Assembly (NCBI GenBank): GCA_041660565.1
Contig: JBAZWC010000001.1
Coordinates: forward strand, 238,481-302,480
Length of the DNA stretch: 64,000 bases
Origin: Patescibacteria group bacterium
Lineage (GTDB): Bacteria; Patescibacteriota; UBA1384; CAJBMM01
Direction of reading: 5' to 3'
Positions 1 to 64,000 of the stretch are shown one piece after another. The notes under the pieces were generated by a model. That model made no database searches, had not been told where the DNA came from, and saw only the letters and a list, made by a program, of their open reading frames with translations. The position numbers and the translations under genes were made by a program. Within the stretch, counting starts at the first letter, position 1; each line of letters begins with the position of its first letter.

Positions 1-18
1 ATCAAATCCCCCAGTATT

Positions 19-498
19 GTGGGCCATTCGTTCGGTGGCCGCGTAGCTATTGTACTTGCGACGCTTAATTCGGATATCAAAAAAGTGGTTCTATATGCTA
101 CTCCCGGCGTGCGGCAACCACTGCCCCGTTTTACTTCAATGGCTCAAGCAATGTATCGTAGCCTTGGCCGCACGACCAATATATTGAATAAAACCATGCT
201 AATGAGACGAATTAGAAAAAGTGTGCAATCTGAAGACTATCGTCAGGCACAAGAGTTAAAAGACATATTTATTTCCACCATCAATTTCGATCTTGCTCCT
301 TATATGGAGAAACTCAATCAAACTGTATTACTAGTTTGGGGCGAAGATGACCACGTTGTGCCGGTGAAAATTGCTCAGAGTATGCAGCAAATTATCCCCC
401 ATTCAGACATTAAGATTATCCCGAAGGGATCGCACACTGCTCATTTGGAAAACCCCAGGCTGTTTTGTGGCCTAATCAGAAAGTACATTAATGACTAA
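19..498 (+). CDS. alpha/beta hydrolase fold protein, C-terminal part (5' end outside window)
   Basis: GHSFGG nucleophile elbow (GxSxG); ORF open at window start; 8-nt overlap with next gene. Confidence 0.55.
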   Translation: MGHSFGGRVAIVLATLNSDIKKVVLYATPGVRQPLPRFTSMAQAMYRSLGRTTNILNKTMLMRRIRKSVQSEDYRQAQELKDIFISTINFDLAPYMEKLNQTVLLVWGEDDHVVPVKIAQSMQQIIPHSDIKIIPKGSHTAHLENPRLFCGLIRKYIND

Positions 499-1837
499 TA
501 TTGTCAGTTTAATCTGGCCATTTTTGGATTTTGTATACATTTTACAGCTGGAAGATTACGATACGGCCAGTTACTTTAAATGGGTATACACTCGGTTTTT
601 TAAACGTCAACTTCAATATGTTGGAAAAATTACGTGGACTAAAAAGGCCCAGGCTATTTTAAGCGTAGCCTTGGGTTTGTATTTAGCGCTGATCTACTTC
701 TTTTGGCCGGTTGGGGTGATATATCAATTGGCGGTAATCGTATTCTTTACTTGTCTGATACCACTGATTGTTGGCTTAGCAAATCTAATTTGCTCCCCAA
801 TTGATTTATATATAAAACAAAACACCATTAAACTGGCTAAGGCAAAGCTATCACAAATGCCGGATTGTATTGTGGTTGCCATTGCCGGAAGTTACGGTAA
901 ATCGACAGTACGGTATTTTGCAAATCAACTTTTAAATCCAGATTTCGCAGTTCATACGCCAAAAGAAAATCACAACACTATGTTTTCGCTAGCGCAGGAC
1001 ATTGTGAATGAACTACCGGTAAAAACCAAATATTATTTGGTAGAGCTGGGTGAATATAATGTTGGTGATTTTAAGCGCTATATTGGGTTGCTTGACCCGG
1101 AAATTGTGGTAGTAACGGCAATTGGCCCACAGCACCTGTCTTCATTTGGCTCACAGGCTGCGATTGATTCGGAATTTAATGATCTAATAAGCATTACTAA
1201 AAATAAAATCCACCTGTTAAATGCCGAAAACGATGGAATTAAGCGTGTTTTCGGAGACGATGTTGCCCAAATTGGCCAGTATAATCAGCAATACCTCGAA
1301 AATAACTTTAATAATGTGAACGCCGATATTATGAGTATTCCGCAACTAAAACAGTGCGCGGCGGCTGCGGTAGTTTTGGCATCCGCGCTTGGCGTTTCAA
1401 AAGAAACTATTCAACCGCATATTACTTTACTGCATCCGGTTGAGCGTCGAATGGATGTAACCGAGCAAAATGGTATTACGATTATTGATGATACGTACAA
1501 CATCAATCCAGAGAGTGCAAAGGCAGCTCTGTCGTATTTGGAAACGCTAAAAGGGCGAAAGATTATTGTTACCGGCGGGATTGTAGATCAAGGACAATCA
1601 TCTGACAACGCCAACATTGTATTCGCGGATCAAATTTCGCAAGTGTGCGAAATTGCAATTATTGCTCAAACTATTTATGCGCCGTTGATTATTGATACCA
1701 TCAAAGACCGTAACAAATTGTGTCGCGTTATCGAATCGCCTCACCCAAGCCGAACCCCGTCTATATTAAAAGAGATCTTACAAAGCGGCGACAACGTTTT
1801 GTTGCAAAACGAACTCCCAGACCTTTATTGGCACTAG
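491..1837 (+). CDS. murF: Mur ligase family protein, MurF-like (UDP-MurNAc-tripeptide--D-Ala-D-Ala ligase) with unusual N-terminal ~110 aa membrane segment
   Basis: AIAGSYGKST P-loop; DDTYNINPES (MurF DDSYNANP-like); adjacent convergent ddl; three hydrophobic helices at N-terminus. Confidence 0.55.
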   Translation: MTNIVSLIWPFLDFVYILQLEDYDTASYFKWVYTRFFKRQLQYVGKITWTKKAQAILSVALGLYLALIYFFWPVGVIYQLAVIVFFTCLIPLIVGLANLICSPIDLYIKQNTIKLAKAKLSQMPDCIVVAIAGSYGKSTVRYFANQLLNPDFAVHTPKENHNTMFSLAQDIVNELPVKTKYYLVELGEYNVGDFKRYIGLLDPEIVVVTAIGPQHLSSFGSQAAIDSEFNDLISITKNKIHLLNAENDGIKRVFGDDVAQIGQYNQQYLENNFNNVNADIMSIPQLKQCAAAAVVLASALGVSKETIQPHITLLHPVERRMDVTEQNGITIIDDTYNINPESAKAALSYLETLKGRKIIVTGGIVDQGQSSDNANIVFADQISQVCEIAIIAQTIYAPLIIDTIKDRNKLCRVIESPHPSRTPSILKEILQSGDNVLLQNELPDLYWH

Positions 1838-2940
1838 ATTTTCTGAAGTATGTCCGATTTGTATTGTCGGACTAGTTTGTGTTTGATTTGATGCTGTTCA
1901 ACCGCTATTGCGAACAATCTTTTAATTAAATCCGGATAATTTAGGCCGCTAGCTTCCCAAAGATAGAAAGATAGTGAGCCCGGAATAGTGTTTATTTCGG
2001 TAACGTAAATATTGCTGTTGCTTTGATCAATCATAAAATCTACTCTGGCTACCCCGCTACACCCGAGCACCTTAAACACGTTCTCAGCGTATGTTTTGAT
2101 TTTTTTAGACTCTGCCTCCGAAATTGGGGCTGGAATTCGACGGTCTAAACTGGCCATACCTTTTGCGCCCTTTTTACCTTTACCGTTATGCAAATATTTA
2201 TCGGCATACGATAGGATTTCGCTTGAGGAAATTGGCTGTTCGCACACAGAGGACTCACACGCCTTAGCAGTGCCGAGCACGCTGCAGTTTATTTCTATCA
2301 TATTTGTTAAATAAGGCTCAACAATTGCTTGAGTATCAAGCTGAAAAATTGTAGCAAAACTTTCGGTCAGTTGCTTCTGGTTATCTGCCTTAGCCACGCC
2401 AATGCTTGATCCCAAGTGAGAAGGCTTGGCGATAACCGGAAAACCAATGTTTACTTTATCGGACGGAGAGTTGACGGCCTGATATGGCAATACGGGAATC
2501 TTGTTTTCGTGCATAATTGCTTTGAATAAAATTTTGTCCATGCCCAAGGCCGATGCCGAGACATTGCAACCAACGTATGGCACGTCCAGTGCCTCTAGTA
2601 GCCCTTGTACCGCACCATCTTCGCCACCTGTGCCATGGAATAACGGGAAGGCAATATCAATTGTTAATGGCTTAATTGAGAATAATCCACTCTTATATAG
2701 CAAGTGATTGTTTTGAATTGAAACTTCTACTCCCTTTTTGGCTAATTTAGCCAGTAATTCGTGCGGATTAAGAGGTGGATCATAAACCGTCAAAAACTGA
2801 CCATCATTTGTCCAATAGAACGGAATAATGTTGTATGCGCTATGGTCGATATACTTTAACGCTTGCATTGCGGTAATCACCGATACGTCATGTTCCACAC
2901 TTGGACCGCCGAACATTAGCAGTAGGTTTTTCTTCATCAC
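1834..2940 (-). CDS. ddl: D-alanine--D-alanine ligase
   Basis: N-term MMKKNLLLMFGGPSVEHDVSVITA, ATP-grasp motifs, 368 aa. Confidence 0.85.
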   Translation of the reverse strand: MMKKNLLLMFGGPSVEHDVSVITAMQALKYIDHSAYNIIPFYWTNDGQFLTVYDPPLNPHELLAKLAKKGVEVSIQNNHLLYKSGLFSIKPLTIDIAFPLFHGTGGEDGAVQGLLEALDVPYVGCNVSASALGMDKILFKAIMHENKIPVLPYQAVNSPSDKVNIGFPVIAKPSHLGSSIGVAKADNQKQLTESFATIFQLDTQAIVEPYLTNMIEINCSVLGTAKACESSVCEQPISSSEILSYADKYLHNGKGKKGAKGMASLDRRIPAPISEAESKKIKTYAENVFKVLGCSGVARVDFMIDQSNSNIYVTEINTIPGSLSFYLWEASGLNYPDLIKRLFAIAVEQHQIKHKLVRQYKSDILQKI

Positions 2941-3126
2941 ATCCTTTCTTAACGACTTTAGTATACATTATTTTGTGTCTTAAAACACAAAAAAGCACTA
3001 AGCACTAAATTATAAATTCGAAACAAATTCAAAAATTGGCGCGGTGGGCTGGTTTTTATATAATTAGAATTTTGAATTTTCTTTACACTCAACAAATCTT
3101 TCATTAAGATTATATATAGAGGGCTT

Positions 3127-4026
3127 ATGACAAATAAAAAATTGATTATCTGGGGTGGCGTGATTGCCGCCATGTCTTGTATGGCGATAATATTATTTTT
3201 AGTTTCGGAGAACCTTAGTCAAGCATCGACAATAAAATTATCTGCTCCGGTAGATGGCACTCCAATTCCGGATGGTGTTTCTTCGGCTACTCCAACTGCG
3301 CTTGTTTCGTCATTACCTTCTTCAACGGCCAGTGTTGCTCCCACCGCAACTAGTTCTGCTACTACAACTGCTACACCTACAACGCGCCCGTCATCTACCG
3401 TATCGGCAAATCCCTCGGCTGGTGCCAGCGTTGCCCCTAGTCACTCCCCCTCTGCCGGCCCAAGCTCTGCCGTCAGTAGTAATCCGTCAGCTGGGGTAAC
3501 AACTTCTCCAACAGTATCAACGTCCACCTCTGCGCCCATCTCAACGCCACAACCGAAAACTACGGAACAGGTAGTGCTATCTACGCTCAAACTTCAAGCC
3601 GAACCGGTGGTGGCTACATCAGATCATCGATATAACATTGTTATACAATGCACCGTTCCAACCGGGGTTAGCTTCGTGACGTTTTTGGTAAACTCGGATA
3701 ATCCCATGACTATTCCGGCCACGCTTAACAACAATACCGCCACCGCTACTATCACCTCACCTCTAGAAAGCGGCAAACATCAAATTACGGTAGCGTTCAA
3801 AGATCCAACGAGTAATCAGGTGATGGAAATTAAGCGCGATTTCTTTGTCTCCCCTGTTCTTGCAGCCAGTACCTTGAACGGATCATCGGCTGTAACATCA
3901 CATTTTACCGATTTTATCCCACTTAAGTATATCTTTACTCTAATTGCGATGATTCTAATTACTACGGTTGCCACCTTTGTTATCTACCGAAAAGCGGCGG
4001 TAATCGAGACTAAAAAAACTAAATAG
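3127..4026 (+). CDS. membrane-anchored Ser/Thr/Pro/Ala-rich hypothetical protein
   Basis: N-terminal TM helix, long low-complexity S/T/P/A tract, C-terminal TM helix. Confidence 0.45.
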   Translation: MTNKKLIIWGGVIAAMSCMAIILFLVSENLSQASTIKLSAPVDGTPIPDGVSSATPTALVSSLPSSTASVAPTATSSATTTATPTTRPSSTVSANPSAGASVAPSHSPSAGPSSAVSSNPSAGVTTSPTVSTSTSAPISTPQPKTTEQVVLSTLKLQAEPVVATSDHRYNIVIQCTVPTGVSFVTFLVNSDNPMTIPATLNNNTATATITSPLESGKHQITVAFKDPTSNQVMEIKRDFFVSPVLAASTLNGSSAVTSHFTDFIPLKYIFTLIAMILITTVATFVIYRKAAVIETKKTK

Positions 4027-4032
4027 GACGCT

Positions 4033-5406
4033 ATGAGCTCACTGTATTGGCGACAATTTTTGTACTCAGTAGTGATTGTTATTTGTATTCCAGCAATATT
4101 AATTGCTAATTTGATTCTGCATAATAACAATTTCACCACGCTACTTAATCAGGAGCTGCAAAGCAAGGCCGAGCTAACCGCTCAAGCGCTAAGCACCACC
4201 GTAACCGATTCACTTAGCCAGCCAGATGTAATTAGCGCCAAAATTAGTGCCTTAATTAAAAACTCAGATATCAAAGAAATTACAGTATATAAATATAACA
4301 ATAACGCGTTTTCTGTGGTATCTACTACTAACCCGGAAAACGAGGTGAAGGTGCTAGACGCGCCATCATCAAACACCGCTTGGAATGAAAAACGCGCTAT
4401 AGCAACTCAGTTTGGCTCGGCAAACACCAATGATCACGTTTATACCGTAACCACCCCAATTTACGATGCCGATGGAAATGCTGCTGCGCTGTTGGTAAGC
4501 CAAATTTCGGTAGCAGACATAGACGCACTGGTAAAAAGTAACAACCAGCAAACCCTGTACTTCTTATTAGCAAGCATATTGGTAATATTTATTTTGCTTA
4601 TTAACCACTTTCATTTTGTCGGATACGCCAAGCTACTTTATGCTCTTAAAAATGTAAATCAACTAAAAGATCGGTTTCTTAACCGCACTACCATGGACCT
4701 GCAAGAGCCGTTAATGAATATCAAAAGTAGCTCCGAATCGTTTAATAAACTCTACTCGCAATCGGTTGATGCCAATGGGCTCAAAATGATCAGCGACATC
4801 AACGCCGAATCGGTCAAAATGCTAGAAGTGGTTAAAGAGCTACTAGATTTAAGTAAAATTGAACACAACCAAATAGAACTTCAGCGGCAGCCGATCAATC
4901 CAATGAAAATTTGTGCCGATGTAGTGGCAAAGCTTGCGCCGGTTACCATGGCAAAGCAAATAAATATCTCGTTAAATATCGATAAAACTCAGGGGCTTAT
5001 TTCGGTTGATCAAAGCAGACTAAGCCAAGAAATTTCAATGTTGCTTAATGTATTTATTGAGCATATGGAAAATGGAGAGATTAAGATTGCCTACGAGCAA
5101 ATCACCAAAAACCGCTGGTCGGTAACTATCTCTAGCGATACTTTTAGATATAAAGATGCAGCTAACGTATCTCAGACCGCAATTTCTAATCCTGCTGATC
5201 AGTCAGCTAACTTAACCGAATTTGGGGTAAGTTATTGGATTGTAGAGCAATTGACTCAATTAATGGGTGGGCATATTGAAACTCAGTTTAATCCCCCATC
5301 TCAATTGATCTTTAGATTGATTTATCCGGAAGTTAAAGTAGTTGAGTTCCCTAACTCAGCCGAAGCCGTCGCTCCCACTGCCACTACCTCCAATATTTAT
5401 GCATAG
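4033..5406 (+). CDS. sensor histidine kinase-like membrane protein with degenerate H-box (phospho-acceptor His apparently Met)
   Basis: 2 TM helices flanking a periplasmic-type domain; LLDLSKIEHNQIEL (HisKA-like); H-box position reads TTMDLQEPLMNI instead of sHELRTPL; degenerate G-box QLMGGHIE. Confidence 0.5.
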   Translation: MSSLYWRQFLYSVVIVICIPAILIANLILHNNNFTTLLNQELQSKAELTAQALSTTVTDSLSQPDVISAKISALIKNSDIKEITVYKYNNNAFSVVSTTNPENEVKVLDAPSSNTAWNEKRAIATQFGSANTNDHVYTVTTPIYDADGNAAALLVSQISVADIDALVKSNNQQTLYFLLASILVIFILLINHFHFVGYAKLLYALKNVNQLKDRFLNRTTMDLQEPLMNIKSSSESFNKLYSQSVDANGLKMISDINAESVKMLEVVKELLDLSKIEHNQIELQRQPINPMKICADVVAKLAPVTMAKQINISLNIDKTQGLISVDQSRLSQEISMLLNVFIEHMENGEIKIAYEQITKNRWSVTISSDTFRYKDAANVSQTAISNPADQSANLTEFGVSYWIVEQLTQLMGGHIETQFNPPSQLIFRLIYPEVKVVEFPNSAEAVAPTATTSNIYA

Positions 5407-5443
5407 GACGAGCTATACTACGAAATCCGTAGTCAAATACCTA

Positions 5444-5770
5444 TCAAAAACCATTCCACCTGAGTAATAATAAAAATAGTCCGATTCCTAATATTGTACC
5501 AAAAACTGGGAAAGTATATCGTGTCCATTTTTCTGGAAAAAAGCTGTCGAATACGTATCCTTTCGTGGCGCCATATTTTTTTGCCATACCGGTCAACGGG
5601 CACTTCATACCATTGCCAAAAAACACGATTCCTTCGATAGAAATTAAGCCGAGCGCAACATATAACGCTGGTCCGAATATTTTTGCGATACCACAATATA
5701 GAATGAAAAATACTGAGCCAGCCATGAAAATAAATATGATCGTATGTATTGTTTTGATAAGCGCAAGCAT
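5444..5770 (-). CDS. small integral membrane protein (DUF2784-like, CPLT motif)
   Basis: 108 aa, 3-4 hydrophobic helices, GMKCPLTGM motif; the overlapping 149-aa ORF in another frame runs into the tRNA and was rejected. Confidence 0.45.
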   Translation of the reverse strand: MLALIKTIHTIIFIFMAGSVFFILYCGIAKIFGPALYVALGLISIEGIVFFGNGMKCPLTGMAKKYGATKGYVFDSFFPEKWTRYTFPVFGTILGIGLFLLLLRWNGF

Positions 5771-5842
5771 TTAGCTGACCTCGTTGGCCTTTAGAATATA
5801 GTATTTTAGTACAACCGAATATTAAATTATTTAATACGTAAT

Positions 5843-5918
5843 TGGTGGACCTTAGGAGATTCGAACTCCTGACCTCTTCCATGCCATGGAAGCGCTCTAC
5901 CAGCTAAGCTAAAGGCCC
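5843..5918 (-). tRNA. tRNA-Ala (anticodon GGC)
   Basis: Reverse complement GGGCCTTTAGCTTAGCTGGTAGAGCGCTTCCATGGCATGGAAGAGGTCAGGAGTTCGAATCTCCTAAGGTCCACCA: 7-bp acceptor stem with G3:U70, anticodon loop AUGGCAU, GTTCGAATC T-loop, encoded CCA. Confidence 0.9.
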
Positions 5919-5997
5919 ACTAACATTATTATACACAAAAAAGCATGAATTACCAGATTATTTTGATATAAATCTTTGATCCAGCACGGAATGACGA

Positions 5998-8025
5998 TTA
6001 AGGCAGCCGAGTAATGCGGCGGCGGATTAGCCATCCGGCAATTGAGATTAAGATTAACGTAGCTCCACCACCAATTGAAAGATTGGTTGGGGTGAGTAGT
6101 TTTTGGGCTTGAGTTTTAGTTTCAGTTGGAACCACAACAGGAGCTTCTTTAAATGACGCTGTAACAGCCGTGGATGGGTTTGAAGTGTTATTGTGAATGT
6201 CAGTAGCTTGTAAGGTGAATTGGTAGTCTGTGGCTAATACGAGTTTAGGGTGATTTGCTAGTACAACATTGTAGCTTAATGTTGATTTGGTTAGTTTGAC
6301 TGTCTCGATGTTAGTACCGGAAGCGTTATTAATATTTAGTATGTATTCAGATAAGTCTGTATCGATATTCGCAGTCCAAGATAGTTTAATTATTGATTTA
6401 GAATAGCTAGTTACAACCAGATTAACCGGAATACCCGGAGCTAGGTTATCTACTGAAGCAAAACTAACCGTATTAGAGCTTTTTGATTCAGAGGTACCTT
6501 TGTATGCTCTAACGAAGTAATAAAATGTAGTACCAACATCTGCTTTAGTATCGATATACTGTAATACTGTTTTTTCAGTTTTAGCTACGTTTACAAAATC
6601 TTTAGTATTATTAGTAGTACTACGGTAAACCATATAACCGTTAATACTAGATGATGTAGATGCCTTCCATTTTAGAGTAGTATTTCCGCCTTGATCTCCG
6701 GGAAAATCTTCTGCAGTTAAACTAGACGGTACATTAATAGATGATACCGGAGCAGCTGGTGCAGCACCAGTACCAGCAGATACACCAACTTGAGGTGCGG
6801 GGGTATTAGCTACTACAACTTGGGGCGCAGCAGTTGTGCTTGTACCCGTGTTGCCAGTACCGGTATTACCGGTGTTGTTACCGGAACTAGGCGTTGGCGT
6901 TGGAGTAGAATCACCGCCCCCAACCGCATTAACCGTTAGTGTTGCCTCGTTGGAGGTTACGTTACCAACGGAATTAGTAACGGTACATTTATATTTGCTA
7001 CTACTGTCCCCTGTTGCCAATGTCCCGGTGGTGTAACTCGAACTAGTTGCGCCAGAGATATTGCTACCATTTTTCTTCCACTGATACGATAGCGGTGCTG
7101 TACCAGAAGCCGCAACGGTAAATGTAGCAGTTTGACCGGCACTGACGGTGATATTAGATGGTTGAGTTGTGATTGACGGGGCGGTATCGCTAGGTGGTGG
7201 TGCATTAACCGTTAAAGTTGCTTCGTTAGAAGTAGCACTACCGTAAGCGTTAGTGACGGTACATTTATATTTACTACCACTATCTGATGTAGATAAGGCT
7301 CCTGTTGTATATGACGCACTGGTTGCGCCGGAAACATTACTCCCGTTTTTCTGCCATTGATATGACAGTGGCGCGGTACCGGAAGCCGCAACGGTAAATG
7401 TTGCCGTCTGCCCGGCCGTCACAGTAGCGCTAGATGGTTGAGTCGTGATGGCTGGCGCAGAACCAGTGATTGTGGATGATATGGTGACATATGAACCACC
7501 TGTTGTGGTTGGCGGCTGTTCTGTCGATGGAATTTGATACAGAGTGCTTCCATCGCTTGCTTTGGTTATAGTAATTCGCACTTGACCGTATGTGCCATAA
7601 GCAGTGGCTTCTACTCTTACAATAGCTAGCCCATTATAATTATCTCCGGAATAATTGCCAGCATTGCTAGTAACCACACAATGATTGCGGTCAACTCCCC
7701 CAATATTAACTTTACTAACAACTACATCAGAATCTGTTACTTCAATGGCAAAGTATTTTGGAGGACTATCTGCTGGGTTTTGACTGCCAAGGGCATTAAT
7801 CTTACCGAAAGTAGTAATCGTTCCGCCAATATCATACTTCCAGCCGGTTACTTTTACGGCAGCGGTGATATTATCCGAATTTTTATATGTCCATTGAACC
7901 GCACATGAAGATGTAGAGTCTGCGCGAGCTAAACGATTTTGGGACAGCGAAAAACTAAGCATCCCAACCATTATCAATACAACTGTCAGTGCCCAAACAT
8001 AACGAGGTTTTAATCTTATTCTCAT
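5998..8025 (-). CDS. secreted/cell-surface protein with tandem Ig-like repeats and C-terminal membrane anchor
   Basis: signal peptide/TM at N-term; two ~90-aa near-identical repeats (APSITTQPSNITVSAGQTATFTVAASGTAPLSYQWKKNGSN...); FN3-like region; C-term LILISIAGWLIRRR anchor. Confidence 0.6.
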   Translation of the reverse strand: MRIRLKPRYVWALTVVLIMVGMLSFSLSQNRLARADSTSSCAVQWTYKNSDNITAAVKVTGWKYDIGGTITTFGKINALGSQNPADSPPKYFAIEVTDSDVVVSKVNIGGVDRNHCVVTSNAGNYSGDNYNGLAIVRVEATAYGTYGQVRITITKASDGSTLYQIPSTEQPPTTTGGSYVTISSTITGSAPAITTQPSSATVTAGQTATFTVAASGTAPLSYQWQKNGSNVSGATSASYTTGALSTSDSGSKYKCTVTNAYGSATSNEATLTVNAPPPSDTAPSITTQPSNITVSAGQTATFTVAASGTAPLSYQWKKNGSNISGATSSSYTTGTLATGDSSSKYKCTVTNSVGNVTSNEATLTVNAVGGGDSTPTPTPSSGNNTGNTGTGNTGTSTTAAPQVVVANTPAPQVGVSAGTGAAPAAPVSSINVPSSLTAEDFPGDQGGNTTLKWKASTSSSINGYMVYRSTTNNTKDFVNVAKTEKTVLQYIDTKADVGTTFYYFVRAYKGTSESKSSNTVSFASVDNLAPGIPVNLVVTSYSKSIIKLSWTANIDTDLSEYILNINNASGTNIETVKLTKSTLSYNVVLANHPKLVLATDYQFTLQATDIHNNTSNPSTAVTASFKEAPVVVPTETKTQAQKLLTPTNLSIGGGATLILISIAGWLIRRRITRLP
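6938..7455. repeat. tandem ~270-bp DNA repeat (2 copies) encoding the Ig-like repeats
   Basis: 6938-7180 and 7208-7455 are near-identical by eye. Confidence 0.7.
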
Positions 8026-8202
8026 ATATTAATATTGATGTATAACTGAATAGAACACAATAAAGATTCTAAGGTCGGGGTAAAAAACATTAGTGGTCAA
8101 TCAAAACTATTTCTTATCAATTATATGTAGATTTTGGTCTTTGAGAATTTACCCAGCAGCGTTTGTGGATGATAATCAAAGTTTTTGAAACTTTTGAACA
8201 CA

Positions 8203-11200
8203 TTACCTACGAACTTTTTTTCGTCGATTGGAGTAGATTATAAAACCGAGAACGAAAACTAAAGCGATAAAACCGAATGAGACGTATTGCCAAATTCTGG
8301 TTTTTTGTTTCTCTATTTCAATATTTCCATTGTCAACGCTCATATTAAAATCATAGGTTTTGCTTTCGTCACCCTCTAGCTCTAAATTACTTGCCAGTTT
8401 AATAGATGCGTGAGCAAGAACGGTATGAGATCCTTGTCCCAGAATCTCACTAGCGTTGGCCAACCTGCACGACCAATTACCTTCGTCATCGGCAAGTACT
8501 TGAGTGGTATAAGGATCGGAATGGATGGTAAGAAATACAATTGTGTTCGGATCTGAGGTGCCATCAATCAAAAGACTGTCATTTTTAGCTGTAATATCAG
8601 TAATGGATGGAGCTGAAGGTCTAATATCAATAATTTGTGTTGATTTGCTCTTGTTTCCTGCTTTATCATAAACGGTCAAAGTAACAGTGTACCTTCCGGG
8701 ATTCTTATAAACATGATTAACCTTTGATAGATTAGATGTGCTTCCATCTCCAAAATTCCATTCTAAAAGGGTAATTAATATATTGTCTGTGGAACTGCTT
8801 GCATCAAATGTAACTGATTTGCTAGTAACAAGCGTCAACGGATCTTGTAGGATACCTAGGGCGGCTATGGGAGATGTAGTGTCTGGCCTGGTTGAGCTTG
8901 TGGTTGATGTGCTAGATGAAGGTGATGGACTCGAAGTTGTTGTGGACGCTGAGCTACTAGATGATGATGAGGTTGGTGTTGATGTAGGCGTTGCGGTTGG
9001 TGTTGATGTTGCGGTGCTAGGTGTCGGAGTTGAGCTTGGCTCCGGTGTTGGGCTGTCGGATGATGGTGTAGCTTGTGTTGCAGCAGTAGCCGAAACGTAG
9101 TTGGAATTTTCTACGTTATCACCATTTACCGAATAAACATAATATGTGTAATCCGTTGAAGCCGAAAGTCCGGTATCAGAATAAGTTAAATCATTTGCAG
9201 AATGAACTAAGGTGCCAGAACCTGACAAGCCATTTCGATAAACGTTAAACTTACTTTGAGCTCCGCCAGATGTCCAATCAACTTGAATCGAACTTGCAGA
9301 TTGAGCGGTGGCGGTAGCAGAGCCGGGATTTGACGCACTAGTGTATTTGGCCGCAGTGGTAGAATATGCGGTTTCGGTGCTGTCGGCATTACGTGCTTTG
9401 ACTTCTAAAATGTATTGAGTGTTGGCAGAGAGCCCGGTATTAACAATTCCCAATGCTCCACCCCAAGTGGTGTAATCCTGCCAGACTGCGGAAGCACCCA
9501 GAGTACCATTTGCTTGGATATACTGTGTCGTTGATGTTTCGTAGATAGCGTACGTTGTGCCAGCCGGATTCGAGTTTTGATTAATAATTGCTGTTAAAGA
9601 AGTCGCGGATGTTAAGGTGACTGTTGGCGCAGACGGAACGTTAGCAAGAGTATATTTGGACGCGGTTGTGGAAAAGCTTGTTTCGGTGTCATTGCTATTT
9701 TTAGCTTTTACCTCAAATGTATATTGGACATTGGGAGATAAACCGGTATTCGTTACACCCGAAGCTCCACCCCATGTAGTATAATCCTGCCAAACCGCCG
9801 ACGCGCCGAGTGATCCATTTGCTTGAATATACTGTGTCGTTGATGTTTCGTAGATAGCGTAGGTTGTTCCGGCTGGATTAGAATTTTGATTGACGGTGAT
9901 TTTTAGTGAGGTGGCAGCCGGTGTATTCACTGTTGGCGCAGACGGTACGTTGGCTAAGGTGTAAAATGCAACACATGCCCCATATGCGGAACCAGATATG
10001 TTTGTGGCATAAGGTTTGTATGAATATTGCGTATTTACGCTTAGACTTGATTGTGAGAGCGAAAAAGCTCCAGTGCCGTAGTCACCGTTTTGTGATAAGT
10101 CGTTAATAGCTCCAGTACAATCTGATGATTGATAGTATTTAAAACCTCTAACAGTAGCATTTTGAGTGCCAACATCCTCAATTGTCCCATGCAGAGAAGC
10201 GGAGGTAGCCGTAATATTATCTGCAGCCTGAGCAGTCACAGTTGGGGGTGTTAACGCCACTTCCGCTCCAACACTTGTTGACGGCTCAGGCAAGGAGTAT
10301 TGGCGTAGTCTAAAATCGTCAAGATACCCGGATGTTTGTACAGCACTGTCAGTAGTAAATGTAATTTTATTAATTGCTCCTACAGCTCGTGAGATATCGT
10401 CCTGTCTAACAATTTCGTTATAATTTGTGTCATATACAACAAAATTATATTTATCCAAATCTGTGTTAAATTCTAGAGTTACCAGATACCAAGTGTCTGC
10501 AGTGTATGTTACCGCAGTGTTGTGGAATGAACCATCCCAGTAATGAAAATATGTAGCACCAAGACCAGCCACTGCCCCTATTGTATCTCCGCTATAAAGA
10601 TATGCGTCAAATCCTCCACCTGTGGTATTACTCCTTCGCATCCATGCTCCAATAACTCCCGTAGTCTTCGGAACAAATGAAGAAGTGTAAAACTGAGTTC
10701 CGGCGATTGCAGATGTGTCAGATTGTCTGATAGATCTACTTCCGTGTCGTATTGGCGTGTCTACTACTGTCACTGTGCCCCCAGAACCAGCGCCCGTCCA
10801 GAAAGGAGCTACTCTACTAAGAGCAGACACAAAGTCTGTCTCTATTGTTAATCCTGTATACCACGTATCAGTTCCGTTAGGTGAACCCGCAAAATAAGTC
10901 CATATTTGATTATTTGTAAGATTAAAACTGTTTCGGTAAATATCATCAGTTAGCACTACCGGCGTGTCTTGGTCTGAATCATTCCATGCAGCTGCTGCTC
11001 CAAAATTGATCGCATTTCTTATGAATTCTCTGCTGGCTGGATAAAATGTTGGGCTGGTATCTCTATAAAGTTCAATCTGTGCCTTATCTGACGATACGGT
11101 ATAGTGTGGCACAAGCATATAATAATAATCCCCATACTTAAATGGAAAAATACAAAACCGACCACCGGTAAAAATCGGATTGTTAGCATCTTTTGTCCAA

Positions 11201-12267
11201 TGAATTAGGTCAGTTGAGGTGGCAAGACCAACCGCTCTGGTTCCAGAAATTGTACTATACCACATATAATAGAGCGAACCTACTTTCATAACCCCCCAAG
11301 GGTCTAAAGCGGCATCATCCCATTGCCCTGATGTTCCTGATAAAACAGGGTTTGAAGCATATTTAGTCCAACTTACTCCATCTGATGAAGTGGCCAAACC
11401 GATTTTGTTAGGAGTTCCGCCTCGGTACAACATATACCATACCGTATCTTCTTTCCATACCATTGGCACACCTACATTAGTAGTTTCCCATGCAACTGTC
11501 GGGCTTAATATGGGGTTGTGTTCCGAGTCCACTGTCCAACTCAACCCATCCGAAGAAGTGGCATGCAAAGCTGTATCCCAACTGTAATACATGTGGTATG
11601 TGTCGCCATCTTTAAAAACTGACGAAAACCCATCTTTACTAGTAGTGTTTAAAACAGGGTTACTGGCGTATTCACCCCAGAATGCGGAGTCTACTCCGTC
11701 TAAAGACCCGGTATTACGAGATTCAAAACCATCAAAGCCGCCAGCTTCAAACGTTTCTAATCCATCGCCTGCATCGCTAGCGTTAGCGTTACCATAATAC
11801 ATGTAAATTGTTTTTGTTGTAGAGGCGGGGATACTTGGAACTTTAGACCAGATGATTGCAGTTTCTCCGACTGAATCATAATAATCAATCCAATAATCGA
11901 TTAGTGATACGGCGTCGGCATCGGAAAATCGGATATCCGAGCCATCAGAATTCGCTTTTGTGAAATCAAAGTTTGTATCATTTAGAGTAACTTTAACTTG
12001 ATAGTTCGATAAGACATTAGCATTCCCAGAATTATCAACTGTAATTTCTTTGCGATATTGCCAATCGCTATCATACCATGAAGCTGCTTGAACCTGTTTT
12101 TCCGGGATACTAAAACTGCTAAAAATGAATGAACCGGCGCAAAAAAGTATCACAGCCGTTCTGATGAAATGTGAGTGACTATATTTATAGTGGCTAATTA
12201 GTCTGCCGAATTTTTCAAAGTAAGCATTGCCCATTACTGTCCCTCGCTTAATACCAGATACAAACAA
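8203..12267 (-). CDS. giant (1354 aa) multidomain surface protein: DUF2341-like, GH32/43-type beta-propeller blades, LamG-like, 2x FN3, S/T/P linker, PKD domain, C-terminal TM anchor
   Basis: WYDSDWQYRKEITVDN (DUF2341-like start); repeated SSDGxSWT / NPVL / NPIF blade motifs; two near-identical FN3 repeats; NFGDGSTS...YTVTLTVYD PKD-like; C-term hydrophobic anchor + RRKKVRR. Confidence 0.6.
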   Translation of the reverse strand: MFVSGIKRGTVMGNAYFEKFGRLISHYKYSHSHFIRTAVILFCAGSFIFSSFSIPEKQVQAASWYDSDWQYRKEITVDNSGNANVLSNYQVKVTLNDTNFDFTKANSDGSDIRFSDADAVSLIDYWIDYYDSVGETAIIWSKVPSIPASTTKTIYMYYGNANASDAGDGLETFEAGGFDGFESRNTGSLDGVDSAFWGEYASNPVLNTTSKDGFSSVFKDGDTYHMYYSWDTALHATSSDGLSWTVDSEHNPILSPTVAWETTNVGVPMVWKEDTVWYMLYRGGTPNKIGLATSSDGVSWTKYASNPVLSGTSGQWDDAALDPWGVMKVGSLYYMWYSTISGTRAVGLATSTDLIHWTKDANNPIFTGGRFCIFPFKYGDYYYMLVPHYTVSSDKAQIELYRDTSPTFYPASREFIRNAINFGAAAAWNDSDQDTPVVLTDDIYRNSFNLTNNQIWTYFAGSPNGTDTWYTGLTIETDFVSALSRVAPFWTGAGSGGTVTVVDTPIRHGSRSIRQSDTSAIAGTQFYTSSFVPKTTGVIGAWMRRSNTTGGGFDAYLYSGDTIGAVAGLGATYFHYWDGSFHNTAVTYTADTWYLVTLEFNTDLDKYNFVVYDTNYNEIVRQDDISRAVGAINKITFTTDSAVQTSGYLDDFRLRQYSLPEPSTSVGAEVALTPPTVTAQAADNITATSASLHGTIEDVGTQNATVRGFKYYQSSDCTGAINDLSQNGDYGTGAFSLSQSSLSVNTQYSYKPYATNISGSAYGACVAFYTLANVPSAPTVNTPAATSLKITVNQNSNPAGTTYAIYETSTTQYIQANGSLGASAVWQDYTTWGGASGVTNTGLSPNVQYTFEVKAKNSNDTETSFSTTASKYTLANVPSAPTVTLTSATSLTAIINQNSNPAGTTYAIYETSTTQYIQANGTLGASAVWQDYTTWGGALGIVNTGLSANTQYILEVKARNADSTETAYSTTAAKYTSASNPGSATATAQSASSIQVDWTSGGAQSKFNVYRNGLSGSGTLVHSANDLTYSDTGLSASTDYTYYVYSVNGDNVENSNYVSATAATQATPSSDSPTPEPSSTPTPSTATSTPTATPTSTPTSSSSSSSASTTTSSPSPSSSTSTTSSTRPDTTSPIAALGILQDPLTLVTSKSVTFDASSSTDNILITLLEWNFGDGSTSNLSKVNHVYKNPGRYTVTLTVYDKAGNKSKSTQIIDIRPSAPSITDITAKNDSLLIDGTSDPNTIVFLTIHSDPYTTQVLADDEGNWSCRLANASEILGQGSHTVLAHASIKLASNLELEGDESKTYDFNMSVDNGNIEIEKQKTRIWQYVSFGFIALVFVLGFIIYSNRRKKVRR
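9395..10020. repeat. tandem ~310-bp DNA repeat (2 copies) encoding the FN3 repeats
   Basis: 9410-9575 vs 9720-9885 and following segments are near-identical. Confidence 0.7.
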
Positions 12268-12332
12268 ATCGTATCGCTCGTTAACAAGCCATTATAATTA
12301 GTTTAATGCTCTTCATTATCAATGTCAAAAAT

Positions 12333-12398
12333 TTACTTCTTGGATACCTTTTGCAGGTGTAGGTCTTTGAGTAGTTCGGGAGATATTGATATCATCAT
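12333..12398 (-). pseudogene. relic copy of aspS 3' end (micro-ORF MMISISPELLKDLHLQKVSKK*)
   Basis: 25-bp identity to aspS 3' end (aggtctttgagtagttcgggagata) then divergence that is mostly synonymous; lies just downstream of the APH gene. Confidence 0.6.
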
Positions 12399-12420
12399 CC
12401 AATTGCCTGTTCCAAAGTAA

Positions 12421-13335
12421 TTATAACCCGAGTCCTGAGCGACCTTGGTTTAACCAATATTCATTTTCTGCGCTAGCGTTTCCGTAAATATCTCGCTCTC
12501 TCACCGCTCCAATAATATGCATGGCATGTGCTAAATCCACAAAAAGCGGGAATAGTTCCTTTTCGCGGTCGGTTAAAGGATTGTGCCGTCCATATTCCTC
12601 TAAAATATAAGCATGATCGTAGTCCGCGAGTAAATTACAGGCTATCACCGCTAGTTCGAGTAATCTTGGGTAGTAATTTGCGCAAGCAAAATCGATAACA
12701 TAAATACCCCCAGTGCTGTTTCTAATCACGTTCGTTGTTATTATGTCCCCATGAACGAAACAATGAGGAAGTGTCTCTGATTTAATCTCTATAAATATTT
12801 TGACCAGTGGCTCGATTTTTGATTTTTCCGCGGTAGAAAGATAATTTTTTACAATCTGATATTGATCAGCGGCGTTAACAATCGCCCATTCATCATAAAC
12901 ATAGGTAGGCTTAAAGTTAGTTCCATTTATTTTGGCTGCTTCGCTCAGAATAACTTTTGCTTCACTTTTCGTAGGTTTTTGCTTTAGCTCGTAAAAAGTT
13001 TTTCCGTCAACAAATTCAAAAACTGATAAATTTCTGCCATCAATGATATTCAGACTAGGCGGATACATCTTTGGCGTTTTTATATCAGCTGTGCACGCCT
13101 TTTGGATAATCTCTACGTATCGACGGCATTCATTAATGTCTCGATATAATCCGAATATCTTGACGAAATAAGTGCCAATGGTCGTCTCGAGAATGTAGTT
13201 GTCATCCTCGTAGCCAATTTCGACCTTTGAGAATCTTGTTAATTTTCCAAAATGATAATCTTGTACGACATGCTCGAAAAAGCCTACCTTATCTCCGCTA
13301 AGACATTTTTTATCACGATAATTTAATTCTCTCAT
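12421..13335 (-). CDS. phosphotransferase enzyme family protein (APH/choline-kinase-like)
   Basis: HGDIITTNVI (Brenner HxDxxxxN) and VIDFACANY (DFG-like) motifs; 304 aa. Confidence 0.7.
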   Translation of the reverse strand: MRELNYRDKKCLSGDKVGFFEHVVQDYHFGKLTRFSKVEIGYEDDNYILETTIGTYFVKIFGLYRDINECRRYVEIIQKACTADIKTPKMYPPSLNIIDGRNLSVFEFVDGKTFYELKQKPTKSEAKVILSEAAKINGTNFKPTYVYDEWAIVNAADQYQIVKNYLSTAEKSKIEPLVKIFIEIKSETLPHCFVHGDIITTNVIRNSTGGIYVIDFACANYYPRLLELAVIACNLLADYDHAYILEEYGRHNPLTDREKELFPLFVDLAHAMHIIGAVRERDIYGNASAENEYWLNQGRSGLGL

Positions 13336-13367
13336 CGTCTAACTATGCCTGCCAATTTTTGAGGTAA

Positions 13368-14792
13368 TTATTTTTTCTCTATTTTTTGCAAATGGAGGTC
13401 TTTGAGTAGTTCGGGAGATAGTTCTGCGGGGGCGTTCATCATCAGATCTCGCCCATCACCGGTTTTTGGAAACGCAATTACTTCTCTAATACTTAAACCG
13501 GTAATTGCCATAATTAAACGATCAATCCCAGGCGCCATGCCGCCATGAGGCGGGCATCCATATGAAAACGCCTCTAGCATGTGACCAAAACGTTCTTTTA
13601 TTTGAGTGTCGGACAACTCTAAAGCTTTGAATATCGCCTCTTGCTGATCAGCGCGATGGATACGAATTGATCCTGACCCTAACTCTAATCCGTTGGCCAC
13701 TAAGTCGTAGGAATTCGCTTTGATTTTAAGCAACTTTTGAATATCAACTTTCTCACCCTTGCGTACTTTTTCCATTAACTCATCGTTTTCTGGGGTTGGC
13801 TGCCAGCTGGTGAATGGATGATGAGCCGAGGTAAGTTTGCCTTCTTTGGTAAGCTCAAACAACGGGAAATCTACCACAAATGCCAACGCCACCTCGTCCC
13901 AGTTAGATTTGTCTTGGCGTAGGTCTGGTTTATCGGAATGGTACTTAGTCATCGCCTCATCGTAAGACAAGCGTTTGAAGGGTTTGAACGTCAATTTTTT
14001 CTCCGGGCAAACTGATTCAAGAGTTGTAGTATAGAGTTCTTCGATCATTTGCAGAATTTCTTCTTGATCTACAAAGCTCATTTCAATATCCAATTGAGTA
14101 AATTCCGGTTGTCGGTCTTCTCGCGGATCTTCATCTCGCATGCATTTTGGAAACTGAAAATACTTTTCAAATCCAGCCACCATTAGCAGCTGCTTGAACT
14201 GTTGTGGAGATTGTGGGAGCGCGTAACCTTTACCCGGGTGCACACGTGACGGCACAATGTATTCGCGCGCGCCTTCGGGCGTGTCTTTGGTTAAGAACGG
14301 GGTTTCTACTTCAATAAATCCGCGCTCGGTTAACCAGTTTCGCATATTTAGCATCAGTTGCTGACGTAATTGCATCCGTTTTAGCATGCTGGGGCGGCGC
14401 AAATCGAGATAGCGGTAACGTAAGCGTACTTCCTCATCAATTTTAATATTGTCATCAATTTCAAACGGCGGGGTTTGTGATGAGTTTAGAACCGTAATTT
14501 CGGCGCTTTGCATTTCTACGGTTCCGGTTGGTAATTGTGGATTAGCCATTTTATCACCGCGTTTAACAATTTCTCCGGTAATTTGCAACACCCATTCGCG
14601 CCCAACGTTCTGTGATTGCAGTTTTTCGACTAATTTAGGCTCGGCTACCACCACTTGTAATAAACCGGTTCTGTCACGCATATCTAAAAAGATAATTCGC
14701 CCGTGATCGCGGCGGGTTTGCACCCATCCGGACACAGTAACGGTTTTTCCAACGTGGCTAACGGTGTCTAGGTTATAAATTCGGTCTTTCAT
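13368..14792 (-). CDS. aspS: aspartyl-tRNA synthetase, compact form without GAD insertion
   Basis: N-terminal OB fold; HSDKPDLR; FVVDFPLFE; HHPFTSWQ; GGMAPGIDRLIMAITGLSIREVIAFPKT. Confidence 0.85.
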   Translation of the reverse strand: MKDRIYNLDTVSHVGKTVTVSGWVQTRRDHGRIIFLDMRDRTGLLQVVVAEPKLVEKLQSQNVGREWVLQITGEIVKRGDKMANPQLPTGTVEMQSAEITVLNSSQTPPFEIDDNIKIDEEVRLRYRYLDLRRPSMLKRMQLRQQLMLNMRNWLTERGFIEVETPFLTKDTPEGAREYIVPSRVHPGKGYALPQSPQQFKQLLMVAGFEKYFQFPKCMRDEDPREDRQPEFTQLDIEMSFVDQEEILQMIEELYTTTLESVCPEKKLTFKPFKRLSYDEAMTKYHSDKPDLRQDKSNWDEVALAFVVDFPLFELTKEGKLTSAHHPFTSWQPTPENDELMEKVRKGEKVDIQKLLKIKANSYDLVANGLELGSGSIRIHRADQQEAIFKALELSDTQIKERFGHMLEAFSYGCPPHGGMAPGIDRLIMAITGLSIREVIAFPKTGDGRDLMMNAPAELSPELLKDLHLQKIEKK

Positions 14793-14795
14793 TTC

Positions 14796-17066
14796 TTACC
14801 TTTGTGTAATTTGATATTTTTCTATTAATTTTGATTCAATTTTGGCCATTTCGGTATTTACCTGATCCTCGATCAATGTTTTTTCCGGATCTTGGAATAA
14901 TAAGTGAAATGATAGTGACTGTTCGCCTGATTTCGATTTATCCACATAACGATCAAATAGAATAATCGGCAGGAGTAATGGTGTTTGATTTTGAATAAAG
15001 CGAGATATTTCACCGATGGCGTAGCGCGTGTTTACGGTAAACGATAAGTCTCGTTTTACCACCGGAGTTTTGGCGTATGGTTGGCAAGATATGTTATTCG
15101 GAATTAGTGAGACGATTTTTTCAAAATTCAGTTCGAATCCGTATAGCGTAACGGTAGATTGACGGGTTTTTATGTGACCAATTTTAGTGTCGCGATACAA
15201 AATCGTGGCAGAGTCTGGCGTAGCTTGCTCAAACTTGATCTCGGTGATATTCAAATGTAGCTGGTGCAGTAAAACAGCCAAGAACTGTTTAAGATCTGCC
15301 TCACTGGTTTGGAATACGGCGCTAAGATACAACGGCTGTTGTGGTAATTTTTCCGCCGTCTTGGTGGAGTGGTACACCGTGCCAAATTCAAAAATATTAA
15401 AGTTGGTGTGGCCATTCTTATATTGATAACCGGCCAAATCAAACAGTTGCGGCAGTAATGATGTACGCAGGAACTTTAGATCACCAATTGGGTTTTGAAT
15501 TTCAACCGACAATTCATCCTTCTTCGCAACCATTACCGCGGTTTCCACCTCATTAGCTATAATGATGGCGGCATTACGCATTTTATTAAGCGCGGCTTCT
15601 CTATCGTTTACTGATCTCGCTGTTTTAACCAGTGGCAGACTAATATCAATTTTGTTGTATCCGTATATTCGGGCGATGTCTTCGGTAACGTCGGCCAAAG
15701 CGTGAACATCGCTACGCCACCATGGCGGTGTAACAGATTTATTTGACATTTGATAATGAAGCAAAGATAGAATGTTGATCATTTCATTTTCAGATAAGTT
15801 GGTGCCGAGTATTTGATTTACTTGTTTAGCGTCAAACGGGATTGTGATCAACTTTGAGTCGGTATCCCCCACTATCTGACAAAATGATACTTTACCATCG
15901 GACTCTTTTAATATTAATTCTAGTACCGAGTTAAATCCGTTTATGACCGTAGATTTAGTTAGCCCGCGTTCAAACCTGGCACTGGCATCGGTGCGCAAAC
16001 CCAAACGACGTGAGGTTTGTCTAACTGATACGGGCGAAAATTGGCCGGCGGTTAAAATGACCGAACTATCATCGTTTTCCGATTTTGTTTCTGAACCGCC
16101 AATGATACCGGCGATATCTAATGCTTGTTTGTTACTAGAAATTACCAAATCGCTGCTTGATAGTTGATAAGATTTTCCATTTAATACGGTAATCTTTTCA
16201 GAATCCTTGGCAAATTCAACGCTAATTTGGTTTTTGGTAATACATTTGGCTGAAAAAACGTGTGTTGGCATACCTTCTTTGAGCATAATGTAGTTGGTAA
16301 TGTCGGTAACCAAATTGATTGGATTTACGCCGTGATCGGTCAAAAACTGGGTGAGCCACGCTGGGGAGTGGTGTTTACGCATATTATCAATTTTAGCCAC
16401 GCAGAACGTGCTACAGTGGCTTGCAGAGGCCACAGAGACGTGAATATTCTCAGCATTTACTGTTTTTGGCGTATTTGGGATGATATATGGCGTTTTGAGC
16501 CCAAAACAGGCATCTAAATCGGCTTCTAAGCCGCGATATGATAGCAGTTCGGGGCGATGCCCGGTACCTTTATCATCGGTTTCAATAATCACTTGAGTTG
16601 GTATTATAGATTCAGCCGGCACGCCTAATTTTGTATCCTCTGGAAATATATGAATTCCTTTAACCTCAACATTTTCCAAACCCAGCTCGTCTGGCCCGCA
16701 CAACATCCCATTTGATAAGACGCCGCGGATGGTTGACGATTTAATTTGCATTACAGTTTCGCTGCCGTCAGTTAGCGATAACACTTCGGCGCCAACCAGG
16801 GCAACCGGAACAATTTGGCCAACCTGAACATTCGGTGCTCCGGTGACGATATCTAGCATTTCTCCACCCAGATCGATACTACAAATAACCAATCGGTCAG
16901 CATTGGGATGTTTTTGGATATCGCAAATTTTTCCGGTAACCACGCCTTTGGCTCGAATACCGCTAGACTGAACTCCCTCAACCTCTTGAATGTGATCACT
17001 AATAATTTCGGCAAGCTTGCTTGCTGAGGTGTTGTATTTGTCTAAATATTTATTGATGAATCTCAT
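14796..17066 (-). CDS. pheT: phenylalanyl-tRNA synthetase beta subunit
   Basis: N-terminal tRNA-binding domain (KGVVTGKICDIQKHPNADRLVICSIDLG), B3/4 and B5 regions, 756 aa, directly downstream of pheS. Confidence 0.85.
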   Translation of the reverse strand: MRFINKYLDKYNTSASKLAEIISDHIQEVEGVQSSGIRAKGVVTGKICDIQKHPNADRLVICSIDLGGEMLDIVTGAPNVQVGQIVPVALVGAEVLSLTDGSETVMQIKSSTIRGVLSNGMLCGPDELGLENVEVKGIHIFPEDTKLGVPAESIIPTQVIIETDDKGTGHRPELLSYRGLEADLDACFGLKTPYIIPNTPKTVNAENIHVSVASASHCSTFCVAKIDNMRKHHSPAWLTQFLTDHGVNPINLVTDITNYIMLKEGMPTHVFSAKCITKNQISVEFAKDSEKITVLNGKSYQLSSSDLVISSNKQALDIAGIIGGSETKSENDDSSVILTAGQFSPVSVRQTSRRLGLRTDASARFERGLTKSTVINGFNSVLELILKESDGKVSFCQIVGDTDSKLITIPFDAKQVNQILGTNLSENEMINILSLLHYQMSNKSVTPPWWRSDVHALADVTEDIARIYGYNKIDISLPLVKTARSVNDREAALNKMRNAAIIIANEVETAVMVAKKDELSVEIQNPIGDLKFLRTSLLPQLFDLAGYQYKNGHTNFNIFEFGTVYHSTKTAEKLPQQPLYLSAVFQTSEADLKQFLAVLLHQLHLNITEIKFEQATPDSATILYRDTKIGHIKTRQSTVTLYGFELNFEKIVSLIPNNISCQPYAKTPVVKRDLSFTVNTRYAIGEISRFIQNQTPLLLPIILFDRYVDKSKSGEQSLSFHLLFQDPEKTLIEDQVNTEMAKIESKLIEKYQITQR

Positions 17067-17123
17067 TTTCCGCTTTCAAAATTGGATTGATTGGCACAAT
17101 TGGACTAATTGGAATCTTTTATA

Positions 17124-18113
17124 TTAATATAAACCTTGTTCTAAAAATCTGGGGTCGTTTTTGGTTAACTCACGAATGTCGGTAATGCCGTACTTTGCCA
17201 TGCAAAGTCGCTCTACACCCACCCCAAAGGCAATCCCACGGTAAATTTTCGGATCTAAACCACCATTGGCAATAATTTCGGGATGAGACATGCCACAGCC
17301 TAGAAGCTCCAACCAACCTTTGTTGCCGCAAGACTTACAACCCTTGCCCGCACAATGTTTGCAGGCGATGTCTATTTCGGCGCCCGGTTCAACAAATGGA
17401 AAATAGCCGGGTCGAAAACGAGTTTTAGTGTCTTCACCAAATAGTTTTTTAGTGGTGTGGAGAAGTACGCCACGTAAATCGGCAAAAGATAACTTATCCG
17501 TAACCGCAAAAATATCAAATTGGTGAAATGCGGACAGATGAGTAGAATCGTCTGCCTCGGCTCTAAACACCCTTCCGGCTTGCATCACCGCAAATGGCGG
17601 TTTTAGCTGAGCCAATACGCGTTTTTGAAAAGCGGTGGTTTGGGTACGCAAAACGTCTTTATCAACTGTCCAAAATGTGTCTTGCATATCACGTGCTGGA
17701 TGATCTTTGGGTACACGGAGAAAATCAAAGTTATCAAATTCTAGCTCAATATCGGGCGTTTTGAACTCGCTAAATCCTAGTTCACCAAAAATATCATACA
17801 AAGTATGAATCATCGCTTGCACCGGGTGCTGATGACCATGCGCATTAAGTTGCAGCGGAGATGTTAGATCAATCGAATTGGATTGTTTGTTTGAGTTAGT
17901 CAACAATGATTCAAGCTTAATTTTGGTTGCATTAGCAACGCTACCAATCTCTTTACGCAAATCACCCTGCAAAGACGGGATTTCTTTAACCAAAGCATTG
18001 TACAGCCCTTTTCGGCCAAGATACTTGGTGCTTAAAACATCAAATTCAGTACCAGATTTAATATCTGATTCACAGGTAATGATTAATTTTTCGAAGTCTT
18101 TAGTTGATATCAT
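17124..18113 (-). CDS. pheS: phenylalanyl-tRNA synthetase alpha subunit
   Basis: FRPGYFPFVEPGAEIDIAC class II signature; 329 aa. Confidence 0.9.
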   Translation of the reverse strand: MISTKDFEKLIITCESDIKSGTEFDVLSTKYLGRKGLYNALVKEIPSLQGDLRKEIGSVANATKIKLESLLTNSNKQSNSIDLTSPLQLNAHGHQHPVQAMIHTLYDIFGELGFSEFKTPDIELEFDNFDFLRVPKDHPARDMQDTFWTVDKDVLRTQTTAFQKRVLAQLKPPFAVMQAGRVFRAEADDSTHLSAFHQFDIFAVTDKLSFADLRGVLLHTTKKLFGEDTKTRFRPGYFPFVEPGAEIDIACKHCAGKGCKSCGNKGWLELLGCGMSHPEIIANGGLDPKIYRGIAFGVGVERLCMAKYGITDIRELTKNDPRFLEQGLY

Positions 18114-18114
18114 T

Positions 18115-18495
18115 TTACGCTCGTAATTTTAACGGAACTCTAACCCAGAAGAATAGCTCAAACAGAAACGCGGATGAAAAAATCATTAAACAATCAAGCA
18201 GCGAGAGTACTCGCAGAGATTGCATCACCAGAATAATACATGCTACTGCGGCAATAATTGCGCCTTGTCGCATGACCAAGAATATATGATTTGTGACTGT
18301 TTCAAGGCCAATGCTTTTAATTGAAAGCAGTCTGAAAAACGATGTGCTACTGAATATCAAACAAAAAATGGCTAAATAAAACAACCATTTTAGCTTTGTG
18401 CTAGCGGTATACGGATCAGAATTGGTGATGATAAGATAAACCACAAATGCCGAAAAAGCCAGCACAAGCAAAAGTAAGAATTTGATTCGTTTCAT
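18115..18495 (-). CDS. small membrane protein, hypothetical
   Basis: 126 aa, 4 hydrophobic helices, starts right after the pheS stop. Confidence 0.4.
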   Translation of the reverse strand: MKRIKFLLLLVLAFSAFVVYLIITNSDPYTASTKLKWLFYLAIFCLIFSSTSFFRLLSIKSIGLETVTNHIFLVMRQGAIIAAVACIILVMQSLRVLSLLDCLMIFSSAFLFELFFWVRVPLKLRA

Positions 18496-18542
18496 ATCAT
18501 TACTATAGCACTATTGAGCAGATGAGGATAGGGCAATCCTGT

Positions 18543-18895
18543 TCTTGTTCGAGGATCTAGGCGTCCGAGAACTATATTTCGGTGTTATAATATATGTATG
18601 TATAAACAATGGCACTGGTATGTCTATATAATTAAATGTAGTGATGGACTATATTATACTGGTCTAACGTGGGATTTGCACAATCGATTTGAGCAACATA
18701 AATCAGGCAATGGCTGTCGATTTACTGCAAAACACGGCGCGGGAGAGCTGGTCTATGCCGAAATCATTGATGATTTAACTGCCGCGAGATTTCGAGAAAA
18801 ACAAATAAAAGATTACAGTAGGGCAAAAAAAGAAATTCTGATCAAGAATTTCAAAGGACTTTAACTAGGTAGTTCTCGCTACGCTCGAACAAGAA
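18543..18895. mobile_element. imperfect palindromic element (arms ttcttgttcgag...cgagaacta) with a GIY-YIG ORF in its loop
   Basis: left arm 18543-18574, right arm 18870-18895 are inverted copies; the same palindrome without cargo is at 43277-43352. Confidence 0.6.
18598..18864 (+). CDS. GIY-YIG nuclease superfamily protein (UPF0213/YhbQ-like)
   Basis: WYVYIIKCSDGLYYTGLTWDLHNRFEQHKSG GIY-YIG motif; 88 aa; only plus-strand gene between two minus-strand genes. Confidence 0.75.
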   Translation: MYKQWHWYVYIIKCSDGLYYTGLTWDLHNRFEQHKSGNGCRFTAKHGAGELVYAEIIDDLTAARFREKQIKDYSRAKKEILIKNFKGL

Positions 18896-18903
18896 AAGTT
18901 GAA

Positions 18904-19227
18904 TTATCTCTTGTTCTCGTCGAGTAGCTCGGTTATATGAGAGGCATATTCGATGCCGGTATCAAGCAGTAGTTCAATTCTGGGAATATAGCGTAGTTTT
19001 AATCTTTTAGATAACTCATGGCGTAGTTCCGGTACCCGTTTTTGCATCGATTCCAAATTAGAGCCACGTTTATTGATAAAACTAACCCATACCTTAGCGT
19101 TGTTTAGCTCTGGGCTTATGTCTACTTTGGTAATAGAAAAAAAGTTATCCGCAAGATCGTCCATATAGAACTGACTGATCTCTTGCATGAACAATGAGTT
19201 AAGTTTGTCGATACGATTTGTTGACAT
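18904..19227 (-). CDS. rbfA: ribosome-binding factor A
   Basis: 107 aa; pattern similar to RbfA (…ITKVDISPELNNAKVWVSF…). Confidence 0.65.
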   Translation of the reverse strand: MSTNRIDKLNSLFMQEISQFYMDDLADNFFSITKVDISPELNNAKVWVSFINKRGSNLESMQKRVPELRHELSKRLKLRYIPRIELLLDTGIEYASHITELLDENKR

Positions 19228-19236
19228 AATTCCTTT

Positions 19237-19312
19237 GTCATTCCGGGCTTGACCCGGAATCTATATACAAAGTCTTTTATAGACTGGATTCCCGCCTTCG
19301 CGGGAATGACAG
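19237..19312. repeat. two adjacent intergenic palindromic elements (type A GTCATTCCGGGCTTGACCCGGAATCTATATA; type B ATTCCCGCcttcGCGGGAATGACA)
   Basis: perfect 8-bp stems; copies of both types recur across the window (see findings). Confidence 0.75.
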
Positions 19313-19330
19313 TGCTGATATTCGATATAT

Positions 19331-19738
19331 TTAACGTTTGGAGAACTGAGGACCACGACGGGCACCGTGTAAGCCGAATTTCTGACGCTCTTTTTCACGA
19401 GGATCACGAGTTAACAGGCCGAGTTTTTTCAATGTTGGTCTAAAAGTAATATCAAAATCAATTAATGATCGGGCTAAGCCATGGCGAATAGCGATGATCT
19501 GACCAATTTTTCCGCCACCAGATACGTGCGCAGAGATATCAACCTTATTAGTTAATCCTACTTGATCTAAAACATTAGATAATTCCGGATATAACTCAAC
19601 TGGTTTGTCGTTTACTAAGAAACGGCCGTTCCCGGTCATTAAACGTACTTGAGCAACCGCGGTTTTGCGTCTGCCGGTGCCGTAATTGTATTTTTCGTCA
19701 GTTGATTTTGTATCAACTTTTTCAATATTTTCGCTCAT
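19331..19738 (-). CDS. rpsI: 30S ribosomal protein S9
   Basis: GTGRRKTAVAQVRL ... RRGPQFSKR. Confidence 0.9.
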   Translation of the reverse strand: MSENIEKVDTKSTDEKYNYGTGRRKTAVAQVRLMTGNGRFLVNDKPVELYPELSNVLDQVGLTNKVDISAHVSGGGKIGQIIAIRHGLARSLIDFDITFRPTLKKLGLLTRDPREKERQKFGLHGARRGPQFSKR

Positions 19739-20160
19739 TTATTATCCTTAGCCTTTTCAACTTTTCCGAAGTTAGCGGCGTGTGGGTGATTACTATCTGC
19801 ATAGATGTGTAATCTTTTTAACCAAACATCTCGTTGCAGAGTTTTTGGTAACATGCCGTTCACGGCGTTGTAAATAATTTTACTTGGGTCTGTGTCTTTA
19901 AGTACTGAATAAGGCATGGTGCGCAAGCCGGTTGGCCAGCCGGTGTGATGGATATATGATTTAGTATTAGCTTTATTGCCGGTTACCACAATTTTAGCGG
20001 CATTTATGACCACTACCATATCACCAACATCGTTGTGGCGTCTAAAATCGACTTTATTTTTACCACGTAAATGACCAGCAATTTCGGTGGCTAATCTGCC
20101 TAAAACTTTACCTTCGGCATCAATTAAATACCATTTTCGTTCAATATCGGCGTTATTCAT
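19735..20160 (-). CDS. rplM: 50S ribosomal protein L13
   Basis: WYLIDAEGKVLGRLATEIA. Confidence 0.9.
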   Translation of the reverse strand: MNNADIERKWYLIDAEGKVLGRLATEIAGHLRGKNKVDFRRHNDVGDMVVVINAAKIVVTGNKANTKSYIHHTGWPTGLRTMPYSVLKDTDPSKIIYNAVNGMLPKTLQRDVWLKRLHIYADSNHPHAANFGKVEKAKDNK

Positions 20161-20573
20161 TTTTTACTCGACTTTTTGGTTTTAGGTTTTTCTTCAACAA
20201 CTTCTTCTTTTACAGTTTCAGTTTTTGCTACAACCGGCTTTGCTAGCTCTAATTTAGCAATCGGAGCAGCATCACCCAAGCGGCTACCGAGTTTGGTCAT
20301 TTTGACCATTCCACCGGTAACATTTTTAAACTGCGCATTGTAAACTTCAAAAATTTTACTGACAGCCATGTCGTCGAACAAGAATTGTTTGGCGCGGCGA
20401 CGTGCGGCCAATGTTCCAGATTTACAATCAGATAAAATTGAATCAACTTCTGCTTTAACTAATTTACCTTTAGGCACAGTCGTAACTATCGCTTCGTGTA
20501 AGATTAACGAGGTGCACAAGTTGCGAATTAAATGATCGCGATTAGCTTTTTTACGACTGAGTTTTCCTGGCAT
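20157..20573 (-). CDS. rplQ: 50S ribosomal protein L17
   Basis: RDHLIRNLCTSLILHEAIVTT; basic C-terminal extension. Confidence 0.9.
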   Translation of the reverse strand: MPGKLSRKKANRDHLIRNLCTSLILHEAIVTTVPKGKLVKAEVDSILSDCKSGTLAARRRAKQFLFDDMAVSKIFEVYNAQFKNVTGGMVKMTKLGSRLGDAAPIAKLELAKPVVAKTETVKEEVVEEKPKTKKSSKK

Positions 20574-21466
20574 TATTGCTCCCTAACTGCCACGATTTCG
20601 GTGATGGCTTTGGCGCCTAATCCACCAATTTGTGACAGAACATCTAAATCAGCATTTTTAATTGATTCAAGTGTGTTATAACCATTTTCGATCAATACTT
20701 TGATGGTGCGAGCTGACAAACCGGAGTCGGCCAAATCAGATTCTTCTGCATTGGCTTCGGCTACAGCTGGAGCTGCTTTTGCATCACCAAATGTGGCTAG
20801 CAAGTTGAACTGATCAACTAATATCGCAGATGATTCTTTGAACGCGTCTTTAGGCGAAACCGAACCGTCGGTGGTGATAGTTAAGGTTAACAAATCGTAG
20901 TTAGTCATTTTACCAACACGAGTGTTTTCAACTTCAATGCTGACTGCTTCAACTGGATTAAACAAACTATCAATTGCAATTCTACCAAGTTCTTTGGTGG
21001 ATGCTTCGCGTTTTTCCACTACATCGTAACCGCGTCCAAATTCAACAGTGGCTTCAAGATGTAAGCTAGATTTGGCGCTTAATGTGGCAATAAACTGGTC
21101 TGGGTTAACCACAGTGACGGAGCTAGAGGCCTTAAAGTCTTTAGCGGTCACTTTTCCCGGGCCTTTGGCATCAAGTGTGATAACCACTGGTTGGTCGGTT
21201 TGGTGTAGAGTAACACGCACTAATTTTAGATTTAAAATTAGCTCAACCACATCTTCTTTTACACCTTCTACGGTGGTAAATTCATGCGAAACGCCATCAA
21301 TTTTAACTGATGTAATAGCAGCGCCAGGCAAAGATGACAATAAAACGCGTCGTAAGCTATTTCCTAGTGTTTGGCCGAATCCTGGAAATAGCGGATTAAT
21401 CTTAAAGACGCTCTTTTTAGCGTTAATAACTTCTTCTGTGACTTCGGGTAAGATAATTTGATCCAT
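20573..21466 (-). CDS. rpoA: DNA-directed RNA polymerase alpha subunit
   Basis: GNSLRRVLLSSLPGAAITSVKIDGVSHEF; helix-hairpin-helix C-terminal domain; 297 aa. Confidence 0.9.
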   Translation of the reverse strand: MDQIILPEVTEEVINAKKSVFKINPLFPGFGQTLGNSLRRVLLSSLPGAAITSVKIDGVSHEFTTVEGVKEDVVELILNLKLVRVTLHQTDQPVVITLDAKGPGKVTAKDFKASSSVTVVNPDQFIATLSAKSSLHLEATVEFGRGYDVVEKREASTKELGRIAIDSLFNPVEAVSIEVENTRVGKMTNYDLLTLTITTDGSVSPKDAFKESSAILVDQFNLLATFGDAKAAPAVAEANAEESDLADSGLSARTIKVLIENGYNTLESIKNADLDVLSQIGGLGAKAITEIVAVREQ

Positions 21467-21487
21467 AATGTCCTTTCCTTCTCCTTA

Positions 21488-22081
21488 TTATCGAGAATAA
21501 TACTCGACAATCAACTGTTCGTTGATATCTTGATCGCTATGAGCACGCTCTGGTTCGCTCACCACTGATCCATTTTTCGTCTTTTTGTTGTAGCTTAACC
21601 ATGATGGGATTGTATCGACAGACTCTTCATTTACCGGTTCAAACTTTTTGTTAAGGGTAATTTTATCACCCGCAGATACTTGATAAGACGGGATGTTTAC
21701 GGTCTGATCGTTTACCTTAAAGAATTTATGCGATACCAGCTGTCTGGCGTGAGCGCGAGTGGAAGCGTATCCCAATCGATAAACAACGTTATCCAATCTT
21801 TTTTCCAGCAAACGAAGCATCAATTCCGCGGTGTTGGCAGATGATTTGGCGGCTTTTGCATAGTAAAGTTTAAACTGTCCTTCATTAATACCATACAAAC
21901 GTCTAACTTTTTGCTTTTCTTGCAACTGACGTGAGTATTCTGAGCCATATTTTGAAGCAGCAGAAATGGCAGCAGAAACTGATACTAATGACGGGTTTTT
22001 AGACTTAATACTTTTTTCACGCAAAAATAATCTTTGTGCAGATTTACGGTAACGTGGACTGGTTGGTTGTTTACTTGGCAT
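21488..22081 (-). CDS. rpsD: 30S ribosomal protein S4
   Basis: RLDNVVYRLGYASTRAHARQLVSH. Confidence 0.9.
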   Translation of the reverse strand: MPSKQPTSPRYRKSAQRLFLREKSIKSKNPSLVSVSAAISAASKYGSEYSRQLQEKQKVRRLYGINEGQFKLYYAKAAKSSANTAELMLRLLEKRLDNVVYRLGYASTRAHARQLVSHKFFKVNDQTVNIPSYQVSAGDKITLNKKFEPVNEESVDTIPSWLSYNKKTKNGSVVSEPERAHSDQDINEQLIVEYYSR

Positions 22082-22104
22082 TATGTACTCTCATTAATCT
22101 TAAT

Positions 22105-22503
22105 TTATACTCGTCGTGGCTTTTTGGCCCGAACGCCGTTATGAGCAATTGGAGTAAGGTCTTTAATAGCTACGATGTCAATTCCAGAGTTACCAAGGGC
22201 GCGAATAGCTGACTCTCTGCCGGTACCAACGCCGGAAATGTGAACAGATGCCTCAACCATACTCATCGCTTTAACCCGATCTAACACGGCAAGCATAGCG
22301 GTTTGGGCGGCGTATGGAGTAGATTTTCGTGCTCCCTTAAACCCAGCAGATCCGGCAGTAGCCCAAGCTAAAACGTTACCAGATGTATCTGAAACCGAAA
22401 TAATAGTGTTATTAAAAGTAGATTGGATCGAAATAATTCCTTTAGGAACGACTTTTCGAACTTTACTTTTCTTGACAACTTTTTTGGTGGAATTTGTGGC
22501 CAT
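22105..22503 (-). CDS. rpsK: 30S ribosomal protein S11
   Basis: IISIQSTFNNTIISVSD...GSAGFKGARKSTPYAAQ. Confidence 0.9.
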   Translation of the reverse strand: MATNSTKKVVKKSKVRKVVPKGIISIQSTFNNTIISVSDTSGNVLAWATAGSAGFKGARKSTPYAAQTAMLAVLDRVKAMSMVEASVHISGVGTGRESAIRALGNSGIDIVAIKDLTPIAHNGVRAKKPRRV

Positions 22504-22524
22504 AATTTTCTCTGTTTCTTAATT

Positions 22525-22911
22525 TTAGGTTTTTTGAGCGGTAGGTTTGCGACCAGATCCAACAGTCACCTTTTTACCACGTTTGCTTCTGGCGTTGGTT
22601 TTGGTGCGCTGACCCCGAACTGGTAGTGATTTGGCATGTCTGGTGCCACGATACGCCCCAATTTCTTTTAAGCGCTTAATATTCTGCTGAATTTCTTGAC
22701 GTAAATCACCTTCAACTTTGATGGTTTTATCAATAATTTGGCGAATACGTTCAATATCTGCTTCAGAAAGCTCGCTCATTTTTGGATTGTCAGTAATTTT
22801 AGCTTGAGTCAGTACCTTTTTAACATTTGAAGGACCAACACCAAAAATATAACTTAAACCAATTTCAGCGCGCTTGTTATCTGGGATATTAATTCCAGCA
22901 ATTCTAGCCAT
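22525..22911 (-). CDS. rpsM: 30S ribosomal protein S13 (start at internal Met MARIAGINIP; the ORF-track N-terminal extension is rejected)
   Basis: MARIAGINIPDNKRAEIGLSYIFGVG; aggag RBS upstream of the ATG at 22911. Confidence 0.88.
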   Translation of the reverse strand: MARIAGINIPDNKRAEIGLSYIFGVGPSNVKKVLTQAKITDNPKMSELSEADIERIRQIIDKTIKVEGDLRQEIQQNIKRLKEIGAYRGTRHAKSLPVRGQRTKTNARSKRGKKVTVGSGRKPTAQKT

Positions 22912-22918
22912 AATTCTC

Positions 22919-23032
22919 CTAGCCCTGTCTCTGTTTATGTTTTGGATTTGTGCACAGAACACGAACAACACCGCAACGTCTAATAATACGGCAATTTTGG
23001 CACATAACTTTTACTGATGATCTAACTTTCAC
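22919..23032 (-). CDS. rpmJ: 50S ribosomal protein L36 (37 aa, GTG start); below the ORF-track length cutoff
   Basis: Translation [37 protein letters not shown] with C-x2-C...C zinc ribbon; aggaag RBS; canonical position between infA and rpsM. Confidence 0.75.
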
Positions 23033-23349
23033 TTTACTTCCTCGTTGTCTTTAACACTTTCATCTATGGTTTCGATAGGTTTAGCGACCACCGGTTCTTC
23101 TACTACGGGTTCAGGAACGTTTTTGTTTATCGGTAAACGGCGGATAATCCGACCTTTAGATAAATCGTACACGCTCATTTCAATTAAAACGCGGTCACCG
23201 GGCAAAATTTTGATAAAATTAACCCGCATTTTGCCAGATAAATGACAAAAAATAACCTGTCCACCATCTAGAATCACTCTAAAAGTGGCGTTTGGTAAAG
23301 ACTCTTCTACCAAACCTTCAACTTCAATTACGTTTTCCTTTGAACTCAA
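23029..23349 (-). CDS. infA: translation initiation factor IF-1 with ~35-aa acidic C-terminal extension
   Basis: S1-like core [36 protein letters not shown]; tail [10 protein letters not shown]...DNEEVK. Confidence 0.85.
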
Positions 23350-23503
23350 GTGTGGTTGTCCTTAATACTAACTAATAAAATATTAACATATTCATTGCGA
23401 TTATGCAAGACTTTTGTCAGTGTAAACGTCACGAGCATTGTAGGGGCGGACTCGAATGTCCGTCCGCCCGACACTTTGTGAAGAAATGATGTGGAATATA
23501 TTT

Positions 23504-23537
23504 CTATATAGATTCCGGATCAAGCCCGGAATGACAG
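23504..23537. repeat. palindromic element type A (CTATATAGATTCCGGatcaagCCCGGAATGACA)
   Basis: inverted-orientation copy of the 19237 element, directly downstream of the map stop. Confidence 0.7.
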
Positions 23538-23541
23538 ATCG

Positions 23542-24324
23542 TCATATTAATGTTAAGATCTCGCAGCCGTTCTCGGTCACGACAACGGTGTGTTCAAAGT
23601 GTGCTGCCCACGATTGATCACGAGTACGCACTGTCCAGCCATCATTATCCTGTTTTACATGCCAATCTCTCATTGTCAGCATCGGCTCAATAGCAATAGT
23701 ATCGCCGGTATGCAATACATCACCGCTACCAGCATTACCGAAATTAGGTACGTTCGGCTTTTGGTGAATTGCCTCCCCTACCCCGTGTCCAACCAAATCA
23801 CGCACCACCCCAAAATGGTTTTCTTCTGCGTAATTTTGAATAAAGTGACCGATATCACCGGTAGTAACGCCGTTTTTGATCGTGTTTATCGCTTTTGATA
23901 AAGAATAATAGGTTACATACAAAAGCCGTTCACTTTCGTATAATTTTAAATTCTTATCAATTTTATCGTCATAGATGTCTCTTAACGTTTTACAGCCAGT
24001 TTCGGTTGCAATGACCGTTACAGCGGCATCGGTAAAATAGCCTTGATATTCCACTCCCAAATCCAAACTGACTAGATCGCCGGTTTTAATTGGAACGTTG
24101 TCTGGTATGCCGTGCACCACTTCGTCGTTTACCGAAACGCACAAACTAGCCGGATATCCTTCATATCCTTTAAACGCCGGCTTGCCTCCCGCTTTAACGA
24201 TTTCTGACTCCGCATATTTATCCAGTTCGATTCCGGTTATGCCGGCTCGTACTTGATGAGCGGTTTCATCCAAAACTCGGGCGAGGATTTTTCCGCCCAA
24301 ACGCATCGCTTCAATTTTGGTCAT
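23542..24324 (-). CDS. map: methionine aminopeptidase type I
   Basis: 260 aa; metal-ligand pattern (D..D..H..E..E), pita-bread fold motifs. Confidence 0.9.
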   Translation of the reverse strand: MTKIEAMRLGGKILARVLDETAHQVRAGITGIELDKYAESEIVKAGGKPAFKGYEGYPASLCVSVNDEVVHGIPDNVPIKTGDLVSLDLGVEYQGYFTDAAVTVIATETGCKTLRDIYDDKIDKNLKLYESERLLYVTYYSLSKAINTIKNGVTTGDIGHFIQNYAEENHFGVVRDLVGHGVGEAIHQKPNVPNFGNAGSGDVLHTGDTIAIEPMLTMRDWHVKQDNDGWTVRTRDQSWAAHFEHTVVVTENGCEILTLI

Positions 24325-25001
24325 TTTAGCTTCTCAATTAATGCGGTTTTAACAGAATCAGCAACGATTTCGATTTCTGGTTTGGCGTCTACATTTATCA
24401 AGCAGTCAATCTCATCAAAGTATCTGATAACCGGGTCGGTTTCGTGATGAAATTGGGCCAACCGTTGCTTAATGGCGGATTCATTGTCATCAGATCGTTT
24501 TACCAATTTTCCACCACAATGTGTGCATCTGTTTAGCAGTTTGTAAAAATATTCTTGTGCATTTCTGACCACGTGTTTAGGATAAACAATGTCACCACAT
24601 TTTGAACAAATTAATCTCATTTCTAATCGTTTAATACTCTCAGTATCTTTTAGTTGTAAGTTTATTACAACTAATGGGTGATTATATTTTTTGAGCTGAG
24701 CAAACAAATGCTTAGCTTGTGGCAGCGTTCGGGGATATCCATCAAATAGCATGCCACGACCAAAGTGCTTGGAAATTTGATGATTCACTTCGTCGTTTAA
24801 TATCTCGTCAGGTAGTAAAATACCTTTGTTAATTAGATCTCGCGCCAAAATACCGGCGTGATTATTGTGTTTGGCGATTGCGCGGGAGATATCACCACCG
24901 GATATGACCGACAAATGATAACGTTTCTTTAATATGGCCGCTTGCGTGCCTTTGCCGCTTCCCTGCGGACCGATTAGTATAATATTAAATGATTTTGCGA
25001 T
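24321..25001 (-). CDS. adk: adenylate kinase with zinc-ribbon lid; 5' end extended beyond the first canonical start because the P-loop lies upstream (putative AUC start at 25001)
   Basis: upstream in-frame IAKSFNIILIGPQGSGKGTQA P-loop; ISGGDISRAIAK; lid C-x2-C...C-x2-C; gagcgagagg RBS 5 nt before the ATC; no ATG/GTG/TTG in frame between the upstream TGA and codon 24914. Confidence 0.7.
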   Translation of the reverse strand: MAKSFNIILIGPQGSGKGTQAAILKKRYHLSVISGGDISRAIAKHNNHAGILARDLINKGILLPDEILNDEVNHQISKHFGRGMLFDGYPRTLPQAKHLFAQLKKYNHPLVVINLQLKDTESIKRLEMRLICSKCGDIVYPKHVVRNAQEYFYKLLNRCTHCGGKLVKRSDDNESAIKQRLAQFHHETDPVIRYFDEIDCLINVDAKPEIEIVADSVKTALIEKLK

Positions 25002-25102
25002 GTTAACCTCTCGCTCTCATTCTAGCACAAACTAGCTGATCTGGATATAAATAAAAATTTCCATCATTTCAAATTGTAAATTTCAAATTTCAAATTTTGT
25101 GT

Positions 25103-25777
25103 CTAATAAGCTACTGTCACTGGCGTCCACACTGTCTTCTCGCCCTTATTTGGCTGATACGCGTGTAGTGTAACGGTATGAAGCTTGCCTAGGTGCGTTA
25201 CCTCTACCACCGCCACACCGGTAGAGATATCTTTACTCTTAAGAACGTACAAATCATTTGATGAAAAACTGTACTTTGCCAGTAGCGGAGACTGTTCTAC
25301 TACCATCACCGGGTTTAGGCGATACGCCAACTGTCCGGTGCCCGCATCGGCATATTGCTGCGCAGAGGCCAAACCGTCTGTTTCTTCCTGGGTAGATCTA
25401 ACAGTGTCAGTTGTAGCCTGAACGGTGGCGTTTTCGTTTGCGGTCGGAATTTTTAATTTATCCCCTACTTTTAATACCGAAGTTTCTTCCAACCCGTTAA
25501 TTTTAGCTAACACCGTCCATTGAATGTTGTATTGTTTGCCAATAGTGTAAAGAGAATCACCTTGTTTTACGGTGTAGATCTCGTTCACGTCTGTGGGCGT
25601 GGGGGTGGCACTTGGTACAGGAGTCGAAGTTGCGTTTGTTGATATGGCCGACGCCGATGACGTGCGGTGGGTCAAATTTTTGTATATCAAAAACGCACTA
25701 CCGATAATTAATATCAAATAGACCAAAATCAATCGTTTTGATAATCGATGGACCATATAGTTAGTATGAGAGAACAT
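25103..25777 (-). CDS. LysM domain membrane-anchored protein
   Basis: N-terminal TM, T/S/P linker, LysM YTVKQGDSLYTIGKQYNIQWTVLAKINGL...VGDKLKIP. Confidence 0.7.
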   Translation of the reverse strand: MFSHTNYMVHRLSKRLILVYLILIIGSAFLIYKNLTHRTSSASAISTNATSTPVPSATPTPTDVNEIYTVKQGDSLYTIGKQYNIQWTVLAKINGLEETSVLKVGDKLKIPTANENATVQATTDTVRSTQEETDGLASAQQYADAGTGQLAYRLNPVMVVEQSPLLAKYSFSSNDLYVLKSKDISTGVAVVEVTHLGKLHTVTLHAYQPNKGEKTVWTPVTVAY

Positions 25778-25905
25778 TGCTAAAAACTCAAGATCGCATC
25801 GTCAACTCTAACGAATACGAGAGATCCTGTATCGTTCAGTAACTTGGGGATCTCTCGCCGTTCGACGCCGCTCATGGTGTCGGGTGGAGCGCCCACGTCA
25901 GTTAT

Positions 25906-25938
25906 CTAAATAGATTCCGGGTCAAGCCCGGAATGACA
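25906..25938. repeat. palindromic element type A followed by AT-rich AAATTTCAAATTGTAAATT-type motif (to ~25977)
   Basis: TAGATTCCGGGtcaagCCCGGAATGACAG between secY and the LysM gene. Confidence 0.7.
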
Positions 25939-26031
25939 GCTTCTAAAAAATCATTTCAAATTTCAAATTGTAAATTAGATGCTTCGCATCGAAATCACTC
26001 ACACAGTGCTCGTGATTATCAAATTGGTACT

Positions 26032-27327
26032 TTAGTACTTATCGTAACTAGTCATTACCAATTGCGCATCAATTTGGCGCATGGTTTCAATTACAACCGA
26101 AACGACGATTAAAATGCCGGTGCCACCCAGAATCAAAGTCTGGTCACCAGTCATCAGCGGTACAATTACCGGCAAAACAGCCACTAGCCCTAAGAATATT
26201 GAGCCAACAAATGTTACTCTGGAGACAATTTTACCAATATAGGCGGCCGTTTCTCCGCCCGGGCGAATTCCGGGAATAAACCCAGACTGTTTTTGCAGAT
26301 TTTCGGCAATTTGTTTTGGGTTAAAGATAATAGACGTATAGAAAAATGTAAAGACAATCACCAGCACAAAGTACAAAATCCCATAAAGCGTGGGGTTACC
26401 GGTTGATGATATGTTGGCAGTGATCCAGCCTGCCGCTTCTCTCACCCATTCGGTTTTAGCGTTACCAAAAAATTGCCCAATAATTTGAGGAAACATAAGC
26501 ATAGAGATAGCAAAGATGATTGGAATAACTCCAGCGGTGTTAACCTTGATCGGTAGAAACGAATTTACCGAATCATTGCTTGTGCCCTGCAATCGCCTAG
26601 CATATGTTACCGGAATTTTGCGCAATGCATCATTCATTAATACAATCACCGCAATTAGTATCAGCGACGCCAAAATAAATGCGGCAAAACTAAATAATTC
26701 TTTCATATCAATAGAACCACCCGCCACTACCAAGCTGTATTTTTGATAAAAAGTGTTTGGGATGGACGATAAAATACCGATCGTGATGATTAAAGAAATT
26801 CCGTTTCCAACGCCGTTTTCCGAGATTATCTCGCCTAGCCACATTAATAAAATGGTCCCGGCGGTAGAAACGATTAGCATTTCCAATAGCTGCGGCGTGT
26901 TCCAGCCGGAAATAATTCCTTCGCTACGCAACAGTATAAGCGTGGCGTATCCTTGGATAACTGCCAGCGGAATTGTCAGGTATCGAGTGTATTGATTGAT
27001 GCGCTGTCGTCCATAGTCGCCTTCTTTTTGCAGCGCTTCAAGTGAAGGTACAATAATGGTCATTAATTGGATAATGATCGATGCGGTAATGTATGGTCCA
27101 ACTCCCATCAAAATAATGGAGAATTTAGATAATGAACCACCGGAAAAAATATCCAGCAAGCCAAATGCCGAATTAGAATTGTTGCTAAAAAAGTTACGTA
27201 AGCTATCAGTAGAGACCGCAGATAGCGGGACATGAACCAATAATCGGGTAAGAAATAGCAAACCAAGCGTAATTAAGATGCGGCGTCGCAGTTCTGAGTT
27301 CTTAAATAGTCTGGTAAAATAATTCAT
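26032..27327 (-). CDS. secY: preprotein translocase subunit SecY
   Basis: 431 aa, 10 TM segments, conserved SecY motifs. Confidence 0.9.
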   Translation of the reverse strand: MNYFTRLFKNSELRRRILITLGLLFLTRLLVHVPLSAVSTDSLRNFFSNNSNSAFGLLDIFSGGSLSKFSIILMGVGPYITASIIIQLMTIIVPSLEALQKEGDYGRQRINQYTRYLTIPLAVIQGYATLILLRSEGIISGWNTPQLLEMLIVSTAGTILLMWLGEIISENGVGNGISLIITIGILSSIPNTFYQKYSLVVAGGSIDMKELFSFAAFILASLILIAVIVLMNDALRKIPVTYARRLQGTSNDSVNSFLPIKVNTAGVIPIIFAISMLMFPQIIGQFFGNAKTEWVREAAGWITANISSTGNPTLYGILYFVLVIVFTFFYTSIIFNPKQIAENLQKQSGFIPGIRPGGETAAYIGKIVSRVTFVGSIFLGLVAVLPVIVPLMTGDQTLILGGTGILIVVSVVIETMRQIDAQLVMTSYDKY

Positions 27328-27373
27328 TCGATCCTTATGCTATAAGATATAACATGACCCACCCCAACGGATG

Positions 27374-27796
27374 CTATGAAGTTTTGTTTAGATCCAATCC
27401 GAGTTTTTTTGTAAGTATAATGCCATCATCAAATTTAAATTTCTTTGTGAAACTACTTACACCAATAATTTTAGCACGTTTGTTAGCAGCTTTTATCAAT
27501 TTGCTTTCGAAAAGCATGGTAGGAGTAATTTCGGCACCATCTTTAAACATCCGCTCAAGCGCAATATAAGATACAACTTGTGGCTTTTGAATATGACTTT
27601 TGGTTCCGTGGATTTTTGGCAAGCGCTGCATTAACGATGATTGTCCACCTTCAAATCTACGTGGAATGTTATATCCCGAGCGAGATTTTTGACCTTTTGT
27701 ACCACGTCCGGCGGTTTTACCTTGCCCGGCGGAAATACCGCGGCCAACTCGAGATTTTTTAGTTGCGGTTTTAGATAGTTGATGCAGTTCAGTCAT
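27374..27796 (-). CDS. rplO: 50S ribosomal protein L15
   Basis: [27 protein letters not shown]. Confidence 0.9.
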
Positions 27797-28271
27797 TGGA
27801 AACCTCTTTCTTAACCGAAGTGGTCTTTAACTGTTTCAAAGCTTCAAAAGTAGCGGCCACAACATTGATGGCGTTACTTGAGCCAAGAGATTTACTTAAA
27901 ATGTTGCTAATTCCGGCCATTTCAATAACTGATCGAACCGCGCCACCGGCAATAACCGACGTTCCTTTTCCGGCTGGTTTTAACATTACAATAGCACCGG
28001 TGTGTTTGGCGGTTACTTCGTGCGGAATGGTGTCATTTTTAATTGGCACAGTGATCATATTTTTCTTGGCAGCATGAACCGCTTTTGCCGTAGCTAATGA
28101 CACATCGTCGGATTTACCGATACCAAAGCCAACTCGTCCTTTTTTATCACCAATCACTATCAAGATACGAGAGCGCATGCGTCGGCCACCTTTAACCACA
28201 CGTGAAACGCGGTCGCGGCTTACGACTTTCTCTTCAAACTCTTTGGTTCTGATTTCGGTGTTATTACTCAT
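27789..28271 (-). CDS. rpsE: 30S ribosomal protein S5 (followed directly by L15; no L30 gene)
   Basis: [37 protein letters not shown]. Confidence 0.9.
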
Positions 28272-28278
28272 CTTTCTC

Positions 28279-28614
28279 CTAAAACTCTAATCCGTGGGCT
28301 TTTGCAGATTCTGCAAGCTGTTTGATTCTGCCATGATATTGAAATCCGGAACGATCAAAACGTACTTTTTTGATTTTATTCTTTAATGCCACTTCGGCAA
28401 TCATCTGACCAACCAAATCTGCTCGCTGCGATTTTGATTTCTTTTCGATTTTAACATCACTTGCAGATACACTAGTCTTGCCAATAGAATCATCAATTAC
28501 TTGAGCATAAATGTGCTTGCTAGATTTATATACCGCAAGTCTAGGCTGAGCTTTATCGCCCTTAACCTTTGGGGTAATTCGACGTTTAATTGTGTTTAAT
28601 TTTTGTTTGTCCAT
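28279..28614 (-). CDS. rplR: 50S ribosomal protein L18
   Basis: PRLAVYKSSKHIYAQVIDD. Confidence 0.9.
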   Translation of the reverse strand: MDKQKLNTIKRRITPKVKGDKAQPRLAVYKSSKHIYAQVIDDSIGKTSVSASDVKIEKKSKSQRADLVGQMIAEVALKNKIKKVRFDRSGFQYHGRIKQLAESAKAHGLEF

Positions 28615-28623
28615 ATTATATCC

Positions 28624-29160
28624 TTATGCTTTCGCCGTTTTGCCGGATTTACGTCTAACTTGTTCACCAACGTAACGGACACCTTTACCCTTGTAAGGCT
28701 CTGGCTTGCGTTTGTCGCGGATTTCAGCGGCCGCTTGGCCTACTTTAACGTTGTCAATTCCGGAAATAGTAATGATGTTTTTGTTTACGGCAAAGCTGAT
28801 ACCATCAACCGGGGTAATGATGATCGGATGTGAATAGCCAAGGCTAAGCGTTAGATCGGCCCCGTTTAAGATAGCTCTGTAGCCTACGCCTTGAATTTCA
28901 AGCTGTTTGGTGAAGCCTTCGCTTACCCCGATAACCATATTGTCAATTAACGTTCTGGTTAACCCATGCAGCGCTCTGGCTGACAACGAATCATCTTTTC
29001 GCGTGACAATGACTTCATTATCTTTAATATCTACAATTGCACCGTCTTTGATCTCTCTAGTGAGCGTCCCTTTGGGTCCGGTTACAGTTAAAATGCTATC
29101 AGCTAATTTAACACTGACGCCTGCAGGAACTTGAATTGATTTTTTACCGATTCTTGACAT
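28624..29160 (-). CDS. rplF: 50S ribosomal protein L6
   Basis: MSRIGKKSIQVPAGVSVKL; two-domain L6 pattern. Confidence 0.9.
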   Translation of the reverse strand: MSRIGKKSIQVPAGVSVKLADSILTVTGPKGTLTREIKDGAIVDIKDNEVIVTRKDDSLSARALHGLTRTLIDNMVIGVSEGFTKQLEIQGVGYRAILNGADLTLSLGYSHPIIITPVDGISFAVNKNIITISGIDNVKVGQAAAEIRDKRKPEPYKGKGVRYVGEQVRRKSGKTAKA

Positions 29161-29174
29161 AATTTCTTCCTATC

Positions 29175-29573
29175 TTACCATAGCTCACAAATAACTTCGC
29201 CACCAAGCCCGCGTTTGAACGCTTCTTTGCCGGTTACCACTCCGGATGAGGTGGATAATATGACGCATCCCAATCCGCGTTGTGGGCGTGGAATAGCGGT
29301 TTTATCTACATAAACACGCTGACCAGGCTTGCTAATGCGTCTGATATGCGAAATCTTAGGCAAATTGGCACCATCATAGCTAAGTGATACTGAAAGCTGC
29401 TTATGATTGGTAGGCAATGTATCAACTGAAACTGTTGATAAATAACCTTCTTTTTTCAAGATTTCTGCGATTTCAAAACGCATATTTGAATGCGGACTAT
29501 TAACTACTCGCAATCTGGCGATTGACGCGTTACGGATTCGAGTTAAAAAGTCTGCAATTGGATCTGTTAACAT
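29175..29573 (-). CDS. rpsH: 30S ribosomal protein S8
   Basis: MLTDPIADFLTRIRNA. Confidence 0.9.
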   Translation of the reverse strand: MLTDPIADFLTRIRNASIARLRVVNSPHSNMRFEIAEILKKEGYLSTVSVDTLPTNHKQLSVSLSYDGANLPKISHIRRISKPGQRVYVDKTAIPRPQRGLGCVILSTSSGVVTGKEAFKRGLGGEVICELW

Positions 29574-29582
29574 ATTATTCTC

Positions 29583-29768
29583 CTACCAGCTGGATTTCGT
29601 AATACCAGGAAGCTGTCCTTTATTGGCCAATTCGCGAAAACAAATTCGACAAATTTGAAAATCGCGCATATATGCTCGTGGACGTCCGCATAACTTACAT
29701 CGATGAATGGTTCGACTAGAAAATTTGGGCTTACGGTTGGCTTTAACAATCATTGAACGCTTGGCCAT
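29583..29768 (-). CDS. rpsN: 30S ribosomal protein S14 type Z (zinc-binding)
   Basis: 61 aa, [20 protein letters not shown]. Confidence 0.85.
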
Positions 29769-30325
29769 TATTGCTCCTTATGTTCTAGTTTTGTAAACGG
29801 AAATCCGAGCATTTCTAACAATTTGATGCAATCTGCGTCGGTTTTGGCGGTAGTGGTAACGCAGACCTGAACGCCATGGACGCGAGTATTGGTATCGTAT
29901 GGGATTTCAACAAAGACTGTGTTTTCTTTAAAACCAAAGTTGTAGTTGCCATGACCATCAACCGCTTTGCGTGATAATCCTCTAAAGTCACGTAGGCGTG
30001 GAATAGTAATGCTGATTACTTTGTCGATAAAATCGTACATTCGCTCGCCTCTAAGGGTAACTTTCAAACCAACAGCGTTGCCTTCGCGGATCTTAAAAGC
30101 CGAAATAGCTTTTTTGGCGTTGTTGACCACCGGTGATTGACCGGTAATTAGCTTTAAGCTTTTAGAAATTGACTCAACGATAGATTTGTTAGTATGAGCA
30201 TCACCGGCACCAACATTAATGGTTACTTTGGTGATTCTAGGAATTAACTCTACGTTACTTAAACCTAACTCTTTTTTAAGAGCCGGTGCAATTTCGTTGA
30301 TGTATTGTTGTTGTAATCGGTTCAT
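29768..30325 (-). CDS. rplE: 50S ribosomal protein L5
   Basis: [21 protein letters not shown]... Confidence 0.9.
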
Positions 30326-30639
30326 ATTTGATCCACTGTTTCTTTACATAATTTACATATTCTGACATTTTTATTTTCGCCGGTAATTTTGTGCCCAATT
30401 CTGGTTGGTTTGGAGCAATGAGGGCAGACTACCATGATCTTGCTAATACCAATGGGCATTTCAATCTCTTTAATACCACCGTGAGGCGCTGAATTGGTTG
30501 GTTTAAGATGTTTTTTGCTGACATTGATCTTTTCTACCACTACCTTTAATTCCGCCGGATAAGCTTTTAGTACCTTGCCTTGCTTTCCTTTGTCCTTACC
30601 GGTAATCACGATTATATTGTCATTTTTATGAATTTTCAT
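30322..30639 (-). CDS. rplX: 50S ribosomal protein L24 (KOW) with C-terminal C4 zinc-ribbon extension
   Basis: MKIHKNDNIIVITGKDKGKQGKV; CPHCSKPTR...CKLCKE. Confidence 0.85.
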   Translation of the reverse strand: MKIHKNDNIIVITGKDKGKQGKVLKAYPAELKVVVEKINVSKKHLKPTNSAPHGGIKEIEMPIGISKIMVVCPHCSKPTRIGHKITGENKNVRICKLCKETVDQI

Positions 30640-30647
30640 ATTCTTCC

Positions 30648-30683
30648 TTACAGCACTTCTGGCGCGAGAGAGATAATTTTCAT
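30648..30683 (-). pseudogene. synonymously recoded duplicate of the last 11 codons of rplN (micro-[14 protein letters not shown]) in the rplN-rplX spacer
   Basis: atgaaaattatctctctcgcgccagaagtgctgtaa vs rplN 3' end atgaaaattatttcgctagcaccggaggttttataa: 9 nt differences, all synonymous. Confidence 0.6.
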
Positions 30684-30739
30684 AATGCCTAGGCTGTAAG
30701 CCGTAGCATTTCGTAAATTATTTCGCAAATTTGATTTCA

Positions 30740-31114
30740 TTATAAAACCTCCGGTGCTAGCGAAATAATTTTCATGTATCCATCTCGAAGCTCACGTGGG
30801 ATGGGGCCAAAAATACGGGTACCCTTTGGCAACCAACCGGTTTTTTCTTTTGTAATGATTACCGCAGCGTTCTGATCAAATCGAATATATGACCCGTCTT
30901 TGCGGCGATAAGGTTTAACCTGTCTAACGATGACCGCTTTTACCACTTGTTTCTTTTTTACCACGCCATTAGGTGTAGCGGTTTTAACTGACGCGGTAAC
31001 GATATCACCAATTTGAGCGGCGGTTCGGGGTACATTGCCCATAACCGTAATAACCTGAAGCTCTTTAGCTCCGGTGTTATCGGCTACTTTTAATCTTGTC
31101 TGAGGCTGAATCAT
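30740..31114 (-). CDS. rplN: 50S ribosomal protein L14
   Basis: [19 protein letters not shown] ... [11 protein letters not shown]. Confidence 0.9.
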
Positions 31115-31407
31115 TCTTGTACTTCCTTGGTGTCATCATCTAATTTGGTTAAAACTTTGGCTGGAGTGATTACTTTACTAACTTTCCATGATTTGTTTTT
31201 GGAAATTGGTCGGGTTTGAACCATCTCAACCACATCACCCACATTTACCGCGTGACCAGTGGTATCTACCATGCGCGTTGAAGTTTTGGAATAACGCTTT
31301 TTGTATTTGGTATTCAAGGCGTCGCGCTTAAGCTCAACGGTGGCGGTGTGCACATCGGCAATTCTAATGACTCTGGCGGCGTTTGATGCGAGTTGATTAT
31401 TGTTCAT
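31111..31407 (-). CDS. rpsQ: 30S ribosomal protein S17 (start trimmed to MNNNQLAS...)
   Basis: OB-fold S17 pattern; agga RBS before the ATG at 31407; the upstream ORF extension overlaps rpmC. Confidence 0.85.
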
Positions 31408-31606
31408 AGTATTTTTCCTGTAATATCGTATTAATTCGGGCGATATTCTTTTTAATTTTATTAACTTGGCTGGTATTCTTTTCTTTTTGCAAGCTAATGC
31501 CCATTCCAACCTTGTGTAAATCTGCGGATAGATTAGCTAAATCTGCCCGAAGTTGTTTGTCGGTTTTGGCTCGTAATTCAGTTAATTTGGTTTGAATTTT
31601 TTTCAT
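31397..31606 (-). CDS. rpmC: 50S ribosomal protein L29 (start trimmed to MKKIQTKLTELR...)
   Basis: ATG at 31606 sits immediately after the rplP stop (31608-31610); coiled-coil L29 pattern. Confidence 0.8.
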   Translation of the reverse strand: MKKIQTKLTELRAKTDKQLRADLANLSADLHKVGMGISLQKEKNTSQVNKIKKNIARINTILQEKYYEQ

Positions 31607-31607
31607 C

Positions 31608-32015
31608 TTAATCTTTGGTAATAAATTTTGTATCAACCGGTAATTTGTAGCTGGCTAGGCGCATTGCCTCTTTGGCCACAGATTCGATCACCCCATCCAT
31701 TTCGAACATTACTGTGCCTGGTTTGACCACGACTGCAAAGTGGTCTAGCGTGCCTTTTCCACCACCCATTGGGGTTTCAGCAGCAGATTTGGTGATTGGT
31801 TTGTCTGGGAAAACTCGAATAAATACTTTTCCGCCTCGTTTGATATATCGGGTCATGGCACGACGCGCTGATTCAATCTGACGCGATGTTAACAACCCAC
31901 GCGAGGTGGCTTTTAAGCCAAAGTAACCAAAAATTACTTCACTGCCACGAGTGGCGTTACCCGGCATTTTGCCGCGCTGTTGCTTTCGATGTTTAATTTT
32001 CGCTGGTATTAGCAT
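31608..32015 (-). CDS. rplP: 50S ribosomal protein L16
   Basis: [19 protein letters not shown]... Confidence 0.9.
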
Positions 32016-32634
32016 CGCTTACTCCTAAATAAATCCATACCTTAACGCCAATTACACCAAAAGTGGTATTTGCGGGAACACAAGCATAATCAATATCACT
32101 GCGTAGCGTAGCCAGGGTAACCGGGCCTTGGACCAATTTTTCGCTACGGGCAATTTCGGCGCCGTTTAATCTTCCACTAACCATAATTTTAATGCCTTTG
32201 GCACCAGCCACAATTGATTTTTCCACCGCTTGTTTCATGGCGCGGCGATACGATACGCGGCGTTCAATCTGGTTTACAATACTTTGGGCAATTAAATTGG
32301 CTTTCAAATCTGGTTTTTTAATTTCTTCGATGTTCAAGCGCATTTTTCCGCTAACAATCTTCTCTAACGAAGCTTTCAAATCATTCACTCCGCTACCGGA
32401 ACGTCCAATGATTAAACCGGGTTTGGCGGTAGAAATGGTGATGATGATTTCGTTAGTGCCACGGGCAATATTAACTGAATCAACGCCGGAATTACGATAT
32501 TTTTTGGTAATTAAGTTACGAATTTTAATATCCGCATGCAAAAGCTCGGCATAATTTTTGTCGGAAAACCATATTGATTGCCATTTATGGTTTAGGGGTA
32601 ATCTGAAGCTTAGTGGATTAACTTTATGACCCAT
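31993..32634 (-). CDS. rpsC: 30S ribosomal protein S3
   Basis: [12 protein letters not shown]; KH domain. Confidence 0.9.
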
Positions 32635-32984
32635 TATGACTCCTTAACCGTTTTTGCGGTGGGTGTTGAAAGTGATAAGTGAATGTGTGACATCTGTTTG
32701 TTGATTCCGCGGGCGCGACCGTGTGATATCATAATCCGACGTTTGATACGTGGGCCTTCATTACAAAATGCCCGAATCACGATTAAGTTATCTGTGGTCA
32801 AACCATTTTCCTTGGCTGTGGCAACCGCTGAATGTAAGGTGTTGTAAATGTCTCTGGCGGCGGTATTTGGCATAAACTGTAATTTAGATAAAGCAACCTC
32901 TGCATTCGTACCTCGAATAGCGTCTAAAATTAGACGAATTTTTCGCGGGGCTGTTTTAACAAATTTGTTTGTTACATTAACCAT
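32634..32984 (-). CDS. rplV: 50S ribosomal protein L22
   Basis: ribosomal operon position; L22 pattern. Confidence 0.9.
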   Translation of the reverse strand: MVNVTNKFVKTAPRKIRLILDAIRGTNAEVALSKLQFMPNTAARDIYNTLHSAVATAKENGLTTDNLIVIRAFCNEGPRIKRRIMISHGRARGINKQMSHIHLSLSTPTAKTVKES

Positions 32985-32986
32985 GG

Positions 32987-33268
32987 TTACTCTTTTCTAC
33001 CAGCTTCTGCTTTTTTACCGCTATGGCGTCGGAATTTACGGGTAGGTGAAAATTCACCCAATTTGTGTCCAACCATATCTTCTACCACGTAAACCGGAAT
33101 ATGTTCTTTGCCATTATGGACGCTAAAGGTCATTCCCACCATTTCCGGAAAGATGGTGCTTGAACGGCTCCAGGTGCGAATATTAACTTTTTCGCCCGGT
33201 TTTACGGCTTGAACTTTTTTCAATAATTTCGGATCAATAAATGGTCCCTTTTTTAATGATCGGCTCAT
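32987..33268 (-). CDS. rpsS: 30S ribosomal protein S19
   Basis: [12 protein letters not shown]... Confidence 0.9.
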
Positions 33269-33269
33269 C

Positions 33270-34106
33270 TTATTTATCCCTTCGTCTTACAATCATTACG
33301 CTTGAACGATTGTTTTTATCTCTGGTGCGTTTGCCCAATGCCGGTGCGCCCCAAGGAGTTTTTGGATATTTCATACCAATCGATGTGTTTCCCTCACCAC
33401 CACCATGTGGGTGAGTATTCGGGTTCATTGCTTTACCACGGACGGTTGGTCTAATACCCAACCAGCGTTTGCGGCCGGCTTTAGCGTAAACAATGTTGGC
33501 ATGTTGTGAATTTGATACCTCACCAATAGTGGCATAACAGGTGGAATCAAAGCGTCTTAGCTCGCCACTAGGTAGTTTTACAATTGATTTATTGTTTTCG
33601 TGCGCCAAAACAGTAGCAGATAAACCGGCGCTACGAACCATGGTGCCACCCTGATTTGGCAATAGCTCGATATTATGAACCTGCAAGCCGGTTGGAATGT
33701 TCTTAAGCATCATTGCATTGCCGCTAACTGCTTTAACTTTATCACCAGCTTCGAGTTTTTCACCCACGGTCAATCCTTTTGGTGCCAAAATGTAGCTTAA
33801 GGTGCCGTCATTGTGCTCAAGTAAGGCAATGTTAGCAGATCGGTTTGGATCGTATTCAATTGATTTTACTTCTGCTGGAGCATGATTAGCGCGCTTAAAA
33901 TCAATCATTCGGTATCGACGTTTGTGTCCACCGCCAATGTGTCTAACCGTGATTCTTCCACTATGATTACGACCACCGGTTTTAGTTAAAACAGATAGTA
34001 ACGATTTTGTTGGGGTGGTGGTGGTAATTTCCGAATAATCACGCTTGGTGGAGCCACGCTGTCCCGGTGAGGTTGGTTTAATTAAATTACTTTTCATTGG
34101 TCTCAC
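33270..34106 (-). CDS. rplB: 50S ribosomal protein L2
   Basis: GGGHKRRYR...; PHGGGEG. Confidence 0.9.
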
Positions 34107-34374
34107 CTACGTTAAATTCCGCAATTTTTTGCTTGGCGTTAAGTCTAACAATCGCCTTTGAAATGTTGGCGCGTTGACCAGACTTTTGACCTTGACCCTT
34201 AACTTTACCCTTAATATTAACAATATTGACTGAAATTGGATCTACTTTGTACATTTTTTTCACAAAGCTTTTAACCTGACCTTTAGTGGCATCTTTAGAT
34301 ACGCTAAAAGTGTACTGGTTTTCTTCAACCAATTTCAGACTCTTTTCGCTAATATGAGCGGTGATATTATTCAT
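34087..34374 (-). CDS. rplW: 50S ribosomal protein L23
   Basis: ribosomal operon position; L23 pattern. Confidence 0.85.
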
Positions 34375-35062
34375 GTTTAGCCTTGCTCTTTGACTTTACT
34401 TCGTCAGATGGAGTAACAGCGGTGGTATCTTCTACGATTTTTTTGGATTTTGCTTCTTCTAGGGGTAAGATTGACTTAATTATTTCGCTGTCAATTACAA
34501 TTTTACGGGCAGACATTACGTCAATGATGTTAAAATGCTGGCCAAAGACGATTTTGACAAACGGAATATTGCTTAAACTAAGGGCAATCTCGGCTTTTTC
34601 CGGCAATACTACCAGAGTTTTAACTCCATCAATTCCGATTGATTTTAACCAACTAACTGCTTCTTTGGTTTTAGTAAAAGTTGGATAATTTTCTATCGCA
34701 ATTACGTTACTGTGATCAATTTGTTGATACCACGCCTTTAAACTGGCTAGCTGGCGCACTTTTTTAGGCAAACGAGTGGCAAATGAGTTAATAGATAGCG
34801 GACCAAAGGTTACACCACCACCGCGCCACAATGGCGAACGGCTTGAGCCGGCTCTAGCACGGCCAGTACCTTTTTGTTTCCAAGGTTTAATTCCACCACC
34901 ACTAACCGCACCGCGATCTTTGGTGTGCGCTACCGGTTGTCTAAGTGAATTCTGAATAAATCTAACCGTATCGGTTACCACCGCATCAGATACTTCTGAC
35001 ACGTCGGCCATAACCAACTCTTTAACCGATTTACCCTGATTATTTATAACTGCTAACTTCAT
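34367..35062 (-). CDS. rplD: 50S ribosomal protein L4
   Basis: ribosomal operon position; L4 pattern. Confidence 0.9.
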
Positions 35063-35676
35063 TGCATAATTCCTGTAATTTCAACGGTGCCGCCCTTTGG
35101 CCCTGGCACTGAACCGCGAATTGAAAATAAATTATTTTTGGTATCAACTGCCACTAATTCTAATTTTTTAACCGTGGTACGCACATGACCCATATGTCCG
35201 GGCAGTTTTTGACCTTTCAAAACACGCTGTGGGAACATTCCACCAATGGAACCAGGGGCGCGGTGATGATCTGAGCCGTGAGTTTCCGGACCGCGACTAA
35301 AGTGATGACGTTTGATAACGCCGGCAAATCCTTTACCTTTACTAACCGCAGAGATTTCAACTTGTTTGATCTCGGTAAAAGAGGTTGAATCAACTTTAGC
35401 ACCAACTTTTACTTTTTGGTCTTCTTCATCAATTCGAATTTCAGACACGATTTTTGGTTTGGTCTCGGTGGCCTTGAAATGACCGGTTTGAGCTTTGTTT
35501 AACTTTGCACCATCACCAAACCCAATTTGTGCAGCCATATACCCATCTTTAGCCATGGTTTTAACTTGGGTAACCACGCCTTTATAGGTTTCAATTACCG
35601 TAACCGGAACTACCGTTCCATCAGTTAAGAACAGTTGGGTCATTCCGATTTTTTTTCCGATAATATATGGCTTCAT
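35059..35676 (-). CDS. rplC: 50S ribosomal protein L3 (start trimmed to [16 protein letters not shown])
   Basis: aggtg RBS before the ATG at 35676; L3 motifs. Confidence 0.9.
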
Positions 35677-35761
35677 TTTTGCACCTATGATCCTAGCCCT
35701 TAGACTTTGTCCCACTTGGGGACTAGTTTCCGAAGGGCGAGGTAACTACTGTTAAACTTAC

Positions 35762-36088
35762 TTACATTTTAATTTCTACGTCGACGCCAGCGGGTAAATC
35801 CAAACTCATTAACGCGTCGATAGTTTTACTGGTGGGTTCAATAACATCAATTAATCTCTTGTGAATCCGCATTTCGAACTGTTCTCGGGAATCTTTGTGC
35901 ACATGAGGTGATCGAATAACGGTGATTGATTTTTTATCAGTTGGCAATGGTACTGGCCCGATAATACTGGCTCCGGTACGCTCGGCTGTCTGAATAATCT
36001 GACTTGACGATTTATCGATGATTCGATAGTCGTACGCCTTCAGTCGTATTCGGATGCGCTGTTTTGTAATGTCGGGTGTCTTTGTCAT
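35762..36088 (-). CDS. rpsJ: 30S ribosomal protein S10
   Basis: [16 protein letters not shown]. Confidence 0.9.
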
Positions 36089-36108
36089 GTCTCAATCAAT
36101 AGTTTAAT

Positions 36109-37293
36109 TTATTTGTTAATTTTGGTAACCATTCCGGCGCCAACAGTGTGTCCACCTTCACGAATGGCGAATCTCATGCCCTCTTCCATGGCAATAGGAA
36201 CAATCAATTTAACTTCAATCTTTACGGTATCACCAGGCATAACCATTTCGGTGTCGGCAGGTAAAATAACTTCGCCGGTTACGTCTGTGGTACGAATGTA
36301 AAACTGTGGTTTGTAACCCTTGAAGAATGGAGTATGACGTCCGCCTTCCTCTTTGGTTAAGATATACACTTCAGCGTTAAATTCGGTGTGAGGAGTGATG
36401 GAACCAGGCTTGGCCAAAACTTGCCCGCGTTCGATGTCGTCTCGCTCAATACCGCGTAGCAATACACCAACGTTGTCTCCGGCACGACCTTCATCTAGTA
36501 ATTTCTTGAACATTTCTACACCGGTAACCGTGGTTTTCTTGGTTGGACGAATACCGACAATTTCAATTTCTTCGTTTACTTTAACTTGTCCGCGTTCGAT
36601 ACGACCGGTGGCAACGGTGCCACGACCTTTGATTGAGAAAACGTCTTCTACCGGCAATAGGAATGGTTTGTCTAATTCGCGCACTGGCTCTGGGATGTAT
36701 TCGTCAAGCGACTTCATTAGGGCCATAATATTGTCTTCTTCTTTGGCATCACCTTCTAAGGCTTTTAAGGCTGAACCGCGGATAATAGGCGCGTTATCGC
36801 CATCATATTCGTATTTGGACAATAGTTCGCGAACTTCCATCTCTACTAAATCAAGTAGTTCTGGGTCGTTAACCATGTCGCACTTGTTCATAAACACTAC
36901 AATACGAGGCACACCAACTTGGTGAGCTAACAAAATGTGCTCACGAGTTTGTGGCATTGGGCCGTCGGTGGCAGCAACCACTAGGATAGCGCCATCCATT
37001 TGAGCAGCACCAGTAATCATGTTTTTAACGTAGTCAGCGTGACCCGGACAGTCAACGTGGGCGTAGTGACGCTTTTCGGTCTCATACTCTTGGTGAGAGG
37101 TGGCAATGGTAATACCACGTGCCTTCTCTTCAGGAGCGTTATCGATCTCGTCAAACTTACGGGCGGTGGCTAAACCTTTTTTAGCTAACACATGGGTGAT
37201 AGCAGCGGTTAAGGTTGTTTTGCCGTGGTCAACGTGTCCAATGGTACCCACATTTACGTGTGGTTTGGATCGTTCAAATTTCTCTTGAGCCAT
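36109..37293 (-). CDS. tuf: elongation factor Tu
   Basis: [22 protein letters not shown]; 394 aa. Confidence 0.95.
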
Positions 37294-37364
37294 TTTGCTC
37301 TCCTTATTAACTTTACTATTTAACTATAACTTATATTGATTAAAACGTCAACACTTTTAGACTT

Positions 37365-39437
37365 TTACTTAACTTTACCGGAAATAATGTCTAGTTGGAT
37401 GTTAGCTGGGACTGATTCGTAATGGTCAAATTCCATCGAATATGACGCTCGGCCCTGAGACATCGATCGCAATGTGGTGGCATATCCAAACATGCTTGAA
37501 AGCGGCACGGTTGCATCGACAATTTTGGCGGTGCCACGCTCGGTCATCTGCTGAATTTGACCACGCTTGGCGTTCAAATCACCAATCACATCGCCCATAA
37601 AATCTTCCGGAGTAGTCACTTCAACCTTCATAATTGGCTCCAAAATGGTTGGATTTGCCTTTTTAACCGCATCTTGCAATGCCATTGAACCGGCAATTTT
37701 GAATGCCATTTCAGACGAGTCAACTTCGTGAAAAGTACCGTCAAATAAGGTAACGTGTAGGCCTTCAACCGGATATCCGGCAATAACGCCTTTTTCCATC
37801 GCTTCTTTAACGCCTTGCTCAACCGCCGGAATGTATTCTTTAGGAATAGCACCACCGACAATTTTATTCTCAAACTCCAGACCTTGGCCGGATTCGTTAG
37901 GTTTGACGCGCAAATAAACATGCCCGTACTGGCCACGACCACCCGACTGACGGATAAACTTGCCTTCTTGCTCTACTTCGCTGCGTACGGTCTCTTTGTA
38001 GGCCACCTGAGGCTTACCAGAGGTTACCTCTACCTTAAACTCGCGGCGCATTCTATCTACAATAATTTCCAAATGCAGCTCGCCCATTCCGGACAAAATT
38101 GTCTGGCCGGTTTCTTGGTTAGATTTAACTCTTAATGTTGGATCTTCCTCGACTAATCGAGCAATAGCCACACCCATTTTTTCTTGGTCGGCTTTGGTTT
38201 TTGGCTCAACTGCCATATCGATAACCGGCTCTGGGAAGGTTATGGATTCCAATCTAACTTGATTATCGCTGTCGCACAACGTATCACCGGTTCGAGTGGC
38301 TTTTAAGCCAACCGCAGCGGCAATATCACCGGAATAAACTTCGTTTACATCTTCGCGATGATTGGCGTGCAAACGCACAATGCGACCAATACGTTCTTTT
38401 TCACCGTTAGTAGTGTTAACCACGTATGATCCTGATTTCAAGATGCCACGATATACGCGGAAGAAAATTAATTTACCCACAAACGGATCTGCAGCAACTT
38501 TAAAAGCCAAGCCCACAAATGAACCGTTATCATCGGTTTTAACTTCAATGTCGGCATCGGTTTTAAGATCTACACCCTTAACCTGCGCAACATCATGAGG
38601 AGATGGCAAATAGGCCACCACAGCGTCTAGCAACGTTTCTACGATCACACCGCGGCCATCTCCACCCATCACCGGGTAGAAATCACCTTTAATGACGCTT
38701 TTGCGAATGGCTGTTTTTAATTCGTCGTCGGTTAGCTCTTCGCCATTTAAATATTTTTCCATCGCCGTGTCATCGGCTTCAACCGCTTTTTCTAGTAGTT
38801 CGGTACGATATTTCTCTACTTCATCTACCATACTAGACGGAATTTCGGTCTCAACCAACTCGTGATCGGTATAATCTTTATAGGTATAAGCTTTTCGCGC
38901 CACTACATCTACCACACCGTTAATGCTTTGTTCAAAGCCAATTGGCAGCTGAATTGGAAAAGTGTTTTTAGATAAGCGTTCGCGAATAGAGGCCAGTGAT
39001 TTATAGAAATCGCCGCCGGTTTGGTTAATTTTATTGATAAAGCAAATACGCGGAACGGTATATTTGTCTGCTTGACGCCAAACAGTCTCGGATTGTGGCT
39101 CTACCCCCATTTTGCCATCAAAAATGACCACTGCGCCATCTAGTACGCGCAATGATCGTTCTACCTCAACGGTAAAGTCAACGTGTCCCGGGGTGTCAAT
39201 AATGTTAATACGATGATTTTTCCAATAACAGGTGGTGGCAGCAGAGGTGATGGTAATACCGCGCTCGCGCTCTTGCTCCATCCAGTCCATGGTTGCTTCG
39301 CCTTCATGCACTTCGCCGATTTTATGCACTTTACCGGTACGATACAAAATACCTTCGGTAACAGTAGTTTTACCGGCATCAATATGGGCGATGGTGCCAA
39401 TGTTACGAGTTAATTCAATTGAAACTTCGCGTGCCAT
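37365..39437 (-). CDS. fusA: elongation factor G
   Basis: [17 protein letters not shown]; 690 aa. Confidence 0.95.
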
Positions 39438-39520
39438 TATCTCTCCTCAGGTGTTATTTACACAAAATCCCCTCTTAAGAGTAAATAATAACACACCCGT
39501 GTTCAAAAGTCAAAATGTTA

Positions 39521-39549
39521 TTGACAATTTTATAAATAGTTCTATACTT
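39521..39549 (+). promoter_or_regulatory. consensus sigma70-type promoter TTGACA-N17-TATACT
   Basis: ttgacaattttataaatagttctatact, followed by GGAGGTG RBS and the start at 39585. Confidence 0.6.
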
Positions 39550-39584
39550 ATCATCAGTACGCTACCTGACCGGAGGTGGATGAG

Positions 39585-40007
39585 ATGAGCATTATGGAGG
39601 GCAAGATCGTATGGCACCTCGATTCGAATCTGCAGACTCGTCGGATCATCTGCAGTAACCTAGAGCGATTGGGATGCATCGTAGTCGGGTTTAATAACAC
39701 CGACGAGATAATCGATCGCCTTGGCGCAATTGAAGCCAATCAGTTGCCGTCAGCGGTTATCACCGAGGTTGCCGGTACCACCGGCAAAGCCGATTTCGCA
39801 ATTCTCTCGATGTTGCGTCGAAACCAGCTTACTCAGAATGTCCCAATCCTGGTGCTGACCGAATGCACTAATGACCAAGACGTGTCCGACGGCTGGCAAC
39901 TTGGCGCTGACTGTATCTTGTCGAAGCCGTTCAACCCGATGGAGGTGTCGGCTGTCCTCAGACGGTTCTTCAAATCGCTCGAGGAGTACCCGCCCGAGCC
40001 TGTATGA
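39585..40007 (+). CDS. stand-alone receiver (REC/CheY-like) domain protein with Glu at the phospho-Asp position; GC-rich
   Basis: KIVWHLDSN (beta1 acidic pair), SAVITEVAG (beta3, D to E), PILVLTE (conserved T), GADCILSKPF (conserved K); ~57% GC vs ~40% host. Confidence 0.55.
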   Translation: MSIMEGKIVWHLDSNLQTRRIICSNLERLGCIVVGFNNTDEIIDRLGAIEANQLPSAVITEVAGTTGKADFAILSMLRRNQLTQNVPILVLTECTNDQDVSDGWQLGADCILSKPFNPMEVSAVLRRFFKSLEEYPPEPV

Positions 40008-40017
40008 CCAGCCCCAG

Positions 40018-40050
40018 CTCCGCAGACGCGCGCCGTTTGCGGAGATGTTT
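40018..40050 (+). terminator. rho-independent terminator (ctccgca...tgcggag + T tract)
   Basis: 7-bp GC stem followed by atgtttt; overlaps the -35 of the next promoter. Confidence 0.6.
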
Positions 40051-40054
40051 TATA

Positions 40055-40082
40055 TTGACAAATTACATAATAATCCTATACT
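40055..40082 (+). promoter_or_regulatory. consensus promoter TTGACA-N16-TATACT
   Basis: ttgacaaattacataataatcctatact; RBS aggggaggtaagg before ATG 40128. Confidence 0.6.
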
Positions 40083-40127
40083 GGTGTCATCTGGCTGTAG
40101 CGCACCACACAGGGGAGGTAAGGCAAA

Positions 40128-40538
40128 ATGGCCGTGAACCTTAAGGGCAAGCAAGTGCTGTATGTCGTCAACGGCGTTGATATACAATACGCCTGGATTC
40201 TCAACTACGTGACGTCTGAACTCGGCGCGGCCACGTTGCTGTCGTTTCAGGACGCGGTGAGTATGATCAATCACTCACCTGACCCCGAAAGAGTGGGGGT
40301 GGTATTCTACCTAACCGGACCGTCAGACTTCCCCGGCATGAACACGGTGCGTTACCTGGCGCAACTGGGCTACCGGGTCATTGTTATCGGGCAGTCTTCC
40401 GAGGTGATATATGGCGTGTGGGCTGGCCTTGCTGGCGCTGTCGCTTTCATCCCAACTGGACACTTGGACTGCGCCTGCGTTAAAGAAGCGATTAGGGTCG
40501 CTTTCATGACCGAGATCGCAACGCCTGTTCCGGCCTGA
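40128..40538 (+). CDS. degenerate receiver-like (CheY-fold) protein; GC-rich
   Basis: alternating beta/alpha pattern QVLYVVNG / VGVVFYLTGPSDFPGMN / RVIVIGQSSE / AVAFIPTGHL matching REC topology but with D/T/K positions substituted. Confidence 0.4.
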   Translation: MAVNLKGKQVLYVVNGVDIQYAWILNYVTSELGAATLLSFQDAVSMINHSPDPERVGVVFYLTGPSDFPGMNTVRYLAQLGYRVIVIGQSSEVIYGVWAGLAGAVAFIPTGHLDCACVKEAIRVAFMTEIATPVPA

Positions 40539-40563
40539 CCCACGCACACCCATCTCCACCTCG

Positions 40564-40600
40564 TCTCCGCACGCGCCAGTCGCCTGCGGAGATGTTTTTT
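40564..40600 (+). terminator. rho-independent terminator (tctccgca...tgcggaga + TTTTTT)
   Basis: 8-bp stem, 13-nt loop, T6 tract. Confidence 0.65.
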
Positions 40601-40601
40601 A

Positions 40602-40629
40602 TTGACAAAACGCAACATTACTCTATAAT
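40602..40629 (+). promoter_or_regulatory. perfect-consensus promoter TTGACA-N16-TATAAT
   Basis: ttgacaaaacgcaacattactctataat. Confidence 0.65.
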
Positions 40630-40694
40630 TAATGCCATCAACCGTACCTGCACAACCTAGGTCTTCCGTTCTGGACCAGAGAGGATATCGCGCG

Positions 40695-41240
40695 ATGGGG
40701 TCATTTCGGATCAGTCAAGCAGACGCCGAGGAAATGCATCACCTTCTCGAATCGCTAATCCGGCTACATGATAACAGACCGCTTCCGAATGGCGTGTCAC
40801 TGGACACTATTGTCAGACGAGCCAGATCGGTTCACGGTCGCATCGGCTGCCTGCGCAACAGGAAAAAGGCGCTGCTAAACGCGCCGATATTCTCGAACTT
40901 GATGGTGGTCGAACACCCGTTTAGCGGCCGAACGGTGGTATTGGCGGAGCGCTCCAATATGGTCTCACGCGAAACGTCGCTTGAGTCCACGTTGGACCTT
41001 GCCAATGAGATCTGCATGATCTACCGAATCCCCCTCGATCAGCTAGACTGGTACGAGCGGGATCAGCCGGTAACATCGGGTCAGACCCCCAAGCAAGCGG
41101 ACGTCCGCTGCTTCTCGGTCATCTTCCAGATTGTGGACGGGCGGCTGGATAGTTTCTCCCGTGTTGCGCTATCCAGCGACGAGCTCGCAACTCGCACCCT
41201 GGGCCTGGAGTTTGCCAAGCGGCTCTCGCCAGTGTTCTAG
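40695..41240 (+). CDS. GC-rich hypothetical protein (181 aa from internal Met; the ORF-track start at 40632 lies inside the promoter and was rejected)
   Basis: gagagga RBS then ATG at 40695; no recognisable domain. Confidence 0.4.
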   Translation: MGSFRISQADAEEMHHLLESLIRLHDNRPLPNGVSLDTIVRRARSVHGRIGCLRNRKKALLNAPIFSNLMVVEHPFSGRTVVLAERSNMVSRETSLESTLDLANEICMIYRIPLDQLDWYERDQPVTSGQTPKQADVRCFSVIFQIVDGRLDSFSRVALSSDELATRTLGLEFAKRLSPVF

Positions 41241-41287
41241 GACACATCAACCATATCGTGCCGAGACGATCACCACCAACCAACAAC

Positions 41288-41330
41288 CCTCCGCGACGGG
41301 CAACCGTTTCGGAGGGTATTTTATTTATAT
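41288..41330 (+). terminator. rho-independent terminator (ccctccg...cggaggg + tattttattt)
   Basis: third member of the same terminator family at the end of the GC-rich island. Confidence 0.6.
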
Positions 41331-41357
41331 AGATTCCGGATCTAGTCCGGAATGACA
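41324..41357. repeat. palindromic element type A (ATAGATTCCGGAtctagTCCGGAATGACAC)
   Basis: marks the right border of the GC-rich island. Confidence 0.7.
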
Positions 41358-41424
41358 CAAAAAAAGTCCGTGTTACGCTCGAACAAAAAATCCGTCACCC
41401 GTCATCTGTTTTCCATTATCCGCT

Positions 41425-42069
41425 TCACTGTTTTTCGGGGCAGATTGGGGTTAGCCCGGCGGCAACTCGAGTAGCTTGCGTGGCCGCATCATACTGACAG
41501 CCAATTGTATAATAATGTGTATTCACGTAGCTATCAGCACTTAAAACATACGTTTCGCGTGCGAGATCATGGCAGCCACCATTGGAATATGTTGTAGCGC
41601 AGCTAACCGAACTATTATTTATCTCTAGTACTGACAAAATTCCATAGGCCATACTGTTGTTGGCGTTCGTTTTTTGAGTATAAACCCAATAATCATAGAC
41701 ATCGTTGGGATTTTTAGTGGCATCATTGGCTTTTGATACCAACAAACCGCCATTACATTTTCCGATTGGGTCAGATGGCAGAGTTGACGCAAATGCGGCT
41801 AGTGCCGGTAGCAATGTGGAAGTCCAGTTACTTGGTGCGCCACCCTGTGATGCACAGGAATAAACATTAGACGCGCCAGCCCCCGGATAAATCGAGTTAG
41901 CCTGTTTATAATTAACCATATTTAGACGAAGCGTCTGCATATCGTTTTTACGAGTAGCATCACGCGCTCTTAAGCGTGCAGATTTAGCGTAATTTAAAGT
42001 CATCGCGGCCAAAATGCCAATAACCGATACGACAATTAATATCTCAATTAGATTGAATGACTTACGCAT
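41425..42069 (-). CDS. type IV pilin-like protein (prepilin N-terminal domain)
   Basis: MRKSFNLIEILIVVSVIGILAAMTL class III signal/N-methylation motif; Cys pairs in the C-terminal globular part. Confidence 0.7.
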   Translation of the reverse strand: MRKSFNLIEILIVVSVIGILAAMTLNYAKSARLRARDATRKNDMQTLRLNMVNYKQANSIYPGAGASNVYSCASQGGAPSNWTSTLLPALAAFASTLPSDPIGKCNGGLLVSKANDATKNPNDVYDYWVYTQKTNANNSMAYGILSVLEINNSSVSCATTYSNGGCHDLARETYVLSADSYVNTHYYTIGCQYDAATQATRVAAGLTPICPEKQ

Positions 42070-42160
42070 ACAATTATTATAATCTGTCTCGGACAGATTA
42101 CAATAAAAATTCGAAATTCAAAGCACCAAGCACTAAATAAATTTGAAAAAAGTTCTTCTT

Positions 42161-42192
42161 GTCATTCCGGGCTTGACCCGGAATCTATATAG
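42161..42192. repeat. palindromic element type A (GTCATTCCGGGCTTGACCCGGAATCTATATAG)
   Basis: identical to the 19237 copy. Confidence 0.75.
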
Positions 42193-42211
42193 AAGAACTC
42201 TTTCATATACT

Positions 42212-42287
42212 GGATCCCGGATACTCCTTACAACCTTGCGATTGAAGTCGTTAGTTTCTATCGAAACAATCAAGTCCGGGATGACAG
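42212..42287. repeat. ~76-nt structured element type C (GGATCCCGGATACTCC ... GTTTCtatcGAAAC ... CAAGTCCGGGATGACA)
   Basis: long-range inverted ends plus internal 5-bp hairpins; second copy at 63905-63986 with compensatory changes. Confidence 0.6.
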
Positions 42288-42306
42288 CAGAATGTGTTTA
42301 TTTCGT

Positions 42307-42789
42307 TTACCCGGTAAACTTGGCAAAGTGAGCAAAGGCCTTGTTGGCGTCTGCCATGCGGTGCATATCGTCTTTTTTCTTCATCGCTGCGCCGGTGTTG
42401 TGATAAGCATCGGTAATTTCTTCGGCCAGAAACTCTGACATTGGTTTGCCTTGTTTGCCGCGAGCAGATGCAATCATCCACTTCATCGCTAAAGTTTGAC
42501 GACGAGCGCGAGGCACTTCAAACGGGATTTGATAGTTTGCGCCACCAATACGTTTACCTTTAACCTCTAACACCGGTGAGGCATTTTTGATAGCGGTATC
42601 AAACACTTCCATTGGGTCTAGGTTGGTTTTTTTGCCAATTTGCTCAAGCGCAGTATAGACAATTTTTTGGGCGACTGATTTTTTGCCATCTAGCAAAATA
42701 TAGTTGATAAACTTACCCAATGCGACGCTTTGATAAACTGGATCAGGTTGGACAATATTAATTTTAGGATGATTTCGGCCTCTTGACAT
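42307..42789 (-). CDS. rpsG: 30S ribosomal protein S7
   Basis: str-operon position; S7 pattern. Confidence 0.9.
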   Translation of the reverse strand: MSRGRNHPKINIVQPDPVYQSVALGKFINYILLDGKKSVAQKIVYTALEQIGKKTNLDPMEVFDTAIKNASPVLEVKGKRIGGANYQIPFEVPRARRQTLAMKWMIASARGKQGKPMSEFLAEEITDAYHNTGAAMKKKDDMHRMADANKAFAHFAKFTG

Positions 42790-42790
42790 A

Positions 42791-43210
42791 TTACTCTTTC
42801 GGTTTCTTGCTGCCGTATAAGCTACGACCTTGTTTGCGTTTCTGTACGCCTTGAGTGTCTAATTTACCACGAATGATGTGGTAGCGCATACCAGGCAAAT
42901 CTTTAACTCGGCCGCCTCTAATTAAAACAACAGAGTGCTCTTGCAAGTTATGACCTTCACCAGGGATGTAAGCGTTTACTTCCATGCCGTTGGTTAATCT
43001 AACACGTGCAAATTTACGCAAAGCGGAGTTTGGCTTTTTTGGGGTCATTGTAGCCACTTTAATACAAACACCACGTTTTTGCGGGCAGCCGTCAATAATA
43101 TTAACCGGTTTGTTTTTCTTAAAGTTAAAGCTACGCTTCAAAGCCAGCACTTTTGATCGGCTGGATTTGATTTTGCGCGGGGTTTTTAATAACTGTGAAA
43201 TTGTTGGCAT
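42791..43210 (-). CDS. rpsL: 30S ribosomal protein S12
   Basis: [13 protein letters not shown]...; [10 protein letters not shown]. Confidence 0.9.
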
Positions 43211-43276
43211 TCAGGTCCTTATGAATTAGATATTGTTTACATTTTAACAGGTTGAAGGTCCAAAGTCAAACACCAA

Positions 43277-43352
43277 TTCTTGTTCGAGCGATAGCGAGAA
43301 CTACGCTATAGATAGTTCTCGTCAACGCTTGCAGCGGTTCCTCGAACAAGAA
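43277..43352. repeat. empty copy of the palindromic element that carries GIY-YIG at 18543-18895
   Basis: ttcttgttcgagcgatagcgagaactacgctatag | atagttctcgtcaacgcttgcagcggttcctcgaacaagaa; 12-bp and 9-bp arms perfectly inverted. Confidence 0.7.
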
Positions 43353-43360
43353 CAATGGAA

Positions 43361-46300
43361 CTAGGCGGACTTAACCACCTCATCGCGTACCGGTTTTACC
43401 ACTGGCATATCTGTCGGTTCCAACTCGGCTTTATCTATTAAAGTATTCTCTTCGGTAACCGCTAATTCAACCACTGTGTCCAAACCGGTTCCGGCCGGGA
43501 TTAGCTTACCAATAATCACATTTTCTTTTAATCCACGTAGGTGATCAATTTTACCGGTGGTGGCAGCGCCAATTAACACCGATGTGGTTTCTTGGAAACT
43601 GGCTGCGGACAAGAAGCTATCGGTCAAAATGGCTACGCGGGTAATACCTAGAATCATATCTTCGGCAGTGGCCAACGCGCCTTTTTTGGCTTTGGCTTCT
43701 TTGTTTTCGTTGTTTAGGCGAATGCGGTCGGTAATTTGGCCCGGCAATAGCGAAGTTGAGCCGGAATCTAACACGCGCACTTTAGATGACATTCGTTTAA
43801 CAATCACTTCAACGTGCTTGTTGTTAATGCTTTGTCCTTGAGATGCGTAGATAGACTGTACTTCTTCAATGATATATTTCTGTACCGCACTGAAACCAAT
43901 AATGTCAACCGCGGATAACAGATCCAAGTGGCCTTCGGTAATGCGATCACCCATTTTAACTTTATCACCATGTTTAACTAACACGTTAATGACCGATGGA
44001 ACACGATATTCTTTGGTAACTTTGTCACCGGATTCAACAAAGACCGCGGTCTTGGTGAATCGTACATTTCCGGCAATTCCGGATCTAATAGCCACACCGT
44101 TTGGATTGGTAGCTAAAATGCGTTTTGGTTTTACCGCTTCGCCATTTTCAACCACCACGGTGTATTCCGGAGTTAGTTTGTGTTCTTCTTGTTTCTCGTG
44201 ATCTGAGGTAATTTTAATTAATTTGTCTTCTTTGTCTTCGGTAATTGATACTTTACCATCTACCTCTGCCAATACGGCGGCGTTTCTAGGCAAGCGACAT
44301 TCTAACAGCTCTTCAACTCGTGGCAAACCAGAGGTAATGTCTGCAGCCGAAGCTACACCACCCATGTGGAAGTTTCTCATGGTTAGCTGAGTTCCCGGCT
44401 CACCAATGGCTTGGGCGGCCATAATACCAATTACTTGGCCTTTTTCTACCATTTTTCCGGTAGCTAGGTTTTCACCGTAGCACAGCTGACAAACCCCAAA
44501 ATCGGCTTGGCAATGCAACAGCGTTCTAATAGTAACCGATTCTACTCCGGCCTCTACCAGCTGATCGTAAACTGATTCGGTAATTAAGGTGTTACGTTTA
44601 ATTTTACCGGCATTTTTAGCCAAAACACGCCCAATAATCGCTTCCTTGGCACCAACGCCAAAGTCGGTTGAGTAGCTGAGCGAGATCTCCATGCCTTCTT
44701 CGGTTTGGCAATCTTCGGCGGTAATAATAATATCTTGAGATACATCTACCAATCTTCGGGTTAGATATCCCGCTTCAGAAGTTCTAAGTGCGGTGTCAGC
44801 ACGTCCTTTTCTGGATCCGTGAGACGAGTTAAAGTATTCAAACACCGACAAACCTTCTTTAAAGTTGCTAATCATTGGCAATTCGATAATATCTCCGGAT
44901 GGGTTCACCACCAATCCTTTCATACCAGCCATCTGAGTCAACTGAGTATTTGAACCACGAGCACCACTGGTAATCATGGCGTAAATTGGGCTGTTTTTGT
45001 CAAATTGTGATAACATTTCTTTCTGAATTTCGGCCACCACGTCTAACCATAACTGAACTACGCTCTGATAACGCTCTTGTTCGGTGATCAAACCGCGATT
45101 AAACTGTTTTTCGATCAATTCAACGTTATTTTCGGCAGTTTTGATAATTTCACCCTTATTGGCCGGCACTTGAACATCGCTCATAGAGAATGTCATACCG
45201 GAAAGGGTGCTGTGTTTAAAGCCTAATGATTTAACGCGGTCCACAAAACCGGCGGTCTCGTCGGTGCCGCATTTTTCAAACACTTCTTTAACCACTTTGC
45301 GCAAAGCGCGTTTGTCCATCACTTCGTTTTTGAACGCCAAGTTGGTGGGCAAAATATCGTTAAAGATAATGCGTCCAATACAAGTTTCAATGATTTCATC
45401 ATCAATTTTGACTTTAATTTTAGAGTTAATGTCTATTACTTGATGATAAAATGCCATGCGCGCTTCATCGCGGCTGGAGAAGATTTTACCTTCGCCACGT
45501 TTGCCTTCTTTAATGGTGGTGATGTAGAAACAACCAAGCACCATATCTAGCGATGGGGTCACAATTGGCTCACCAGAGGATGGTTTTAGCAAGTTGTGGC
45601 TGGATACCATAATGCTGCCGGCCTCGGCTTGCGCTTGAGCGGATAGCGGAATGTGCACAGCCATTTGGTCACCATCAAAGTCTGCGTTAAAGGCGGAACA
45701 AACTAAAGGATGAATCTGAATAGCCTTACCCTCAATCAAAATTGGTTTGAAGGCTTGAATACCCAATCGGTGCAAGGTGGGGGCGCGGTTTAGCAATACG
45801 TAGTGCTGAGACGTAATTTCTTCCAAAATATCCCACACAAACGAATCACCTTGCTCAATTAACCGGGTGGCGTTTTTAACGTTATGAACGTAACCATCAG
45901 AAATCAGCCGGCCAATAATAAATGGCTTAAATAGCTCTAGCGCCATCATTTTTGGCAAACCACATTCGTTTAGTTTCAAGTTAGGTCCAACCACAATCAC
46001 GGATCGTCCAGAGTAGTCAACCCGTTTTCCAAGCAAGTTCTGGCGGAAACGGCCTTGTTTGCCTCGTAACAAATCGGACAGTGAACGCAATTTACGTTTT
46101 GATCCAACAGAAGCGACAGCTTTCCCGCGGCGGGCGTTGTTGTCAATTAAAGCATCAACCGCTTCTTGCAACATGCGTTTTTCGTTGCGAGCGATAACTT
46201 CTGGCGCACCTTGCGATAGCAATTTCTTTAAGCGATTGTTGCGGTTTAACACGCGACGATACAAATCATTAAGGTCTGAGGCGGCAAAACGGCCACCATC

Positions 46301-47176
46301 TAGCTGCACCATTGGGCGCAAATCTGGTGGAATAACCGGAATGCGAGTTTGCACCAACCAAGTTGGGCTAATACCGGCTTCTCTAAGATCGATGAGCAAT
46401 TTTAAGCGTTTCACCATCTTGCGTTTGGCGGTACCGGTAGCGGTGCGAGCATCGTCGGTAATTTGGGTGATAATAGCGTTAACATCAATCCGTTTTAGTA
46501 ACTCCAAAATGGCTTCGGCACCAATGCCCACGCGCACAATGTGCCCGTATTTCAATGAAATATCGTGATATCGGCTTTCCGAGATAATCTGGTTAGAACC
46601 TAAATTATTTAATTCGGTTTTAGCAGATTTGTATGCCGCTTCTACTTCGGCTGCCGAGGCGTCGTTTTTACCTAAACTGGAGTCTTTATACTCTTTAAAT
46701 TCCAATTCAAGTTGTTCTAATGTTTGCTGGCGAATAGTTTCGTTCACTTCAATAATGACAAAACCGGCAAAGTAAATTACCTTTTCCAGCTCGGAAACTG
46801 TCATATTTAATAACGTGCCCAAAATGCTTGGAATACCGTGAATGTACCAAACGTGAGCTACCGGCACTGCTAAATCAATATGCCCTAAGCGCTCTCGTCT
46901 AACGGCACTACGCGTTACTTCTACGCCACATTTATCACAAACCACACCTTTATAGCGGATTTTACGATATTTGCCACAGTAACATTCCCAGTCTTTGGTT
47001 GGTCCAAAAATGCGCTCGTCAAATAAACCGTCGCGCTCTGGTTTTTGGGTGCGATAGTTAATAGTTTCCGGTTTGGTAACTTCACCGTGTGACCAAGCTA
47101 AAATTTCGTCCGGGCTAGCAATAGCAATACGAACAGCGGCGAATAAATCTTGACTTTGAGTGTCTTCGTACTTCAT
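43361..47176 (-). CDS. rpoC: DNA-directed RNA polymerase beta' subunit (start trimmed to MKYEDTQSQDLFAAVRIAIASPDEI)
   Basis: aaggag RBS before ATG 47176; the longer ORF would overlap rpoB by 53 nt; NADFDGD motif. Confidence 0.95.
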   Translation of the reverse strand: MKYEDTQSQDLFAAVRIAIASPDEILAWSHGEVTKPETINYRTQKPERDGLFDERIFGPTKDWECYCGKYRKIRYKGVVCDKCGVEVTRSAVRRERLGHIDLAVPVAHVWYIHGIPSILGTLLNMTVSELEKVIYFAGFVIIEVNETIRQQTLEQLELEFKEYKDSSLGKNDASAAEVEAAYKSAKTELNNLGSNQIISESRYHDISLKYGHIVRVGIGAEAILELLKRIDVNAIITQITDDARTATGTAKRKMVKRLKLLIDLREAGISPTWLVQTRIPVIPPDLRPMVQLDGGRFAASDLNDLYRRVLNRNNRLKKLLSQGAPEVIARNEKRMLQEAVDALIDNNARRGKAVASVGSKRKLRSLSDLLRGKQGRFRQNLLGKRVDYSGRSVIVVGPNLKLNECGLPKMMALELFKPFIIGRLISDGYVHNVKNATRLIEQGDSFVWDILEEITSQHYVLLNRAPTLHRLGIQAFKPILIEGKAIQIHPLVCSAFNADFDGDQMAVHIPLSAQAQAEAGSIMVSSHNLLKPSSGEPIVTPSLDMVLGCFYITTIKEGKRGEGKIFSSRDEARMAFYHQVIDINSKIKVKIDDEIIETCIGRIIFNDILPTNLAFKNEVMDKRALRKVVKEVFEKCGTDETAGFVDRVKSLGFKHSTLSGMTFSMSDVQVPANKGEIIKTAENNVELIEKQFNRGLITEQERYQSVVQLWLDVVAEIQKEMLSQFDKNSPIYAMITSGARGSNTQLTQMAGMKGLVVNPSGDIIELPMISNFKEGLSVFEYFNSSHGSRKGRADTALRTSEAGYLTRRLVDVSQDIIITAEDCQTEEGMEISLSYSTDFGVGAKEAIIGRVLAKNAGKIKRNTLITESVYDQLVEAGVESVTIRTLLHCQADFGVCQLCYGENLATGKMVEKGQVIGIMAAQAIGEPGTQLTMRNFHMGGVASAADITSGLPRVEELLECRLPRNAAVLAEVDGKVSITEDKEDKLIKITSDHEKQEEHKLTPEYTVVVENGEAVKPKRILATNPNGVAIRSGIAGNVRFTKTAVFVESGDKVTKEYRVPSVINVLVKHGDKVKMGDRITEGHLDLLSAVDIIGFSAVQKYIIEEVQSIYASQGQSINNKHVEVIVKRMSSKVRVLDSGSTSLLPGQITDRIRLNNENKEAKAKKGALATAEDMILGITRVAILTDSFLSAASFQETTSVLIGAATTGKIDHLRGLKENVIIGKLIPAGTGLDTVVELAVTEENTLIDKAELEPTDMPVVKPVRDEVVKSA

Positions 47177-47186
47177 TTCTTCTCCT

Positions 47187-50100
47187 TTATGCTTCTTCAG
47201 CAGCTGCGACAGGCTCTGACAACTCGTCATCACTGCCAATTTCGGTTACTAATTTATCCACTGCTTCTTCGTCTTCAATCATGCCGCCAACCGGCTCGTT
47301 TAAGATTTCTTCTAAGGTTTCACCAGTGTCAGAGACCGGCGCCATCGCCTTTTTGGCCTCTTCCAAATGAATTTCAAAGTTTTTGGCGTCTTCATCGCTT
47401 AACAACTGAACCGACAAGCCTAAGCTTTGCAACTCTTTAACCAACACGTTAAACGATTCCGGAATAGATGGTTTTTGAATTGGATCGCCCTTAATAATGG
47501 CTTCGTAAACTTTGCTTCTACCCACGGTGTCATCGGATTTAACCGTCAACATTTCTTGCAAAGTATGAGCGGCACCATAAGCCTCTAATGCCCAAACTTC
47601 CATTTCTCCGAATCGCTGGCCACCAAACTGGGCTTTTCCACCCAATGGCTGCTGGGTGATCATGGAGTATGGTCCAACTGAACGAGCGTGCATCTTGTCA
47701 TCAACCAAGTGAGACAATTTCATGATGTAGTTAATACCGGTGGTAGTAGTGTGATCAAAACCGGCGCCGCTGCGGCCATCAAACAACTGAATTTTGCCGG
47801 TCTTAGGCAATTTGGCTTTCTCTAAGTAAGTTTGAATCTGCTCCCAACTTAAACCTTCAAATACCGGGCTGGCTACTTTGATGTTTAAGGTGTTGGCGGC
47901 CCAGCCTAGGTGAGTCTCTAAAATCTGACCCAAGTTCATACGGGAAACCACACCCAGCGGGTTAAGAATGATGTCTACCGGCGTGCCATCTGGCATATAC
48001 GGCATATCTTCTACCGGCAAAATGGTAGAAATAACACCTTTGTTACCGTGACGTCCGGCTAATTTATCACCAACCGCAATTTTACGTAACTGAGCCACCG
48101 AGATTTCTACTTGCTGATAAACACCGGCTGGCAACTCATCACCCTGATCTTTATTAAATAATTTAATCTCAACCACTTTACCGCGTTCGCCGTGAGGCAA
48201 GCGCAAAGAGGCGTCTCGGACGTCTTTGGCTTTTTCACCAAAGATGGCGCGTAACAATTTTTCTTCGGCAGACAACTCGGTCTCACCTTTAGGCGTAATT
48301 TTACCCACCAAAATGTCGCCGGTCTCTACCTCTGCACCAATGCGCACAATACCGCTTTCGTCTAAGTTAGACAGCGCTTCTTCGGACACGTTTGGGATAT
48401 CTTGAGTGATTACTTCTGGCCCCAATTTAGTGTCTCGTACTTCACAAACGTATTTTTCGATGTGAATAGAGGTGAAACGATCTCGATGTAACATGCGCTC
48501 GGAAATAATGATAGCATCTTCAAAGTTACCACCACCCCAGCTCATAAACGCCACCAAAACGTTCTGACCCAAGGCCAGCTCGCCTTTATCGGTGGCAGAG
48601 CTATCGGCAATCACCTGACCCTTAACCACGTGTTGCTCAACATCTACAATTGGACGTTGGTTAATACAAGTGGCCTGGTTTGATCGCACAAATTTCTGTA
48701 ATTTATAAACTTTTTTCTCTTTAGTATCGTCTTCCAACACGGTAATGTGATGGGCGGTTGATTCCAAAACCGTACCAGACTCATCGGCAATAATAATCTG
48801 ACCGGAGTCGTAAGCGGCCTCGTACTCCATACCAGTACCCACCACCGGAGATTGCGGCACAATAACCGGCACAGCTTGACGTTGCATGTTTGCACCCATC
48901 AACGCGCGCGCGGCTTCATCGTGTTCAATGAACGGGATCAAGGAAGCCGAAATACCCAAAATCTGTTTCGGCGAAACATCAATATATTGAATTTTCTTAG
49001 TATCTTCAACCGCCGGCTCACCAAATCTACGCACCAAAGTACGAACTTCTGTAAAGTAGCCGTCTTTGTCAATTGGAGCTGAGGCTGGAGCAATGATGTG
49101 ACGCTCTTCGGTGGCGGCATCTAAATAATCAATTTTATCACTAACCTTGGTCTTGCCATCAATCTGCTCAACTTTGCGGTAAGGTGATTCGATAAAACCG
49201 TAATCATTCACCCGTCCGTAAGAAGCCAAATAGCCCACCAACCCAATGTTCGGGCCTTCTGGGGTTTCAATTGGGCAAATGCGGCCGTAATGAGTAGGAT
49301 GAACGTCTCGAACTTCGAAACCGGCGCGCTCACGAGAAAGTCCACCCGGACCGGTAGCGGAAAGCGTGCGCTTGTTACCAAGCTCGGCTAGCGGGTTAGT
49401 CTGGCTCATAAACTGTGATAACTGAGATGAGGCAAAGAACTCTTGCAACACCGCCATAATTGGGCGCGAGTTAACCAACTGCGCCGGCGTAACGGTGGCA
49501 ATGTCTGAGACGCTCATGCGATCTTTAACAATACGTTCCATACGCAACAAACCAACGCGAATTTTAGCCTGCACCAATTCACCCACGGCGCGAACGCGGC
49601 GGTTGGCTAAGTGATCGATATCATCTTTCTTAGCAGTTGGATCGTTATTTAATCTAATTACTTCTTTAACGATGGCGATAAAATCATCCATCCGCAAAAT
49701 TCGATTCTCAACTACGTCTTTAACCTGCAAATTCAAACGAATGTTCATGCGATAACGGCCAACGCGCCCAAGATCGTAGCGTTTGTTATTAAAGAACAAC
49801 ATATTCAAGAACGAACGTGCGCCTTCTGGGTTAGCCAAGTCTCCCGGGCGAATCTTTTTATAAACTTCTACCACGGCCTGATCTTCGCTTTTAGTCACGT
49901 CTTTTTCAAGTGTGGCGTTAATGTACTGGTGATCTGGATTAGTATCTACATCTTTAAACAAATCACGAATAGCATCGTCGTTAGCGTAACCAAAAGCACG
50001 CAAGAACGTAGTGACATTAATGCGGCGTTTGCGATCAATTTTAACCGTAATCACGTCTTTAGCGTTAGTTTCAACTTCTAACCATGCGCCGCGGTTAGGA

Positions 50101-50579
50101 ATAATTTTAGCGCCAAATAAGTTGCGGCCGGGCACTTCATCGTTAGCAAAAAGTACGCCATATGAGCGTACAATCTGGGTAACAACCACACGCTCAATAC
50201 CGTTAATAATAAAGGTGCCGCGTTTGGTCATCAACGGGAAATCACCCAAAAAGACATCGCTCTCTTTAATTTCACCGGTTTCTTTGTTCAACAAGCTAGC
50301 GCGAGCCTTAAATGGGGCTTTGTAAGTTAAGTTTTTGTCGCGCGCCATTTCTTCGGTAATGCGCGATTTGTCTAGGGTTGGAGAGCTAAAAGTAAGCGAC
50401 AAGCTTTTGCCGGTAAAATCTTCTATTGGATTAATCTCGTCTAAAAGCTCTTGAACACCTTGCTCAAACAACCATTTATATGAGTTCGTCTGAATTTCGA
50501 TAAGGTTTGGTAACTTGGTGGGGTTTGGATTACCGGATAAATAGATTCTTTCTGGCTTAGTGCTTGCACTTTTACTCAT
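47187..50579 (-). CDS. rpoB: DNA-directed RNA polymerase beta subunit
   Basis: 1130 aa; conserved beta-subunit blocks; agggag RBS before ATG 50579. Confidence 0.95.
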   Translation of the reverse strand: MSKSASTKPERIYLSGNPNPTKLPNLIEIQTNSYKWLFEQGVQELLDEINPIEDFTGKSLSLTFSSPTLDKSRITEEMARDKNLTYKAPFKARASLLNKETGEIKESDVFLGDFPLMTKRGTFIINGIERVVVTQIVRSYGVLFANDEVPGRNLFGAKIIPNRGAWLEVETNAKDVITVKIDRKRRINVTTFLRAFGYANDDAIRDLFKDVDTNPDHQYINATLEKDVTKSEDQAVVEVYKKIRPGDLANPEGARSFLNMLFFNNKRYDLGRVGRYRMNIRLNLQVKDVVENRILRMDDFIAIVKEVIRLNNDPTAKKDDIDHLANRRVRAVGELVQAKIRVGLLRMERIVKDRMSVSDIATVTPAQLVNSRPIMAVLQEFFASSQLSQFMSQTNPLAELGNKRTLSATGPGGLSRERAGFEVRDVHPTHYGRICPIETPEGPNIGLVGYLASYGRVNDYGFIESPYRKVEQIDGKTKVSDKIDYLDAATEERHIIAPASAPIDKDGYFTEVRTLVRRFGEPAVEDTKKIQYIDVSPKQILGISASLIPFIEHDEAARALMGANMQRQAVPVIVPQSPVVGTGMEYEAAYDSGQIIIADESGTVLESTAHHITVLEDDTKEKKVYKLQKFVRSNQATCINQRPIVDVEQHVVKGQVIADSSATDKGELALGQNVLVAFMSWGGGNFEDAIIISERMLHRDRFTSIHIEKYVCEVRDTKLGPEVITQDIPNVSEEALSNLDESGIVRIGAEVETGDILVGKITPKGETELSAEEKLLRAIFGEKAKDVRDASLRLPHGERGKVVEIKLFNKDQGDELPAGVYQQVEISVAQLRKIAVGDKLAGRHGNKGVISTILPVEDMPYMPDGTPVDIILNPLGVVSRMNLGQILETHLGWAANTLNIKVASPVFEGLSWEQIQTYLEKAKLPKTGKIQLFDGRSGAGFDHTTTTGINYIMKLSHLVDDKMHARSVGPYSMITQQPLGGKAQFGGQRFGEMEVWALEAYGAAHTLQEMLTVKSDDTVGRSKVYEAIIKGDPIQKPSIPESFNVLVKELQSLGLSVQLLSDEDAKNFEIHLEEAKKAMAPVSDTGETLEEILNEPVGGMIEDEEAVDKLVTEIGSDDELSEPVAAAEEA

Positions 50580-51035
50580 CACATTTCTCCCTTTGTTATC
50601 GAAACTATATTATTTATATATATTAGATTTGGGTGATAATACGCATCACAGTTTGTCATTTCGACTCCCTCCGGGCGTAGTCTACGGGCAGAGCCTCGAG
50701 CGTTGTCTCGAGGGTGGAGAAATCTTCATAAAGAGTTCTCCTCGGTTCCGTTCTCTGTCCTCTGTCATCTGTTTTCCGAATTTACACAAAACGGCCGGTT
50801 CTGCTTGGATAGCAGAAACAGCCTGCTTAATGTCAGGACTTAAGCCGAAATTATTACCATGAGGCTCCGACGTTTGGCTAATCTATATTTAGGCTATCAA
50901 AAGTTTGATAGCTTGTCAACCCCCTGGCAACGAGGGGTTGCCAAAATTTTAAATTTTAAATTTTAAATTTGAAATTGGTCGAATTTTTGTTTTTAGATAG
51001 TCTTTCACCCGGATTGTCATTCCGGGCTCGACCCG

Positions 51036-51120
51036 GAATCTATATAAATAGAACATCCATACGCAGTTCAAATTATAAATTTCAAAATGTAAATTCACCC
51101 ACCCGCCTTGCTCTTTACTC
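51036..51120. repeat. composite element: type A palindrome + AACATCCATACGCAGT + AT-rich AAATTTCAAAATGTAAATT
   Basis: near-identical composite at 52266-52348. Confidence 0.7.
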
Positions 51121-51190
51121 TTATATATGTTATTATATTGGCATACTGAGCGCCATTGCTCAGAATTCGGTTCACAATAAGGAGTCCGTG

Positions 51191-51481
51191 ATGCGACACG
51201 CTCAAGGCGGGAAAATCCGAGGCAAGCACACGAGCATCATCGACGAGGCCGAGTCGCTGATTAAGGCGGTGGACGGCCTGGCGTGCGTTACTGGAGTGAG
51301 TCTTGGATTCATCCAGCACACCAAAGGGCGCCCAGTCCCGAAGAACCTCAAGTTCCTTGACGTGGATGCCGGGCTGCAACTCACCGTTCGCGCCCCAAAG
51401 ACGGTTCAGACGCTGATTGTCTATACCAGCGACCGAACCGGCACGGCAAAAGCGCTTTGCGAGGCCTTCTACAAGAAGTGA
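51191..51481 (+). CDS. GC-rich small hypothetical protein (96 aa)
   Basis: taaggag RBS + ATG 51191; ~58% GC; ends in a terminator shared with the next cassette. Confidence 0.4.
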   Translation: MRHAQGGKIRGKHTSIIDEAESLIKAVDGLACVTGVSLGFIQHTKGRPVPKNLKFLDVDAGLQLTVRAPKTVQTLIVYTSDRTGTAKALCEAFYKK

Positions 51482-51505
51482 CCTCGCGCCCATCACCATC
51501 CACCA

Positions 51506-51548
51506 GGCCGGCAGTCCACCACGGACTCCCGGCCTAATTCTTTGCTTA
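51506..51548 (+). terminator. rho-independent terminator ggccggcagtccaccacggactcccggcc + taattctttgc
   Basis: nested GC hairpin + T-rich tail; duplicated verbatim at 52046-52090. Confidence 0.6.
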
Positions 51549-51556
51549 TTTATCTT

Positions 51557-51598
51557 GTCATTCCGGTCCGCCGGCTGGCGGATAATCCGGAATCTACA
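51557..51598. repeat. palindromic element type A variant with extended loop (GTCATTCCGGtccgccggctggcggataaTCCGGAATCTACATA)
   Basis: same stem as type A; loop forms its own hairpin. Confidence 0.65.
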
Positions 51599-51696
51599 TA
51601 AAAAGAATCATTCCAAATGTTTTAAAATTAAAAATTAAAAATTTAAAATTTTGCTTATGTCTATCCCCCATCACAATATCGAGTCCAACATTCGTC

Positions 51697-51725
51697 TTGA
51701 CATGATTATATTATTGTAGTATATC
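51697..51725 (+). promoter_or_regulatory. promoter TTGACA-N17-TATATC
   Basis: cttgacatgattatattattgtagtatatc upstream of RBS aaaggg and ATG 51759. Confidence 0.5.
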
Positions 51726-51758
51726 TAAATTATCCTGCAAGTCGAAAGGGTTAGTCCG

Positions 51759-51947
51759 ATGCCAGAGAGAGACACGCAGTCCCGCAGTGGCAGTATCGAA
51801 GTGACAGTGGGCTCCGGCCGCGATGGCGGCACCGGCCAGTCGACGACCGACATGCTGATCATCGATCACGACAGCCGCGACGGTAGCCACGACCACGTGG
51901 TCATCAGCGAGTCCGGCGAGACGCTGCACGACACCACCCGCAAGTAG
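51759..51947 (+). CDS. GC-rich small acidic low-complexity protein (62 aa), hypothetical
   Basis: ~63% GC ORF with its own promoter, RBS and the duplicated terminator. Confidence 0.3.
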   Translation: MPERDTQSRSGSIEVTVGSGRDGGTGQSTTDMLIIDHDSRDGSHDHVVISESGETLHDTTRK

Positions 51948-52045
51948 GAAGTGCACGGAGGGCTAACGCTCACACCGACACTTCCTGGGCAGATACCTCT
52001 ATCGGAGGCGTCTGCCTGTAATCATAGAACAGGGCCTCACCAAAG

Positions 52046-52090
52046 GCCGGCAGTCCACCACGGACTCCCGGCCTAATTCTTTGCCAATTT
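52046..52090 (+). terminator. second copy of the ggccggcagtccaccacggactcccggcc terminator
   Basis: identical 29-nt hairpin + taattctttgcc. Confidence 0.6.
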
Positions 52091-52102
52091 TTGTTTTCCC
52101 CT

Positions 52103-52348
52103 GTCATTCCGGATTTAATCCGGAATCTATTCCTATGGTGTCATTCCCGCGAAGGTGGGAATCCAGCCTATAAAAAACCGTCTTTCTTCTGGATCCCCGA
52201 ATAAAATGTCGGGGATGACAATTTAGTCAAAACCGTGCTCAAAAGAGAACCGTCCCCTATCCTTTGTCATTCCGGGCTCGACCTGGAATCTATATAGATA
52301 AAACTTCCATACACAGTAAAAATTAAAAAATTTAAAATTTAAAATTCC
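52103..52348. repeat. cluster of palindromic elements: type A (52103-52132), type B (52139-52175), type D ATCCCCGaataaaatgtCGGGGATGACA (52192-52224), composite type A + AT-rich (52266-52348)
   Basis: each has a perfect 7-8 bp inverted repeat; type B is near-identical to 19276-19312. Confidence 0.7.
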
Positions 52349-53094
52349 ACGGTCTTAACCGCCTCGGTGTAACCACAATAATCACAACTTGGATTGGCTT
52401 CTGGAATACTATCACTATTCAAACACTCATGTGCTTTAAGCAACGTGCCATCTATCCAACTGTCACTGCCCTTATACGCAATTAGCGTAATATCAAACTC
52501 TAACTTGGCGTCAAACGCGCTTTTGTCTGTGCGCCCGTTGCAATACACAAAATAGCCGGTATCAGAAACCTTGTAACCATTTTGCCTCAAGAGCCACTGA
52601 TACACCTCCATCTGCCGCTTATACCCGTCTTGCCACTCTTTATTAAGCTCGGTTATTTCCTCGGCTTTAGAGGTAGATTTATAATCCACCACAATATATT
52701 CACCTTGTGAGTTCTGCCACAAATCGTCAATTGCACCAAAGACTAAAAAGTTGGTTTTGGGATGCAAAAACTGCACGCCGGTAAAGTTATGCCGCCATTT
52801 TTCTAAATCTTCATGCGCCACCGGCACCGCATCTACTCCGTATTTCTGAATCAGCGGATGTTTGCTACCTTTAGCACGGTAGATATCGAATTCGAGTTTT
52901 AACAGGTGGTCAACGGCGGAGTTTAGGGCAAATGGGAATCCGGGTGGTCTGCCAACCCCTAGCCGGCGGTCTAGGTAGAAACACCGCGGGCATTCGGTAA
53001 ATAGGTCAATTTTGCTGCGGGATAACTTAAACGGCTCTGACGAATTAGGATCGTACAAGCCTTTTACTCGTTGTGGGGTGTAATATTCGTACAT
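52339..53094 (-). CDS. PD-(D/E)xK nuclease, Cas4/RecB-like with FeS-type cysteines
   Basis: GAIDDLW ... IVVDYKST (D...D-x-K); Cys at C35-x2-C38 and C225...C238-x2-C241; 4 nt after the upstream gene. Confidence 0.6.
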   Translation of the reverse strand: MYEYYTPQRVKGLYDPNSSEPFKLSRSKIDLFTECPRCFYLDRRLGVGRPPGFPFALNSAVDHLLKLEFDIYRAKGSKHPLIQKYGVDAVPVAHEDLEKWRHNFTGVQFLHPKTNFLVFGAIDDLWQNSQGEYIVVDYKSTSKAEEITELNKEWQDGYKRQMEVYQWLLRQNGYKVSDTGYFVYCNGRTDKSAFDAKLEFDITLIAYKGSDSWIDGTLLKAHECLNSDSIPEANPSCDYCGYTEAVKTVEF

Positions 53095-53097
53095 GAT

Positions 53098-55914
53098 TTA
53101 TAATTCTTTCTTAAAATCTAATTTCCTGGCTCTCTGCCGCAACGCCTCTTTACCACCCTCGAGCACATCAATTATCCTGTCTCTGATTTCTATATTTTCA
53201 ATAGAACCGGTTAGGTAATCAAAGTTATATTTTCCCGCGCTATGTCTTGAATTACTTGATACCAACACCTCTTCTGAATCAGCACAAACAACCAAACTTC
53301 CGTTATGAGAAACAATAATAATTTGCCTATCCTCCTTTTCGGACTTTATAAAGTTGACAAGGTCAGTCGCTACGCCACCAACGTCTAAGTCATCTTCAGG
53401 CTGATCTATTAATATAGGATACTTTTCGTCATCAAATCTAAATACCAACTCGAGCAAGGCAATTGCTTTTTGCCCTCCTGTCATATCCTTAAAAGCCGTG
53501 TCATTCTCCTTGGTTTTTACCGAGTTAAGATAATCAATCTCGTATCGGTTCTTTATTAATTGGGAAATTACCTGTGAAACATCAGATGCGTCAACCTTGA
53601 TTTTAATCTTGTTATTCACGAGATTAACTATTACTTTCCTAAGAGTATCATTACTTAACTGAGCAGTACTCTCACCAAAGAATTGAGTAATATCTGGTTC
53701 CTGCTTTAAGCTTGCGTCTGTGTCACGGGTGTTAATGTTTCGCTCCACGAACCTCTTTAGATCTTCGCTATTATATTCTGTGACAATATCAATATTCAGG
53801 AATGTAAATAGGTCATCAAACCGCACGGTTTCAAATACTGTTTTACGCTGATAATCATACTCTTTGTATATGTTGATTAAGGAATCGATTGCCTCTTTTT
53901 GCTGTACGTCTGATTGTTGAAGAATCTTTGTAAGTTCATCAATTTTTTTAATCGTATCCTGAAGTCCTGCTAGCTCCTTAGTCAATGTCTCGAGGGCCGT
54001 ATTTAGTTTGATTTTCTCATTGAGTGTACTAACGATCGCGCTATTCTCCTTGATAACTGTTTCGCAACTGTTAATTTCAGTTTTAATACTATCAATCTCT
54101 GCTTTTATTAGAACACTCAAACTTTCTTTTCCTTTTCTGACCAATTCATCGCGAATTAATTTCTGTCTCTCGAGTGAGAGTCTGCTAAATTCCTGGTTTG
54201 ATACATAGACTCCTGCGCCCGTCTTATCAAGAGTCTCAAGGATTGTTTTGTCCTGAGACAGCAGCAGAAGGAATTTCTGATTATCAGCAATGAGGCTCTT
54301 AGCATCCGAGTATTCTTTAATTTCCTCATCAGATATAGATGTGCTACCTGAGACCTTATATTTTTTAATTTCAACATTTTTATTTGCAATTTCTTTTTCA
54401 ATCTCAATTTTCGATCCTTGTTTTCTTATAAGAAGTGCGGTTTCGTTATTAGTAGATTTGGCTGATAGCAAGCTTTCAATTAATGCCTCTGCTTTAACTT
54501 TGTTATTTGAAGTTAACTCTTCGTAAACTTGAATCGCATTCGCAAACAATGAATGCTTTTTAAGTAATCGGGTTAAGAACTGATCCCTTTCTGCCGCTTT
54601 ATCCCCATCGTCATACGCTAAGGAACTCAAATAATTTTGGGGTATATAAAAAACGCTTTTTGGGCTGTCATTGCTACCATGATCTTCCTGCCCATCAACC
54701 CATATAACTTTCACCGAATCTAATGGATACAGATTGGCGGGCTTATCTTTTTCAGTAAATTGTGCTGGATCGACATTATGCGCGATATTTCTTAGCAACG
54801 TAGACTTCCCGCTACCGCGAACACCGATGATTGAGTTAAGATCCTGGTTAAACACAACAGTTTTGTCCTGTTGATCAGCGTTCTTGTATGTAGCTCTATC
54901 AATTATTATCCGCCCTGACTTACTATCGCCAGGATTTCTTTCCTGGATTCGTACTCTATCCTTTGGTTCCCATAAAACCTGTTTTAAACCTTCAAAACTT
55001 GTATCCGCTTTTATCCAGCAAAATAGATTATTATCTGGATTAAATAATTTTGCTTCCGTATGGGCATCGCATCCGTGAACGCAAGGTTTTAATGATCCGC
55101 ATTTACTAATAACTGTTTCCCTGTCATCGGTTTTTTCTCCCAGAAAGTATCGTCTATCTTCAGGATTGCCGGAAAAGATTGCATTAGAAATAGTATAAAT
55201 AGATTTTCTTACAGCATCGAGTTGGCTTGCAGCATCATTTTCAAATAGATCGTAATGTTTTTGTAAACCCGAAGCACCATCTACACAGGAATTACTAACT
55301 ACAATAATTACCTTCTCGCGGAAGTTGGCGTTAGCTTCATAAAGGGCATGTAATTGGCTGTGATCGACGACAAACGAATCTATCCCTTTTTTGTAAGCGG
55401 CTACATCACTTAAGTTTGAATCGATAAATTTTCCCAACCCTATAAACCCAGCTTGATTCATTTTGAACTTTCGGCCAGGCTCAGCAGCATACTCTATAGA
55501 ATTAAATAGATCGTTGTCTATATTTGCAACAAAATCAGGATTAAGTATACAGTGTATATTCACGAGCCGCCCATGATCTGTAGAGGGCATCATTCGCAAC
55601 TCGATGTTTGGTATAATAAATATTTCTTTGATCTTCACTTTTTCCTCTGGTAAGAATACAGGCTCGCCAGATTCGTTTGTTTCATGGAAACTGTCAATAT
55701 TATCGACGAACTCTTTAACCTTTTTGTAGTTATCAATATTAAAATAGTCAGTAATTCCAATTACGACGATTTCTTTTGATAACGCTTCCCTTAATAGAGT
55801 CGTGCAAAACTGGCCGAAGGATTGACTTGTAAACCTATCATTTTTAGCAGTATCTTTTGTATGAACATGTAGATCCCACCTTGCCCATATTGAACCGCGA
55901 GGATTGTTACGCAT
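53098..55914 (-). CDS. PHP-domain phosphoesterase fused to SMC/Rad50/SbcC-like ABC ATPase with long coiled coil (Ppl-like)
   Basis: N-term WDLHVHT (PHP motif); GVRGSGKSTLL Walker A; ~450-aa coiled-coil; MTGGQKA signature; PILIDQPEDDLD Walker B/D-loop; IIIVSHN H-loop. Confidence 0.7.
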   Translation of the reverse strand: MRNNPRGSIWARWDLHVHTKDTAKNDRFTSQSFGQFCTTLLREALSKEIVVIGITDYFNIDNYKKVKEFVDNIDSFHETNESGEPVFLPEEKVKIKEIFIIPNIELRMMPSTDHGRLVNIHCILNPDFVANIDNDLFNSIEYAAEPGRKFKMNQAGFIGLGKFIDSNLSDVAAYKKGIDSFVVDHSQLHALYEANANFREKVIIVVSNSCVDGASGLQKHYDLFENDAASQLDAVRKSIYTISNAIFSGNPEDRRYFLGEKTDDRETVISKCGSLKPCVHGCDAHTEAKLFNPDNNLFCWIKADTSFEGLKQVLWEPKDRVRIQERNPGDSKSGRIIIDRATYKNADQQDKTVVFNQDLNSIIGVRGSGKSTLLRNIAHNVDPAQFTEKDKPANLYPLDSVKVIWVDGQEDHGSNDSPKSVFYIPQNYLSSLAYDDGDKAAERDQFLTRLLKKHSLFANAIQVYEELTSNNKVKAEALIESLLSAKSTNNETALLIRKQGSKIEIEKEIANKNVEIKKYKVSGSTSISDEEIKEYSDAKSLIADNQKFLLLLSQDKTILETLDKTGAGVYVSNQEFSRLSLERQKLIRDELVRKGKESLSVLIKAEIDSIKTEINSCETVIKENSAIVSTLNEKIKLNTALETLTKELAGLQDTIKKIDELTKILQQSDVQQKEAIDSLINIYKEYDYQRKTVFETVRFDDLFTFLNIDIVTEYNSEDLKRFVERNINTRDTDASLKQEPDITQFFGESTAQLSNDTLRKVIVNLVNNKIKIKVDASDVSQVISQLIKNRYEIDYLNSVKTKENDTAFKDMTGGQKAIALLELVFRFDDEKYPILIDQPEDDLDVGGVATDLVNFIKSEKEDRQIIIVSHNGSLVVCADSEEVLVSSNSRHSAGKYNFDYLTGSIENIEIRDRIIDVLEGGKEALRQRARKLDFKKEL

Positions 55915-58750
55915 TAGTAATCCTTAATAGTCCGGGCACTGTTGAGTGAACCGTTATCCTATCAGTCGGGACAATAATGTATCTCCATGGTTTTATAATG
56001 CCATTAGATCCAATATTTCTCGAAACCAGATCACAATACTTCTCAGCTGTCTTCTTTTTCTCTTGAACATTATGGGCCAGTATTTCACTTTCTGGTTTCA
56101 CTTCAACCATTACAATTTCATGCTCCAATTCGACTACAAAATCTGGTTCATATCTATGTTGCGATTCACCGTTTTCGTCACGCCAGTATAAGCCTTCAAA
56201 CTGATTGGGTGCCGGTCGAAGCCAATCTATGACAGATCCATCCCTTTCTAGAAGATACGCTAAGCGAACTTCGTCCGAGGAATCAAATCGATATTTAGAA
56301 TGACAGGCTTTTTGAAACTTGCCATAAAGCAGTTTGGCGTTAAATGTATCCACCTGCGAATCAAGAAAAACAACCTTTTCATCAAAAGATTCGGAAATAT
56401 TGTACTGTTCCAGATATGGTTTTGGTTCTCGTATATCCGATTCAAGATATCCTTCAGACTTTAGCTCCTTATGTTCTAAAATCTGCTTATAGATATCCTC
56501 GGCGATTGAACGTGCGTTACTTTCAATTATTAAGGCCAAATTATCCTCGTCGATTGCCTTTTTACGGTAATATACCACTGCTTGTTCCGCCAACTTGAGA
56601 AGTAATGGTTTTTGAGCTGGGTCATCATAATCAACCAACGGAAAGTCCAATAGTGCAGCGATTATCGTGCTTTGTGGGGATTGCCTATAATGCGCTCCAA
56701 AACTACTGATTCTCGTCACCTCGCTCACCCTGCGACCAGGGACTTCTTCTCCGAATAGGTTTTCCTCATGCTCATTCTGTAGTTGCTCTTCAAGAATAGC
56801 CCGTTCGTTGGTATAGGTACGCAACATTCCAAAACTTGTATCTAAGTCAAAATGTTCAATGGATAGCTCTCCAAAATGTGGAGTGAGAATTAGGCGCGGA
56901 ATGGGTATATTTCTTTTTTCCATTGTTGCGGCAGATTCTTTTGCAATCTTAGAAAGTTCATCTTTTACCTCATCGCTGAAAGAACCAAACAGAGTATCGG
57001 GGCCAAATGAGATCTCTGTGGGCGCACCAGATTCCTGACCGTAATAATTAGAAAATGTGAGGCTCTTGATCGTCTCTCTAGTCAACCCGCCAACAATTTC
57101 ATCTTTCTTAGCCTCGGCGAATCTTTCTCTGACAGATTCATCCATACTTTCACTTTGAGGGAAGCTAGCAACAATCGCTTCAACCTTCTCGTCTACTGCC
57201 CGCATCACCAAATTATTTTGGGTTATCTCCCTCATTAGAACATCAAGAATCACCGGTTGGACTTCGGCTAATACTTTAACCTCTTTTGCCTCGCGTTCAG
57301 ATATCTGCTCTACCTGTCCTTGAATAAGTGGTGAATCTTTAGCAAGCGCAACTACTTTAGAATACTGTTCATGGGCAACAAGCACTAATCTATCCACCAA
57401 AGGAACGCCGGTTCGTTCTCCGTAAGGCAATCGCAAACCGCGCCCAATGGTTTGCTCAGTTAGAATTGCAGCGGCTGATTCACGTAGGGGCGCGATGGTA
57501 TAGACGTTTGTAACATCCCAGCCCTCTTTAAGCATGTTGACATGAATCACAATCTCAATCGGATTGTCGGGATGCTCAAGAGAGATTAGTTTCTCAATAT
57601 TTTCATCAGCCTCATCCCCGCGAAGTCTTGTATGTATTTCAATTACTTTTCCGGCAAACTCTCCGGCACGGAAGTTCTCACTTTCAATCAGGTTTCTTAG
57701 CTCTCCTGCATGCGTTGTGTCTTTAGCCACAACCAGCATAACTGGCTTTACAACCGATCTATTGTTTTCTAGCGCATATTCTTTTAAGGCATTCTTAGCT
57801 CGTTCGTGAAAAAAGGCGGCTAGTTGTAATTTACGGGCATCAGTATCAATCGAATCCGGATCAAATTGGCTGAAATCCACATCAGCTTCAGTACCGATCC
57901 ACGGATCCTTAACTAGTTTACCTCGAATGGCATCACCAAGATTATATGAATACAAAACATTTTTCATTCTGGTCTGAGTTGCATTTCTGCCTGTGCCTTG
58001 AGTGCCCAAATAAGGCGTTGCAGTCATCTCCAAGCCAAATAGAGGATCGAGTATATCAAGTGCCCCAAGCGCGGCATCAGCGTGGTAATGATGGGCTTCA
58101 TCAAGCATGACCACTAAATCGTCGTGTTCCTTAAGGTAATCAAAATACGACTCGCCAGCTGTTTCCCAAGCTTTCGTTATACCTCGTTCATTGGTCATGT
58201 CTCTCTGGGCAAACTGCTGAACATTAAAGATATTTATCTCAATCTGGTTGCCAAAAAGAGTGTACCCGCGCTGTTTTGTATAGTTATCAACTGTAATTAC
58301 CTTGGCTGTGTTGATATTTATCTCTTGGATACCTTTGAAAACATACTTTGGGTTATTTGCTTTACTAAAATCATCAAATAGCTTTCGGTAGATAGTTAGG
58401 TTGGGGGCAACTATCAAAAAGTGCTGGATGTTATAAACCAAGTATAAATACGCTACAAAAGCACCCATTAATCTGGTTTTACCCACTCCAGTGGCCAGAG
58501 CGAAAGTGTAAGCGGGGAATTTTCGCTCAAATTCCTCAAACCCGCGCGCTTCAGGGACAGTGCTAAAATATTCTCTGCTTGTTTCCAATATTTCAGCAGT
58601 ATCGCCTCGATTCGTTTTCTTCATGCGGGCTAACACCCTTTGCCCAGCTTCTGATTGTAAGTAATTAGCAAATATCTCTAAACTTTTGAGCTGCGGATCG
58701 CGCAGGCTCATTGCATTGTTGATATATACAAGTGCTTCTTGTGGAGTCAT
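55907..58750 (-). CDS. Type III restriction Res-like protein: DEAH helicase + C-terminal PD-(D/E)xK endonuclease
   Basis: FALATGVGKTRLMGAF (motif I), VVMLDEAHHY (DEAH), TIGRGLRLPYG (motif VI), C-term YEPDFVVELEHEIVMVEVKPE. Confidence 0.75.
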   Translation of the reverse strand: MTPQEALVYINNAMSLRDPQLKSLEIFANYLQSEAGQRVLARMKKTNRGDTAEILETSREYFSTVPEARGFEEFERKFPAYTFALATGVGKTRLMGAFVAYLYLVYNIQHFLIVAPNLTIYRKLFDDFSKANNPKYVFKGIQEININTAKVITVDNYTKQRGYTLFGNQIEINIFNVQQFAQRDMTNERGITKAWETAGESYFDYLKEHDDLVVMLDEAHHYHADAALGALDILDPLFGLEMTATPYLGTQGTGRNATQTRMKNVLYSYNLGDAIRGKLVKDPWIGTEADVDFSQFDPDSIDTDARKLQLAAFFHERAKNALKEYALENNRSVVKPVMLVVAKDTTHAGELRNLIESENFRAGEFAGKVIEIHTRLRGDEADENIEKLISLEHPDNPIEIVIHVNMLKEGWDVTNVYTIAPLRESAAAILTEQTIGRGLRLPYGERTGVPLVDRLVLVAHEQYSKVVALAKDSPLIQGQVEQISEREAKEVKVLAEVQPVILDVLMREITQNNLVMRAVDEKVEAIVASFPQSESMDESVRERFAEAKKDEIVGGLTRETIKSLTFSNYYGQESGAPTEISFGPDTLFGSFSDEVKDELSKIAKESAATMEKRNIPIPRLILTPHFGELSIEHFDLDTSFGMLRTYTNERAILEEQLQNEHEENLFGEEVPGRRVSEVTRISSFGAHYRQSPQSTIIAALLDFPLVDYDDPAQKPLLLKLAEQAVVYYRKKAIDEDNLALIIESNARSIAEDIYKQILEHKELKSEGYLESDIREPKPYLEQYNISESFDEKVVFLDSQVDTFNAKLLYGKFQKACHSKYRFDSSDEVRLAYLLERDGSVIDWLRPAPNQFEGLYWRDENGESQHRYEPDFVVELEHEIVMVEVKPESEILAHNVQEKKKTAEKYCDLVSRNIGSNGIIKPWRYIIVPTDRITVHSTVPGLLRITNA

Positions 58751-58753
58751 GGC

Positions 58754-60526
58754 CTAGTCGCTTTCCTCATCATTTTCTAATTCTTCCATAGCTGTTTCCT
58801 TAATTGGCAGTAAGTATTCTTTCTTGCCAAAATGACAGGCTTTCAGCACTGATTGTGGAATCTTCTTGATCGTAATTCGACTATCAATTTTTTCCGCGCC
58901 GGGCTCAAACTTCTTGGGACAAATAATCAATGATTCGCCATCGGAAAGATGGCCCACAATCTGTTGAACCATTCCGCATGTTAAGAGTTGGGTTGTGACA
59001 TAAAGGTAGTTCTTACCTTGGCCCATACCGTGTTTCCAATATTCAGTTTGGCTTGGCTGATAAGTGAAATTCATCAGCTTGCACATGGCTTTAATAAGCT
59101 TTGTATCGTTGTAATAATCGTCAATTATTGGGTTACCAAACTCATCTTTGATGATAAAACTTGGGGCTAACTCATAGAATTTGTATGCACCTCCACCTTG
59201 CCATTCTAAGGTTTTACTGATACCACCTTGATCTAGACCGCTAATGACCTTATCTAATCTTACCTTGCAGTGTGTGAATGCATGATCGCCCATTTCAATT
59301 CCAAGATATCTACGTCTCATTTTATGTGCGACAGCGCATGTTGTACCAGAGCCCAGGAAAGAATCTAGTACGATATCATCCTCATTTGTAGACATTCGTA
59401 TTATTCTCTGTAGCAGTGATTCCGGCTTTTTACCGTTTGGGAAAAGTACCCCGCCTTCTTTTGTAACATTAATCCAGCTAAAACCATCCCAGTAGGTACC
59501 AATTTTTTCCTTTTTGTATATCTTTCCTTTTAAAAGTGTTGCGGTATCTTTGAGCCAAATCACAAGAACTTTTTGTTTTCCCATAAAAATAATATCTATT
59601 TTATTATCTTTATTTCTTCCGGACTTGGGGCTATAAGAAGCAATGAACATATTATTTTCACTATCCGTAGCATCCCAAACTCTGGTTCTGATCGATGTTT
59701 GAGCATTTGTTGTGGTAATTATTTTGTCAAAATATTTTATATACACTTCATTCTCAGAAATGCCTTCAAGCTGAGCTATTTGTTTTACGCTTTTTATGTC
59801 GTAACTTTTAACTTCGGATATTACTATATCATCGCCGCTTCCGTCCTTAATGATTTTATACGGAACGACATTATCAATCTTATAAAGTACGGAGGTGTAT
59901 TTAAAACTTTTTTCGTCATCTTTCATTCGAGCAATATAACTCATCAGCTCTGTTTCCTTATAAACAGGTTCAAACGGCAAAAAAGAATTTGTTTCTTTGC
60001 AATATACTAATATATATTCAATGTTCTTCTTTAGCCTTATATCTTCACCGCCCCCACTGGCACCGGCACTAACTTTTGAATTCACCGAGATAGTATTGAT
60101 AAAGTTATTTCTTCCAAAAACTTCATCCATTAATACCCTAAGATACGGTTGCTCAACATCATCAATTTGAATAAAAATAATTCCATCTTCTTTAAGAAGC
60201 ATCCTCAATAATTCTAGCCTTGGTTTCATCAAGGATAGCCAAGTACTATGCTCTACGCTGTCATCGTAGTACTCAAATGCGTTACCGGTGTTATATGGCG
60301 GATCAATATATATACATTTTATTTTACCCTCATATTCAGGGAGTAGAGCTTTTAGTGCGAGAAGATTATCCCCGTGAATAATCATATTCTCGGTATTTGG
60401 ATCATTGGCACAATTTGAAAGCTCAGGGTTTTCTTCTAAGATTCTTGGCTCGATGTTAGCAATATCGTACTCGGGATTATTTTTCCCAATCCAGGTTAGT
60501 TCTAGTTTTTGTTTGTTGTTTGTCAT
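58754..60526 (-). CDS. beta-class N6-adenine/N4-cytosine DNA methyltransferase (Type III Mod-like)
   Basis: CIYIDPPYNTG (motif IV) N-terminal to DSFLGSGTTCAVA (motif I); IIHGDNLLALKAL. Confidence 0.8.
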   Translation of the reverse strand: MTNNKQKLELTWIGKNNPEYDIANIEPRILEENPELSNCANDPNTENMIIHGDNLLALKALLPEYEGKIKCIYIDPPYNTGNAFEYYDDSVEHSTWLSLMKPRLELLRMLLKEDGIIFIQIDDVEQPYLRVLMDEVFGRNNFINTISVNSKVSAGASGGGEDIRLKKNIEYILVYCKETNSFLPFEPVYKETELMSYIARMKDDEKSFKYTSVLYKIDNVVPYKIIKDGSGDDIVISEVKSYDIKSVKQIAQLEGISENEVYIKYFDKIITTTNAQTSIRTRVWDATDSENNMFIASYSPKSGRNKDNKIDIIFMGKQKVLVIWLKDTATLLKGKIYKKEKIGTYWDGFSWINVTKEGGVLFPNGKKPESLLQRIIRMSTNEDDIVLDSFLGSGTTCAVAHKMRRRYLGIEMGDHAFTHCKVRLDKVISGLDQGGISKTLEWQGGGAYKFYELAPSFIIKDEFGNPIIDDYYNDTKLIKAMCKLMNFTYQPSQTEYWKHGMGQGKNYLYVTTQLLTCGMVQQIVGHLSDGESLIICPKKFEPGAEKIDSRITIKKIPQSVLKACHFGKKEYLLPIKETAMEELENDEESD

Positions 60527-60530
60527 AGCT

Positions 60531-63470
60531 TTATATTACCTTAAACCGGATGGAAAATAAGGGCGTGAGCGTTGTTTTCTGCTTAAGTTGAGCTTCTACT
60601 CTTTCAAGAAGCCCCTCTTTTTTGGTTTCAACCTCATCCTGTGATTGATAAAGTTTCATGCGCATATTGTTCCGTTTCTTTTCAGTGTCTTTAATCTCGC
60701 GTTGAAGTTTAACTTTTTCTGCTAGATTTAAGACCTTTTTCGCATTTGTCTTCATTGTTTTTATATCAATATCGAGTCGCTTCAGCTCTATTTCTAAACT
60801 TTTTTTCATATCCTCTGCCCATTTATCGAGCTTGTCTACTTCATCTTCAAAGAACTCACCATTACGTTCGGCAATATCAATAGTGAGACCATTTACCTTT
60901 TCCTGTTCCAATTGTTGTACTTCTGCATTTACTGTTACTACATTATTCTGGGCAACCTCTGCCTTCAAGGAAAATAGCTTTTTCGCCACATCTTCATCAA
61001 TTTGAGTCCCATCATCCGTTAGAGCAGTTAATATGAGATTATCTTCGGTTTCAAATGAGCCAATGGTGAGCTCTGATACTTGCAGATAACCAGAAGTGCC
61101 TACCAGCTCACTTACTGGGGTAATAATCTGTCCGTGGTTTGAATAATCGAATACGAGTTCGGCGCTGGGTAGATTAATTGCTTTGACTTCACGCAAAATA
61201 TGCTCGGCCAGTGGATGGCCTGGGCGATAGATATGCGCGTCATCAATATTTTTGCCAATTTTATATGGGCCTTCTTCAATGTCTTCACCGGGGAATGGAT
61301 TATTTTTTAGTGTAAAAGAGTATTCGCCATCAGCATATATTGCTCTGTTTCCTAAATAGTGCTGTGAAACATCCCAGAGCCACTTTTCATATGTTTCTAG
61401 AAAAGCCTTGCTCTCTCGTAAATTGATTTTTAGTTTTTCATGAACATCAGCATCGAAGTTCTCCAGAAGCTTTTCTTTAGCGCCACGCATACCTTCTTGA
61501 ATCGACTCGTCCATTTCTGTCTGCAGGGCATCAAAAGCAGTGTTTATCTCTACCTCTGTACGGCAAGACTGATATATTGCAGCGATTCGTTTTTCAAAAT
61601 CTACACCAGATTCAATACTTCCAAGTACTTCATCACTTGCCCCAAATACCCCTTTAAAAAGTTTGAATTTTTGATCAAGAAGTTCGTAAACGCGCTGATC
61701 GGCAGCGTTCTTGCGGTTTACAAAATTTACCACAACCACATCGTGCTTTTGGCCATAACGATGACAGCGACCGATTCTTTGCTCAATTCTTTGCGGGTTC
61801 CACGGGAGATCATAATTAATAACTAGTGAACAGAATTGTAGGTTAATGCCTTCAGCTGCAGCTTCCGTCGCAATCATTATTTCCGCATCAGATTTGAAAT
61901 AGTCTACCAGAGCTGCACGTAGGTCTGCGGTCTTTGACCCTGTAATTTTGTCACTATCAGCGTTTTTCTTAAGCCATTCAGCGTAAATATCTTTGGATTT
62001 CTGATCATTATTAGAGCCGTTAAATAGCAGTATTTTATCTTTGTAGCCGATATCTGATAGTAAATCCCATAGATATTTTTGAGTGATAGTAGATTCAGTA
62101 AAGATTACCGCTTTTTTCTGGGCTCCAAGCGTTGCGGTCATTTCAAAACCTTTTTCTAATGCAATAAGCAGGGATTCTCCTTTGGAATTTTTGAAAATTG
62201 CTTTGGCCAAATCTCTAAACTTTTCCAAATCCTTTTTTTCTGTTTTGATATGAGGAATATCTTCAAGCGTGTATTTCTTCTTAGCTTTTCCTTTACCCTC
62301 AGGCTCATCTTCCTCATCATCAATCCACTCGTCTGCTGTATCCGCAAGCGCCTCATAATTTTCAGCAAGATCGAACGGGAGTTCATCATTTATAGTCTTG
62401 GACTCTTCTCGGATCTCTTCCTCCAATTTTTCAAGTTTATAAACCAGGCCATTCAAGGTGCTGGCAATTGCAAAAGAAGATGAGGCGAGAAGCTTACGCA
62501 AAATTAGCGTCATAAGTTGACGTTGGCTGTATGGGAGCGCGTATAGCTTTGGCCGCTGTAAATATTCTGACATACCATCATATAGCTCAATCTCTTGATC
62601 GGTAGGCACGTAATCTTGGGTGATTGGCTTGCGATCACGAAAATTTATGTATTCCAAAACCTGACGTCGTAAGGTGCGGATACAGATTGGTCTCAATCTG
62701 GCGCGCAAATCAGCGAACATTTCCTGCTTTGGCTCTACTAAACCTAACTCCCCATCGTAAATATCTTGTTCACGGGATACTTTAGCGTAGTTTGCTTTGA
62801 AGCTTTCTAGATCACCGAAGATATGGTCATCAATAATACTGGTAAGGCCGTATAGCTCTAATAATGAGTTTTGGAGTGGAGTCGCCGTAAGTAATAATTT
62901 GGGATATTCCTGAATTGCGTCCTTAATTTCTCTTGCAATTTTGTTGCTTGTTTTATAGACATTGCGCAGTCGGTGTGCCTCATCGATTACTACCAAGTCG
63001 AAAGTTGTCTGGCGGATATACGCTGATTTACCTTTGGCAAAATGGTATGAGCAAATAACAATCGCGTCTTCTTGGCTGAAGGGATTAAGATTGCCGGCTT
63101 TTATGATTTGATTAAATGATTTAGTCTCCAGAATTAGTGAGGGTAGAAAGAATTTTTCTTGGAGCTCACTGTTCCACTGCTTTCTAAGGCTTGATGGAAC
63201 TATTAAAAGTATTTTTCTTTTTCGTTCAGCCCACTTTTGAGATAAAACCAAACCAGCTTCAATGGTTTTCCCCAAACCAACCTCGTCTGCAAGAATTGCT
63301 CCTTTTGATAAGGGTGATTTAAAGGCGAACAGAGCGGCCTCTATCTGGTGAGGGTTTAGATCAACCTGTGCGTTTGAAAGCGTAGAAGATAGTTTTTCAA
63401 GACTATTTGACGGGCTGCGCTTGGTCAGCTCGTAAGCAAAGTATTTTGCATGATAATCGGTTAATTTCAT
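60531..63470 (-). CDS. SNF2-family helicase (DrmD-like)
   Basis: ILADEVGLGKTIEA, VVIDEAHRLRN, LLLTATPLQNS, NPQRIEQRIGRCHRYGQKHDVVVVNFV. Confidence 0.85.
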   Translation of the reverse strand: MKLTDYHAKYFAYELTKRSPSNSLEKLSSTLSNAQVDLNPHQIEAALFAFKSPLSKGAILADEVGLGKTIEAGLVLSQKWAERKRKILLIVPSSLRKQWNSELQEKFFLPSLILETKSFNQIIKAGNLNPFSQEDAIVICSYHFAKGKSAYIRQTTFDLVVIDEAHRLRNVYKTSNKIAREIKDAIQEYPKLLLTATPLQNSLLELYGLTSIIDDHIFGDLESFKANYAKVSREQDIYDGELGLVEPKQEMFADLRARLRPICIRTLRRQVLEYINFRDRKPITQDYVPTDQEIELYDGMSEYLQRPKLYALPYSQRQLMTLILRKLLASSSFAIASTLNGLVYKLEKLEEEIREESKTINDELPFDLAENYEALADTADEWIDDEEDEPEGKGKAKKKYTLEDIPHIKTEKKDLEKFRDLAKAIFKNSKGESLLIALEKGFEMTATLGAQKKAVIFTESTITQKYLWDLLSDIGYKDKILLFNGSNNDQKSKDIYAEWLKKNADSDKITGSKTADLRAALVDYFKSDAEIMIATEAAAEGINLQFCSLVINYDLPWNPQRIEQRIGRCHRYGQKHDVVVVNFVNRKNAADQRVYELLDQKFKLFKGVFGASDEVLGSIESGVDFEKRIAAIYQSCRTEVEINTAFDALQTEMDESIQEGMRGAKEKLLENFDADVHEKLKINLRESKAFLETYEKWLWDVSQHYLGNRAIYADGEYSFTLKNNPFPGEDIEEGPYKIGKNIDDAHIYRPGHPLAEHILREVKAINLPSAELVFDYSNHGQIITPVSELVGTSGYLQVSELTIGSFETEDNLILTALTDDGTQIDEDVAKKLFSLKAEVAQNNVVTVNAEVQQLEQEKVNGLTIDIAERNGEFFEDEVDKLDKWAEDMKKSLEIELKRLDIDIKTMKTNAKKVLNLAEKVKLQREIKDTEKKRNNMRMKLYQSQDEVETKKEGLLERVEAQLKQKTTLTPLFSIRFKVI

Positions 63471-63523
63471 TTCAAGCTTAATATACTCTTTTTGTTCGTG
63501 AATGTTAAATCAGCTTATTCTGG

Positions 63524-63781
63524 TTAACTACGTCGGTTGTCATAAAATCCAGACGGAGATGGCGACGCCGAGATCTGTATTCCTGATGTAGAAGCGATGC
63601 GAGCACCACCATAGTGATGCGTTGAGTATTGCGCAATCTCAACATGTTCAAAATACCCAATTATTTTGCAATTTGAGCTATAGCACCATTTACATATTAA
63701 CTCCCCAGCTGATGTGCCAGCACTGAATATTATGATGGCCGCGCCGCATGTAAAACACCAAACAATTGGATTAATTTTCAT
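63524..63781 (-). CDS. small Cys-rich putative membrane protein upstream of the SNF2 gene; may be spurious
   Basis: 85 aa, one TM helix, 53-nt gap to the SNF2 start on the same strand. Confidence 0.25.
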   Translation of the reverse strand: MKINPIVWCFTCGAAIIIFSAGTSAGELICKWCYSSNCKIIGYFEHVEIAQYSTHHYGGARIASTSGIQISASPSPSGFYDNRRS

Positions 63782-63904
63782 TTTTTTCCTTTCCTTTTAA
63801 TCTGTCTGACATTTCATTATAAGTGAGTCCGCGGACTATATCCACTTTTTTGCGCTATGTCAATATGCTCTGGCTCGTGGAAGAAAAGTCAAATCAAAAA
63901 TCTT

Positions 63905-63986
63905 TTATATAGGTTCCGGATACTCCTCGCGGCCTTGCGGCCGGAGTCGTTAGTTCCTAACGGAACAATCAAGTCCGGAATGACAC
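63905..63986. repeat. second copy of the ~76-nt structured element type C
   Basis: GGTTCCGGATACTCC ... GTTCCtaacGGAAC ... CAAGTCCGGAATGACAC; hairpin stem differs from the 42212 copy by a compensatory pair. Confidence 0.6.
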
Positions 63987-64000
63987 GAGTAGCGTCTGGA

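Follow-up and report, generated by a model that had tools for sequence, protein, structure and literature searches.

A duplicated aspS 3′ end on both sides of an APH-family kinase gene in a Patescibacteria genome: a probable footprint of integration

Phage 21 and e14 supply their own alternative 3′ end of icd; the gene stays intact, and most differences between the supplied and the displaced end are at synonymous positions. The integration of both takes place within icd of E. coli (PMC12803456). Streptococcal ICEs integrate in the 3′ ends of housekeeping genes, including lysS, and are bounded by direct repeats of 12-54 bp (PMC4701971). The targets of ICEs and IMEs comprise lysS, rplL, rpsI, guaA and rpmG; integration is carried out by a tyrosine integrase, and the repeats contain the gene end. 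Decayed ICEs and IMEs were described in the same work, and single-gene ones were not (PMC4701971). The tycheposons of Prochlorococcus leave integrase-less, att-flanked remnants in islands, with repeated integration at the same site, scattered partial copies of the target and cargo that outlasts the element genes (10.1101/2020.12.28.424599). A search of the literature on aspS as an integration site returned nothing specific. Patescibacteria have very small genomes and are host-dependent, and little has been described of their mobile elements or of the ways in which they gain genes.

The locus considered here lies in a window of 64,000 nt, the whole stretch of DNA that was analysed, from a metagenome-assembled genome (MAG) of a Patescibacteria group bacterium. 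A direct-repeat scan showed that the 3′-terminal 53 nt of aspS (13368-13420, minus strand) were repeated at 12333-12385. The two copies were identical at 43 of 53 positions (81%), and the second was located 1,035 nt downstream of the aspS copy. The sole gene bracketed by them was a kinase gene (12421-13335). The duplicated aspS 3′ end flanking an APH-family gene, as claimed in the original prediction, was genuine and had the coordinates given there. No other duplicated gene 3′ end was detected in the repeat scan of the whole window. The features of the locus are given below.

13368..14792, minus strand: aspS, aspartyl-tRNA synthetase, 474 aa, the presumed insertion target (Pfam and NCBIfam)
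13368..13420, minus strand: repeat copy 1, the aspS 3′ end in use, attL-like (repeat scan and statistics)
13396-13420, minus strand: identical core of copy 1 (repeat alignment)
13368-13395, minus strand: diverged tail of copy 1, ...LHLQKIEKK and stop (repeat alignment)
13336..13367, minus strand: spacer of 32 nt from the aspS stop to the kinase start (sequence and scan)
12421..13335, minus strand: kinase gene, 304 aa, the presumed cargo (Pfam PF01636)
12386..12420, minus strand: 35 nt from the kinase stop to the second core, the would-be element-side arm (sequence comparison)
12333..12385, minus strand: repeat copy 2, the relic aspS 3′ end, attR-like (repeat scan and statistics)
12361-12385, minus strand: identical core of copy 2 (repeat alignment)
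12333-12360, minus strand: tail of copy 2, ...LHLQKVSKK and stop (repeat alignment)
12300..12328, minus strand: promoter-like site TTGACA-17-TAAACT (10/12), 5 nt past the relic stop (consensus match only)
8203..12267, minus strand: large surface-protein gene with DUF2341, PKD and fn3 domains, directly downstream of the relic (domain search)
2941..13367, no strand: ddl-aspS interval of 10.4 kb, non-syntenic with relatives (synteny comparison)
5843-5918: tRNA-Ala(GGC) within the ddl-aspS interval

The product of aspS was matched by Pfam tRNA-synt_2 (1.3e-108) together with the anticodon-binding OB fold, and its score against the NCBIfam aspartate--tRNA ligase model was 613 bits (cut-off 443). 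The gene was the last one in a pheS-pheT-aspS block, an order common to relatives. The repeat was composed of two parts, an identical core of 25 nt that came first and a tail of 28 nt that held all 10 differences. The core TATCTCCCGAACTACTCAAAGACCT (minus strand) occurred at exactly two sites in the window with up to 3 mismatches allowed, and 0 sites were expected from 100 shuffles; the 25-bp identical core of the original prediction was thus recovered in exactly two copies. The in-frame peptides were LSPELLKDLHLQKIEKK for aspS and ISPELLKDLHLQKVSKK for the relic, each ended by a stop, and the TAA stop of the relic tail was in register with the aspS stop. Beyond the core, 8 of the 9 codons were changed, with six synonymous changes and two replacements (I->V and E->S), so that the description of the relic as recoded mostly synonymously was borne out in the tail.

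The best ungapped match between the two aspS-end copies was 43/53, whereas the maximum in shuffles was 30; the similarity of the relic was reproducible at the alignment level. The clustering of all 10 differences in the last 28 nt had a p value of 6.7e-4. Changed codons numbered 0/7 in the core and 8/9 in the tail (Fisher p = 0.0014). Ten random substitutions would leave at least 7 of the 9 tail residues and the stop unchanged with p = 7e-5. A dN/dS-type comparison of the two aspS 3′ ends, as suggested at the outset, indicated that the synonymous sites of the tail were saturated (6 differences on ~5.3 sites) and that the difference at replacement sites was ~0.18. Saturated synonymous sites alongside a nearly unchanged peptide imply that each tail evolved at the end of a functional aspS in a lineage of its own, and the identity of the core would follow from an exchange that happened within it.

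The similarity ended sharply on both sides. Upstream of the core, no significant similarity was found in permutation and nucleotide-level tests (p = 0.10-0.43), and none was found downstream of the two stop codons (p = 0.098). With attL = B-O-P' and attR = P-O-B', similarity is expected to break off where it did here, at the upstream edge of the core and again at the stop. The 35-nt stretch at 12386..12420 had no significant similarity to aspS. An upstream extension of the relic (tblastn, GTGNWMM against GDGRDLMM) was considered and rejected, with a permutation p of 0.10-0.15 and a nucleotide-level p of 0.43. One shifted 8-mer, GATGATGA, was also observed upstream of the core, with a marginal, uncorrected p of about 0.016.

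As read from the sequence, the repeat matches the attL/attR layout of integration into a gene 3′ end. The insert is positioned between direct repeats with a common identical core, and aspS is full length with what would be a replacement 3′ end, the two tails differing as orthologues do. As with the lambdoid phages 21 and e14, the element would have entered an essential housekeeping gene within its 3′ part. Both phages form prophages tens of kb long, with an integrase beside the att site, in icd of E. coli, whereas the unit here measures 1 kb, has a single kinase gene and lacks a recombinase, and its target is aspS of a Patescibacteria MAG. An aminoacyl-tRNA synthetase gene is likewise among the targets of ICEs and IMEs, and the repeat here is of 53 nt; however, ICEs and IMEs carry an integrase and conjugation or mobilisation modules, and the insert has none of these. 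Tycheposons target tRNA genes and have a defined recombinase family, whereas in the present case a protein-coding gene is the target and the scanned ORFs included no recombinase. Integron cassettes resemble the insert in having about 1 kb, one ORF behind a host promoter and a recombination site at one end. However, no attC-like folded site was detected (the 181 nt past the kinase stop folded like shuffles, z = 0.29), neither IntI nor attI was present in the scanned ORFs, and the recombination site here mimics coding sequence, unlike that of integron cassettes. An insertion sequence or transposon was rejected because there was no transposase and the terminal inverted repeats were not above chance. 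A target-site duplication was excluded by the coding-pattern divergence of the 53-nt repeat.

Relatives were compared for the linkage of the two genes. The closest AspRS among 5.8 billion proteins was 66% identical. In three relatives with AspRS identities of 61-65%, a pseudouridine synthase gene came 0-3 nt after aspS, and in one relative genes for a pseudouridine synthase, an S11 peptidase and an aminotransferase lay between aspS and ddl. The kinase gene adjoined aspS in no relative examined, and aspS was within 3 kb of a kinase-family gene at 0 of about 85 loci. The six closest kinase homologues that were looked up (50-57% identity) each had different neighbours. The aspS ends of three relatives differed from the 25-nt core sequence, and the core is not generally conserved at the nucleotide level. 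A flanking repeat comparable to that of the window was not found at other kinase-family loci (about 90 checked), and the flanking-repeat score of the window (z = 17.6) was followed by a runner-up of 8.2, which was an intergenic repeat. A pair of 163-aa ORFs flanking one homologue was dismissed as a duplication because the two ORFs were unrelated. Searches for an empty site, a circular junction or a second copy of the 1,035-nt unit found none. The degenerate DNA pattern for SPELLKDLHLQK had 0 matches in genome and metagenome collections, and a shortened version of the SPELLKDLHLQK pattern had 0 matches in the viral collection.

The reading that we favour, at a probability of roughly 0.55, is that the 1,035-nt unit, made up of the core, tail 1, the 32-nt spacer, the kinase gene and the 35 nt, was put into the aspS 3′ end by a single reciprocal crossover and supplied a replacement end. 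The two tails would have diverged earlier in two separate, related lineages, in each of which they ended a working aspS. Circular DNA may then have entered and integrated in the Campbell manner via a crossover inside the 25-nt core. The incoming DNA would have brought its own last 9 aspS codons, and aspS would thereby have been kept intact. The former aspS end would have been displaced 1 kb downstream and left as an unused relic before the promoter of the next gene, the site at 12300..12328 being the probable one. The recombination may have been carried out by a site-specific recombinase whose gene lies elsewhere or has been lost, or RecA may have used the 25-nt identity. Were the two identical cores to recombine again, the insert would be lost and aspS would remain full length, with ...VSKK at its end. 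The predicted empty-site junction is the aspS body, the core, CTACACCTGCAAAAGGTATCCAAGAAGTAA and the promoter; the predicted circle junction is the kinase 3′ end, the 35 nt, the core, CTCCATTTGCAAAAAATAGAGAAAAAATAA, the spacer and the kinase start; the arrangement seen today gives the third. The spacer between aspS and the kinase gene contained no terminator-like site in the motif scan and one weak promoter-like match (9/12). Since the genes are 32 nt apart with no predicted terminator between them, the kinase gene is probably transcribed with the pheS-pheT-aspS operon. No terminator was found by the scan after the kinase gene.

Several other histories were weighed against this integration. 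Coincidental similarity, or a chimera of two strains created during assembly, might be suspected because the source is a metagenome-assembled genome and an exact repeat of 25 nt is near the small k-mer sizes of assemblers. The identity of 43/53 against a shuffle maximum of 30 and a core expected 0 times speak against chance. A Logan contig of 8,740 nt, from a separate assembly of run SRR18595301, was identical over window positions 9832-17335 with both copies included; it may share reads with the MAG, so that the identical 7.5 kb from a second assembler rules out only an assembler-specific artefact. Moreover, a misjoin at a shared k-mer cannot give rise to the copy that lies beyond the kinase gene, and the probability of this explanation is close to negligible. 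It is also highly improbable that the relic is the remnant of a second aspS paralogue that used to follow the kinase gene, mostly deleted and with its core homogenised by gene conversion. A coding-type divergence of the tails is expected between two functional paralogues as well. However, the AspRS cluster is single-member, the relatives examined show one aspS at the locus, and an aspS duplicate would be surprising in a genome of such small size. A pseudogene in decay would not be expected to retain a perfect core, the frame and the stop beside a dissimilar region, and the deletion end and the conversion tract would have to coincide.

The lysine codons bear on which tail is native. The relic tail used AAG for 3/3 lysines and the tail in use had AAA x3, with 30 AAA and 5 AAG among the aspS lysine codons. 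The simple model predicts the relic as the native end, whereas these codons show the opposite, the displaced copy being the less host-like one. The codon usage and GC content of the kinase gene were inside the host range and gave no compositional sign of foreign origin; composition was set aside as uninformative in this regard. No integrase, transposase or other recombinase was detected in the insert or in the scanned ORFs of the 64-kb window, and the insert consists of the kinase gene only. A 1-kb element with a single cargo gene and no recombinase cannot move on its own. The original prediction of an integrating element with its own divergent 3′ end was upheld in the repeat layout and weakened by the missing integrase and by the lysine codons. 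Its proposal that the kinase gene is an acquired insertion agrees with a gene that was not conserved beside aspS in any relative examined or at any other locus of its family, and gains nothing from a host-like composition. With regard to the codons, serial integrations at an aspS hot spot could be envisaged, in which an older, larger island gave ...VSKK and the kinase unit later gave ...IEKK. Both tails would be foreign, and the native end would have disappeared, as would the distal att site and the rluB/S11 genes. The AAG x3 of the relic, atypical for the host, would fit such a history, as would the non-syntenic ddl-aspS interval, which holds the kinase gene, the relic, two lineage-specific surface-protein genes, a sensor-kinase-like ORF, an uncharacterised ORF and the tRNA gene. 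The rearrangement of this whole interval relative to relatives means that the locus has seen more than one event, which counts against the favoured reading. Stacking of elements at one att site with older ones pushed inward is documented (10.1101/2020.12.28.424599). However, sensitive blastn and tblastn searches found no third copy of the core or tail in the window at which a larger island could have ended, no integrase remnant was present in its scanned ORFs, and more events plus a deletion are required; these integrations are considered unlikely. Rather less probable still is that the kinase gene and ...IEKK are native and that the downstream block (the relic aspS fragment and the surface-protein genes) is foreign, having arrived by transformation and homology-facilitated illegitimate recombination. 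The host-like tail in use beside a relic that is not, the compositionally ordinary kinase gene and the lineage-specific downstream block would suit it. It leaves unexplained the 25-nt identity beside 28 nt saturated at synonymous sites and the start of the fragment exactly at the core, and the adjacency of the kinase gene and aspS is found nowhere else.

Integration of the 1,035-nt unit, the favoured reading, is an ordinary kind of event that is unusual only in its tiny insert without an integrase, and no new mechanism is revealed by the locus. At the level of sequence, the locus is a clean footprint of the gain of a single gene behind an essential operon that was left undamaged, and aspS is a possible integration site in the lineage. 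The practical value is modest: the kinase gene is marked as accessory rather than core, and an exactly placed 25-nt site and three predicted junctions are available for searches of reads and related genomes. It is very doubtful that the unit is a complete, still-mobile minimal cassette, with one cargo gene and an aspS-mimicking att site, moved in trans. If it were, the recombinase gene would lie at another place in the genome or on a different element, and genome-reduced Patescibacteria would exchange single salvage genes in the manner of integron cassettes, docking behind essential operons.

The kinase passed one model only, the broad Pfam PF01636 (APH), with 61.6 bits (cut-off 23.2). The catalytic residues H195-G-D197...N202, D215-F216 and K59 were invariant in a 45-sequence alignment, and the score above the gathering threshold together with the HxD...N and DF(G) motifs places the protein in the APH superfamily. 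The AlphaFold2 model (pLDDT 94) had the APH/eukaryotic-like kinase fold. The closest solved structure was the type II homoserine kinase 2ppq (TM 0.75, 16% identity), a best match of the modelled fold only. The fold and the catalytic motifs were shared with 2ppq, YtaA, AmiN, APH(9), YihE, NahK and LicA, and the identities to all solved structures were 12-16%. The scores were far below every NCBIfam equivalog cut-off, with 16.4 bits against 205 for the APH(3') model NF033068, and 52.9 against 255.9 (TIGR00938) and 49.2 against 271 (NF003558) for the type II homoserine kinase models. The suggestion of an antibiotic kinase did not survive these thresholds, since the protein fell short for all antibiotic-resistance families, and membership of the APH(3') and homoserine kinase families was equally unsupported. 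The family was largely confined to Patescibacteria and DPANN genomes. No homologues were found on viral contigs or phages, and the plasmid matches, annotated as 'phosphotransferase', were just 25-28% identical. A conserved gene neighbourhood hinting at the substrate was not found among 82 loci, where the best recurring neighbours were a Nudix-like gene at 6 loci and a short-chain dehydrogenase at 5/82.

The final 53 nt of aspS with its stop codon (13368-13420) were found again at 12333-12385, at a spacing of 1,035 nt. The two copies matched at 43 of 53 positions, whereas shuffled sequences reached 30 of 53 at most, and the aspS end was the sole duplicated gene end in a repeat scan of the whole window. 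The first 25 nt of the repeat (the core, seven full codons) were identical in both copies and occurred exactly twice with 3 mismatches permitted, where none was expected. The Logan assembly of run SRR18595301, whose reads are maybe the same as those of the MAG, was base-for-base identical across 7.5 kb with both copies; hence, the duplicated layout is not peculiar to one assembler. The gene order at this locus of the metagenome-assembled Patescibacteria genome was as follows.

17124-18113, minus strand: pheS, first of the block
14796-17066, minus strand: pheT, after pheS
13368-14792, minus strand: aspS, 474 aa
12421-13335, minus strand: kinase gene, 304 aa, next after aspS
8203-12267, minus strand: surface-protein gene, 1,354 aa, after the kinase gene
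5998-8025, minus strand: Ig-domain surface-protein gene, 675 aa
19-2940: hydrolase gene, Mur ligase gene and ddl, kept as in one relative

In the aspS frame, the copies were translated as LSPELLKDLHLQKIEKK and ISPELLKDLHLQKVSKK, each ended by a TAA stop in register. All ten nucleotide differences lay within the final 28 nt (p = 6.7e-4), and 0 of 7 codons were changed in the core versus 8 of 9 in the tail (p = 0.0014). Six tail changes were synonymous and two were replacements (I->V, E->S); comparison of the two ends gave saturated synonymous sites and a replacement-site difference of ~0.18. The original prediction of a duplicated aspS 3' end, recoded mainly synonymously in the relic, was therefore borne out. 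At least 7 of 9 residues and the stop were retained after ten random substitutions in 7 of 100,000 cases. No significant similarity between the copies was present upstream of the core, and none downstream of the two stop codons. This codon pattern indicates that the tails diverged as ends of working aspS genes in two separate lineages, not as junk. Both copies shared SPELLKDLHLQK and equal length, which no database AspRS has, indicating that no sequenced relative was as near to either source lineage as the two were to each other.

Three relatives (AspRS 61-65% identical) used other codons for the core region; thus, the core is not generally conserved as a nucleotide string. In these genomes a pseudouridine synthase gene came 0-3 nt after pheS-pheT-aspS, with an S11 peptidase gene behind it; in one of the three, the order went on to genes for an aminotransferase, Ddl, a Mur ligase and a hydrolase. 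In the window, 10.4 kb of other genes lay between ddl and aspS, and the window lacked genes for the pseudouridine synthase, the peptidase and the aminotransferase. None of ~85 loci had aspS within 3 kb of a kinase homologue, gene neighbours varied from one to the next among the six closest homologues examined (50-57% identity), and no flanking repeat comparable to that of aspS was found at 83 kinase loci tested. On these comparisons, only this genome has the kinase gene beside aspS, and the kinase family moves freely between contexts. These results point to the acquired kinase gene that had been proposed. At one homologue locus (L028), the kinase homologue lay between two copies of an AT-rich intergenic repeat of 49 nt that ended in ATG (z = 8.2), one ~115-160 nt upstream and the other ~335-385 nt downstream; duplication of a promoter or 5' region may account for this repeat, which is no coding relic.

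A single reciprocal exchange inside the identical block, at the upstream edge of similarity, would yield the observed juxtaposition, in the order aspS body, core, incoming tail, incoming DNA, core, resident tail and resident downstream DNA. This layout is the classical attL/attR outcome of gene 3'-end integration by elements carrying a substitute end. Streptococcal ICEs integrate at the 3' ends of lysS, rplL, guaA and other genes with repeats of 12-54 bp (PMC4701971), and phage 21 and e14 integrate within icd (PMC12803456). The present locus resembles the former in its probable gene-end insertion with a flanking repeat, here 53 nt at aspS, and the latter in an element that would supply a substitute end, here for aspS. 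The predicted integrating element was the best available explanation of the repeat anatomy, with a probability of roughly 0.55; the mechanism is unproven because neither a recombinase nor an empty site was found. The insert held the kinase gene only, and no recombinase or transposase domain was detected among the window ORFs scanned. The element may have decayed to its cargo, may have been mobilised in trans, or RecA may have acted on the 25-nt identity. Among 5.8 billion proteins, the highest identity to this AspRS was 66%, and a DNA pattern encoding the peptide of the repeat had no match in genome, metagenome and viral collections. The event type is well known; the locus adds a small case lacking an integrase, from a phylum that has been little studied.

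If a crossover in the core pushed the resident aspS end downstream, the relic is the native end; the lysine codons point the other way (AAG at 3 of 3 in the relic, AAA at all three in the end in use, AAA:AAG 30:5 in aspS overall), but three codons are weak evidence. The relic's AAG codons, set against the host preference for AAA, agree with serial integrations, in which an older island comprising the surface-protein block would include the relic tail, and the native end would have been lost. Integration with this variant included is likely. The same codon contrast would fit a foreign downstream block, which leaves the identical core without explanation. Linear-fragment replacement would not readily give a duplication along with an identical core, nor would a decaying paralogue be left with an intact core, reading frame and stop beside dissimilar sequence. 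The GC content and codon usage of the kinase gene were ordinary for the genome, so the donor was compositionally similar or the event was not very recent. Since the relic core was 25/25 identical, neutral divergence after integration is at most roughly 11% (95% bound, own calculation).

The kinase gene started 32 nt past the aspS stop, and this gap had no terminator-like site; judging from the sequence, its expression is probably driven by the synthetase operon. A good promoter-like match, TTGACA-17-TAAACT, began 5 nt past the relic stop, ahead of the surface-protein gene, a layout consistent with its having once stood directly behind an aspS stop codon.

The kinase passed only the broad Pfam APH model, and the invariant catalytic residues (K59, H195, D197, N202 and D215-F216) were present. 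Its structure model was confident (pLDDT 94); the nearest solved structure was type II homoserine kinase 2ppq (TM 0.75, 16% identity), followed by YtaA, amicoumacin kinase, APH(9), YihE, N-acetylhexosamine kinase and LicA. All NCBIfam equivalog scores were far under the cut-off (homoserine kinase 53 versus 256, APH(3') 16 versus 205), and nothing favoured the antibiotic kinase once considered possible. Homologues occurred in many Patescibacteria lineages, a few Firmicutes MAGs and DPANN archaea (Nanoarchaeota, Aenigmatarchaeota, Woesearchaeota, Micrarchaeota and Iainarchaeum, among loci L011-L090 of the family), with no conserved neighbours at these loci. This distribution suggests exchange among ultra-small symbionts across two domains. 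The protein is best described as a putative active small-molecule kinase, which could plausibly serve in salvage within a genome-reduced symbiont.

AspRS (13368-14792) was of the bacterial type with just 474 aa, and the relatives listed were comparably short (458-485 aa). Against the NCBIfam profile of 590 positions it gave two matching stretches; the better one, ending at profile position 296, by itself suggests that an internal segment of bacterial AspRS may be missing. Tandem domain repeats (~300 and 257 nt, 72-74% identical) lay inside the two surface-protein genes, at 9335-9943 and 6926-7458. A tRNA-Ala(GGC) at 5843-5918 (minus strand) lay within the non-syntenic ddl-aspS interval and may be a further integration target; no tRNA stood at the equivalent place in the aspS regions of the three relatives.

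Dispersed intergenic hairpin repeats of ~35-45 nt (TGTCATTCCGGGCTTGACCCGGAATCTATATA) occurred in both orientations and resemble REP elements or terminators; none adjoined the aspS insertion. Further short intergenic direct repeats (55-70 nt, 75-91% identity) and a defence or restriction-modification-like gene cluster were also present.

19235-19270, 23503-23537, 25905-25939, 41324-41358, 42159-42194, 51014-51049, 52101-52136, 52264-52299: hairpin repeats, first type
5963-5997: hairpin repeat, weak copy
19272-19311, 52139-52178: hairpin repeats, second type
40018-40080 and 40565-40627: direct repeat pair, a hairpin and then a promoter-like TTGACA box
51505-51559 and 52044-52098: direct repeat pair
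42217-42286 and 63916-63985: direct repeat pair
52339-63470: cluster with genes for a PD-(D/E)XK nuclease, a 938-aa AAA/SMC-like ATPase, an N6/N4 DNA methylase, an SNF2 helicase and a ResIII helicase with a TnsA-like endonuclease domain

Follow-up and report, generated by a model that had tools for sequence, protein, structure and literature searches.

The 64-kb stretch of Patescibacteria DNA analysed here (referred to below as the window) contains short palindromes dispersed between its genes, which raises the question of what class of element they represent and which enzyme acts on them. A sequence-only reading of this locus had described a family of intergenic palindromes of types A, B and D, and had likened them to REP/MITE elements or, alternatively, to RNA processing or termination signals. 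We identified 15 oriented hairpins of the form TGTCAT-TCC-stem/loop-GGA-ATC, a count that covers the 64-kb window of a 516-kb contig, against a chance expectation of about zero; the palindromes are thus real. The pattern search suggested in that reading, run on the window as ATTCCGG-N3-10-CCGGAAT, returned 7 exact matches compared with none in 100 dinucleotide shuffles. Searches with the words GTCATTCC/GGAATGAC, together with a repeat finder, recovered all of the copies listed previously, although the one placed at 51036 actually begins at 51014. The earlier inventory was also incomplete, as it lacked members at 42205–42286 (−) and 63905–63985 (−) and a divergent, weaker one at 50655–50732 (+).

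These GTCAT-type elements are oriented rather than simple palindromes, with TGTCA always found 5′ of ATTCC..GGAAT and C(TATA/CAG) always 3′. The TGTCAT preceding and the C following the palindrome are invariant in 11 of 11 aligned short copies. The stems, previously described as perfect and 7–8 bp long, span 7–9 bp, and not all of them are perfect because a single G-T mismatch is present in each of copies A2, A9 and B2. Predicted hairpins of the copies as single-stranded DNA range from −5.3 to −14.1 kcal/mol (z about −2 to −5.2), and compensatory replacements of G-C by A-T occur in the upper stem among copies. Three pairs of copies are arranged tail-to-tail as doublets with TGTCAT...ATGACA at their ends (19235/19272, 42159/42205 and 52139/52183). 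This arrangement also predominates across phyla, where neighbouring pairs were tail-to-tail in 70 cases, head-to-head in 15 and tandem in 14.

The first doublet follows the rpsI stop and precedes the rbfA start. Its left half is A1 (19235–19270, +), a type A copy (TTGTCATTCCGGGCTTGACCCGGAATCTATATA) with an 8-bp stem (−8.5 kcal/mol as single-stranded DNA, z −3.9), and its right half is the type B copy B1 (TGTCATTCCCGCGAAGGCGGGAATCCAG...; 19272–19311, −; −10.8 kcal/mol, z −5.0). Type A copies A2 (23501–23537, −), A3 (25903–25939, −) and A4 (41324–41358, −) follow, located respectively 4 nt past the stop of map (methionine aminopeptidase) and upstream of infA, between secY and a conserved LysM gene, and between a GC-rich island and a pilin-like gene. 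In the upper stem of A4, A-T replaces G-C as a compensatory change. The second doublet pairs A5 (type A; 42159–42194, +), its left half, with the long-loop copy L1 (42205–42286, −), which is positioned 20 nt past the rpsG stop and consists of TGTCATCCCGGACTTGAT, a 47-nt insert with two nested hairpins, and TCCGGGATCCAG. A second long-loop copy, L2 (63905–63985, −), is 83% identical to L1; the differences leave the nested hairpins paired, and one of these hairpins has a GCAA loop.

The divergent candidate (TGTCATTTCGACTCCC...GGAGAAATC; 50655–50732, +) is a weak member of the family, with a fold z of only −1.5. A6 (type A; 51014–51049, +) was detected by exact search, repeat finder and fold, and is contained in an 80-nt unit (51014–51093) that is 86% identical to the unit at 52264–52343 containing A9 (type A; 52264–52299, +). 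A7 (51555–51605, +; −14.1 kcal/mol, z −5.2) is a type A copy whose long loop holds an extended GC-rich inner hairpin. The largest cluster in the window comprises four copies within 52101–52299: A8 (type A; 52101–52136, +), with the 9-bp stem ATTCCGGAT/ATCCGGAAT; the third doublet, formed by type B copy B2 (52139–52178, +) as the left half and type D copy D (TGTCATCCCCGACATTTTATTCGGGGATCCAG; 52183–52220, −) as the right half; and A9.

In agreement with the sequence-only reading, every copy is located outside Pfam-supported genes; where a copy overlaps a reading frame at all, it is a short mechanical ORF running through the repeat. The copies occur in both orientations relative to transcription, and several are found 4–20 nt past stop codons (map, rpsI, rpsG). 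The AT-rich motif reported to follow several copies is real and corresponds to an AAATTT-periodic family in the repeat-finder output; it adjoins four copies and can be on either side. None of the window's elements is present in relatives whose SecY is 73% identical. Loci L202 and L204 have their genes in the same order as the window but contain neither the elements nor the GIY-YIG gene described below, which supports a lineage-specific gain of the elements; intergenic spacers measure 9–67 nt in L204 versus 103–254 nt in the window. The LysM gene between secY and adk keeps its position in relatives, contrary to the earlier view of it as an inserted gene.

We assign the GTCAT-type elements, with a probability of roughly 0.7, to the dRS3/NTS/“Ssn-related motif” (SRM) class of oriented hairpin repeats, served by a nuclease mechanism of the Ssn kind. 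The REP/MITE label had captured the general category of dispersed intergenic hairpin repeats but missed this specific identity. The SRM class was defined by generalisation of the Neisseria dRS3/NTS repeat (Chenal et al, 2025, Nat Commun 16:2388, PMC11893778). In that work, with biochemistry of binding and nicking performed on Neisseria and Wolbachia homologues, the hairpin is recognised by Ssn, small nucleases consisting of a single GIY-YIG domain, which attach to just one of the two DNA strands and cleave immediately 5′ of the hairpin. They act on single-stranded DNA and not on double-stranded DNA or RNA; GTC before the palindrome is critical for cleavage and C after it for binding (PMC11893778). 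Every short copy in the window retains both the 5′ GTC and the 3′ C. The elements resemble NTS/SRM in being oriented hairpins whose palindrome is preceded by GTCAT and followed by C(YRG), in their wide phylogenetic spread, and in a nearby gene for a single-domain GIY-YIG protein of about 90 aa in a hairpin-gene-inverted-hairpin arrangement. B1 (TGTCATTCCCGCGAAGGCGGGAATCCAG) matches the NTS consensus CGTCATTCCCGCGMAVGCGGGAATCYRG at 27 of 28 positions and B2 at 26 of 28. Type A shares GTCATTCC and GGAATC with NTS and differs in the inner stem.

The 20-bp dRS3 palindrome of Neisseria, ATTCCC-N8-GGGAAT (Parkhill, 2000; Bentley, 2007, PMC1797815), is present exactly in both type B copies (ATTCCCGCGAAGGCGGGAAT in B1, ATTCCCGCGAAGGTGGGAAT in B2). 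Similar to dRS3/NIME repeats (PMC1797815), the window's elements are intergenic and cluster beside variable or acquired genes. In contrast, types A (ATTCCGG-N7-CCGGAAT, 21 bp) and D (ATCCCCG..CGGGGAT) do not fit this palindrome, and the elements reside in a very small genome from the candidate phyla radiation (CPR)/Patescibacteria, with a GC content of about 42%, rather than in Neisseria. Whereas dRS3 occurs in hundreds of copies per Neisseria genome in NIME arrays with RS spacers, the window contains no long regular dRS3-RS arrays and at most four copies per cluster.

The published degenerate SRM pattern, HGTCWYN(0-2)YYVSBRHN(0-5)WNVSBRGN(0-2)RNCYNB, matches only 1 of the 15 copies (B1, at 19284–19311; 0.16 in shuffles), and type A misses it by stem register. 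However, the exact type A core GGATTCCGGGTCAAGCCCGGAATGAC is found beside a canonical Ssn-type ORF in L112, and on the basis of these sequences the family extends beyond what the published pattern covers. GTCAT-type motifs directly flank canonical Ssn-type ORFs in L075, L078 and L088 as well as in L112. Nor is the motif specific to the window, since a version with 20 specified bases occurs in at least 120 other loci from most bacterial phyla (about 9 matches would be expected by chance, assuming uniform composition), with at least 10 CPR genomes among the matches listed. Two short-read contigs of the same organism end inside copies, which suggests that the elements are multiple genome-wide. 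The SRM paper makes no mention of CPR bacteria or of tail-to-tail doublet organisation (PMC11893778).

A candidate partner gene is located 370 nt from the A1/B1 doublet. It encodes an Ssn-like single-domain GIY-YIG nuclease of 88 aa (18598–18864, +), of which residues 6–78 are covered by PF01541 (8e-14). Y10, Y20 and E67, corresponding to the GIY and YIG tyrosines and the glutamate of REKQ, are invariant in the family alignment including the Neisseria homologue, and the protein fits the description of Ssn as a small single-domain GIY-YIG enzyme with catalytic Tyr, Tyr and Glu, which makes it a putative member of the Ssn family cd10448. BLASTP against an Ssn-like ORF of Neisseria sp. gave 40% identity (E 3e-14). 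Unlike in the characterised NTS/SRM systems, the protein is equally close to UPF0213, scoring 47 bits with a profile of four canonical Ssn proteins versus 57 bits with UPF0213. It aligns over its full length with UPF0213/YhbQ-type structures (PDB 1zg2, 1ywl; E 1.3e-12 for 1zg2) and shares with them the motif H-x-SG-x-G-x-x-(F/Y)T, but its C-terminal REKQIKDWSR-KKK..LI motif resembles Ssn. We know of no repeat association of UPF0213 proteins. A search of the protein against NCBIfam gave no match, and no canonical ssn gene was found in the 64-kb window.

The hairpins that flank this gene belong to a family, E (TTCTTGTTCGAG..CGAGAACTA), which is distinct from the GTCAT type and, again unlike NTS/SRM, has a tandem G.A in the stem. 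E1 (GTTCTTGTTCGAG-loop-CGAGAACTA; 18541–18576, +) is positioned 21 nt upstream of the gene and the inverted copy E2 (18868–18898, −) 3 nt past its stop codon. Between rpoC and rpsL, E3 (43276–43305, +) and E4 (43311–43353, −) are joined tail-to-tail as the left and right halves of a doublet. Across 80 metagenomic loci of orthologues of the GIY-YIG gene, E is the conserved flank, with 293 E motifs versus 27 GTCAT hairpins. Because of this count and of the E-type flanks in the window, the cognate site of the window protein is probably E. With the gene residing in an E(+)-gene-E(−) cassette, the GTCAT elements are therefore most likely served by cross-recognition or by a canonical ssn paralogue encoded outside the window.

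Mobilisation of REP/REPIN- or MITE-type elements by a transposase (RAYT/IS200-like Y1 or DDE) unrelated to GIY-YIG nucleases would account for dispersed, intergenic palindromes that are missing in relatives, and for the REPIN-like inverted doublets in the window together with the excess of tail-to-tail pairs across phyla. REPs are recognised by a GTAG head on the hairpin and by a RAYT (Y1 transposase) gene flanked by them. The systems are alike in their short intergenic hairpins with frequent inverted doublets, in a nuclease gene that is present once with its own repeats around it, and in lineage-specific expansions. They differ in the conserved 5′ head, GTCA here, and in the enzyme, GIY-YIG instead of HUH/Y1. 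The window proteins scanned against Pfam yielded neither RAYT nor any other transposase domain of the Y1, DDE or IS110 type; a TnsA-like endonuclease domain is present in one product. The target-site duplications proposed as a check were absent on direct reading of the three doublets at their sharp outer ends, where flanking bases differ (CCTT/GTGC, TTCT/GCAG and ATGG/ATTT) even though the doublets end in TGTCAT...ATGACA. Ssn-type GIY-YIG genes of other genomes have the GTCAT-type motif in their flanks, and the documented partner of SRM hairpins is a GIY-YIG single-stranded-DNA nuclease, not a transposase (PMC11893778). We consider the transposase explanation very improbable.

We also regard as improbable a role at the RNA level, as terminators, processing sites or 3′-end stabilisers in or between ribosomal operons. 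The positions just past the map, rpsI and rpsG stops are consistent with it; moreover, the palindromes would fold in RNA in whichever orientation, and the long-loop copies keep their nested hairpins through compensatory changes. Yet no copy is followed by a T-tract (the 3′ flank is CTATATA or CCAG), none received a terminator-like call, orientation relative to transcription is mixed, an Rfam search gave no match and compact relatives have the same operon without the elements. GTC and C, the asymmetric flanks that are conserved among copies, are precisely the ones that the DNA nuclease requires, and SsnA shows no RNA binding (PMC11893778). Another unlikely alternative is that the elements are integration targets marking insertion points of acquired islands, by analogy with Neisseria dRS3, a documented target of filamentous prophages via a phage-encoded transposase/recombinase. 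Copies do border the GC-rich islands at 39576–41240 and 51100–52100 and the defence-like block at 52339–63781. On the other hand, many lie between core ribosomal genes with nothing inserted, and the scanned window proteins included no recombinase, integrase or prophage product. Such a role would be compatible with the Ssn explanation rather than exclusive of it.

Under the assignment to the SRM class, ATTCC..GGAAT is predicted in silico to fold into a 7–9-bp hairpin in single-stranded DNA, such as transforming DNA or replication/repair intermediates. From the conservation of the critical nucleotides, a GIY-YIG nuclease of the Ssn kind would bind the GTC-palindrome-C strand and nick it a few nucleotides 5′. 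Single strands carrying SRMs would be cut, with a modulating effect on recombination near the genes that the motifs flank. The repeats would propagate in the manner of REPs, frequently as doublets, and be either selfish or domesticated. High prevalence of competence and pilus genes is reported for Patescibacteria; a pilin-like gene is present in the window.

Tentatively, and as a possibility we do not favour, two parallel systems may coexist, comprising the GTCAT-type SRMs and a new CPR-specific subfamily of Ssn-like GIY-YIG proteins with E as cognate hairpin. This subfamily may be intermediate between Ssn and UPF0213, and E may be defined as T-S-TTC-GA-x...y-GA-GAA-S′, with a conserved tandem G.A mismatch in the stem. 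The E(+)-gene-E(−) unit may behave as a mobile cassette, absent from syntenic relatives, and its REPIN-like non-autonomous derivatives may be the tail-to-tail doublets that contain no gene (E3/E4 as well as those of GTCAT type across phyla). If this is true, a second REP/REPIN world, independent of RAYT and spanning most bacterial phyla, would be driven by Ssn-type nucleases.

The repeat family described in the sequence-only reading is present in the window, and far above chance: the pattern ATTCCGG-N3-10-CCGGAAT has seven matches, against none in 100 dinucleotide-preserving shuffles. Word searches, a repeat finder and a custom GTCAT-plus-stem scan identified 13 clear copies of these GTCAT-type elements, among them a long-loop copy at 42205–42286 that was found by the latter scan and confirmed by reading. 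Two variant copies, a second with a long loop (63905–63985) and a divergent, weaker one (50655–50732), were added by direct reading. The coordinates reported earlier were correct except for 51036, which falls within the copy starting at 51014. Alignment of the 11 short copies showed that the elements, previously presented as palindromes, are oriented, a feature only partly seen at that stage. TGTCAT is invariant 5' of the palindrome ATTCC..GGAAT, as is the C directly 3' of it, after which type A copies continue with TATATA and type B copies with CAG..CTATAAAA. The upper stem shows compensatory variation among the short copies (GGGC..GCCC or GGAC..GTCC/GGAT..ATCC). When folded as ssDNA, the copies form hairpins of 7–9 bp (−5.3 to −14 kcal/mol, z −2 to −5), three of them with one G-T mismatch each, rather than the perfect 7–8-bp stems first described. 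Tail-to-tail doublets with the ends TGTCAT...ATGACA are found at 19235/19272, 42159/42205 and 52139/52183. The long-loop copies (minus strand) carry an insert of ~47 nt within the loop, for which Rfam gave no match. This insert contains two nested hairpins, GTTYCgwtaGRAAC and a stem with a GCAA loop, which are kept paired by compensatory substitutions between the two copies.

The dRS3 core has been known since 2000. In Neisseria, this repeat has the form ATTCCC-N8-GGGAAT (PMC1797815, PMC11893778) and is the core of the 28-nt oriented NTS, CGTCATTCCCGCGMAVGCGGGAATCYRG (Chenal et al, 2025, PMC11893778). NTS-like “Ssn-related motifs” (SRMs) are found across phyla and are associated with, and often flank, ssnA, a 94-aa single-domain GIY-YIG gene (cd10448) (PMC11893778). 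The SsnA nuclease binds the hairpin only in ssDNA and on one strand only, cuts a few nucleotides upstream and touches neither dsDNA nor RNA; cleavage is governed by the three bases 5' of the palindrome and binding by the C just 3' of it (PMC11893778). In N. meningitidis, the Ssn/NTS system limits transformation by DNA bearing the NTS (PMC11893778). Experiments on the Ssn/SRM system have been confined to Neisseria and Wolbachia.

Type B elements of the window agree with 27 (copy at 19272–19311) or 26 (copy at 52139–52178) of the 28 NTS positions and match the dRS3 pattern exactly, and types A and D retain the GTC, the ATTCC/GGAAT (or ATCCC/GGGAT) arms and the 3' C. Only one copy in the window matched the degenerate SRM pattern as published; a match to this expression was not taken as the sole criterion of membership. 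In a Sulfuricella contig, a canonical Ssn gene has the exact type A core at its flank, and motifs resembling it flank Ssn genes of Neisseria, Methylumidiphilus and one gammaproteobacterium. The occurrence of this core beside a canonical Ssn gene indicates that the published pattern is too narrow, not that the elements are foreign to the family, and because the pattern misses type A, the commonest variant here, SRM censuses are probably underestimates. The GTCAT elements are members of the class published in 2025, here in a Patescibacteria (CPR) genome with a GC content of 42%.

The window also encodes an 88-aa GIY-YIG protein (18598–18864(+); PF01541, 8e-14), which matched no NCBIfam family. 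This protein shares 40% identity with a Neisseria sp. Ssn-like ORF (E 3e-14) and resembles UPF0213 proteins to the same degree (PDB 1zg2, 1.3e-12). In profile scoring, its CPR subfamily reached 47 bits with a profile of four Ssn sequences and 57 bits with one of UPF0213 proteins, the Ssn and UPF0213 groups reaching only 13–22 bits against each other; by these scores, the subfamily appears to be placed between the two. The gene shares the hairpin-gene-hairpin architecture of Ssn but has its own motif, here called E. Inverted E copies (TTCTTGTTCGAG-loop-CGAGAACTA) bracket the gene at 18541–18576(+) and 18868–18898(−), and another two copies form a tail-to-tail doublet, with no gene enclosed, at 43276–43353 between rpoC and rpsL. 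Across 80 metagenome loci with orthologues of the gene (53–66% identity), the E pattern occurred 293 times in 72 loci, compared with ~4.5 occurrences estimated by chance. E(+) was positioned at most 150 nt upstream of the orthologue in 57 of 72 loci and E(−) at most 150 nt downstream in 44 of 77, often 0–8 nt past the stop codon. Of 179 distinct E copies, 176 have C-G or G-C at the outer pair, which covaries, and 160 are complementary at an inner pair, with a conserved tandem G.A between the two. Only 27 GTCAT hairpins were found in the 80 orthologue loci, and E was at background level in GTCAT-motif loci of other genomes. With its GIY-YIG subfamily, the E hairpin could extend the ssDNA-cutting toolbox by a new candidate pair of enzyme and site.

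The best-supported reading of the GTCAT elements is that an Ssn-type nuclease would recognise them as hairpin sites in ssDNA. These sites might be served by a cross-recognising E-associated enzyme or by a canonical paralogue elsewhere in the genome, and the elements may also be maintained and spread in the manner of REP repeats. To this extent the earlier description of the family as REP/MITE-like holds, but the evidence does not support identity with REP/RAYT or MITE elements: the head sequence does not fit REP/RAYT, no transposase-family domain was detected among the window proteins scanned, and the target-site duplications proposed as a check are not visible beside the doublets. As had been noted, every copy lies between supported genes and several are located 4–20 nt past a stop codon. 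The accompanying suggestion of RNA terminators or processing sites is not supported either, since the copies have no T-tract, received no terminator call and are in mixed orientation relative to transcription; Rfam gave no match at gathering thresholds over the whole window or at permissive thresholds over 42100–42350 and 50550–52400. The elements might also serve as targets of a recombinase, as dRS3 does for Nf phages, which would be compatible with the Ssn reading. Separately, a sigma-70-like match formed by the loop and 3' flank of the type A copy at 23501–23537(−) was rejected as a general function because it reaches only 9/12 and the other copies lack it.

The minus-strand gene order of the window is rpoB-rpoC-rpsL-rpsG ... 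fusA-tuf-S10...secY-LysM-adk-map-infA...rpsI-rbfA. GTCAT clusters border GC-rich islands, a pilin-like gene and a defence-like block. The islands (39576–41240 and 51100–52100; 55–64% GC versus 42% overall) have SRMs at their borders and look horizontally acquired. Their small ORFs include one weak response-regulator receiver domain, the rest being without Pfam matches; the islands also contain near-consensus sigma-70 promoters (e.g., TTGACA-16-TATAAT at 40602) and repeated terminator-like modules (40018–40080/40565–40627 and 51505–51559/52044–52098). The defence-like block (52339–63781) encodes a PD-(D/E)XK/Cas4-like nuclease, an AAA/SMC-like ATPase, a ResIII helicase with a TnsA-like endonuclease domain, an N6_N4 DNA methyltransferase and an SNF2 helicase, and is flanked by the SRM cluster at 52101–52299 and the SRM at 63905–63985. 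Elsewhere in the window, two large secreted/surface-type ORFs (5998–8025 and 8203–12267) contain internal tandem repeats of ~276–309 nt with 72–74% identity, the larger ORF also featuring DUF2341, fn3 and PKD domains.

The AT-rich motif that had been seen after several elements does adjoin them and is AAATTT-periodic (25065–25096, 25952–25983, 50945–50976, 51064–51095, 51619–51650 and 52318–52346). It also borders the LysM gene and small GC-rich genes, and could be a UP-element-like or bent-DNA module. The 80-nt unit at 51014–51093, comprising SRM, spacer and AT motif, is 86% identical to 52264–52343. A mechanical 170-aa ORF (50969–51481(+)) runs through the type A copy at 51014–51049(+) (..LSPGLSFRARPGIYINRT..; read as “SFRARPGIY”); a real gene plausibly starts within it at ~51192 (MRHAQGG...), with AAGGAG upstream. 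As in this case, SRM copies can create spurious ORFs, N-terminal extensions and hypothetical proteins.

Two relatives with 73% SecY identity (L202 and L204), too distant for their intergenic regions to be aligned with those of the window, have the same gene order. The LysM gene, previously regarded as inserted, occupies the same position between secY and adk in all three (window 25103–25777; L202 11451–12140; L204 11312–11953); it is therefore a lineage feature of this CPR group and not an insertion. Neither syntenic locus contains GTCAT elements or a GIY-YIG gene, and the corresponding spacers measure 9–67 nt in the compact L204 versus 103–254 nt in the window, from which we infer that the elements are lineage-specific gains. 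Short-read contigs of the same organism (L001 and L205; Logan, SRR18595301) stop within SRM copies, at window position 19285 in the type B copy at 19272–19311(−) and at 63972 in the long-loop copy; one further contig end falls in the AT-rich motif (25082) and the remaining ends lie outside repeats. The ends inside SRM copies are consistent with multi-copy repeats, and SRM repeats can coincide with breaks in short-read assemblies.

A scan of 596 Gb, with one genome per species, for GTCATTCCGG-N3-10-CCGGAATCTA (20 specified bases) returned at least 120 loci, compared with a chance expectation that we infer to be ~9 under uniform composition. The listed matches include Alpha-, Beta-, Gamma- and Deltaproteobacteria, Fibrobacter, Bacteroidales, Ignavibacteriales, Nitrospirae, Dehalococcoidia, Melainabacteria, Planctomycetes, Elusimicrobia, Gemmatimonadota, Thermotogae, Rickettsia and ten CPR lineages. 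The bacterial-type GTCATTCCGGCGAAGGCCGGAATCTA motif was also present on two contigs of a Bathyarchaeota bin, which could be due to misbinning or to true presence in an archaeon. Among neighbouring hairpins at most 120 nt apart in the listed loci, 70 pairs were tail-to-tail, the doublet form of the window, 15 were head-to-head and 14 tandem. A GIY-YIG gene was near the motif, within the fetched stretch of at most 8 kb, in four of the 120 listed loci, a count that carries no information, since a single-copy gene acting in trans need not adjoin most repeats.

Four points go beyond the literature searched: CPR bacteria as hosts, the predominance of tail-to-tail doublets, the pair formed by the E hairpin and its GIY-YIG gene, and the failure of the published SRM pattern on type A. 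Neither CPR bacteria nor doublets feature in the description of the Ssn/SRM system (Chenal et al, 2025, PMC11893778). Our search of the literature on GIY-YIG proteins and Patescibacteria found no description of such repeats. The GTCAT elements place an uncultured, ultra-small CPR bacterium within this recently defined system. Because CPR bacteria are believed to rely on taking up DNA, an ssDNA nuclease system directed by hairpins would be a plausible regulator of which DNA becomes integrated, and here its putative sites bracket both the apparently acquired islands and the defence-like block.

Follow-up and report, generated by a model that had tools for sequence, protein, structure and literature searches.

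Patescibacteria (CPR) have tiny, streamlined genomes, and a stretch of 64 kb from one of them (hereafter the window) raises, at a single point, the question of how such genomes acquire new genes. The sequence belongs to an environmental MAG of an uncultured, ultra-small patescibacterium, deposited at NCBI and JGI, with a genome GC content of 42%. At ~39,514–41,320 of the window lies a foreign islet of ~1.8 kb with three genes on the + strand, surrounded by rpoBC, ribosomal-protein and EF genes, and all of its neighbours are on the − strand. The case is an unusually clean one: within the operon that is the most conserved of this genome, the insertion point can be placed to a few bases, beside a promoter that is itself conserved, and three ORFans that look expressed by sequence arrive with complete regulatory signals. 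The islet is probably a horizontally acquired, lineage-specific array of autonomous cassettes resembling phage morons and the PeSL cassettes of T4, here in a cellular chromosome. At present it would stand, judged from its sequence, as a well-documented horizontal-transfer islet and not as a new system.

Composition and layout of the islet

An earlier note on this DNA had described a GC-rich island of three + strand genes, and windowed GC and tetranucleotide analyses bear out the compositional jump. The GC content is 0.51–0.59 across 39,550–41,350 as opposed to 0.40–0.45 in the flanks (300-nt windows), and positions 40,001–41,000 form the GC maximum of the 64 kb (0.543; 1-kb windows). The ORFs themselves reach 0.53, 0.56 and 0.57 (ORF1–3), so that GC-rich genes stand, at 53–57% in a genome of 42%, although not at up to 60% as first given. 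GC3 is 0.66–0.70 in the islet ORFs versus 0.38–0.46 in ten host genes, a gap of ~0.25, and codon usage is far from that of the host, with an opposite pattern (e.g., TTA 0.00 vs 0.30). Among 208 windows of 1.8 kb, 39,601–41,400 has the lowest tetranucleotide correlation with the whole window (−0.02; median 0.83). By GC3, codon usage and tetranucleotides, the islet is compositionally foreign. Furthermore, the order GC3 > GC1 > GC2 within the ORFs supports real coding sequence.

The layout is that of three monocistronic cassettes, each consisting of a promoter, a Shine-Dalgarno sequence, an ORF and an intrinsic terminator (Table 1). The promoters are indeed close to the sigma70 consensus, with spacers that are all 16 nt instead of the 16 or 17 nt reported earlier; only four sites matching at least 11 of 12 positions occur on both strands of the 64 kb, three of which are P1, P2 and P3, each before an ORF. 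A Shine-Dalgarno sequence likewise precedes every gene, but the third departs from the GGAGG type that had been claimed for all three. GC-rich stems followed by a T-rich tract were correctly recognized as terminators and fold more stably than shuffled sequences, with minimum free energies of −19.1 kcal/mol for T1 (z −3.9), −21.0 kcal/mol for T2 (z −5.8) and −24.4 kcal/mol for T3 (z −6.2). On the − strand, T3 still reaches −22.5 (z −3.4), and it may terminate in both directions, because on this strand TTGTTGGTTGG comes after the hairpin.

In T1-P2 (40,018–40,082) and T2-P3 (40,562–40,629), the stem-loop terminator runs straight into the next −35 element. The two composites are homologous (40,018–40,080 against 40,565–40,627, 75% over 63 nt) and identical at 24 of 25 positions in the core of the junction, where TGCGGAGATGTTTTWTATTGACAAA occurs exactly twice as opposed to 0.00 times expected; the repeated terminator-promoter motif of ~25 nt noticed before is thereby confirmed. 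Together with a partial copy at P1 and a variant at T3, the window contains two full, one partial and one variant copy of this module. The modules are homologous while the intervening genes are unrelated in sequence (mutual z < 1), and the 5′ UTRs of the cassettes differ from one another.

Table 1. Features of the islet, its flanks and the second cassette site (window coordinates).
Feature	Coordinates	Strand	Description
Native fusA promoter	39,485–39,513	−	TTGACT-17-TG-n-TATTAT, 10/12, extended −10 TG; left edge of insertion
Promoter P1	39,521–39,548	+	TTGACA-16-TATACT, 11/12; ATGTT-ATTGACAA part of shared module retained
ORF1	39,585–40,007	+	140 aa; probable stand-alone CheY-like receiver; RBS GGAGGTG at 39,572–39,578; GC3 0.66
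Terminator T1	40,015–40,051	+	Stem 40,018–40,044 plus T-tract, fused to P2; 11 pairs, 7 G-C
Promoter P2	40,055–40,082	+	TTGACA-16-TATACT, 11/12
ORF2	40,128–40,538	+	136 aa ORFan; RBS GGGGAGGT
Terminator T2	40,562–40,601	+	T-tract included; fused to P3; homologous to T1
Promoter P3	40,602–40,629	+	TTGACA-16-TATAAT, 12/12
ORF3	40,695–41,240	+	181 aa ORFan; RBS AGAGGA; GC3 0.70
Terminator T3	41,286–41,327	+	Stem 41,286–41,317 plus T-rich tail; right edge of island
REP-like palindrome	41,326–41,358	.	TATATAGATTCCGG-N7-CCGGAATGACA; abuts island; dispersed host repeat family, not foreign DNA
Pilin-like gene	41,425–42,069	−	N-terminal methylation motif of prepilins; separates rpsG from island; context, not island
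Cassette A	51,191–51,481	+	GC-rich ORFan, 96 aa, WC773_01455; terminator hairpin 51,505–51,535, then REP-like element
Cassette B	51,698–52,075	+	GC-rich ORFan; promoter TTGACA-17-TATATC at 51,698

Insertion site beside fusA

The islet occupies, in reverse orientation, the spacer between the pilin-like gene and fusA in the rpoBC-str-S10 super-operon. On its left it directly abuts the native fusA promoter, which stands back-to-back with P1, is conserved across relatives and aligns with promoters of the form TTGACC-17-TGTTATATT that two of them (L203 and L209) carry between the pilin gene and fusA. In three relatives (L203, L204 and L209), fusA comes directly after rpsG and the pilin-like gene, with spacers of 65–71 nt and no island, and the stop codon of the pilin gene overlaps the −35 element of fusA. 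Gene tables of further relatives give a 76-nt gap without an island in one (listed without DNA) and, in two others, a 472-nt interval with neither a called pilin gene nor an island. Across at least 70 other genomes, rpsG-fusA gaps are mostly 25–100 nt. The island is absent from syntenic relatives, as the proposed comparison of this spacer in related genomes brings out, and can therefore be regarded as an insertion specific to this lineage, placed right before the conserved promoter of fusA. The closer relatives in this comparison (EF-G 84% identical) were reached through the S12 cluster; the nearest GTDB species representative is distant (EF-G 72%).

The island had been said to separate fusA from rpsG and to interrupt the canonical gene order. 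It does lie beside fusA, and the insertion is absent in relatives, but the pilin-like gene separates it from rpsG and already interrupts the rpsG-fusA order of the clade, with positional counterparts in L203 and L209 (~31% identity). Patescibacteria frequently carry insertions in this operon. An acquired cassette array, as the earlier note proposed, agrees with the foreign composition, the absence from relatives and the modular architecture, while the attribute “recent” draws solely on the lack of compositional amelioration, the nearest sequenced relative having an EF-G of 84% identity. Local alignment scores of the flanks fall within the range of shuffled controls, and there is therefore no target-site duplication or att site. 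Likewise, Pfam scans of the non-ribosomal ORFs revealed no integrase, transposase or recombinase in the 64 kb.

The encoded proteins

ORF1 scores just below the cut-off of the receiver profile PF00072 (E 5.7e-7; 30.1 bits against 30.2) over positions 9–109 of 111, and its sequence matches 87 receivers in the PDB, the best being PhoB receiver domains. The conserved Thr of beta4 and the Lys-Pro of beta5 are kept (‘LVLTEC’ and ‘LSKPF’, compared with ‘VMLTAR’ and ‘ITKPF’ in PhoB). Glu61 occupies the phospho-acceptor position, aligned with PhoB residue 53, and D13 and S14 align with residues 9 and 10, which puts Ser14 at the second acidic position. So aligned, ORF1 has neither the acceptor Asp at the end of beta3 nor the full acidic pair after beta1. 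Tentatively, it can be regarded as a single-domain pseudo-receiver that would not be phosphorylatable in the normal way, because of the exchange of Asp for Glu at the acceptor and of Asp for Ser in the metal site. No close homologue was found among 5.8 billion proteins.

For ORF2, a low-confidence model gives a (beta-alpha)5 receiver-like fold that does not contain the phosphorylation residues, and HP1043 (PDB 2hqo/2hqr) is among the fold matches of this model. ORF2 would probably, albeit at low confidence, represent a second and fully degenerate receiver-fold protein. A relationship to NDUFA9 was rejected, the match (E 5.5e-4) being treated as chance, and descent as a tandem duplicate of ORF1 was rejected at the sequence level (z 0.8). 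ORF3 starts at 40,695, an ATG at 40,632 lying upstream of the expected transcription start. No relative of it was found among 15 billion proteins, and a word-indexed search combined with an exhaustive HMMER search over 1.84 billion representatives returned no homologue; the sole additional HMMER match, P0009, was rejected as a repeat-inflated MucBP surface protein. Its AF2 model (pLDDT 44.5) is too poor for a structure search. Neither ORF2 nor ORF3 matches anything in Pfam, NCBIfam, PHROGs, PADLOC or PDB sequence searches, and word-indexed homologue searches with ORF1–3 returned only the query proteins themselves.

The function of these proteins can be addressed only tentatively. There is no kinase in the window, and at low confidence the products would most likely be phosphorylation-independent adaptors or decoys that act via protein-protein contacts and not in a two-component pathway. 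Two receiver-fold proteins (ORF2 by model) without phosphorylation chemistry, accompanied by one ORFan, are candidates for new signalling adaptors. Atypical, phosphorylation-independent receivers and pseudo-receivers include FrzS, HP1043 and those pseudo-response regulators of plants that have Glu as the acceptor. The likeness to them lies in the fold signature, the Thr and Lys and the Glu acceptor of ORF1, and, for the low-confidence model of ORF2, in a receiver fold devoid of catalytic residues. Unlike these proteins, ORF1 and ORF2 are single-domain and have no detectable close relatives.

Origin of the islet

Phage morons, in the sense reportedly introduced by Hendrix and colleagues, are additional genes carried by lambdoid phages and others. 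The island genes resemble them in being preceded by a promoter and followed by a factor-independent terminator of their own, in a base composition that differs from the neighbours and in their insertion between genes which are adjacent in relatives, namely the pilin-like gene and fusA. In contrast to morons, they have entered the str operon, a core operon in the chromosome of a CPR cell, rather than a phage or prophage; their surroundings are free of phage genes (PHROGs gave no informative match, and phage DNA and proteins none), and three units stand in tandem. In the PeSL (promoter-early stem-loop) cassettes of T4-like phages, a terminator stem-loop is joined to a consensus sigma70 promoter, and the motif is repeated between unrelated ORFans, giving each its own regulatory signals; in those phages, copies recombine with one another to yield indels or mini-circles (PMC2839356; PMC4122927). 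The composite terminator-sigma70 promoter motif of the island, with conserved copies flanking mutually unrelated ORFans, is alike in the joining of the two signals and in their repetition; however, it lies in a cellular chromosome instead of a phage hyperplastic region, comprises two full, one partial and one variant copy as opposed to ~50 per phage, and is unrelated in sequence and absent from viral contigs. Integron cassette arrays also consist of small, mostly ORFan foreign genes in tandem with conserved structured elements in between, but here every cassette possesses its own strong promoter and terminator. Moreover, integrons have an intI tyrosine recombinase beside attI and Pc, whereas Pfam scans of the non-ribosomal ORFs detected no integrase or recombinase domain in the window, and a reading of the sequence revealed no attC cores (RYYYAAC/GTTRRRY) in T1–T3, in the modules at 51.5 and 52.05 kb or in the REP-like element.

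Read as an array of this kind, the islet would have entered in reverse orientation, directly before fusA with its native promoter and next to a pilin-like gene that is specific to the clade, and its portable regulatory modules would secure the expression and insulation of foreign ORFans at any landing site. The three genes are predicted to be transcribed constitutively and strongly by the host RNA polymerase with its primary sigma factor, head-on to the surrounding operon. T3 would halt the island transcripts before the pilin gene and may also stop oncoming read-through from rpsG and the pilin gene, while fusA-tuf would keep its own conserved promoter. If the module-based reading holds, gene addition of the moron/PeSL type is not confined to phages and the RNA polymerase of CPR uses canonical sigma70 signals, which would provide ready-made strong promoters and terminators for CPR genetics.

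The island DNA has no match in phage and plasmid collections, its module motif has zero matches in viral and metagenome contigs, and no donor, homologue or second module copy was detected in proteins, phage and plasmid DNA, or viral and metagenome contigs. With no donor or relative of the module found there, a phage or mobile-element origin is inferred from the architecture alone. A high-GC donor, which had been suggested earlier along with a check for best protein matches in high-GC taxa, is plausible, although the protein searches yielded no such matches; the donor would probably have been a mobile element or virus of higher GC content (~55–60%), as judged by its ORFans and its manner of regulation.

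Units of a similar kind occur at a second site. Cassette B encodes an ORF of 62 aa at 51,759–51,947 (GC3 0.86; WC773_01460), and its terminator (52,044–52,074) is the module of cassette A (91% over 55 nt). These two further cassettes at 51.2–52.1 kb, which have a 3′ module of their own in common, show that such units are taken up repeatedly by this genome. The second-site terminator has zero matches in viral contigs, and Rfam revealed nothing in the island or at 50.5–52.4 kb apart from one sub-threshold chance match.

Since the sequence is a MAG whose island abuts, on the right, a dispersed 32-nt repeat, GC-rich DNA of another organism might have been joined to it at short shared repeats, through a chimeric assembly or a binning contaminant. 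An independent Logan contig (L001) indeed stops exactly within that REP-like repeat, at 41,353, and of the two junctions covers the left one; yet it runs uninterrupted, with 100% identity, from 39,264 inside fusA across its promoter and the whole of ORF1–3, and the island is therefore physically linked to the fusA of this organism, whatever happens at the right. The large k-mers that standard metagenome assemblers use exceed a repeat of 21–32 nt, breaks are frequent among the Logan contigs from this genome (L082), and the run also contains host genes; a chimera is very improbable. Barely credible is an engineered construct, i.e., designed expression cassettes integrated beside fusA in a laboratory strain, which the earlier note had entertained on account of the textbook promoter, RBS and terminator modules with their repeated junctions, and which proteins without natural homologues might also suggest. 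Against this proposal stand an environmental MAG with an independent Logan assembly, a codon usage opposite to that of the host, modules just 75% identical with differing 5′ UTRs, the absence of a marker gene, of any vector, plasmid or phage match and of duplicated homology arms or flanking repeats, and the different GC-rich cassettes, with another module family, at the second site.

For type IV pili, regulation by single-domain receivers is known, the island adjoins a pilin-like gene, and ORF1 and ORF2 are receiver-like (ORF2 by its low-confidence model), all of which would suit old native genes of the lineage with an unusual composition, such as constrained regulators of the adjacent pilus gene. 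That none of the syntenic relatives examined has the genes (the pilin stop overlaps the fusA −35 there), that their tetranucleotides and GC3 stand apart and that their orientation is opposite to all neighbours makes this distinctly unlikely. A site-specific, hairpin-directed capture (integron-like or REP/IS110-like), with the REP-like palindrome as the recombination site, is unlikely as well: the island ends at such an element, a conserved terminator and a REP-like element in direct orientation come after both cassette A and cassette B, and hairpins and cassettes are both absent from L203, but no integrase or transposase is present in the 64 kb, the element has no attC core, the cassettes bring their own promoters and the two sites differ in how the hairpin is oriented with respect to the cassettes. 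Intergenic spacers without a cassette also contain hairpins (19,240; 23,512; 25,914), as do at least 120 metagenome contigs that are unrelated, and among ~1.2 Mb of other loci the few candidate GC-rich blocks beside hairpins (L096, L144 and L171) form no consistent pattern. A cellular counterpart of PeSL, in which portable terminator-promoter or terminator-hairpin modules capture GC-rich ORFans for constitutive expression at several core-operon sites and REP-like palindromes mark or mediate the insertion, is rather unlikely; the ORFan DNA would then perhaps come from a host or prey via a competence-type pilus.

Type-A copies of the REP-like element number nine in the window as opposed to 0.06 expected, and 12 with variants; the pilin-like gene is bracketed by two inverted copies (41,333 and 42,164). 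REP/BIME of enterobacteria and dRS3/NIME of Neisseria are known repeat families, and comparison with them concerns this neighbouring hairpin family and not the island. No RAYT-type or IS110-type gene was seen, and the REP-like family differs from both known families in being found in Patescibacteria and many other uncultured lineages. All are short, conserved, imperfect dispersed palindromes located in intergenic regions in either orientation and sometimes clustered, and in its form the variant ATTCCC-N8-GGGAAT equals dRS3.

Composition and insertion site of the island

The segment at 39.5–41.35 kb, which holds three plus-strand ORFs termed the island (table below), stands out from the rest of the window in composition, with a GC content of 0.51–0.59 vs. 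0.40–0.45 on both flanks in 300-nt windows. Among sixty-four 1-kb windows, the top GC value (0.543) falls at 40,001–41,000, and the tetranucleotide correlation with the whole window is −0.02 for 39,601–41,400, the lowest of 208 windows (median 0.83). ORF1–3 are the sole plus-strand genes within a ~38-kb minus-strand run (rpoB, rpoC, rpsL, rpsG, fusA, tuf, rpsJ onward). Their codon-position GC follows GC3 > GC1 > GC2, as expected for genuine coding sequence derived from a background richer in GC; GC3 is 0.66–0.70 vs. 0.38–0.46 in host genes, TTA accounts for 0% of the leucine codons (30% in host genes) and ATC for 61% of the isoleucine codons (21% in host genes). The GC-rich three-ORF island described in an earlier note is thus borne out by windowed GC, GC3, codon usage and tetranucleotides, and the composition is not uniform. 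The runner-up in atypical composition (tetranucleotide correlation 0.53–0.56) is a minus-strand gene at 5998–8025 encoding a 675-aa protein with immunoglobulin I-set domains, and the hypothetical gene at 3127–4026 contains a segment of GC 0.55–0.61 (3276–3625); both could be additional surface genes that are foreign or evolve fast.

The species-representative genomes are distant (best EF-G match 72% identical); their rpsG–fusA gap normally measures 25–100 nt, as opposed to 2,869 nt here, and none of them carries the island genes. Closer relatives were found via the 90% cluster of ribosomal protein S12 and comprise the contigs L203 (63.6 kb, GC 0.38, EF-G 84% identical), L204 and L209 as well as several DNA-less gene tables. 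All three contigs exhibit the order rpoB-rpoC-rpsL-rpsG, a pilin-like gene (~200 aa) and fusA, with a pilin–fusA spacer of 65–71 nt. One gene table has a 76-nt gap, and two have a 472-nt interval from rpsG to the next gene with the pilin gene uncalled. The comparison of this spacer in relatives, which the earlier note had proposed, found ORF1–3 at the locus in none of the sequenced contigs or gene tables examined.

Alignment of the window with L203 and L209 reveals a conserved fusA promoter (TTGACy, 17 nt, TGTTATWAT), and in the relatives the pilin stop codon overlaps its −35 element. In the window this −35 element occupies 39,513–39,508 and the −35 element of the island promoter P1 starts 7 nt further on the opposite strand, which places the left junction at 39,514–39,520. 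The right junction lies at ~41,318–41,326, where the tail of the last island terminator, T3, meets the conserved TATATAG flank of a palindromic repeat. No direct or inverted repeats beyond chance flank the island, and no integrase, transposase or phage genes were found in the 64 kb.

The prepilin-type gene between rpsG and fusA keeps its position in the closer relatives (L203 10961–11596, L209 3388–4017), with a sequence only ~31% identical. Pilin-like or other genes also lie between fusA and tuf in several Patescibacteria (pilin-like in contigs L010, 2726–5519, and L012, 8204–9343). Neither rplJ nor rplL was found upstream of rpoB in this genome (47187–52338) or in L203; this clade lacks the L10-L7/L12-rpoBC linkage that is otherwise usual. 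The 12-mer TTTTGTGTAAAT is common to the minus-strand leaders of fusA (39456–39467) and rpoB (50780–50791), and the plus-strand 14-mer GTCATCTGTTTTCC lies just downstream of the pilin gene (41401–41414) and again beside the 12-mer in the rpoB leader (50764–50777). The two may represent a shared regulatory motif or a repeat remnant.

Positions of island features, second-site cassettes and REP-like elements in the window
Feature	Position	Strand	Description
P1	39,521–39,548	+	11/12 consensus, 16-nt spacer
ORF1	39,585–40,007	+	140 aa
P2	40,055–40,082	+	11/12 consensus, 16-nt spacer
ORF2	40,128–40,538	+	136 aa
P3	40,602–40,629	+	12/12 consensus, 16-nt spacer
ORF3	40,695–41,240	+	181 aa
Pilin-like gene	41425–42069	−	prepilin-type, between rpsG and the island
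Cassette A ORF	51,191–51,481	+	96 aa, WC773_01455
Cassette A terminator module	51505–51559		z −5.4
Cassette B ORF	51,759–51,947	+	62 aa, GC3 0.86, WC773_01460
Cassette B terminator module	52044–52098		z −5.5
REP-like copies	19237–19261, 19287–19310, 23511–23535, 25913–25937, 41332–41356, 42161–42185, 51016–51040, 51557–51594, 52103–52127, 52140–52163, 52192–52219, 52266–52290

Expression modules and island proteins

P1–P3 are the top three hits in a consensus scan of 11 kb and three of only four promoter matches of at least 11/12 in 64 kb on both strands. One near-consensus sigma70 promoter per ORF was therefore correctly noted earlier, but the spacers are all 16 nt rather than 16/17 nt. The promoter-to-ATG distance is 30–60 nt for all three ORFs. 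Likewise, a Shine-Dalgarno-like site precedes each ATG (GGAGGTG, GGGGAGGT and AGAGGA), but the third departs from the claimed GGAGG type. The ATG at 40,632 given by the ORF finder would precede the expected transcription start, so ORF3 is taken to begin at 40,695, in agreement with the gene call of JGI. Transcription is predicted to start near 39,556, 40,090 and 40,637 and to end in T-tracts at ~40,050, ~40,600 and ~41,325. As claimed, a G+C-rich hairpin and a T-rich tract follow each ORF; the free energies of T1, T2 and T3 (−19.1, −21.0 and −24.4 kcal/mol; z −3.9, −5.8 and −6.2) are equalled by none of the shuffles. T3 can fold on the minus strand as well (−22.5 kcal/mol), where TTGTTGGTTGG comes after the hairpin, and so may putatively terminate transcription in both directions.

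The T1-P2 and T2-P3 junctions are homologous (75% identity over 63 nt), and the repeated ~25-nt terminator/−35 motif noted earlier corresponds to a core, TGCGGAGATGTTTTWTATTGACAAA, with exactly two occurrences vs. 0.00 expected. Of this module, P1 retains the ATGTT-ATTGACAA part, and T3 is a variant of the CTCCGC-type hairpin common to the T1 and T2 modules. The three proteins show no detectable mutual similarity (pairwise z 0.8, 0.1 and −0.5); the cassettes have regulatory modules in common but not the intervening genes.

ORF1 matches the PF00072 receiver domain over near full length (E 5.7e-7), at 30.1 bits vs. a cut-off of 30.2, as well as many other response-regulator models and 87 PDB receiver chains. 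In an alignment with PhoB, Glu61 falls at PhoB residue 53, the phospho-acceptor Asp in the wild type, and Ser14 at the second acidic position, while the Thr (‘LVLTEC’) and Lys-Pro (‘SKPF’) positions are retained. ORF1 lacks an output domain, and the window contains no histidine kinase; judged by its sequence, ORF1 is best called a putative stand-alone pseudo-receiver, which would not be expected to undergo phosphorylation. ORF2 has no sequence relative or family match. Its low-confidence single-sequence AlphaFold model (pLDDT 51.6) shows a beta-alpha x5 order, with weak agreement from Foldseek, and suggests a probable receiver-like fold. ORF3 yielded no relatives by word-indexed search or exhaustive HMMER over 1.84 billion representatives, no PDB or family match, and an unusable structure model. 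The lone additional HMMER match was rejected as a repeat artefact. Among phages and plasmids, ORF1–3 gave no specific match, ORF1 yielding generic receiver matches only.

A second cassette site and the REP-like elements

An ORF-poor stretch of 1.75 kb upstream of rpoB (50.6–52.3 kb; 50583–52338) contains two further GC-rich plus-strand ORFans, cassettes A and B, whose proteins are singletons in the protein collection. Cassette B has the promoter TTGACA-17-TATATC. The two have a terminator hairpin in common (91% identical over 55 nt) with a REP-like element 3′ of each, and are interspersed with four directly oriented REP-like elements. No counterparts occur between obg and rpoB in the closer relatives, the gap measuring 175 nt in L203. 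Two families of shared 3′ or junction modules are therefore present, one at the island and another at cassettes A and B, and self-contained GC-rich ORFan cassettes have been acquired at at least two sites in this genome. Phased A/T tracts (AAATTTTAAATTTT repeats; 50942–50976, 51617–51653 and 52318–52346) lie upstream of the rpoB promoter and the second-site cassettes and could be UP-element-like or curved DNA. Beyond this site, next to the rpoB upstream region, a minus-strand defence-type block (52339–63470), absent from the matching position in L203, encodes a PD-(D/E)XK nuclease, an SMC-like ATPase, a ResIII helicase with a TnsA-like endonuclease domain, an N6/N4 DNA methylase and an SNF2 helicase.

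The palindrome adjoining T3 (TATATAGATTCCGG-N7-CCGGAATGACA) has nine copies of its type in the window vs. 0.06 expected, and 12 when two sequence variants are included (expected 0.01–0.06); the consensus is TGTCATTCCGG-N7-CCGGAATCTATA, the variants ATTCCCGCGAAGGYGGGAAT and CATCCCCGA...TCGGGGATC. The copies occupy intergenic spacers in either orientation, and an inverted pair brackets the pilin-like gene. The element recurs in at least 120 metagenome contigs (GC 0.26–0.59), often beside sibling hairpins, and in only one viral contig; the syntenic DNA of the relatives L203, L204, L205 and L209 lacks it. In its behaviour the element resembles REP-type repeats, and it does not belong to the foreign DNA.

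Origin of the array

The best-supported explanation is that the island arrived by horizontal transfer as an array of autonomous expression cassettes, as indicated by its foreign composition, its absence from relatives, its precise placement against a conserved native promoter, its complete and unusually strong regulatory signals, and the conserved junction modules around unrelated ORFans. The foreign cassette array initially proposed is a real feature with well-defined limits, and reading it as foreign DNA is sound. The primary-sigma polymerase would keep ORF1–3 constitutively expressed, transcribing them in the direction opposite to the operon, with T1–T3 insulating the cassettes from each other and from the pilin gene and the native fusA promoter keeping fusA–tuf expressed. 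The products might act as phosphorylation-independent adaptors or decoys, a suggestion based on a single pseudo-receiver, a probable receiver fold and a protein of unassigned type.

An assembly chimera is very improbable. The island proteins (WC773_01415, WC773_01420 and WC773_01425; NCBI MAG ‘Patescibacteria group bacterium’) lie on a contig of 516,109 nt, also present in JGI/IMG, and an independent Logan assembly of SRR18595301, a run in which host genes occur, contains a 2,090-nt contig identical to 39,264–41,353. This contig begins within fusA and runs through the fusA promoter and ORF1–3, which ties the island physically to the fusA of this organism. Its end coincides exactly with that of a REP-like element, a dispersed repeat and hence a natural break point in a k=31 graph, and other Logan contigs of the same genome (L082) are likewise short. 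The right junction therefore rests on the MAG assembly only, where a chimera would leave the fusA linkage unchanged. An engineered construct, also raised in the earlier note, is barely credible and was set aside given the environmental origin, codon usage unlike that of the host, imperfect module repeats, the lack of vector matches and the presence of another, different cassette site in the same genome.

That ORF1–3 are old native genes is improbable, given their absence from syntenic relatives and their composition. The co-occurrence of cassettes and REP-like elements makes hairpin-directed, integron-like capture attractive, but such capture remains rather unlikely: the 64 kb contain no recombinase, an attC consensus is missing, the orientation is inconsistent and the hairpins are widespread without cassettes.

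For the favored horizontal acquisition of expression cassettes, a close architectural precedent is the phage moron, an extra phage gene with its own promoter and terminator. The island has the structural traits of a moron but lies outside a phage context. In T4-like phages, ORFans are flanked by a conserved terminator/sigma70-promoter motif of promoter-early stem-loop (PeSL) cassettes, through which they are shuffled (PMC2839356, PMC4122927); again, the island resembles these structurally but not in phage context. By analogy, it would work like moron and PeSL cassettes without being a member of either. Horizontal transfer and genomic islands are documented in Patescibacteria (PMC12455944). The anatomy of the island is striking and its insertion cleanly mapped, placing moron/PeSL-style ORFan cassettes in a CPR chromosome, within the str operon. 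An unrelated metagenome contig (L171, GC 0.42) carries a block (5767–6957, GC3 0.57–0.59) of small plus-strand ORFs that is richer in GC and is flanked by a near-perfect sigma70 promoter at 4984 (11/12) and a perfect one at 7300 (12/12); this arrangement (4984–7327) may be similar to that of the island.

Follow-up and report, generated by a model that had tools for sequence, protein, structure and literature searches.

A predicted aspartate-less pseudo-receiver on a putatively foreign three-gene island in the rpsG-fusA spacer of a Patescibacteria genome

Organization of the locus

The window analysed here, a stretch of 64 kb from a Patescibacteria metagenome-assembled genome (MAG), contains three small plus-strand genes between rpsG and fusA, antisense to the str operon (Table 1). 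Their products are referred to as P1, P2 and P3, and the first two are annotated as 'hypothetical' in their NCBI records. Each gene is predicted to form a separate monocistronic unit of promoter, gene and terminator, and each ORF is preceded by a Shine-Dalgarno sequence at proper spacing. Genes 1 and 2, on which the original prediction was based, are both present at the positions given in Table 1. That prediction had missed their setting, namely three independent units of foreign composition within the str operon, all of which encode ORFans.

Table 1. Features of the rpsG-fusA region, with positions counted from the first letter of the window. Promoters are scored by the number of matches, out of 12, to the sigma-70 consensus.
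Feature	Position	Strand	Remarks
fusA (EF-G)	37365..39437	-	Left host flank; from ORF and translation
Promoter-like site, fusA	39485..39513	-	TTGACT-17-TATTAT with TG, 10/12; divergent from P1 promoter
Promoter, gene 1	39521..39548	+	TTGACA-16-TATACT, 11/12
Shine-Dalgarno, gene 1	39573-39579	+	GGAGGTG
Gene 1 (P1)	39585..40007	+	140 aa; ATG 39585, stop 40007; ORF list; MFA6082060.1
Terminator, gene 1	40018..40044	+	11-bp stem, U-rich tail; dG -19.1 kcal/mol, z -3.9
Promoter, gene 2	40055..40082	+	TTGACA-16-TATACT
Gene 2 (P2)	40128..40538	+	136 aa; ORF list; MFA6082061.1
Terminator, gene 2	40564..40592	+	Inverted repeat I15; dG -21.0 kcal/mol, z -5.5
Promoter, gene 3	40602..40629	+	TTGACA-16-TATAAT, 12/12
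Gene 3 (P3)	40695..41240	+	181 aa; ORFan, no family or fold hint
Terminator, gene 3	41286..41317	+	Inverted repeat I10; dG -24.4 kcal/mol, z -5.7; right end of high-GC block
REP-like hairpin, host	41332..41357	+	GATTCCGG-N7-CCGGAATGACA; marks return to host-type sequence
Prepilin-type pilin-like gene	41425..42069	-	Host-like GC3 of 0.38; between two inverted REP copies
Second host REP-like hairpin	42160..42185	-	Flanks pilin gene
rpsG	42307..42789	-	Right host flank

The promoters of the three units are the only TTGACA-N15-18-TATAMT sites in the 64 kb (0.12 expected), and none of 100 shuffles gave three such sites. A 63-nt module of terminator plus promoter located before gene 2 is repeated at 40565 with 75 % identity. 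Since the island severs fusA from rpsL-rpsG, fusA would need a promoter of its own, and the divergent promoter-like site next to the first unit presumably drives this gene. The inter-ORF hairpins were also considered as parts of integron cassettes, which we rejected because they lack RYYYAAC/GTTRRRY core sites, no integrase was found among the scanned ORFs of the window, and the hairpins are ordinary terminators. A search of the island against Rfam gave no ncRNA match at E ≤ 1.

Composition and origin of the island

The three island genes have a GC3 of 0.66-0.70 vs. 0.33-0.46 in host genes, and the GC content steps abruptly from 0.36-0.42 to 0.53-0.60 at the edges of a block of ~1.9 kb (roughly 39,520-41,320). 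In 22 other genomes, the spacer between rpsG and fusA has a median of 30 bp and a range of 11-331 bp; here it measures 2,869 bp. In a search for a close relative lacking the island, exact look-ups found RpsL in the same sample only and gave no record for RpsG or the pilin-like protein. As the nearest RpoC C-termini in GTDB representatives are at most 50 % identical, the polarity of the insertion is read from 22 distant genomes.

An abrupt GC jump would also be expected if a fragment of a higher-GC organism had been mis-joined to a Patescibacteria contig, and the organism is known from a single sample. Such an assembly chimera is nevertheless extremely improbable, as a Logan contig of SRR18595301, an independent assembly, reproduces window positions 39264-41353 at 100 % identity with both host edges included, taking in the first 174 nt of fusA and 22 nt of the REP hairpin, inside which it ends. 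Moreover, the AT-rich DNA around the first island promoter is host-like, this promoter adjoins a fusA promoter in divergent orientation, and the block lies within a 516-kb contig.

Phage morons are autonomous promoter-gene-terminator units of deviant composition that are inserted between adjacent genes. The island has the same architecture and compositional contrast, here as three tandem units with paralogous regulatory modules, but it is located in the core str operon and not in a prophage, and it has neither phage genes nor phage-database matches. We weighed the possibility that the island was brought in, in the manner of a moron, by a phage, a plasmid or another mobile element that has not been sampled, with a selfish or accessory function such as receiver-mimicking proteins for host takeover or anti-defence. 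Besides the architecture, the ORFan status of all three proteins would be typical of mobile-element dark matter, and an RM/defence-like island is found nearby in the genome. P1 also weakly matches phrog_731 (E 9e-7), a PHROG of unassigned function, but this match is explained by the receiver (REC) domain itself. Against this origin, which we consider unlikely, no integrase was found among the scanned ORFs of the window, genes for phage structure or replication and att-like repeats are likewise missing from it, and IMG/VR, INPHARED and PLSDB gave zero matches at both the DNA and the protein level. This includes blastn searches with the island DNA and tblastn searches with P2 and P3 against phages and plasmids, a search with the terminator-promoter module in IMG/VR, and a search for loci related to P1-P3 in IMG/VR. 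The module had no match in JGI metagenomes either. PADLOC defence models returned 0 families for all four proteins searched at E ≤ 1; with no such match and with monocistronic units, we also rejected a defence or toxin-antitoxin role.

Protein 1 is predicted to be a receiver without an acceptor aspartate

Gene 1 has a clear coding signature (GC1/2/3 = 0.55/0.39/0.66). P1 matches Pfam Response_reg (PF00072) at 30.0 bits (E 6e-7), narrowly missing the gathering cut-off of 30.2, and further matches 46 NCBIfam response-regulator models, the best of which are OmpR, PhoB and VanR. Among PDB chains, 87 receivers match at E ≤ 0.01, led by the PhoB receiver (5e-8), and residues 5-131 align to a profile of nine REC sequences with a probability of 98.4 % and E 8e-15 (hhalign). 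The protein consists of this single domain and has no output domain. On the strength of these family matches, P1 is assigned as a stand-alone REC domain of the OmpR/PhoB receiver type. Matches of its own structural model reach TM 0.44 and E 3.5e-3 in Foldseek.

The HMM and profile alignments place Asp13 (DD1) and Ser14 (DD2) at the acidic-pair positions and Glu61, within 'ITEV', at the phospho-acceptor position D. The conserved T and K positions are retained as Thr92 (LTE context) and Lys114 (SKPF context). Position T+1 is occupied by the bulky Glu93 and K-3 by Ile111, leaving P1 with no aromatic switch residue; the proline at D+4 and the glycine at D+8 are also lost, and the β3-α3 loop carries a one-residue insertion. 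In an ungapped MAFFT alignment, the register moves by one residue and Val62 comes to lie opposite Asp57 of CheY. As there is no Asp within eight residues in either register, the statement that P1 lacks an acceptor Asp is true both ways. Of what the original prediction had said about P1, the Glu at the acceptor position in ITEV was recovered in all HMM and profile alignments, the conserved Thr and Lys are in place, and mapping of the residues onto Response_reg revealed no real Asp at the acceptor position. The claim that the β1 acidic pair is kept needs correction, as only half of it is left and the metal-binding DD2 is Ser. Thus, the sequence alignments show P1 to be without an acceptor Asp and with an incomplete acidic pair, and we classify it as an aspartate-less pseudo-receiver. 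Given Glu61, Ser14, Glu93 and the missing aromatic switch, P1, judged by these residues, cannot be phosphorylated on Asp or bind Mg2+ in the canonical manner.

Pseudo-receivers make up ~6 % of bacterial receivers, Glu is the commonest residue at their D position, and DD2 is non-acidic in ~80 % of them (PMC12632262). Since Glu-substituted pseudo-receivers are common and already described (PMC12632262), the substitution in P1 is in itself unremarkable. Like the pseudo-receivers or aspartate-less receivers (ALR) described previously (Maule et al. 2015, PMC4395418; Bourret et al. 2025, PMC12632262), P1 is recognised by HMMs and lacks the acceptor Asp and an acidic DD2. It also shares the non-small T+1 and the absence of an aromatic K-3, D+4 Pro and D+8 Gly with this class, and is an orphan with no kinase nearby, as are most characterised pseudo-receivers. 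P1 differs from the known pseudo-receivers in its lack of an output domain, its nearest sequence similarity of ~36 bits, and its location on an island of foreign DNA within a CPR genome. Proteins of this kind are known and fairly common; what is less ordinary about P1 is its unusual surroundings.

A Glu at this position can act as a mimic of phosphorylation (PMC12632262; PMC4847170), although such an effect was refuted in certain pseudo-receivers, and little is known of how bacterial pseudo-receivers are turned on and off (PMC12632262). In the PDB, P1 is matched best by two PhoB receiver variants, 2jb9 and 2jba. In the former, DD2 is Ala and D is Glu, and P1 is altered at the same positions (Ser14 and Glu61), but P1 shares only ~20-25 % identity with 2jb9 and 2jba and has further changes at T+1 and K-3 as well as the β3-α3 insertion. 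Both engineered PhoB receivers were reportedly described as constitutively active by Arribas-Bosacoma and colleagues in 2007.

Protein 2 is probably a degenerate receiver-like protein

Gene 2 likewise shows a coding signature (GC1/2/3 = 0.59/0.42/0.67), but its product is too divergent for PF00072 or any other Pfam model, unlike known pseudo-receivers: P2 had zero matches to Pfam and NCBIfam even at E ≤ 10, a REC HMM built here scored it at E 2.1, and phmmer against 1.84 billion representatives retrieved P2 itself only. Paralogy between P1 and P2 was undetectable (BLASTP E 0.56). The single-sequence AlphaFold model of P2 has a clean β-α x5 order at low confidence (pLDDT 54, pTM 0.47). Its Foldseek matches in the PDB are mostly receivers (RssB-N, DivK and Spo0F; TM 0.58-0.66), with a best E of 2.6e-3, at least equal to the matches of the P1 model, and matches in BFVD are likewise mostly receivers. 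The hhalign comparison of P2 with the REC profile covered 99 collinear columns with a score of 19.8 (P 0.0099) and a probability of only 4 %. None of 200 shuffles matched this score, but shuffling erases secondary-structure periodicity, so any α/β protein might exceed such a control. An FPGMN loop is still present in P2, as is a GAxAFI motif, and the alignment takes in the MPGMDG-like loop.

All five active-site residues of receivers are missing from P2, which has Val/Asn/Gly at the acidic-pair positions, Pro65 or Leu62/Thr63 at the acceptor position, Gly88 in place of the conserved Thr and Thr110/Gly111 in place of the conserved Lys. The loss of the catalytic D, T and K, noted in the original prediction, was thus borne out. 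Its claim of a REC topology is plausible: the β-α order of the model and the mostly receiver-like Foldseek matches agree with it, but P2 has no sequence-level family and the model has a pLDDT of 54. P2 fits the pseudo-receiver class by its missing residues only, its receiver identity being weak and at the level of the fold.

Alternatively, P2 may be another small α/β protein, such as a degenerate Rossmann/SDR-like or SIS-like protein, which would leave one pseudo-receiver on the island. Its top PDB sequence match is NDUFA9, an extended SDR (whole-sequence E 5.5e-4), with the Rossmann N-terminus of which a β-α-β segment (GVV..G...F.G....L...G..VI) aligns. SIS-domain and TIR/deoxyribosyltransferase-like chains are also among the Foldseek matches, and the high E-value of the REC HMM fits this view. 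We nevertheless consider this alternative somewhat unlikely. The SIS chains reach a TM of 0.41-0.46, below the values of the receivers, which hold most top ranks, and the alignment to REC is collinear throughout, loop included. The SDR identity was rejected as spurious, as the best single stretch of NDUFA9 has E 0.07, the mouse orthologue alone scores (others 0.3-1.4), and the glycine-rich loop is broken in P2 (TGPSDFPG). Together, the AlphaFold model, the Foldseek matches and the weak collinear hhalign match suggest a receiver fold, and P2 is probably a degenerate (βα)5 receiver-like protein.

Protein 3 and the ORFan status of the island proteins

P3 did not align to the REC profile (hhalign) and had zero PDB matches at E ≤ 10. 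NCBI calls just its last 112 aa. An additional ATG upstream, at 40632, lies 2 nt past the -10 hexamer and is not followed by a coding signature. Searches for homologues of P1, P2 and P3 with word-indexed HMMER in 5.8 billion clusters and by cluster look-up recovered only the proteins themselves, and by sequence similarity all three are ORFans in the sets searched.

Some of these properties would also be compatible with recently acquired inert DNA, in which P1 is the receiver remnant of an OmpR-family regulator whose DNA-binding domain and catalytic residues have been lost, and P2 and P3 are decaying or spurious ORFs. P1 is nearest to OmpR/PhoB-family receivers yet has no output domain, P2 and P3 match nothing, and the start of P3 differs between pipelines. 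However, all three ORFs are intact with a clean GC3>GC1>GC2 pattern, and the promoters are near-perfect, the Shine-Dalgarno sequences present and the terminators strong; decay would hit these elements first. Furthermore, useless, strong and unregulated antisense promoters in an essential operon should be counter-selected. Inert DNA is thus a distinctly unlikely explanation.

Signalling partners and mode of action

As stated in the original prediction, the island encodes no cognate kinase (Pfam, NCBIfam), and the only histidine kinase-like ORF in the 64 kb (4033-5406) has Met in place of the H-box His. This ORF also had no match to HATPase_c, and it lies 35 kb off, has host composition and shows no link to the island. 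P1 is the sole significant REC in the window according to the REC HMM. No STAS, HATPase_c or PP2C domain was found in P1, P2 or P3 (Pfam, NCBIfam, E ≤ 10), and neither P1 nor P2 matched PF06490, PF21155, PF21194, PF21695, PF21714 or PF22368 at E ≤ 10 in Pfam-A, in which these six models are presumed to be included.

The RsbV/RsbW/RsbU and SpoIIAA/AB/E partner-switching systems consist of small cytoplasmic proteins that bind each other, as proposed here for the island proteins, but those modules are built from STAS domains, HATPase_c anti-sigma kinases and PP2C phosphatases, none of which P1, P2 or P3 show. With no acceptor Asp and no kinase, STAS or phosphatase, phosphorylation independence is supported and a partner switch is not, so that of the phosphorylation-independent signalling or partner-switch module proposed originally the former part remains. 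Phosphorylation-independent action of P1 and P2 is a reasonable reading of their residues and surroundings.

We regard it as probable on balance that the ~1.9 kb block was acquired horizontally between rpsG and fusA and encodes a pseudo-receiver (P1), a degenerate receiver-fold protein (P2) and an unassigned protein (P3). The block would have entered the rpsG-fusA gap of this MAG by horizontal transfer, antisense to str, as three units built on one plan, each running from a near-consensus sigma-70 promoter and a Shine-Dalgarno sequence through a small ORF to a strong intrinsic terminator. Its proteins may work through protein-protein binding with no phosphotransfer. In P1, the longer acidic side chain of Glu, touching Thr and Lys, may lock an active-like conformation. 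Protein activity would then be set by the firing strength of the three similar promoters and not by a kinase. The functional ties among P1, P2 and P3 consist of adjacency and similar promoters only. Sequence family, residue map, layout of the transcription units, foreign composition, site of insertion and ORFan status are read directly from the data, and we infer the fold of P2, any co-operation of P1, P2 and P3, and what they act on.

A more far-reaching version, in which the block is an imported kinase-free module of two pseudo-receivers and a novel partner or effector, insulated within str of an ultra-small CPR bacterium and modulating, through direct binding, a host machine such as the type IV pilus or the translation factors, seems improbable. 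If true, it would be a 'receiver-only' signalling cassette that is portable and independent of phosphorylation, for which there is no description so far. The practical value of the island is limited by the uncultured host, the ORFan proteins and the fact that Asp-to-Glu is the commonest known substitution. Still, a minimal stand-alone pair of pseudo-receivers with strong promoters would offer a small system in which to test how receivers work independently of phosphorylation, and horizontal acquisition would indicate that foreign genes, antisense and strongly promoted, can break into the rpsG-fusA junction of a reduced CPR genome, which is normally left intact.

The adjoining pilin-like gene

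The N-terminal atypical receivers of the pilus-assembly proteins TadZ/CpaE (4lda, 4myr and 4dad) are among the Foldseek matches of both the P1 and the P2 model. These are CheY-like, stand-alone or N-terminal domains that lack a phospho-site, and a pilin gene adjoins the island. However, the matches are low-ranked (E 0.02-0.1), a host REP copy stands between the island and the pilin gene, whose composition is that of the host, and there are no ATPase or Tad genes. The association is probably coincidental. No relatives of the pilin-like protein were found in metagenome contigs. Its gene shares the enlarged spacer and is not part of the foreign block, and the REP-like hairpin by which it is flanked occurs in eight copies in the 64-kb window.

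A foreign block inside the str operon

The three plus-strand ORFs considered here, with products P1, P2 and P3, are located on a 516-kb contig of the "Patescibacteria group bacterium" MAG. Minus-strand rpoC, rpsL, rpsG, a pilin-like gene, fusA, tuf and rpsJ surround them, and the ~1.9-kb block carrying them (the island) therefore lies inside the str operon in antisense orientation. P1 is preceded by a Shine-Dalgarno sequence (GGAGGTG) with its 3' end 5 nt before the ATG; the GTG at 39576 falls within this motif. P3 is 181 aa long in the JGI and Logan annotations versus 112 aa at NCBI. An alternative P3 start (ATG 40632) is situated 2 nt past the -10 hexamer and shows no coding signature, with a GC3 of 0.43 up to 40695 versus 0.61–0.75 beyond it; translation most likely starts at ATG 40695.

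Coordinates of features in the window
Feature	Position	Strand	Description
Kinase-like ORF	4033-5406	+	GC 0.40
Predicted surface protein	5998-8025	-	675 aa, two Ig-like domains
Predicted surface protein	8203-12267	-	1,354 aa; DUF2341, fn3, PKD domains
fusA	37365-39437	-	flanking gene
P1 ORF	ATG 39585 to stop 40007	+	140 aa; NCBI MFA6082060.1, hypothetical
P2 ORF	40128-40538	+	136 aa; NCBI MFA6082061.1, hypothetical
P3 ORF	likeliest start ATG 40695	+	181 aa; NCBI MFA6082062.1, hypothetical
Pilin-like gene	41425-42069	-	prepilin-type; GC3 0.38
rpsG	42307-42789	-	flanking gene
rpoC, rpsL, tuf, rpsJ	around island	-	other str-region neighbours
RM/defence-like block	52339-63470	-	PD-(D/E)XK nuclease; 938-aa SMC/AAA-like ATPase; 947-aa ResIII helicase with TnsA-like endonuclease domain; N6/N4 DNA methylase; 979-aa SNF2 helicase
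REP-like hairpin copies	19236, 23511, 25913, 41332, 42160, 51015, 52102, 52265		

The island stands out in composition, with sharp GC steps at ~39,580 and ~41,300 and a GC3 of 0.66 (P1), 0.67 (P2) and 0.70 (P3) versus 0.33–0.46 in host genes. Its ORFs follow GC3>GC1>GC2, the pattern of real genes, here from a source genome of ~55–57% GC; that the block is recent but inert DNA is rather improbable. The rpsG-fusA spacer measures 2,869 bp versus 11–331 bp (median 30) in 22 other genomes, all recovered via RpoC and distant (RpoC C-terminal identity ≤50%). A tight junction is thus the general state, and these genomes give no date for the insertion. The Logan assembly of SRR18595301 contains an exact copy of window positions 39264–41353. 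Since this independent contig spans from inside fusA to inside a host REP-like hairpin, an assembly chimera is very unlikely; the contig break at 41353 is probably due to that hairpin.

No integrase domains were detected among the window ORFs scanned, and neither direct repeats flanking the island nor phage genes in the window were found. The island had no match in phage, plasmid, viral-contig or metagenome collections, nor did P3 in Pfam, NCBIfam, PHROGs, PADLOC or the PDB. Moron-like cargo of a mobile element is an unlikely origin. The island resembles phage morons in how it works, but lies outside any prophage. Nor does it qualify as a two-component system or partner-switching module, and it is neither an array of integron cassettes nor a defence system of known type. 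Less ordinary in this context are the full ORFan status despite compositional signs of recent transfer, the sole consensus promoters within 64 kb, and an rpsG-fusA junction broken in a CPR genome.

P1 is an aspartate-less receiver

By sequence comparison, P1 is a receiver (REC) domain, the only significant one among the 252 six-frame ORFs of the window. It matches Pfam Response_reg (E 6e-7, 30.0 bits, 0.2 bits short of the gathering score), 46 NCBIfam response-regulator models with OmpR/PhoB/VanR as the best group, and 87 PDB receiver chains (E≤0.01), PhoB receiver variants being the best. Residues 5–131 align to a receiver profile (hhalign probability 98.4%, E 8e-15) built from nine reference sequences.

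Three HMM/profile alignments agree on the active site. In the beta1 acidic pair, Asp13 occupies the first position (DD1) and Ser14 the second (DD2), the residue of receivers that directly contacts Mg2+; the original prediction of an intact pair was thus mistaken. It was right in placing the Glu of the ITEV motif (Glu61) at the phospho-acceptor position (D) and in finding the conserved Thr (Thr92) and Lys (Lys114) retained. Position T+1 is Glu93, the aromatic-switch position K-3 is Ile111, and the beta3-alpha3 loop has a one-residue insertion, with Pro missing from D+4 and Gly from D+8. MAFFT, which leaves this loop ungapped, moves the register by one and sets Val62 opposite CheY Asp57; in either register, no Asp occurs within eight residues of the acceptor position.

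P1 thus fell outside the canonical phosphorylatable receivers and is a member of the pseudo-receiver or aspartate-less receiver class, in which it counts as typical under the Bourret et al. 2025 criteria. Pseudo-receivers make up ~6% of bacterial receivers, carry Glu as the commonest residue at D and a non-acidic DD2 in ~80% of cases, and are depleted in a small T+1, an aromatic K-3, D+4 Pro and D+8 Gly (PMC12632262). The Asp-to-Glu substitution is therefore the commonest state of an already known class, to which P1 adds one member. Glu substitution mimics phosphorylation in several response-regulator classes (PMC4847170; PMC12632262), and this effect has been disproved for some pseudo-receivers (PMC12632262).

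P1 would be capable of neither canonical Mg2+ binding nor phosphoryl acceptance, and the presence of Glu, Thr and Lys may keep it in an active-like conformation. The PhoB variant in PDB 2jb9, among the best matches of P1 and reportedly made as a constitutively active mutant, carries Ala and Glu, respectively, at the DD2 and D positions occupied in P1 by Ser14 and Glu61. As P1 retains the OmpR/PhoB-type motifs GAD-x-[ILV]-x-KPF and LRR, its most plausible output would be homo- or heterodimerisation via the alpha4-beta5-alpha5 face.

P2 is probably a degenerate receiver-like protein

P2 can be assigned to no family. It had no match in Pfam and NCBIfam (E≤10) or in PHROGs and PADLOC, full phmmer against 1.84 billion representatives returned P2 alone, and no sequence similarity to P1 is detectable. 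The predicted REC topology is suggested by weak structure and profile matches; the REC HMM scores E 2.1, and the single-sequence AlphaFold model is poor (pLDDT 54, pTM 0.47) with a clean beta-alpha x5 order. Its top PDB matches in Foldseek are mostly receivers (RssB-N, DivK, Spo0F, KdpE; TM 0.58–0.66, best E 2.6e-3), and receiver domains of giant-virus histidine kinases are among the best-ranked viral models. As a calibration, an equally poor model of P1, a true receiver, also matched receivers (best E 3.5e-3, TM 0.44). With hhalign, P2 aligns to the receiver profile over 99 collinear columns (score 19.8, P 0.0099), a score reached by 0/200 residue shuffles (mean 11.5, maximum 18.5; none >90 columns), a control that other alpha/beta proteins would also beat. 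MAFFT places P2 FPGMNT opposite CheY MPNMDG without gaps, and GAVAFI opposite GASGYV.

Taken together, P2 is probably a degenerate receiver-like fold, a different alpha/beta fold being somewhat unlikely. A marginal NDUFA9/SDR match most likely reflects just generic beta-alpha-beta similarity. The loss of the D/T/K catalytic residues held in every alignment: all five catalytic positions carry non-functional residues (Val/Asn/Gly; Pro65 or Leu62/Thr63; Gly88; Thr110/Gly111). If receiver-like, P2 would be a pure binding scaffold.

Kinase and signalling partners

The kinase-like ORF is homologous to the DHp and catalytic regions of histidine kinases (PDB 7z8n, E 7e-9), with weak, sub-threshold dCache_1 and HisKA matches and no HATPase_c detected by Pfam. 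Its FLNRTTMDLQEPL stands opposite FLANMSHEIRTPL, with Met replacing the H-box His, whose absence was originally noted, and it is a pseudo-histidine kinase. Given its host-like composition and a distance of 35 kb, nothing ties it to the island. A partner-switch module had also been suggested, a label that is unsupported because Pfam and NCBIfam detected no STAS, anti-sigma kinase or PP2C on the island.

Transcription of the island

P1, P2 and P3 are each encoded in a transcription unit of their own. Promoters at 39521, 40055 and 40602 (TTGACA-16-TATACT/TATAAT) match the consensus at 11–12 of 12 positions, and a hairpin (-19 to -24 kcal/mol) with a U-rich tail follows each ORF. These are the only TTGACA-N15-18-TATAMT sites in the 64-kb window (expected 0.12; three reached in 0/100 shuffles), which also holds the rpoBC, str and ribosomal-protein operons. 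TATTGACAA is common to all three, as is a CATC motif close to the expected start point, and the 63-nt terminator-plus-promoter module before P2 is repeated before P3 with 75% identity. Activity levels would be set by transcription from this common promoter type. The three ORFs (39585, 40128, 40632/40695) are in the same frame modulo 3, and successive promoters begin 534 and 547 bp apart, which is probably either coincidental or left over from duplication of a cassette.

A minus-strand promoter-like site (39513–39485, TTGACT-17-TATTAT, extended TG) faces fusA and stands back to back with that of P1; this divergent pair lies within 39485–39548, with 7 nt between the -35 hexamers. With the operon split, the predicted minus-strand site could drive fusA-tuf, and fusA-tuf would therefore now be transcribed apart from rpsL-rpsG.

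Other features of the window

A REP-like intergenic hairpin (GATTCCGG-N7-CCGGAATGACA) occurs in 8 copies in 64 kb (0 expected) and is a genome-wide repeat of the host. Two copies, forming a 39-nt inverted repeat (85%), bracket the pilin-like gene within 41326–42191. This gene has a host-like composition and may be a REP-flanked mobile cassette; in the 22 other genomes the rpsG-fusA spacer contains neither it nor the foreign block. Upstream of rpoB, 1.7 kb (50600–52300) carry three REP copies and no recognisable genes, with GC reaching 0.51. Neither GC-rich ORF there, 51191–51481 (+) or 51095–51499 (-), had a Pfam match, and this region too may be foreign DNA. Past this spacer lies the RM/defence-like gene block.
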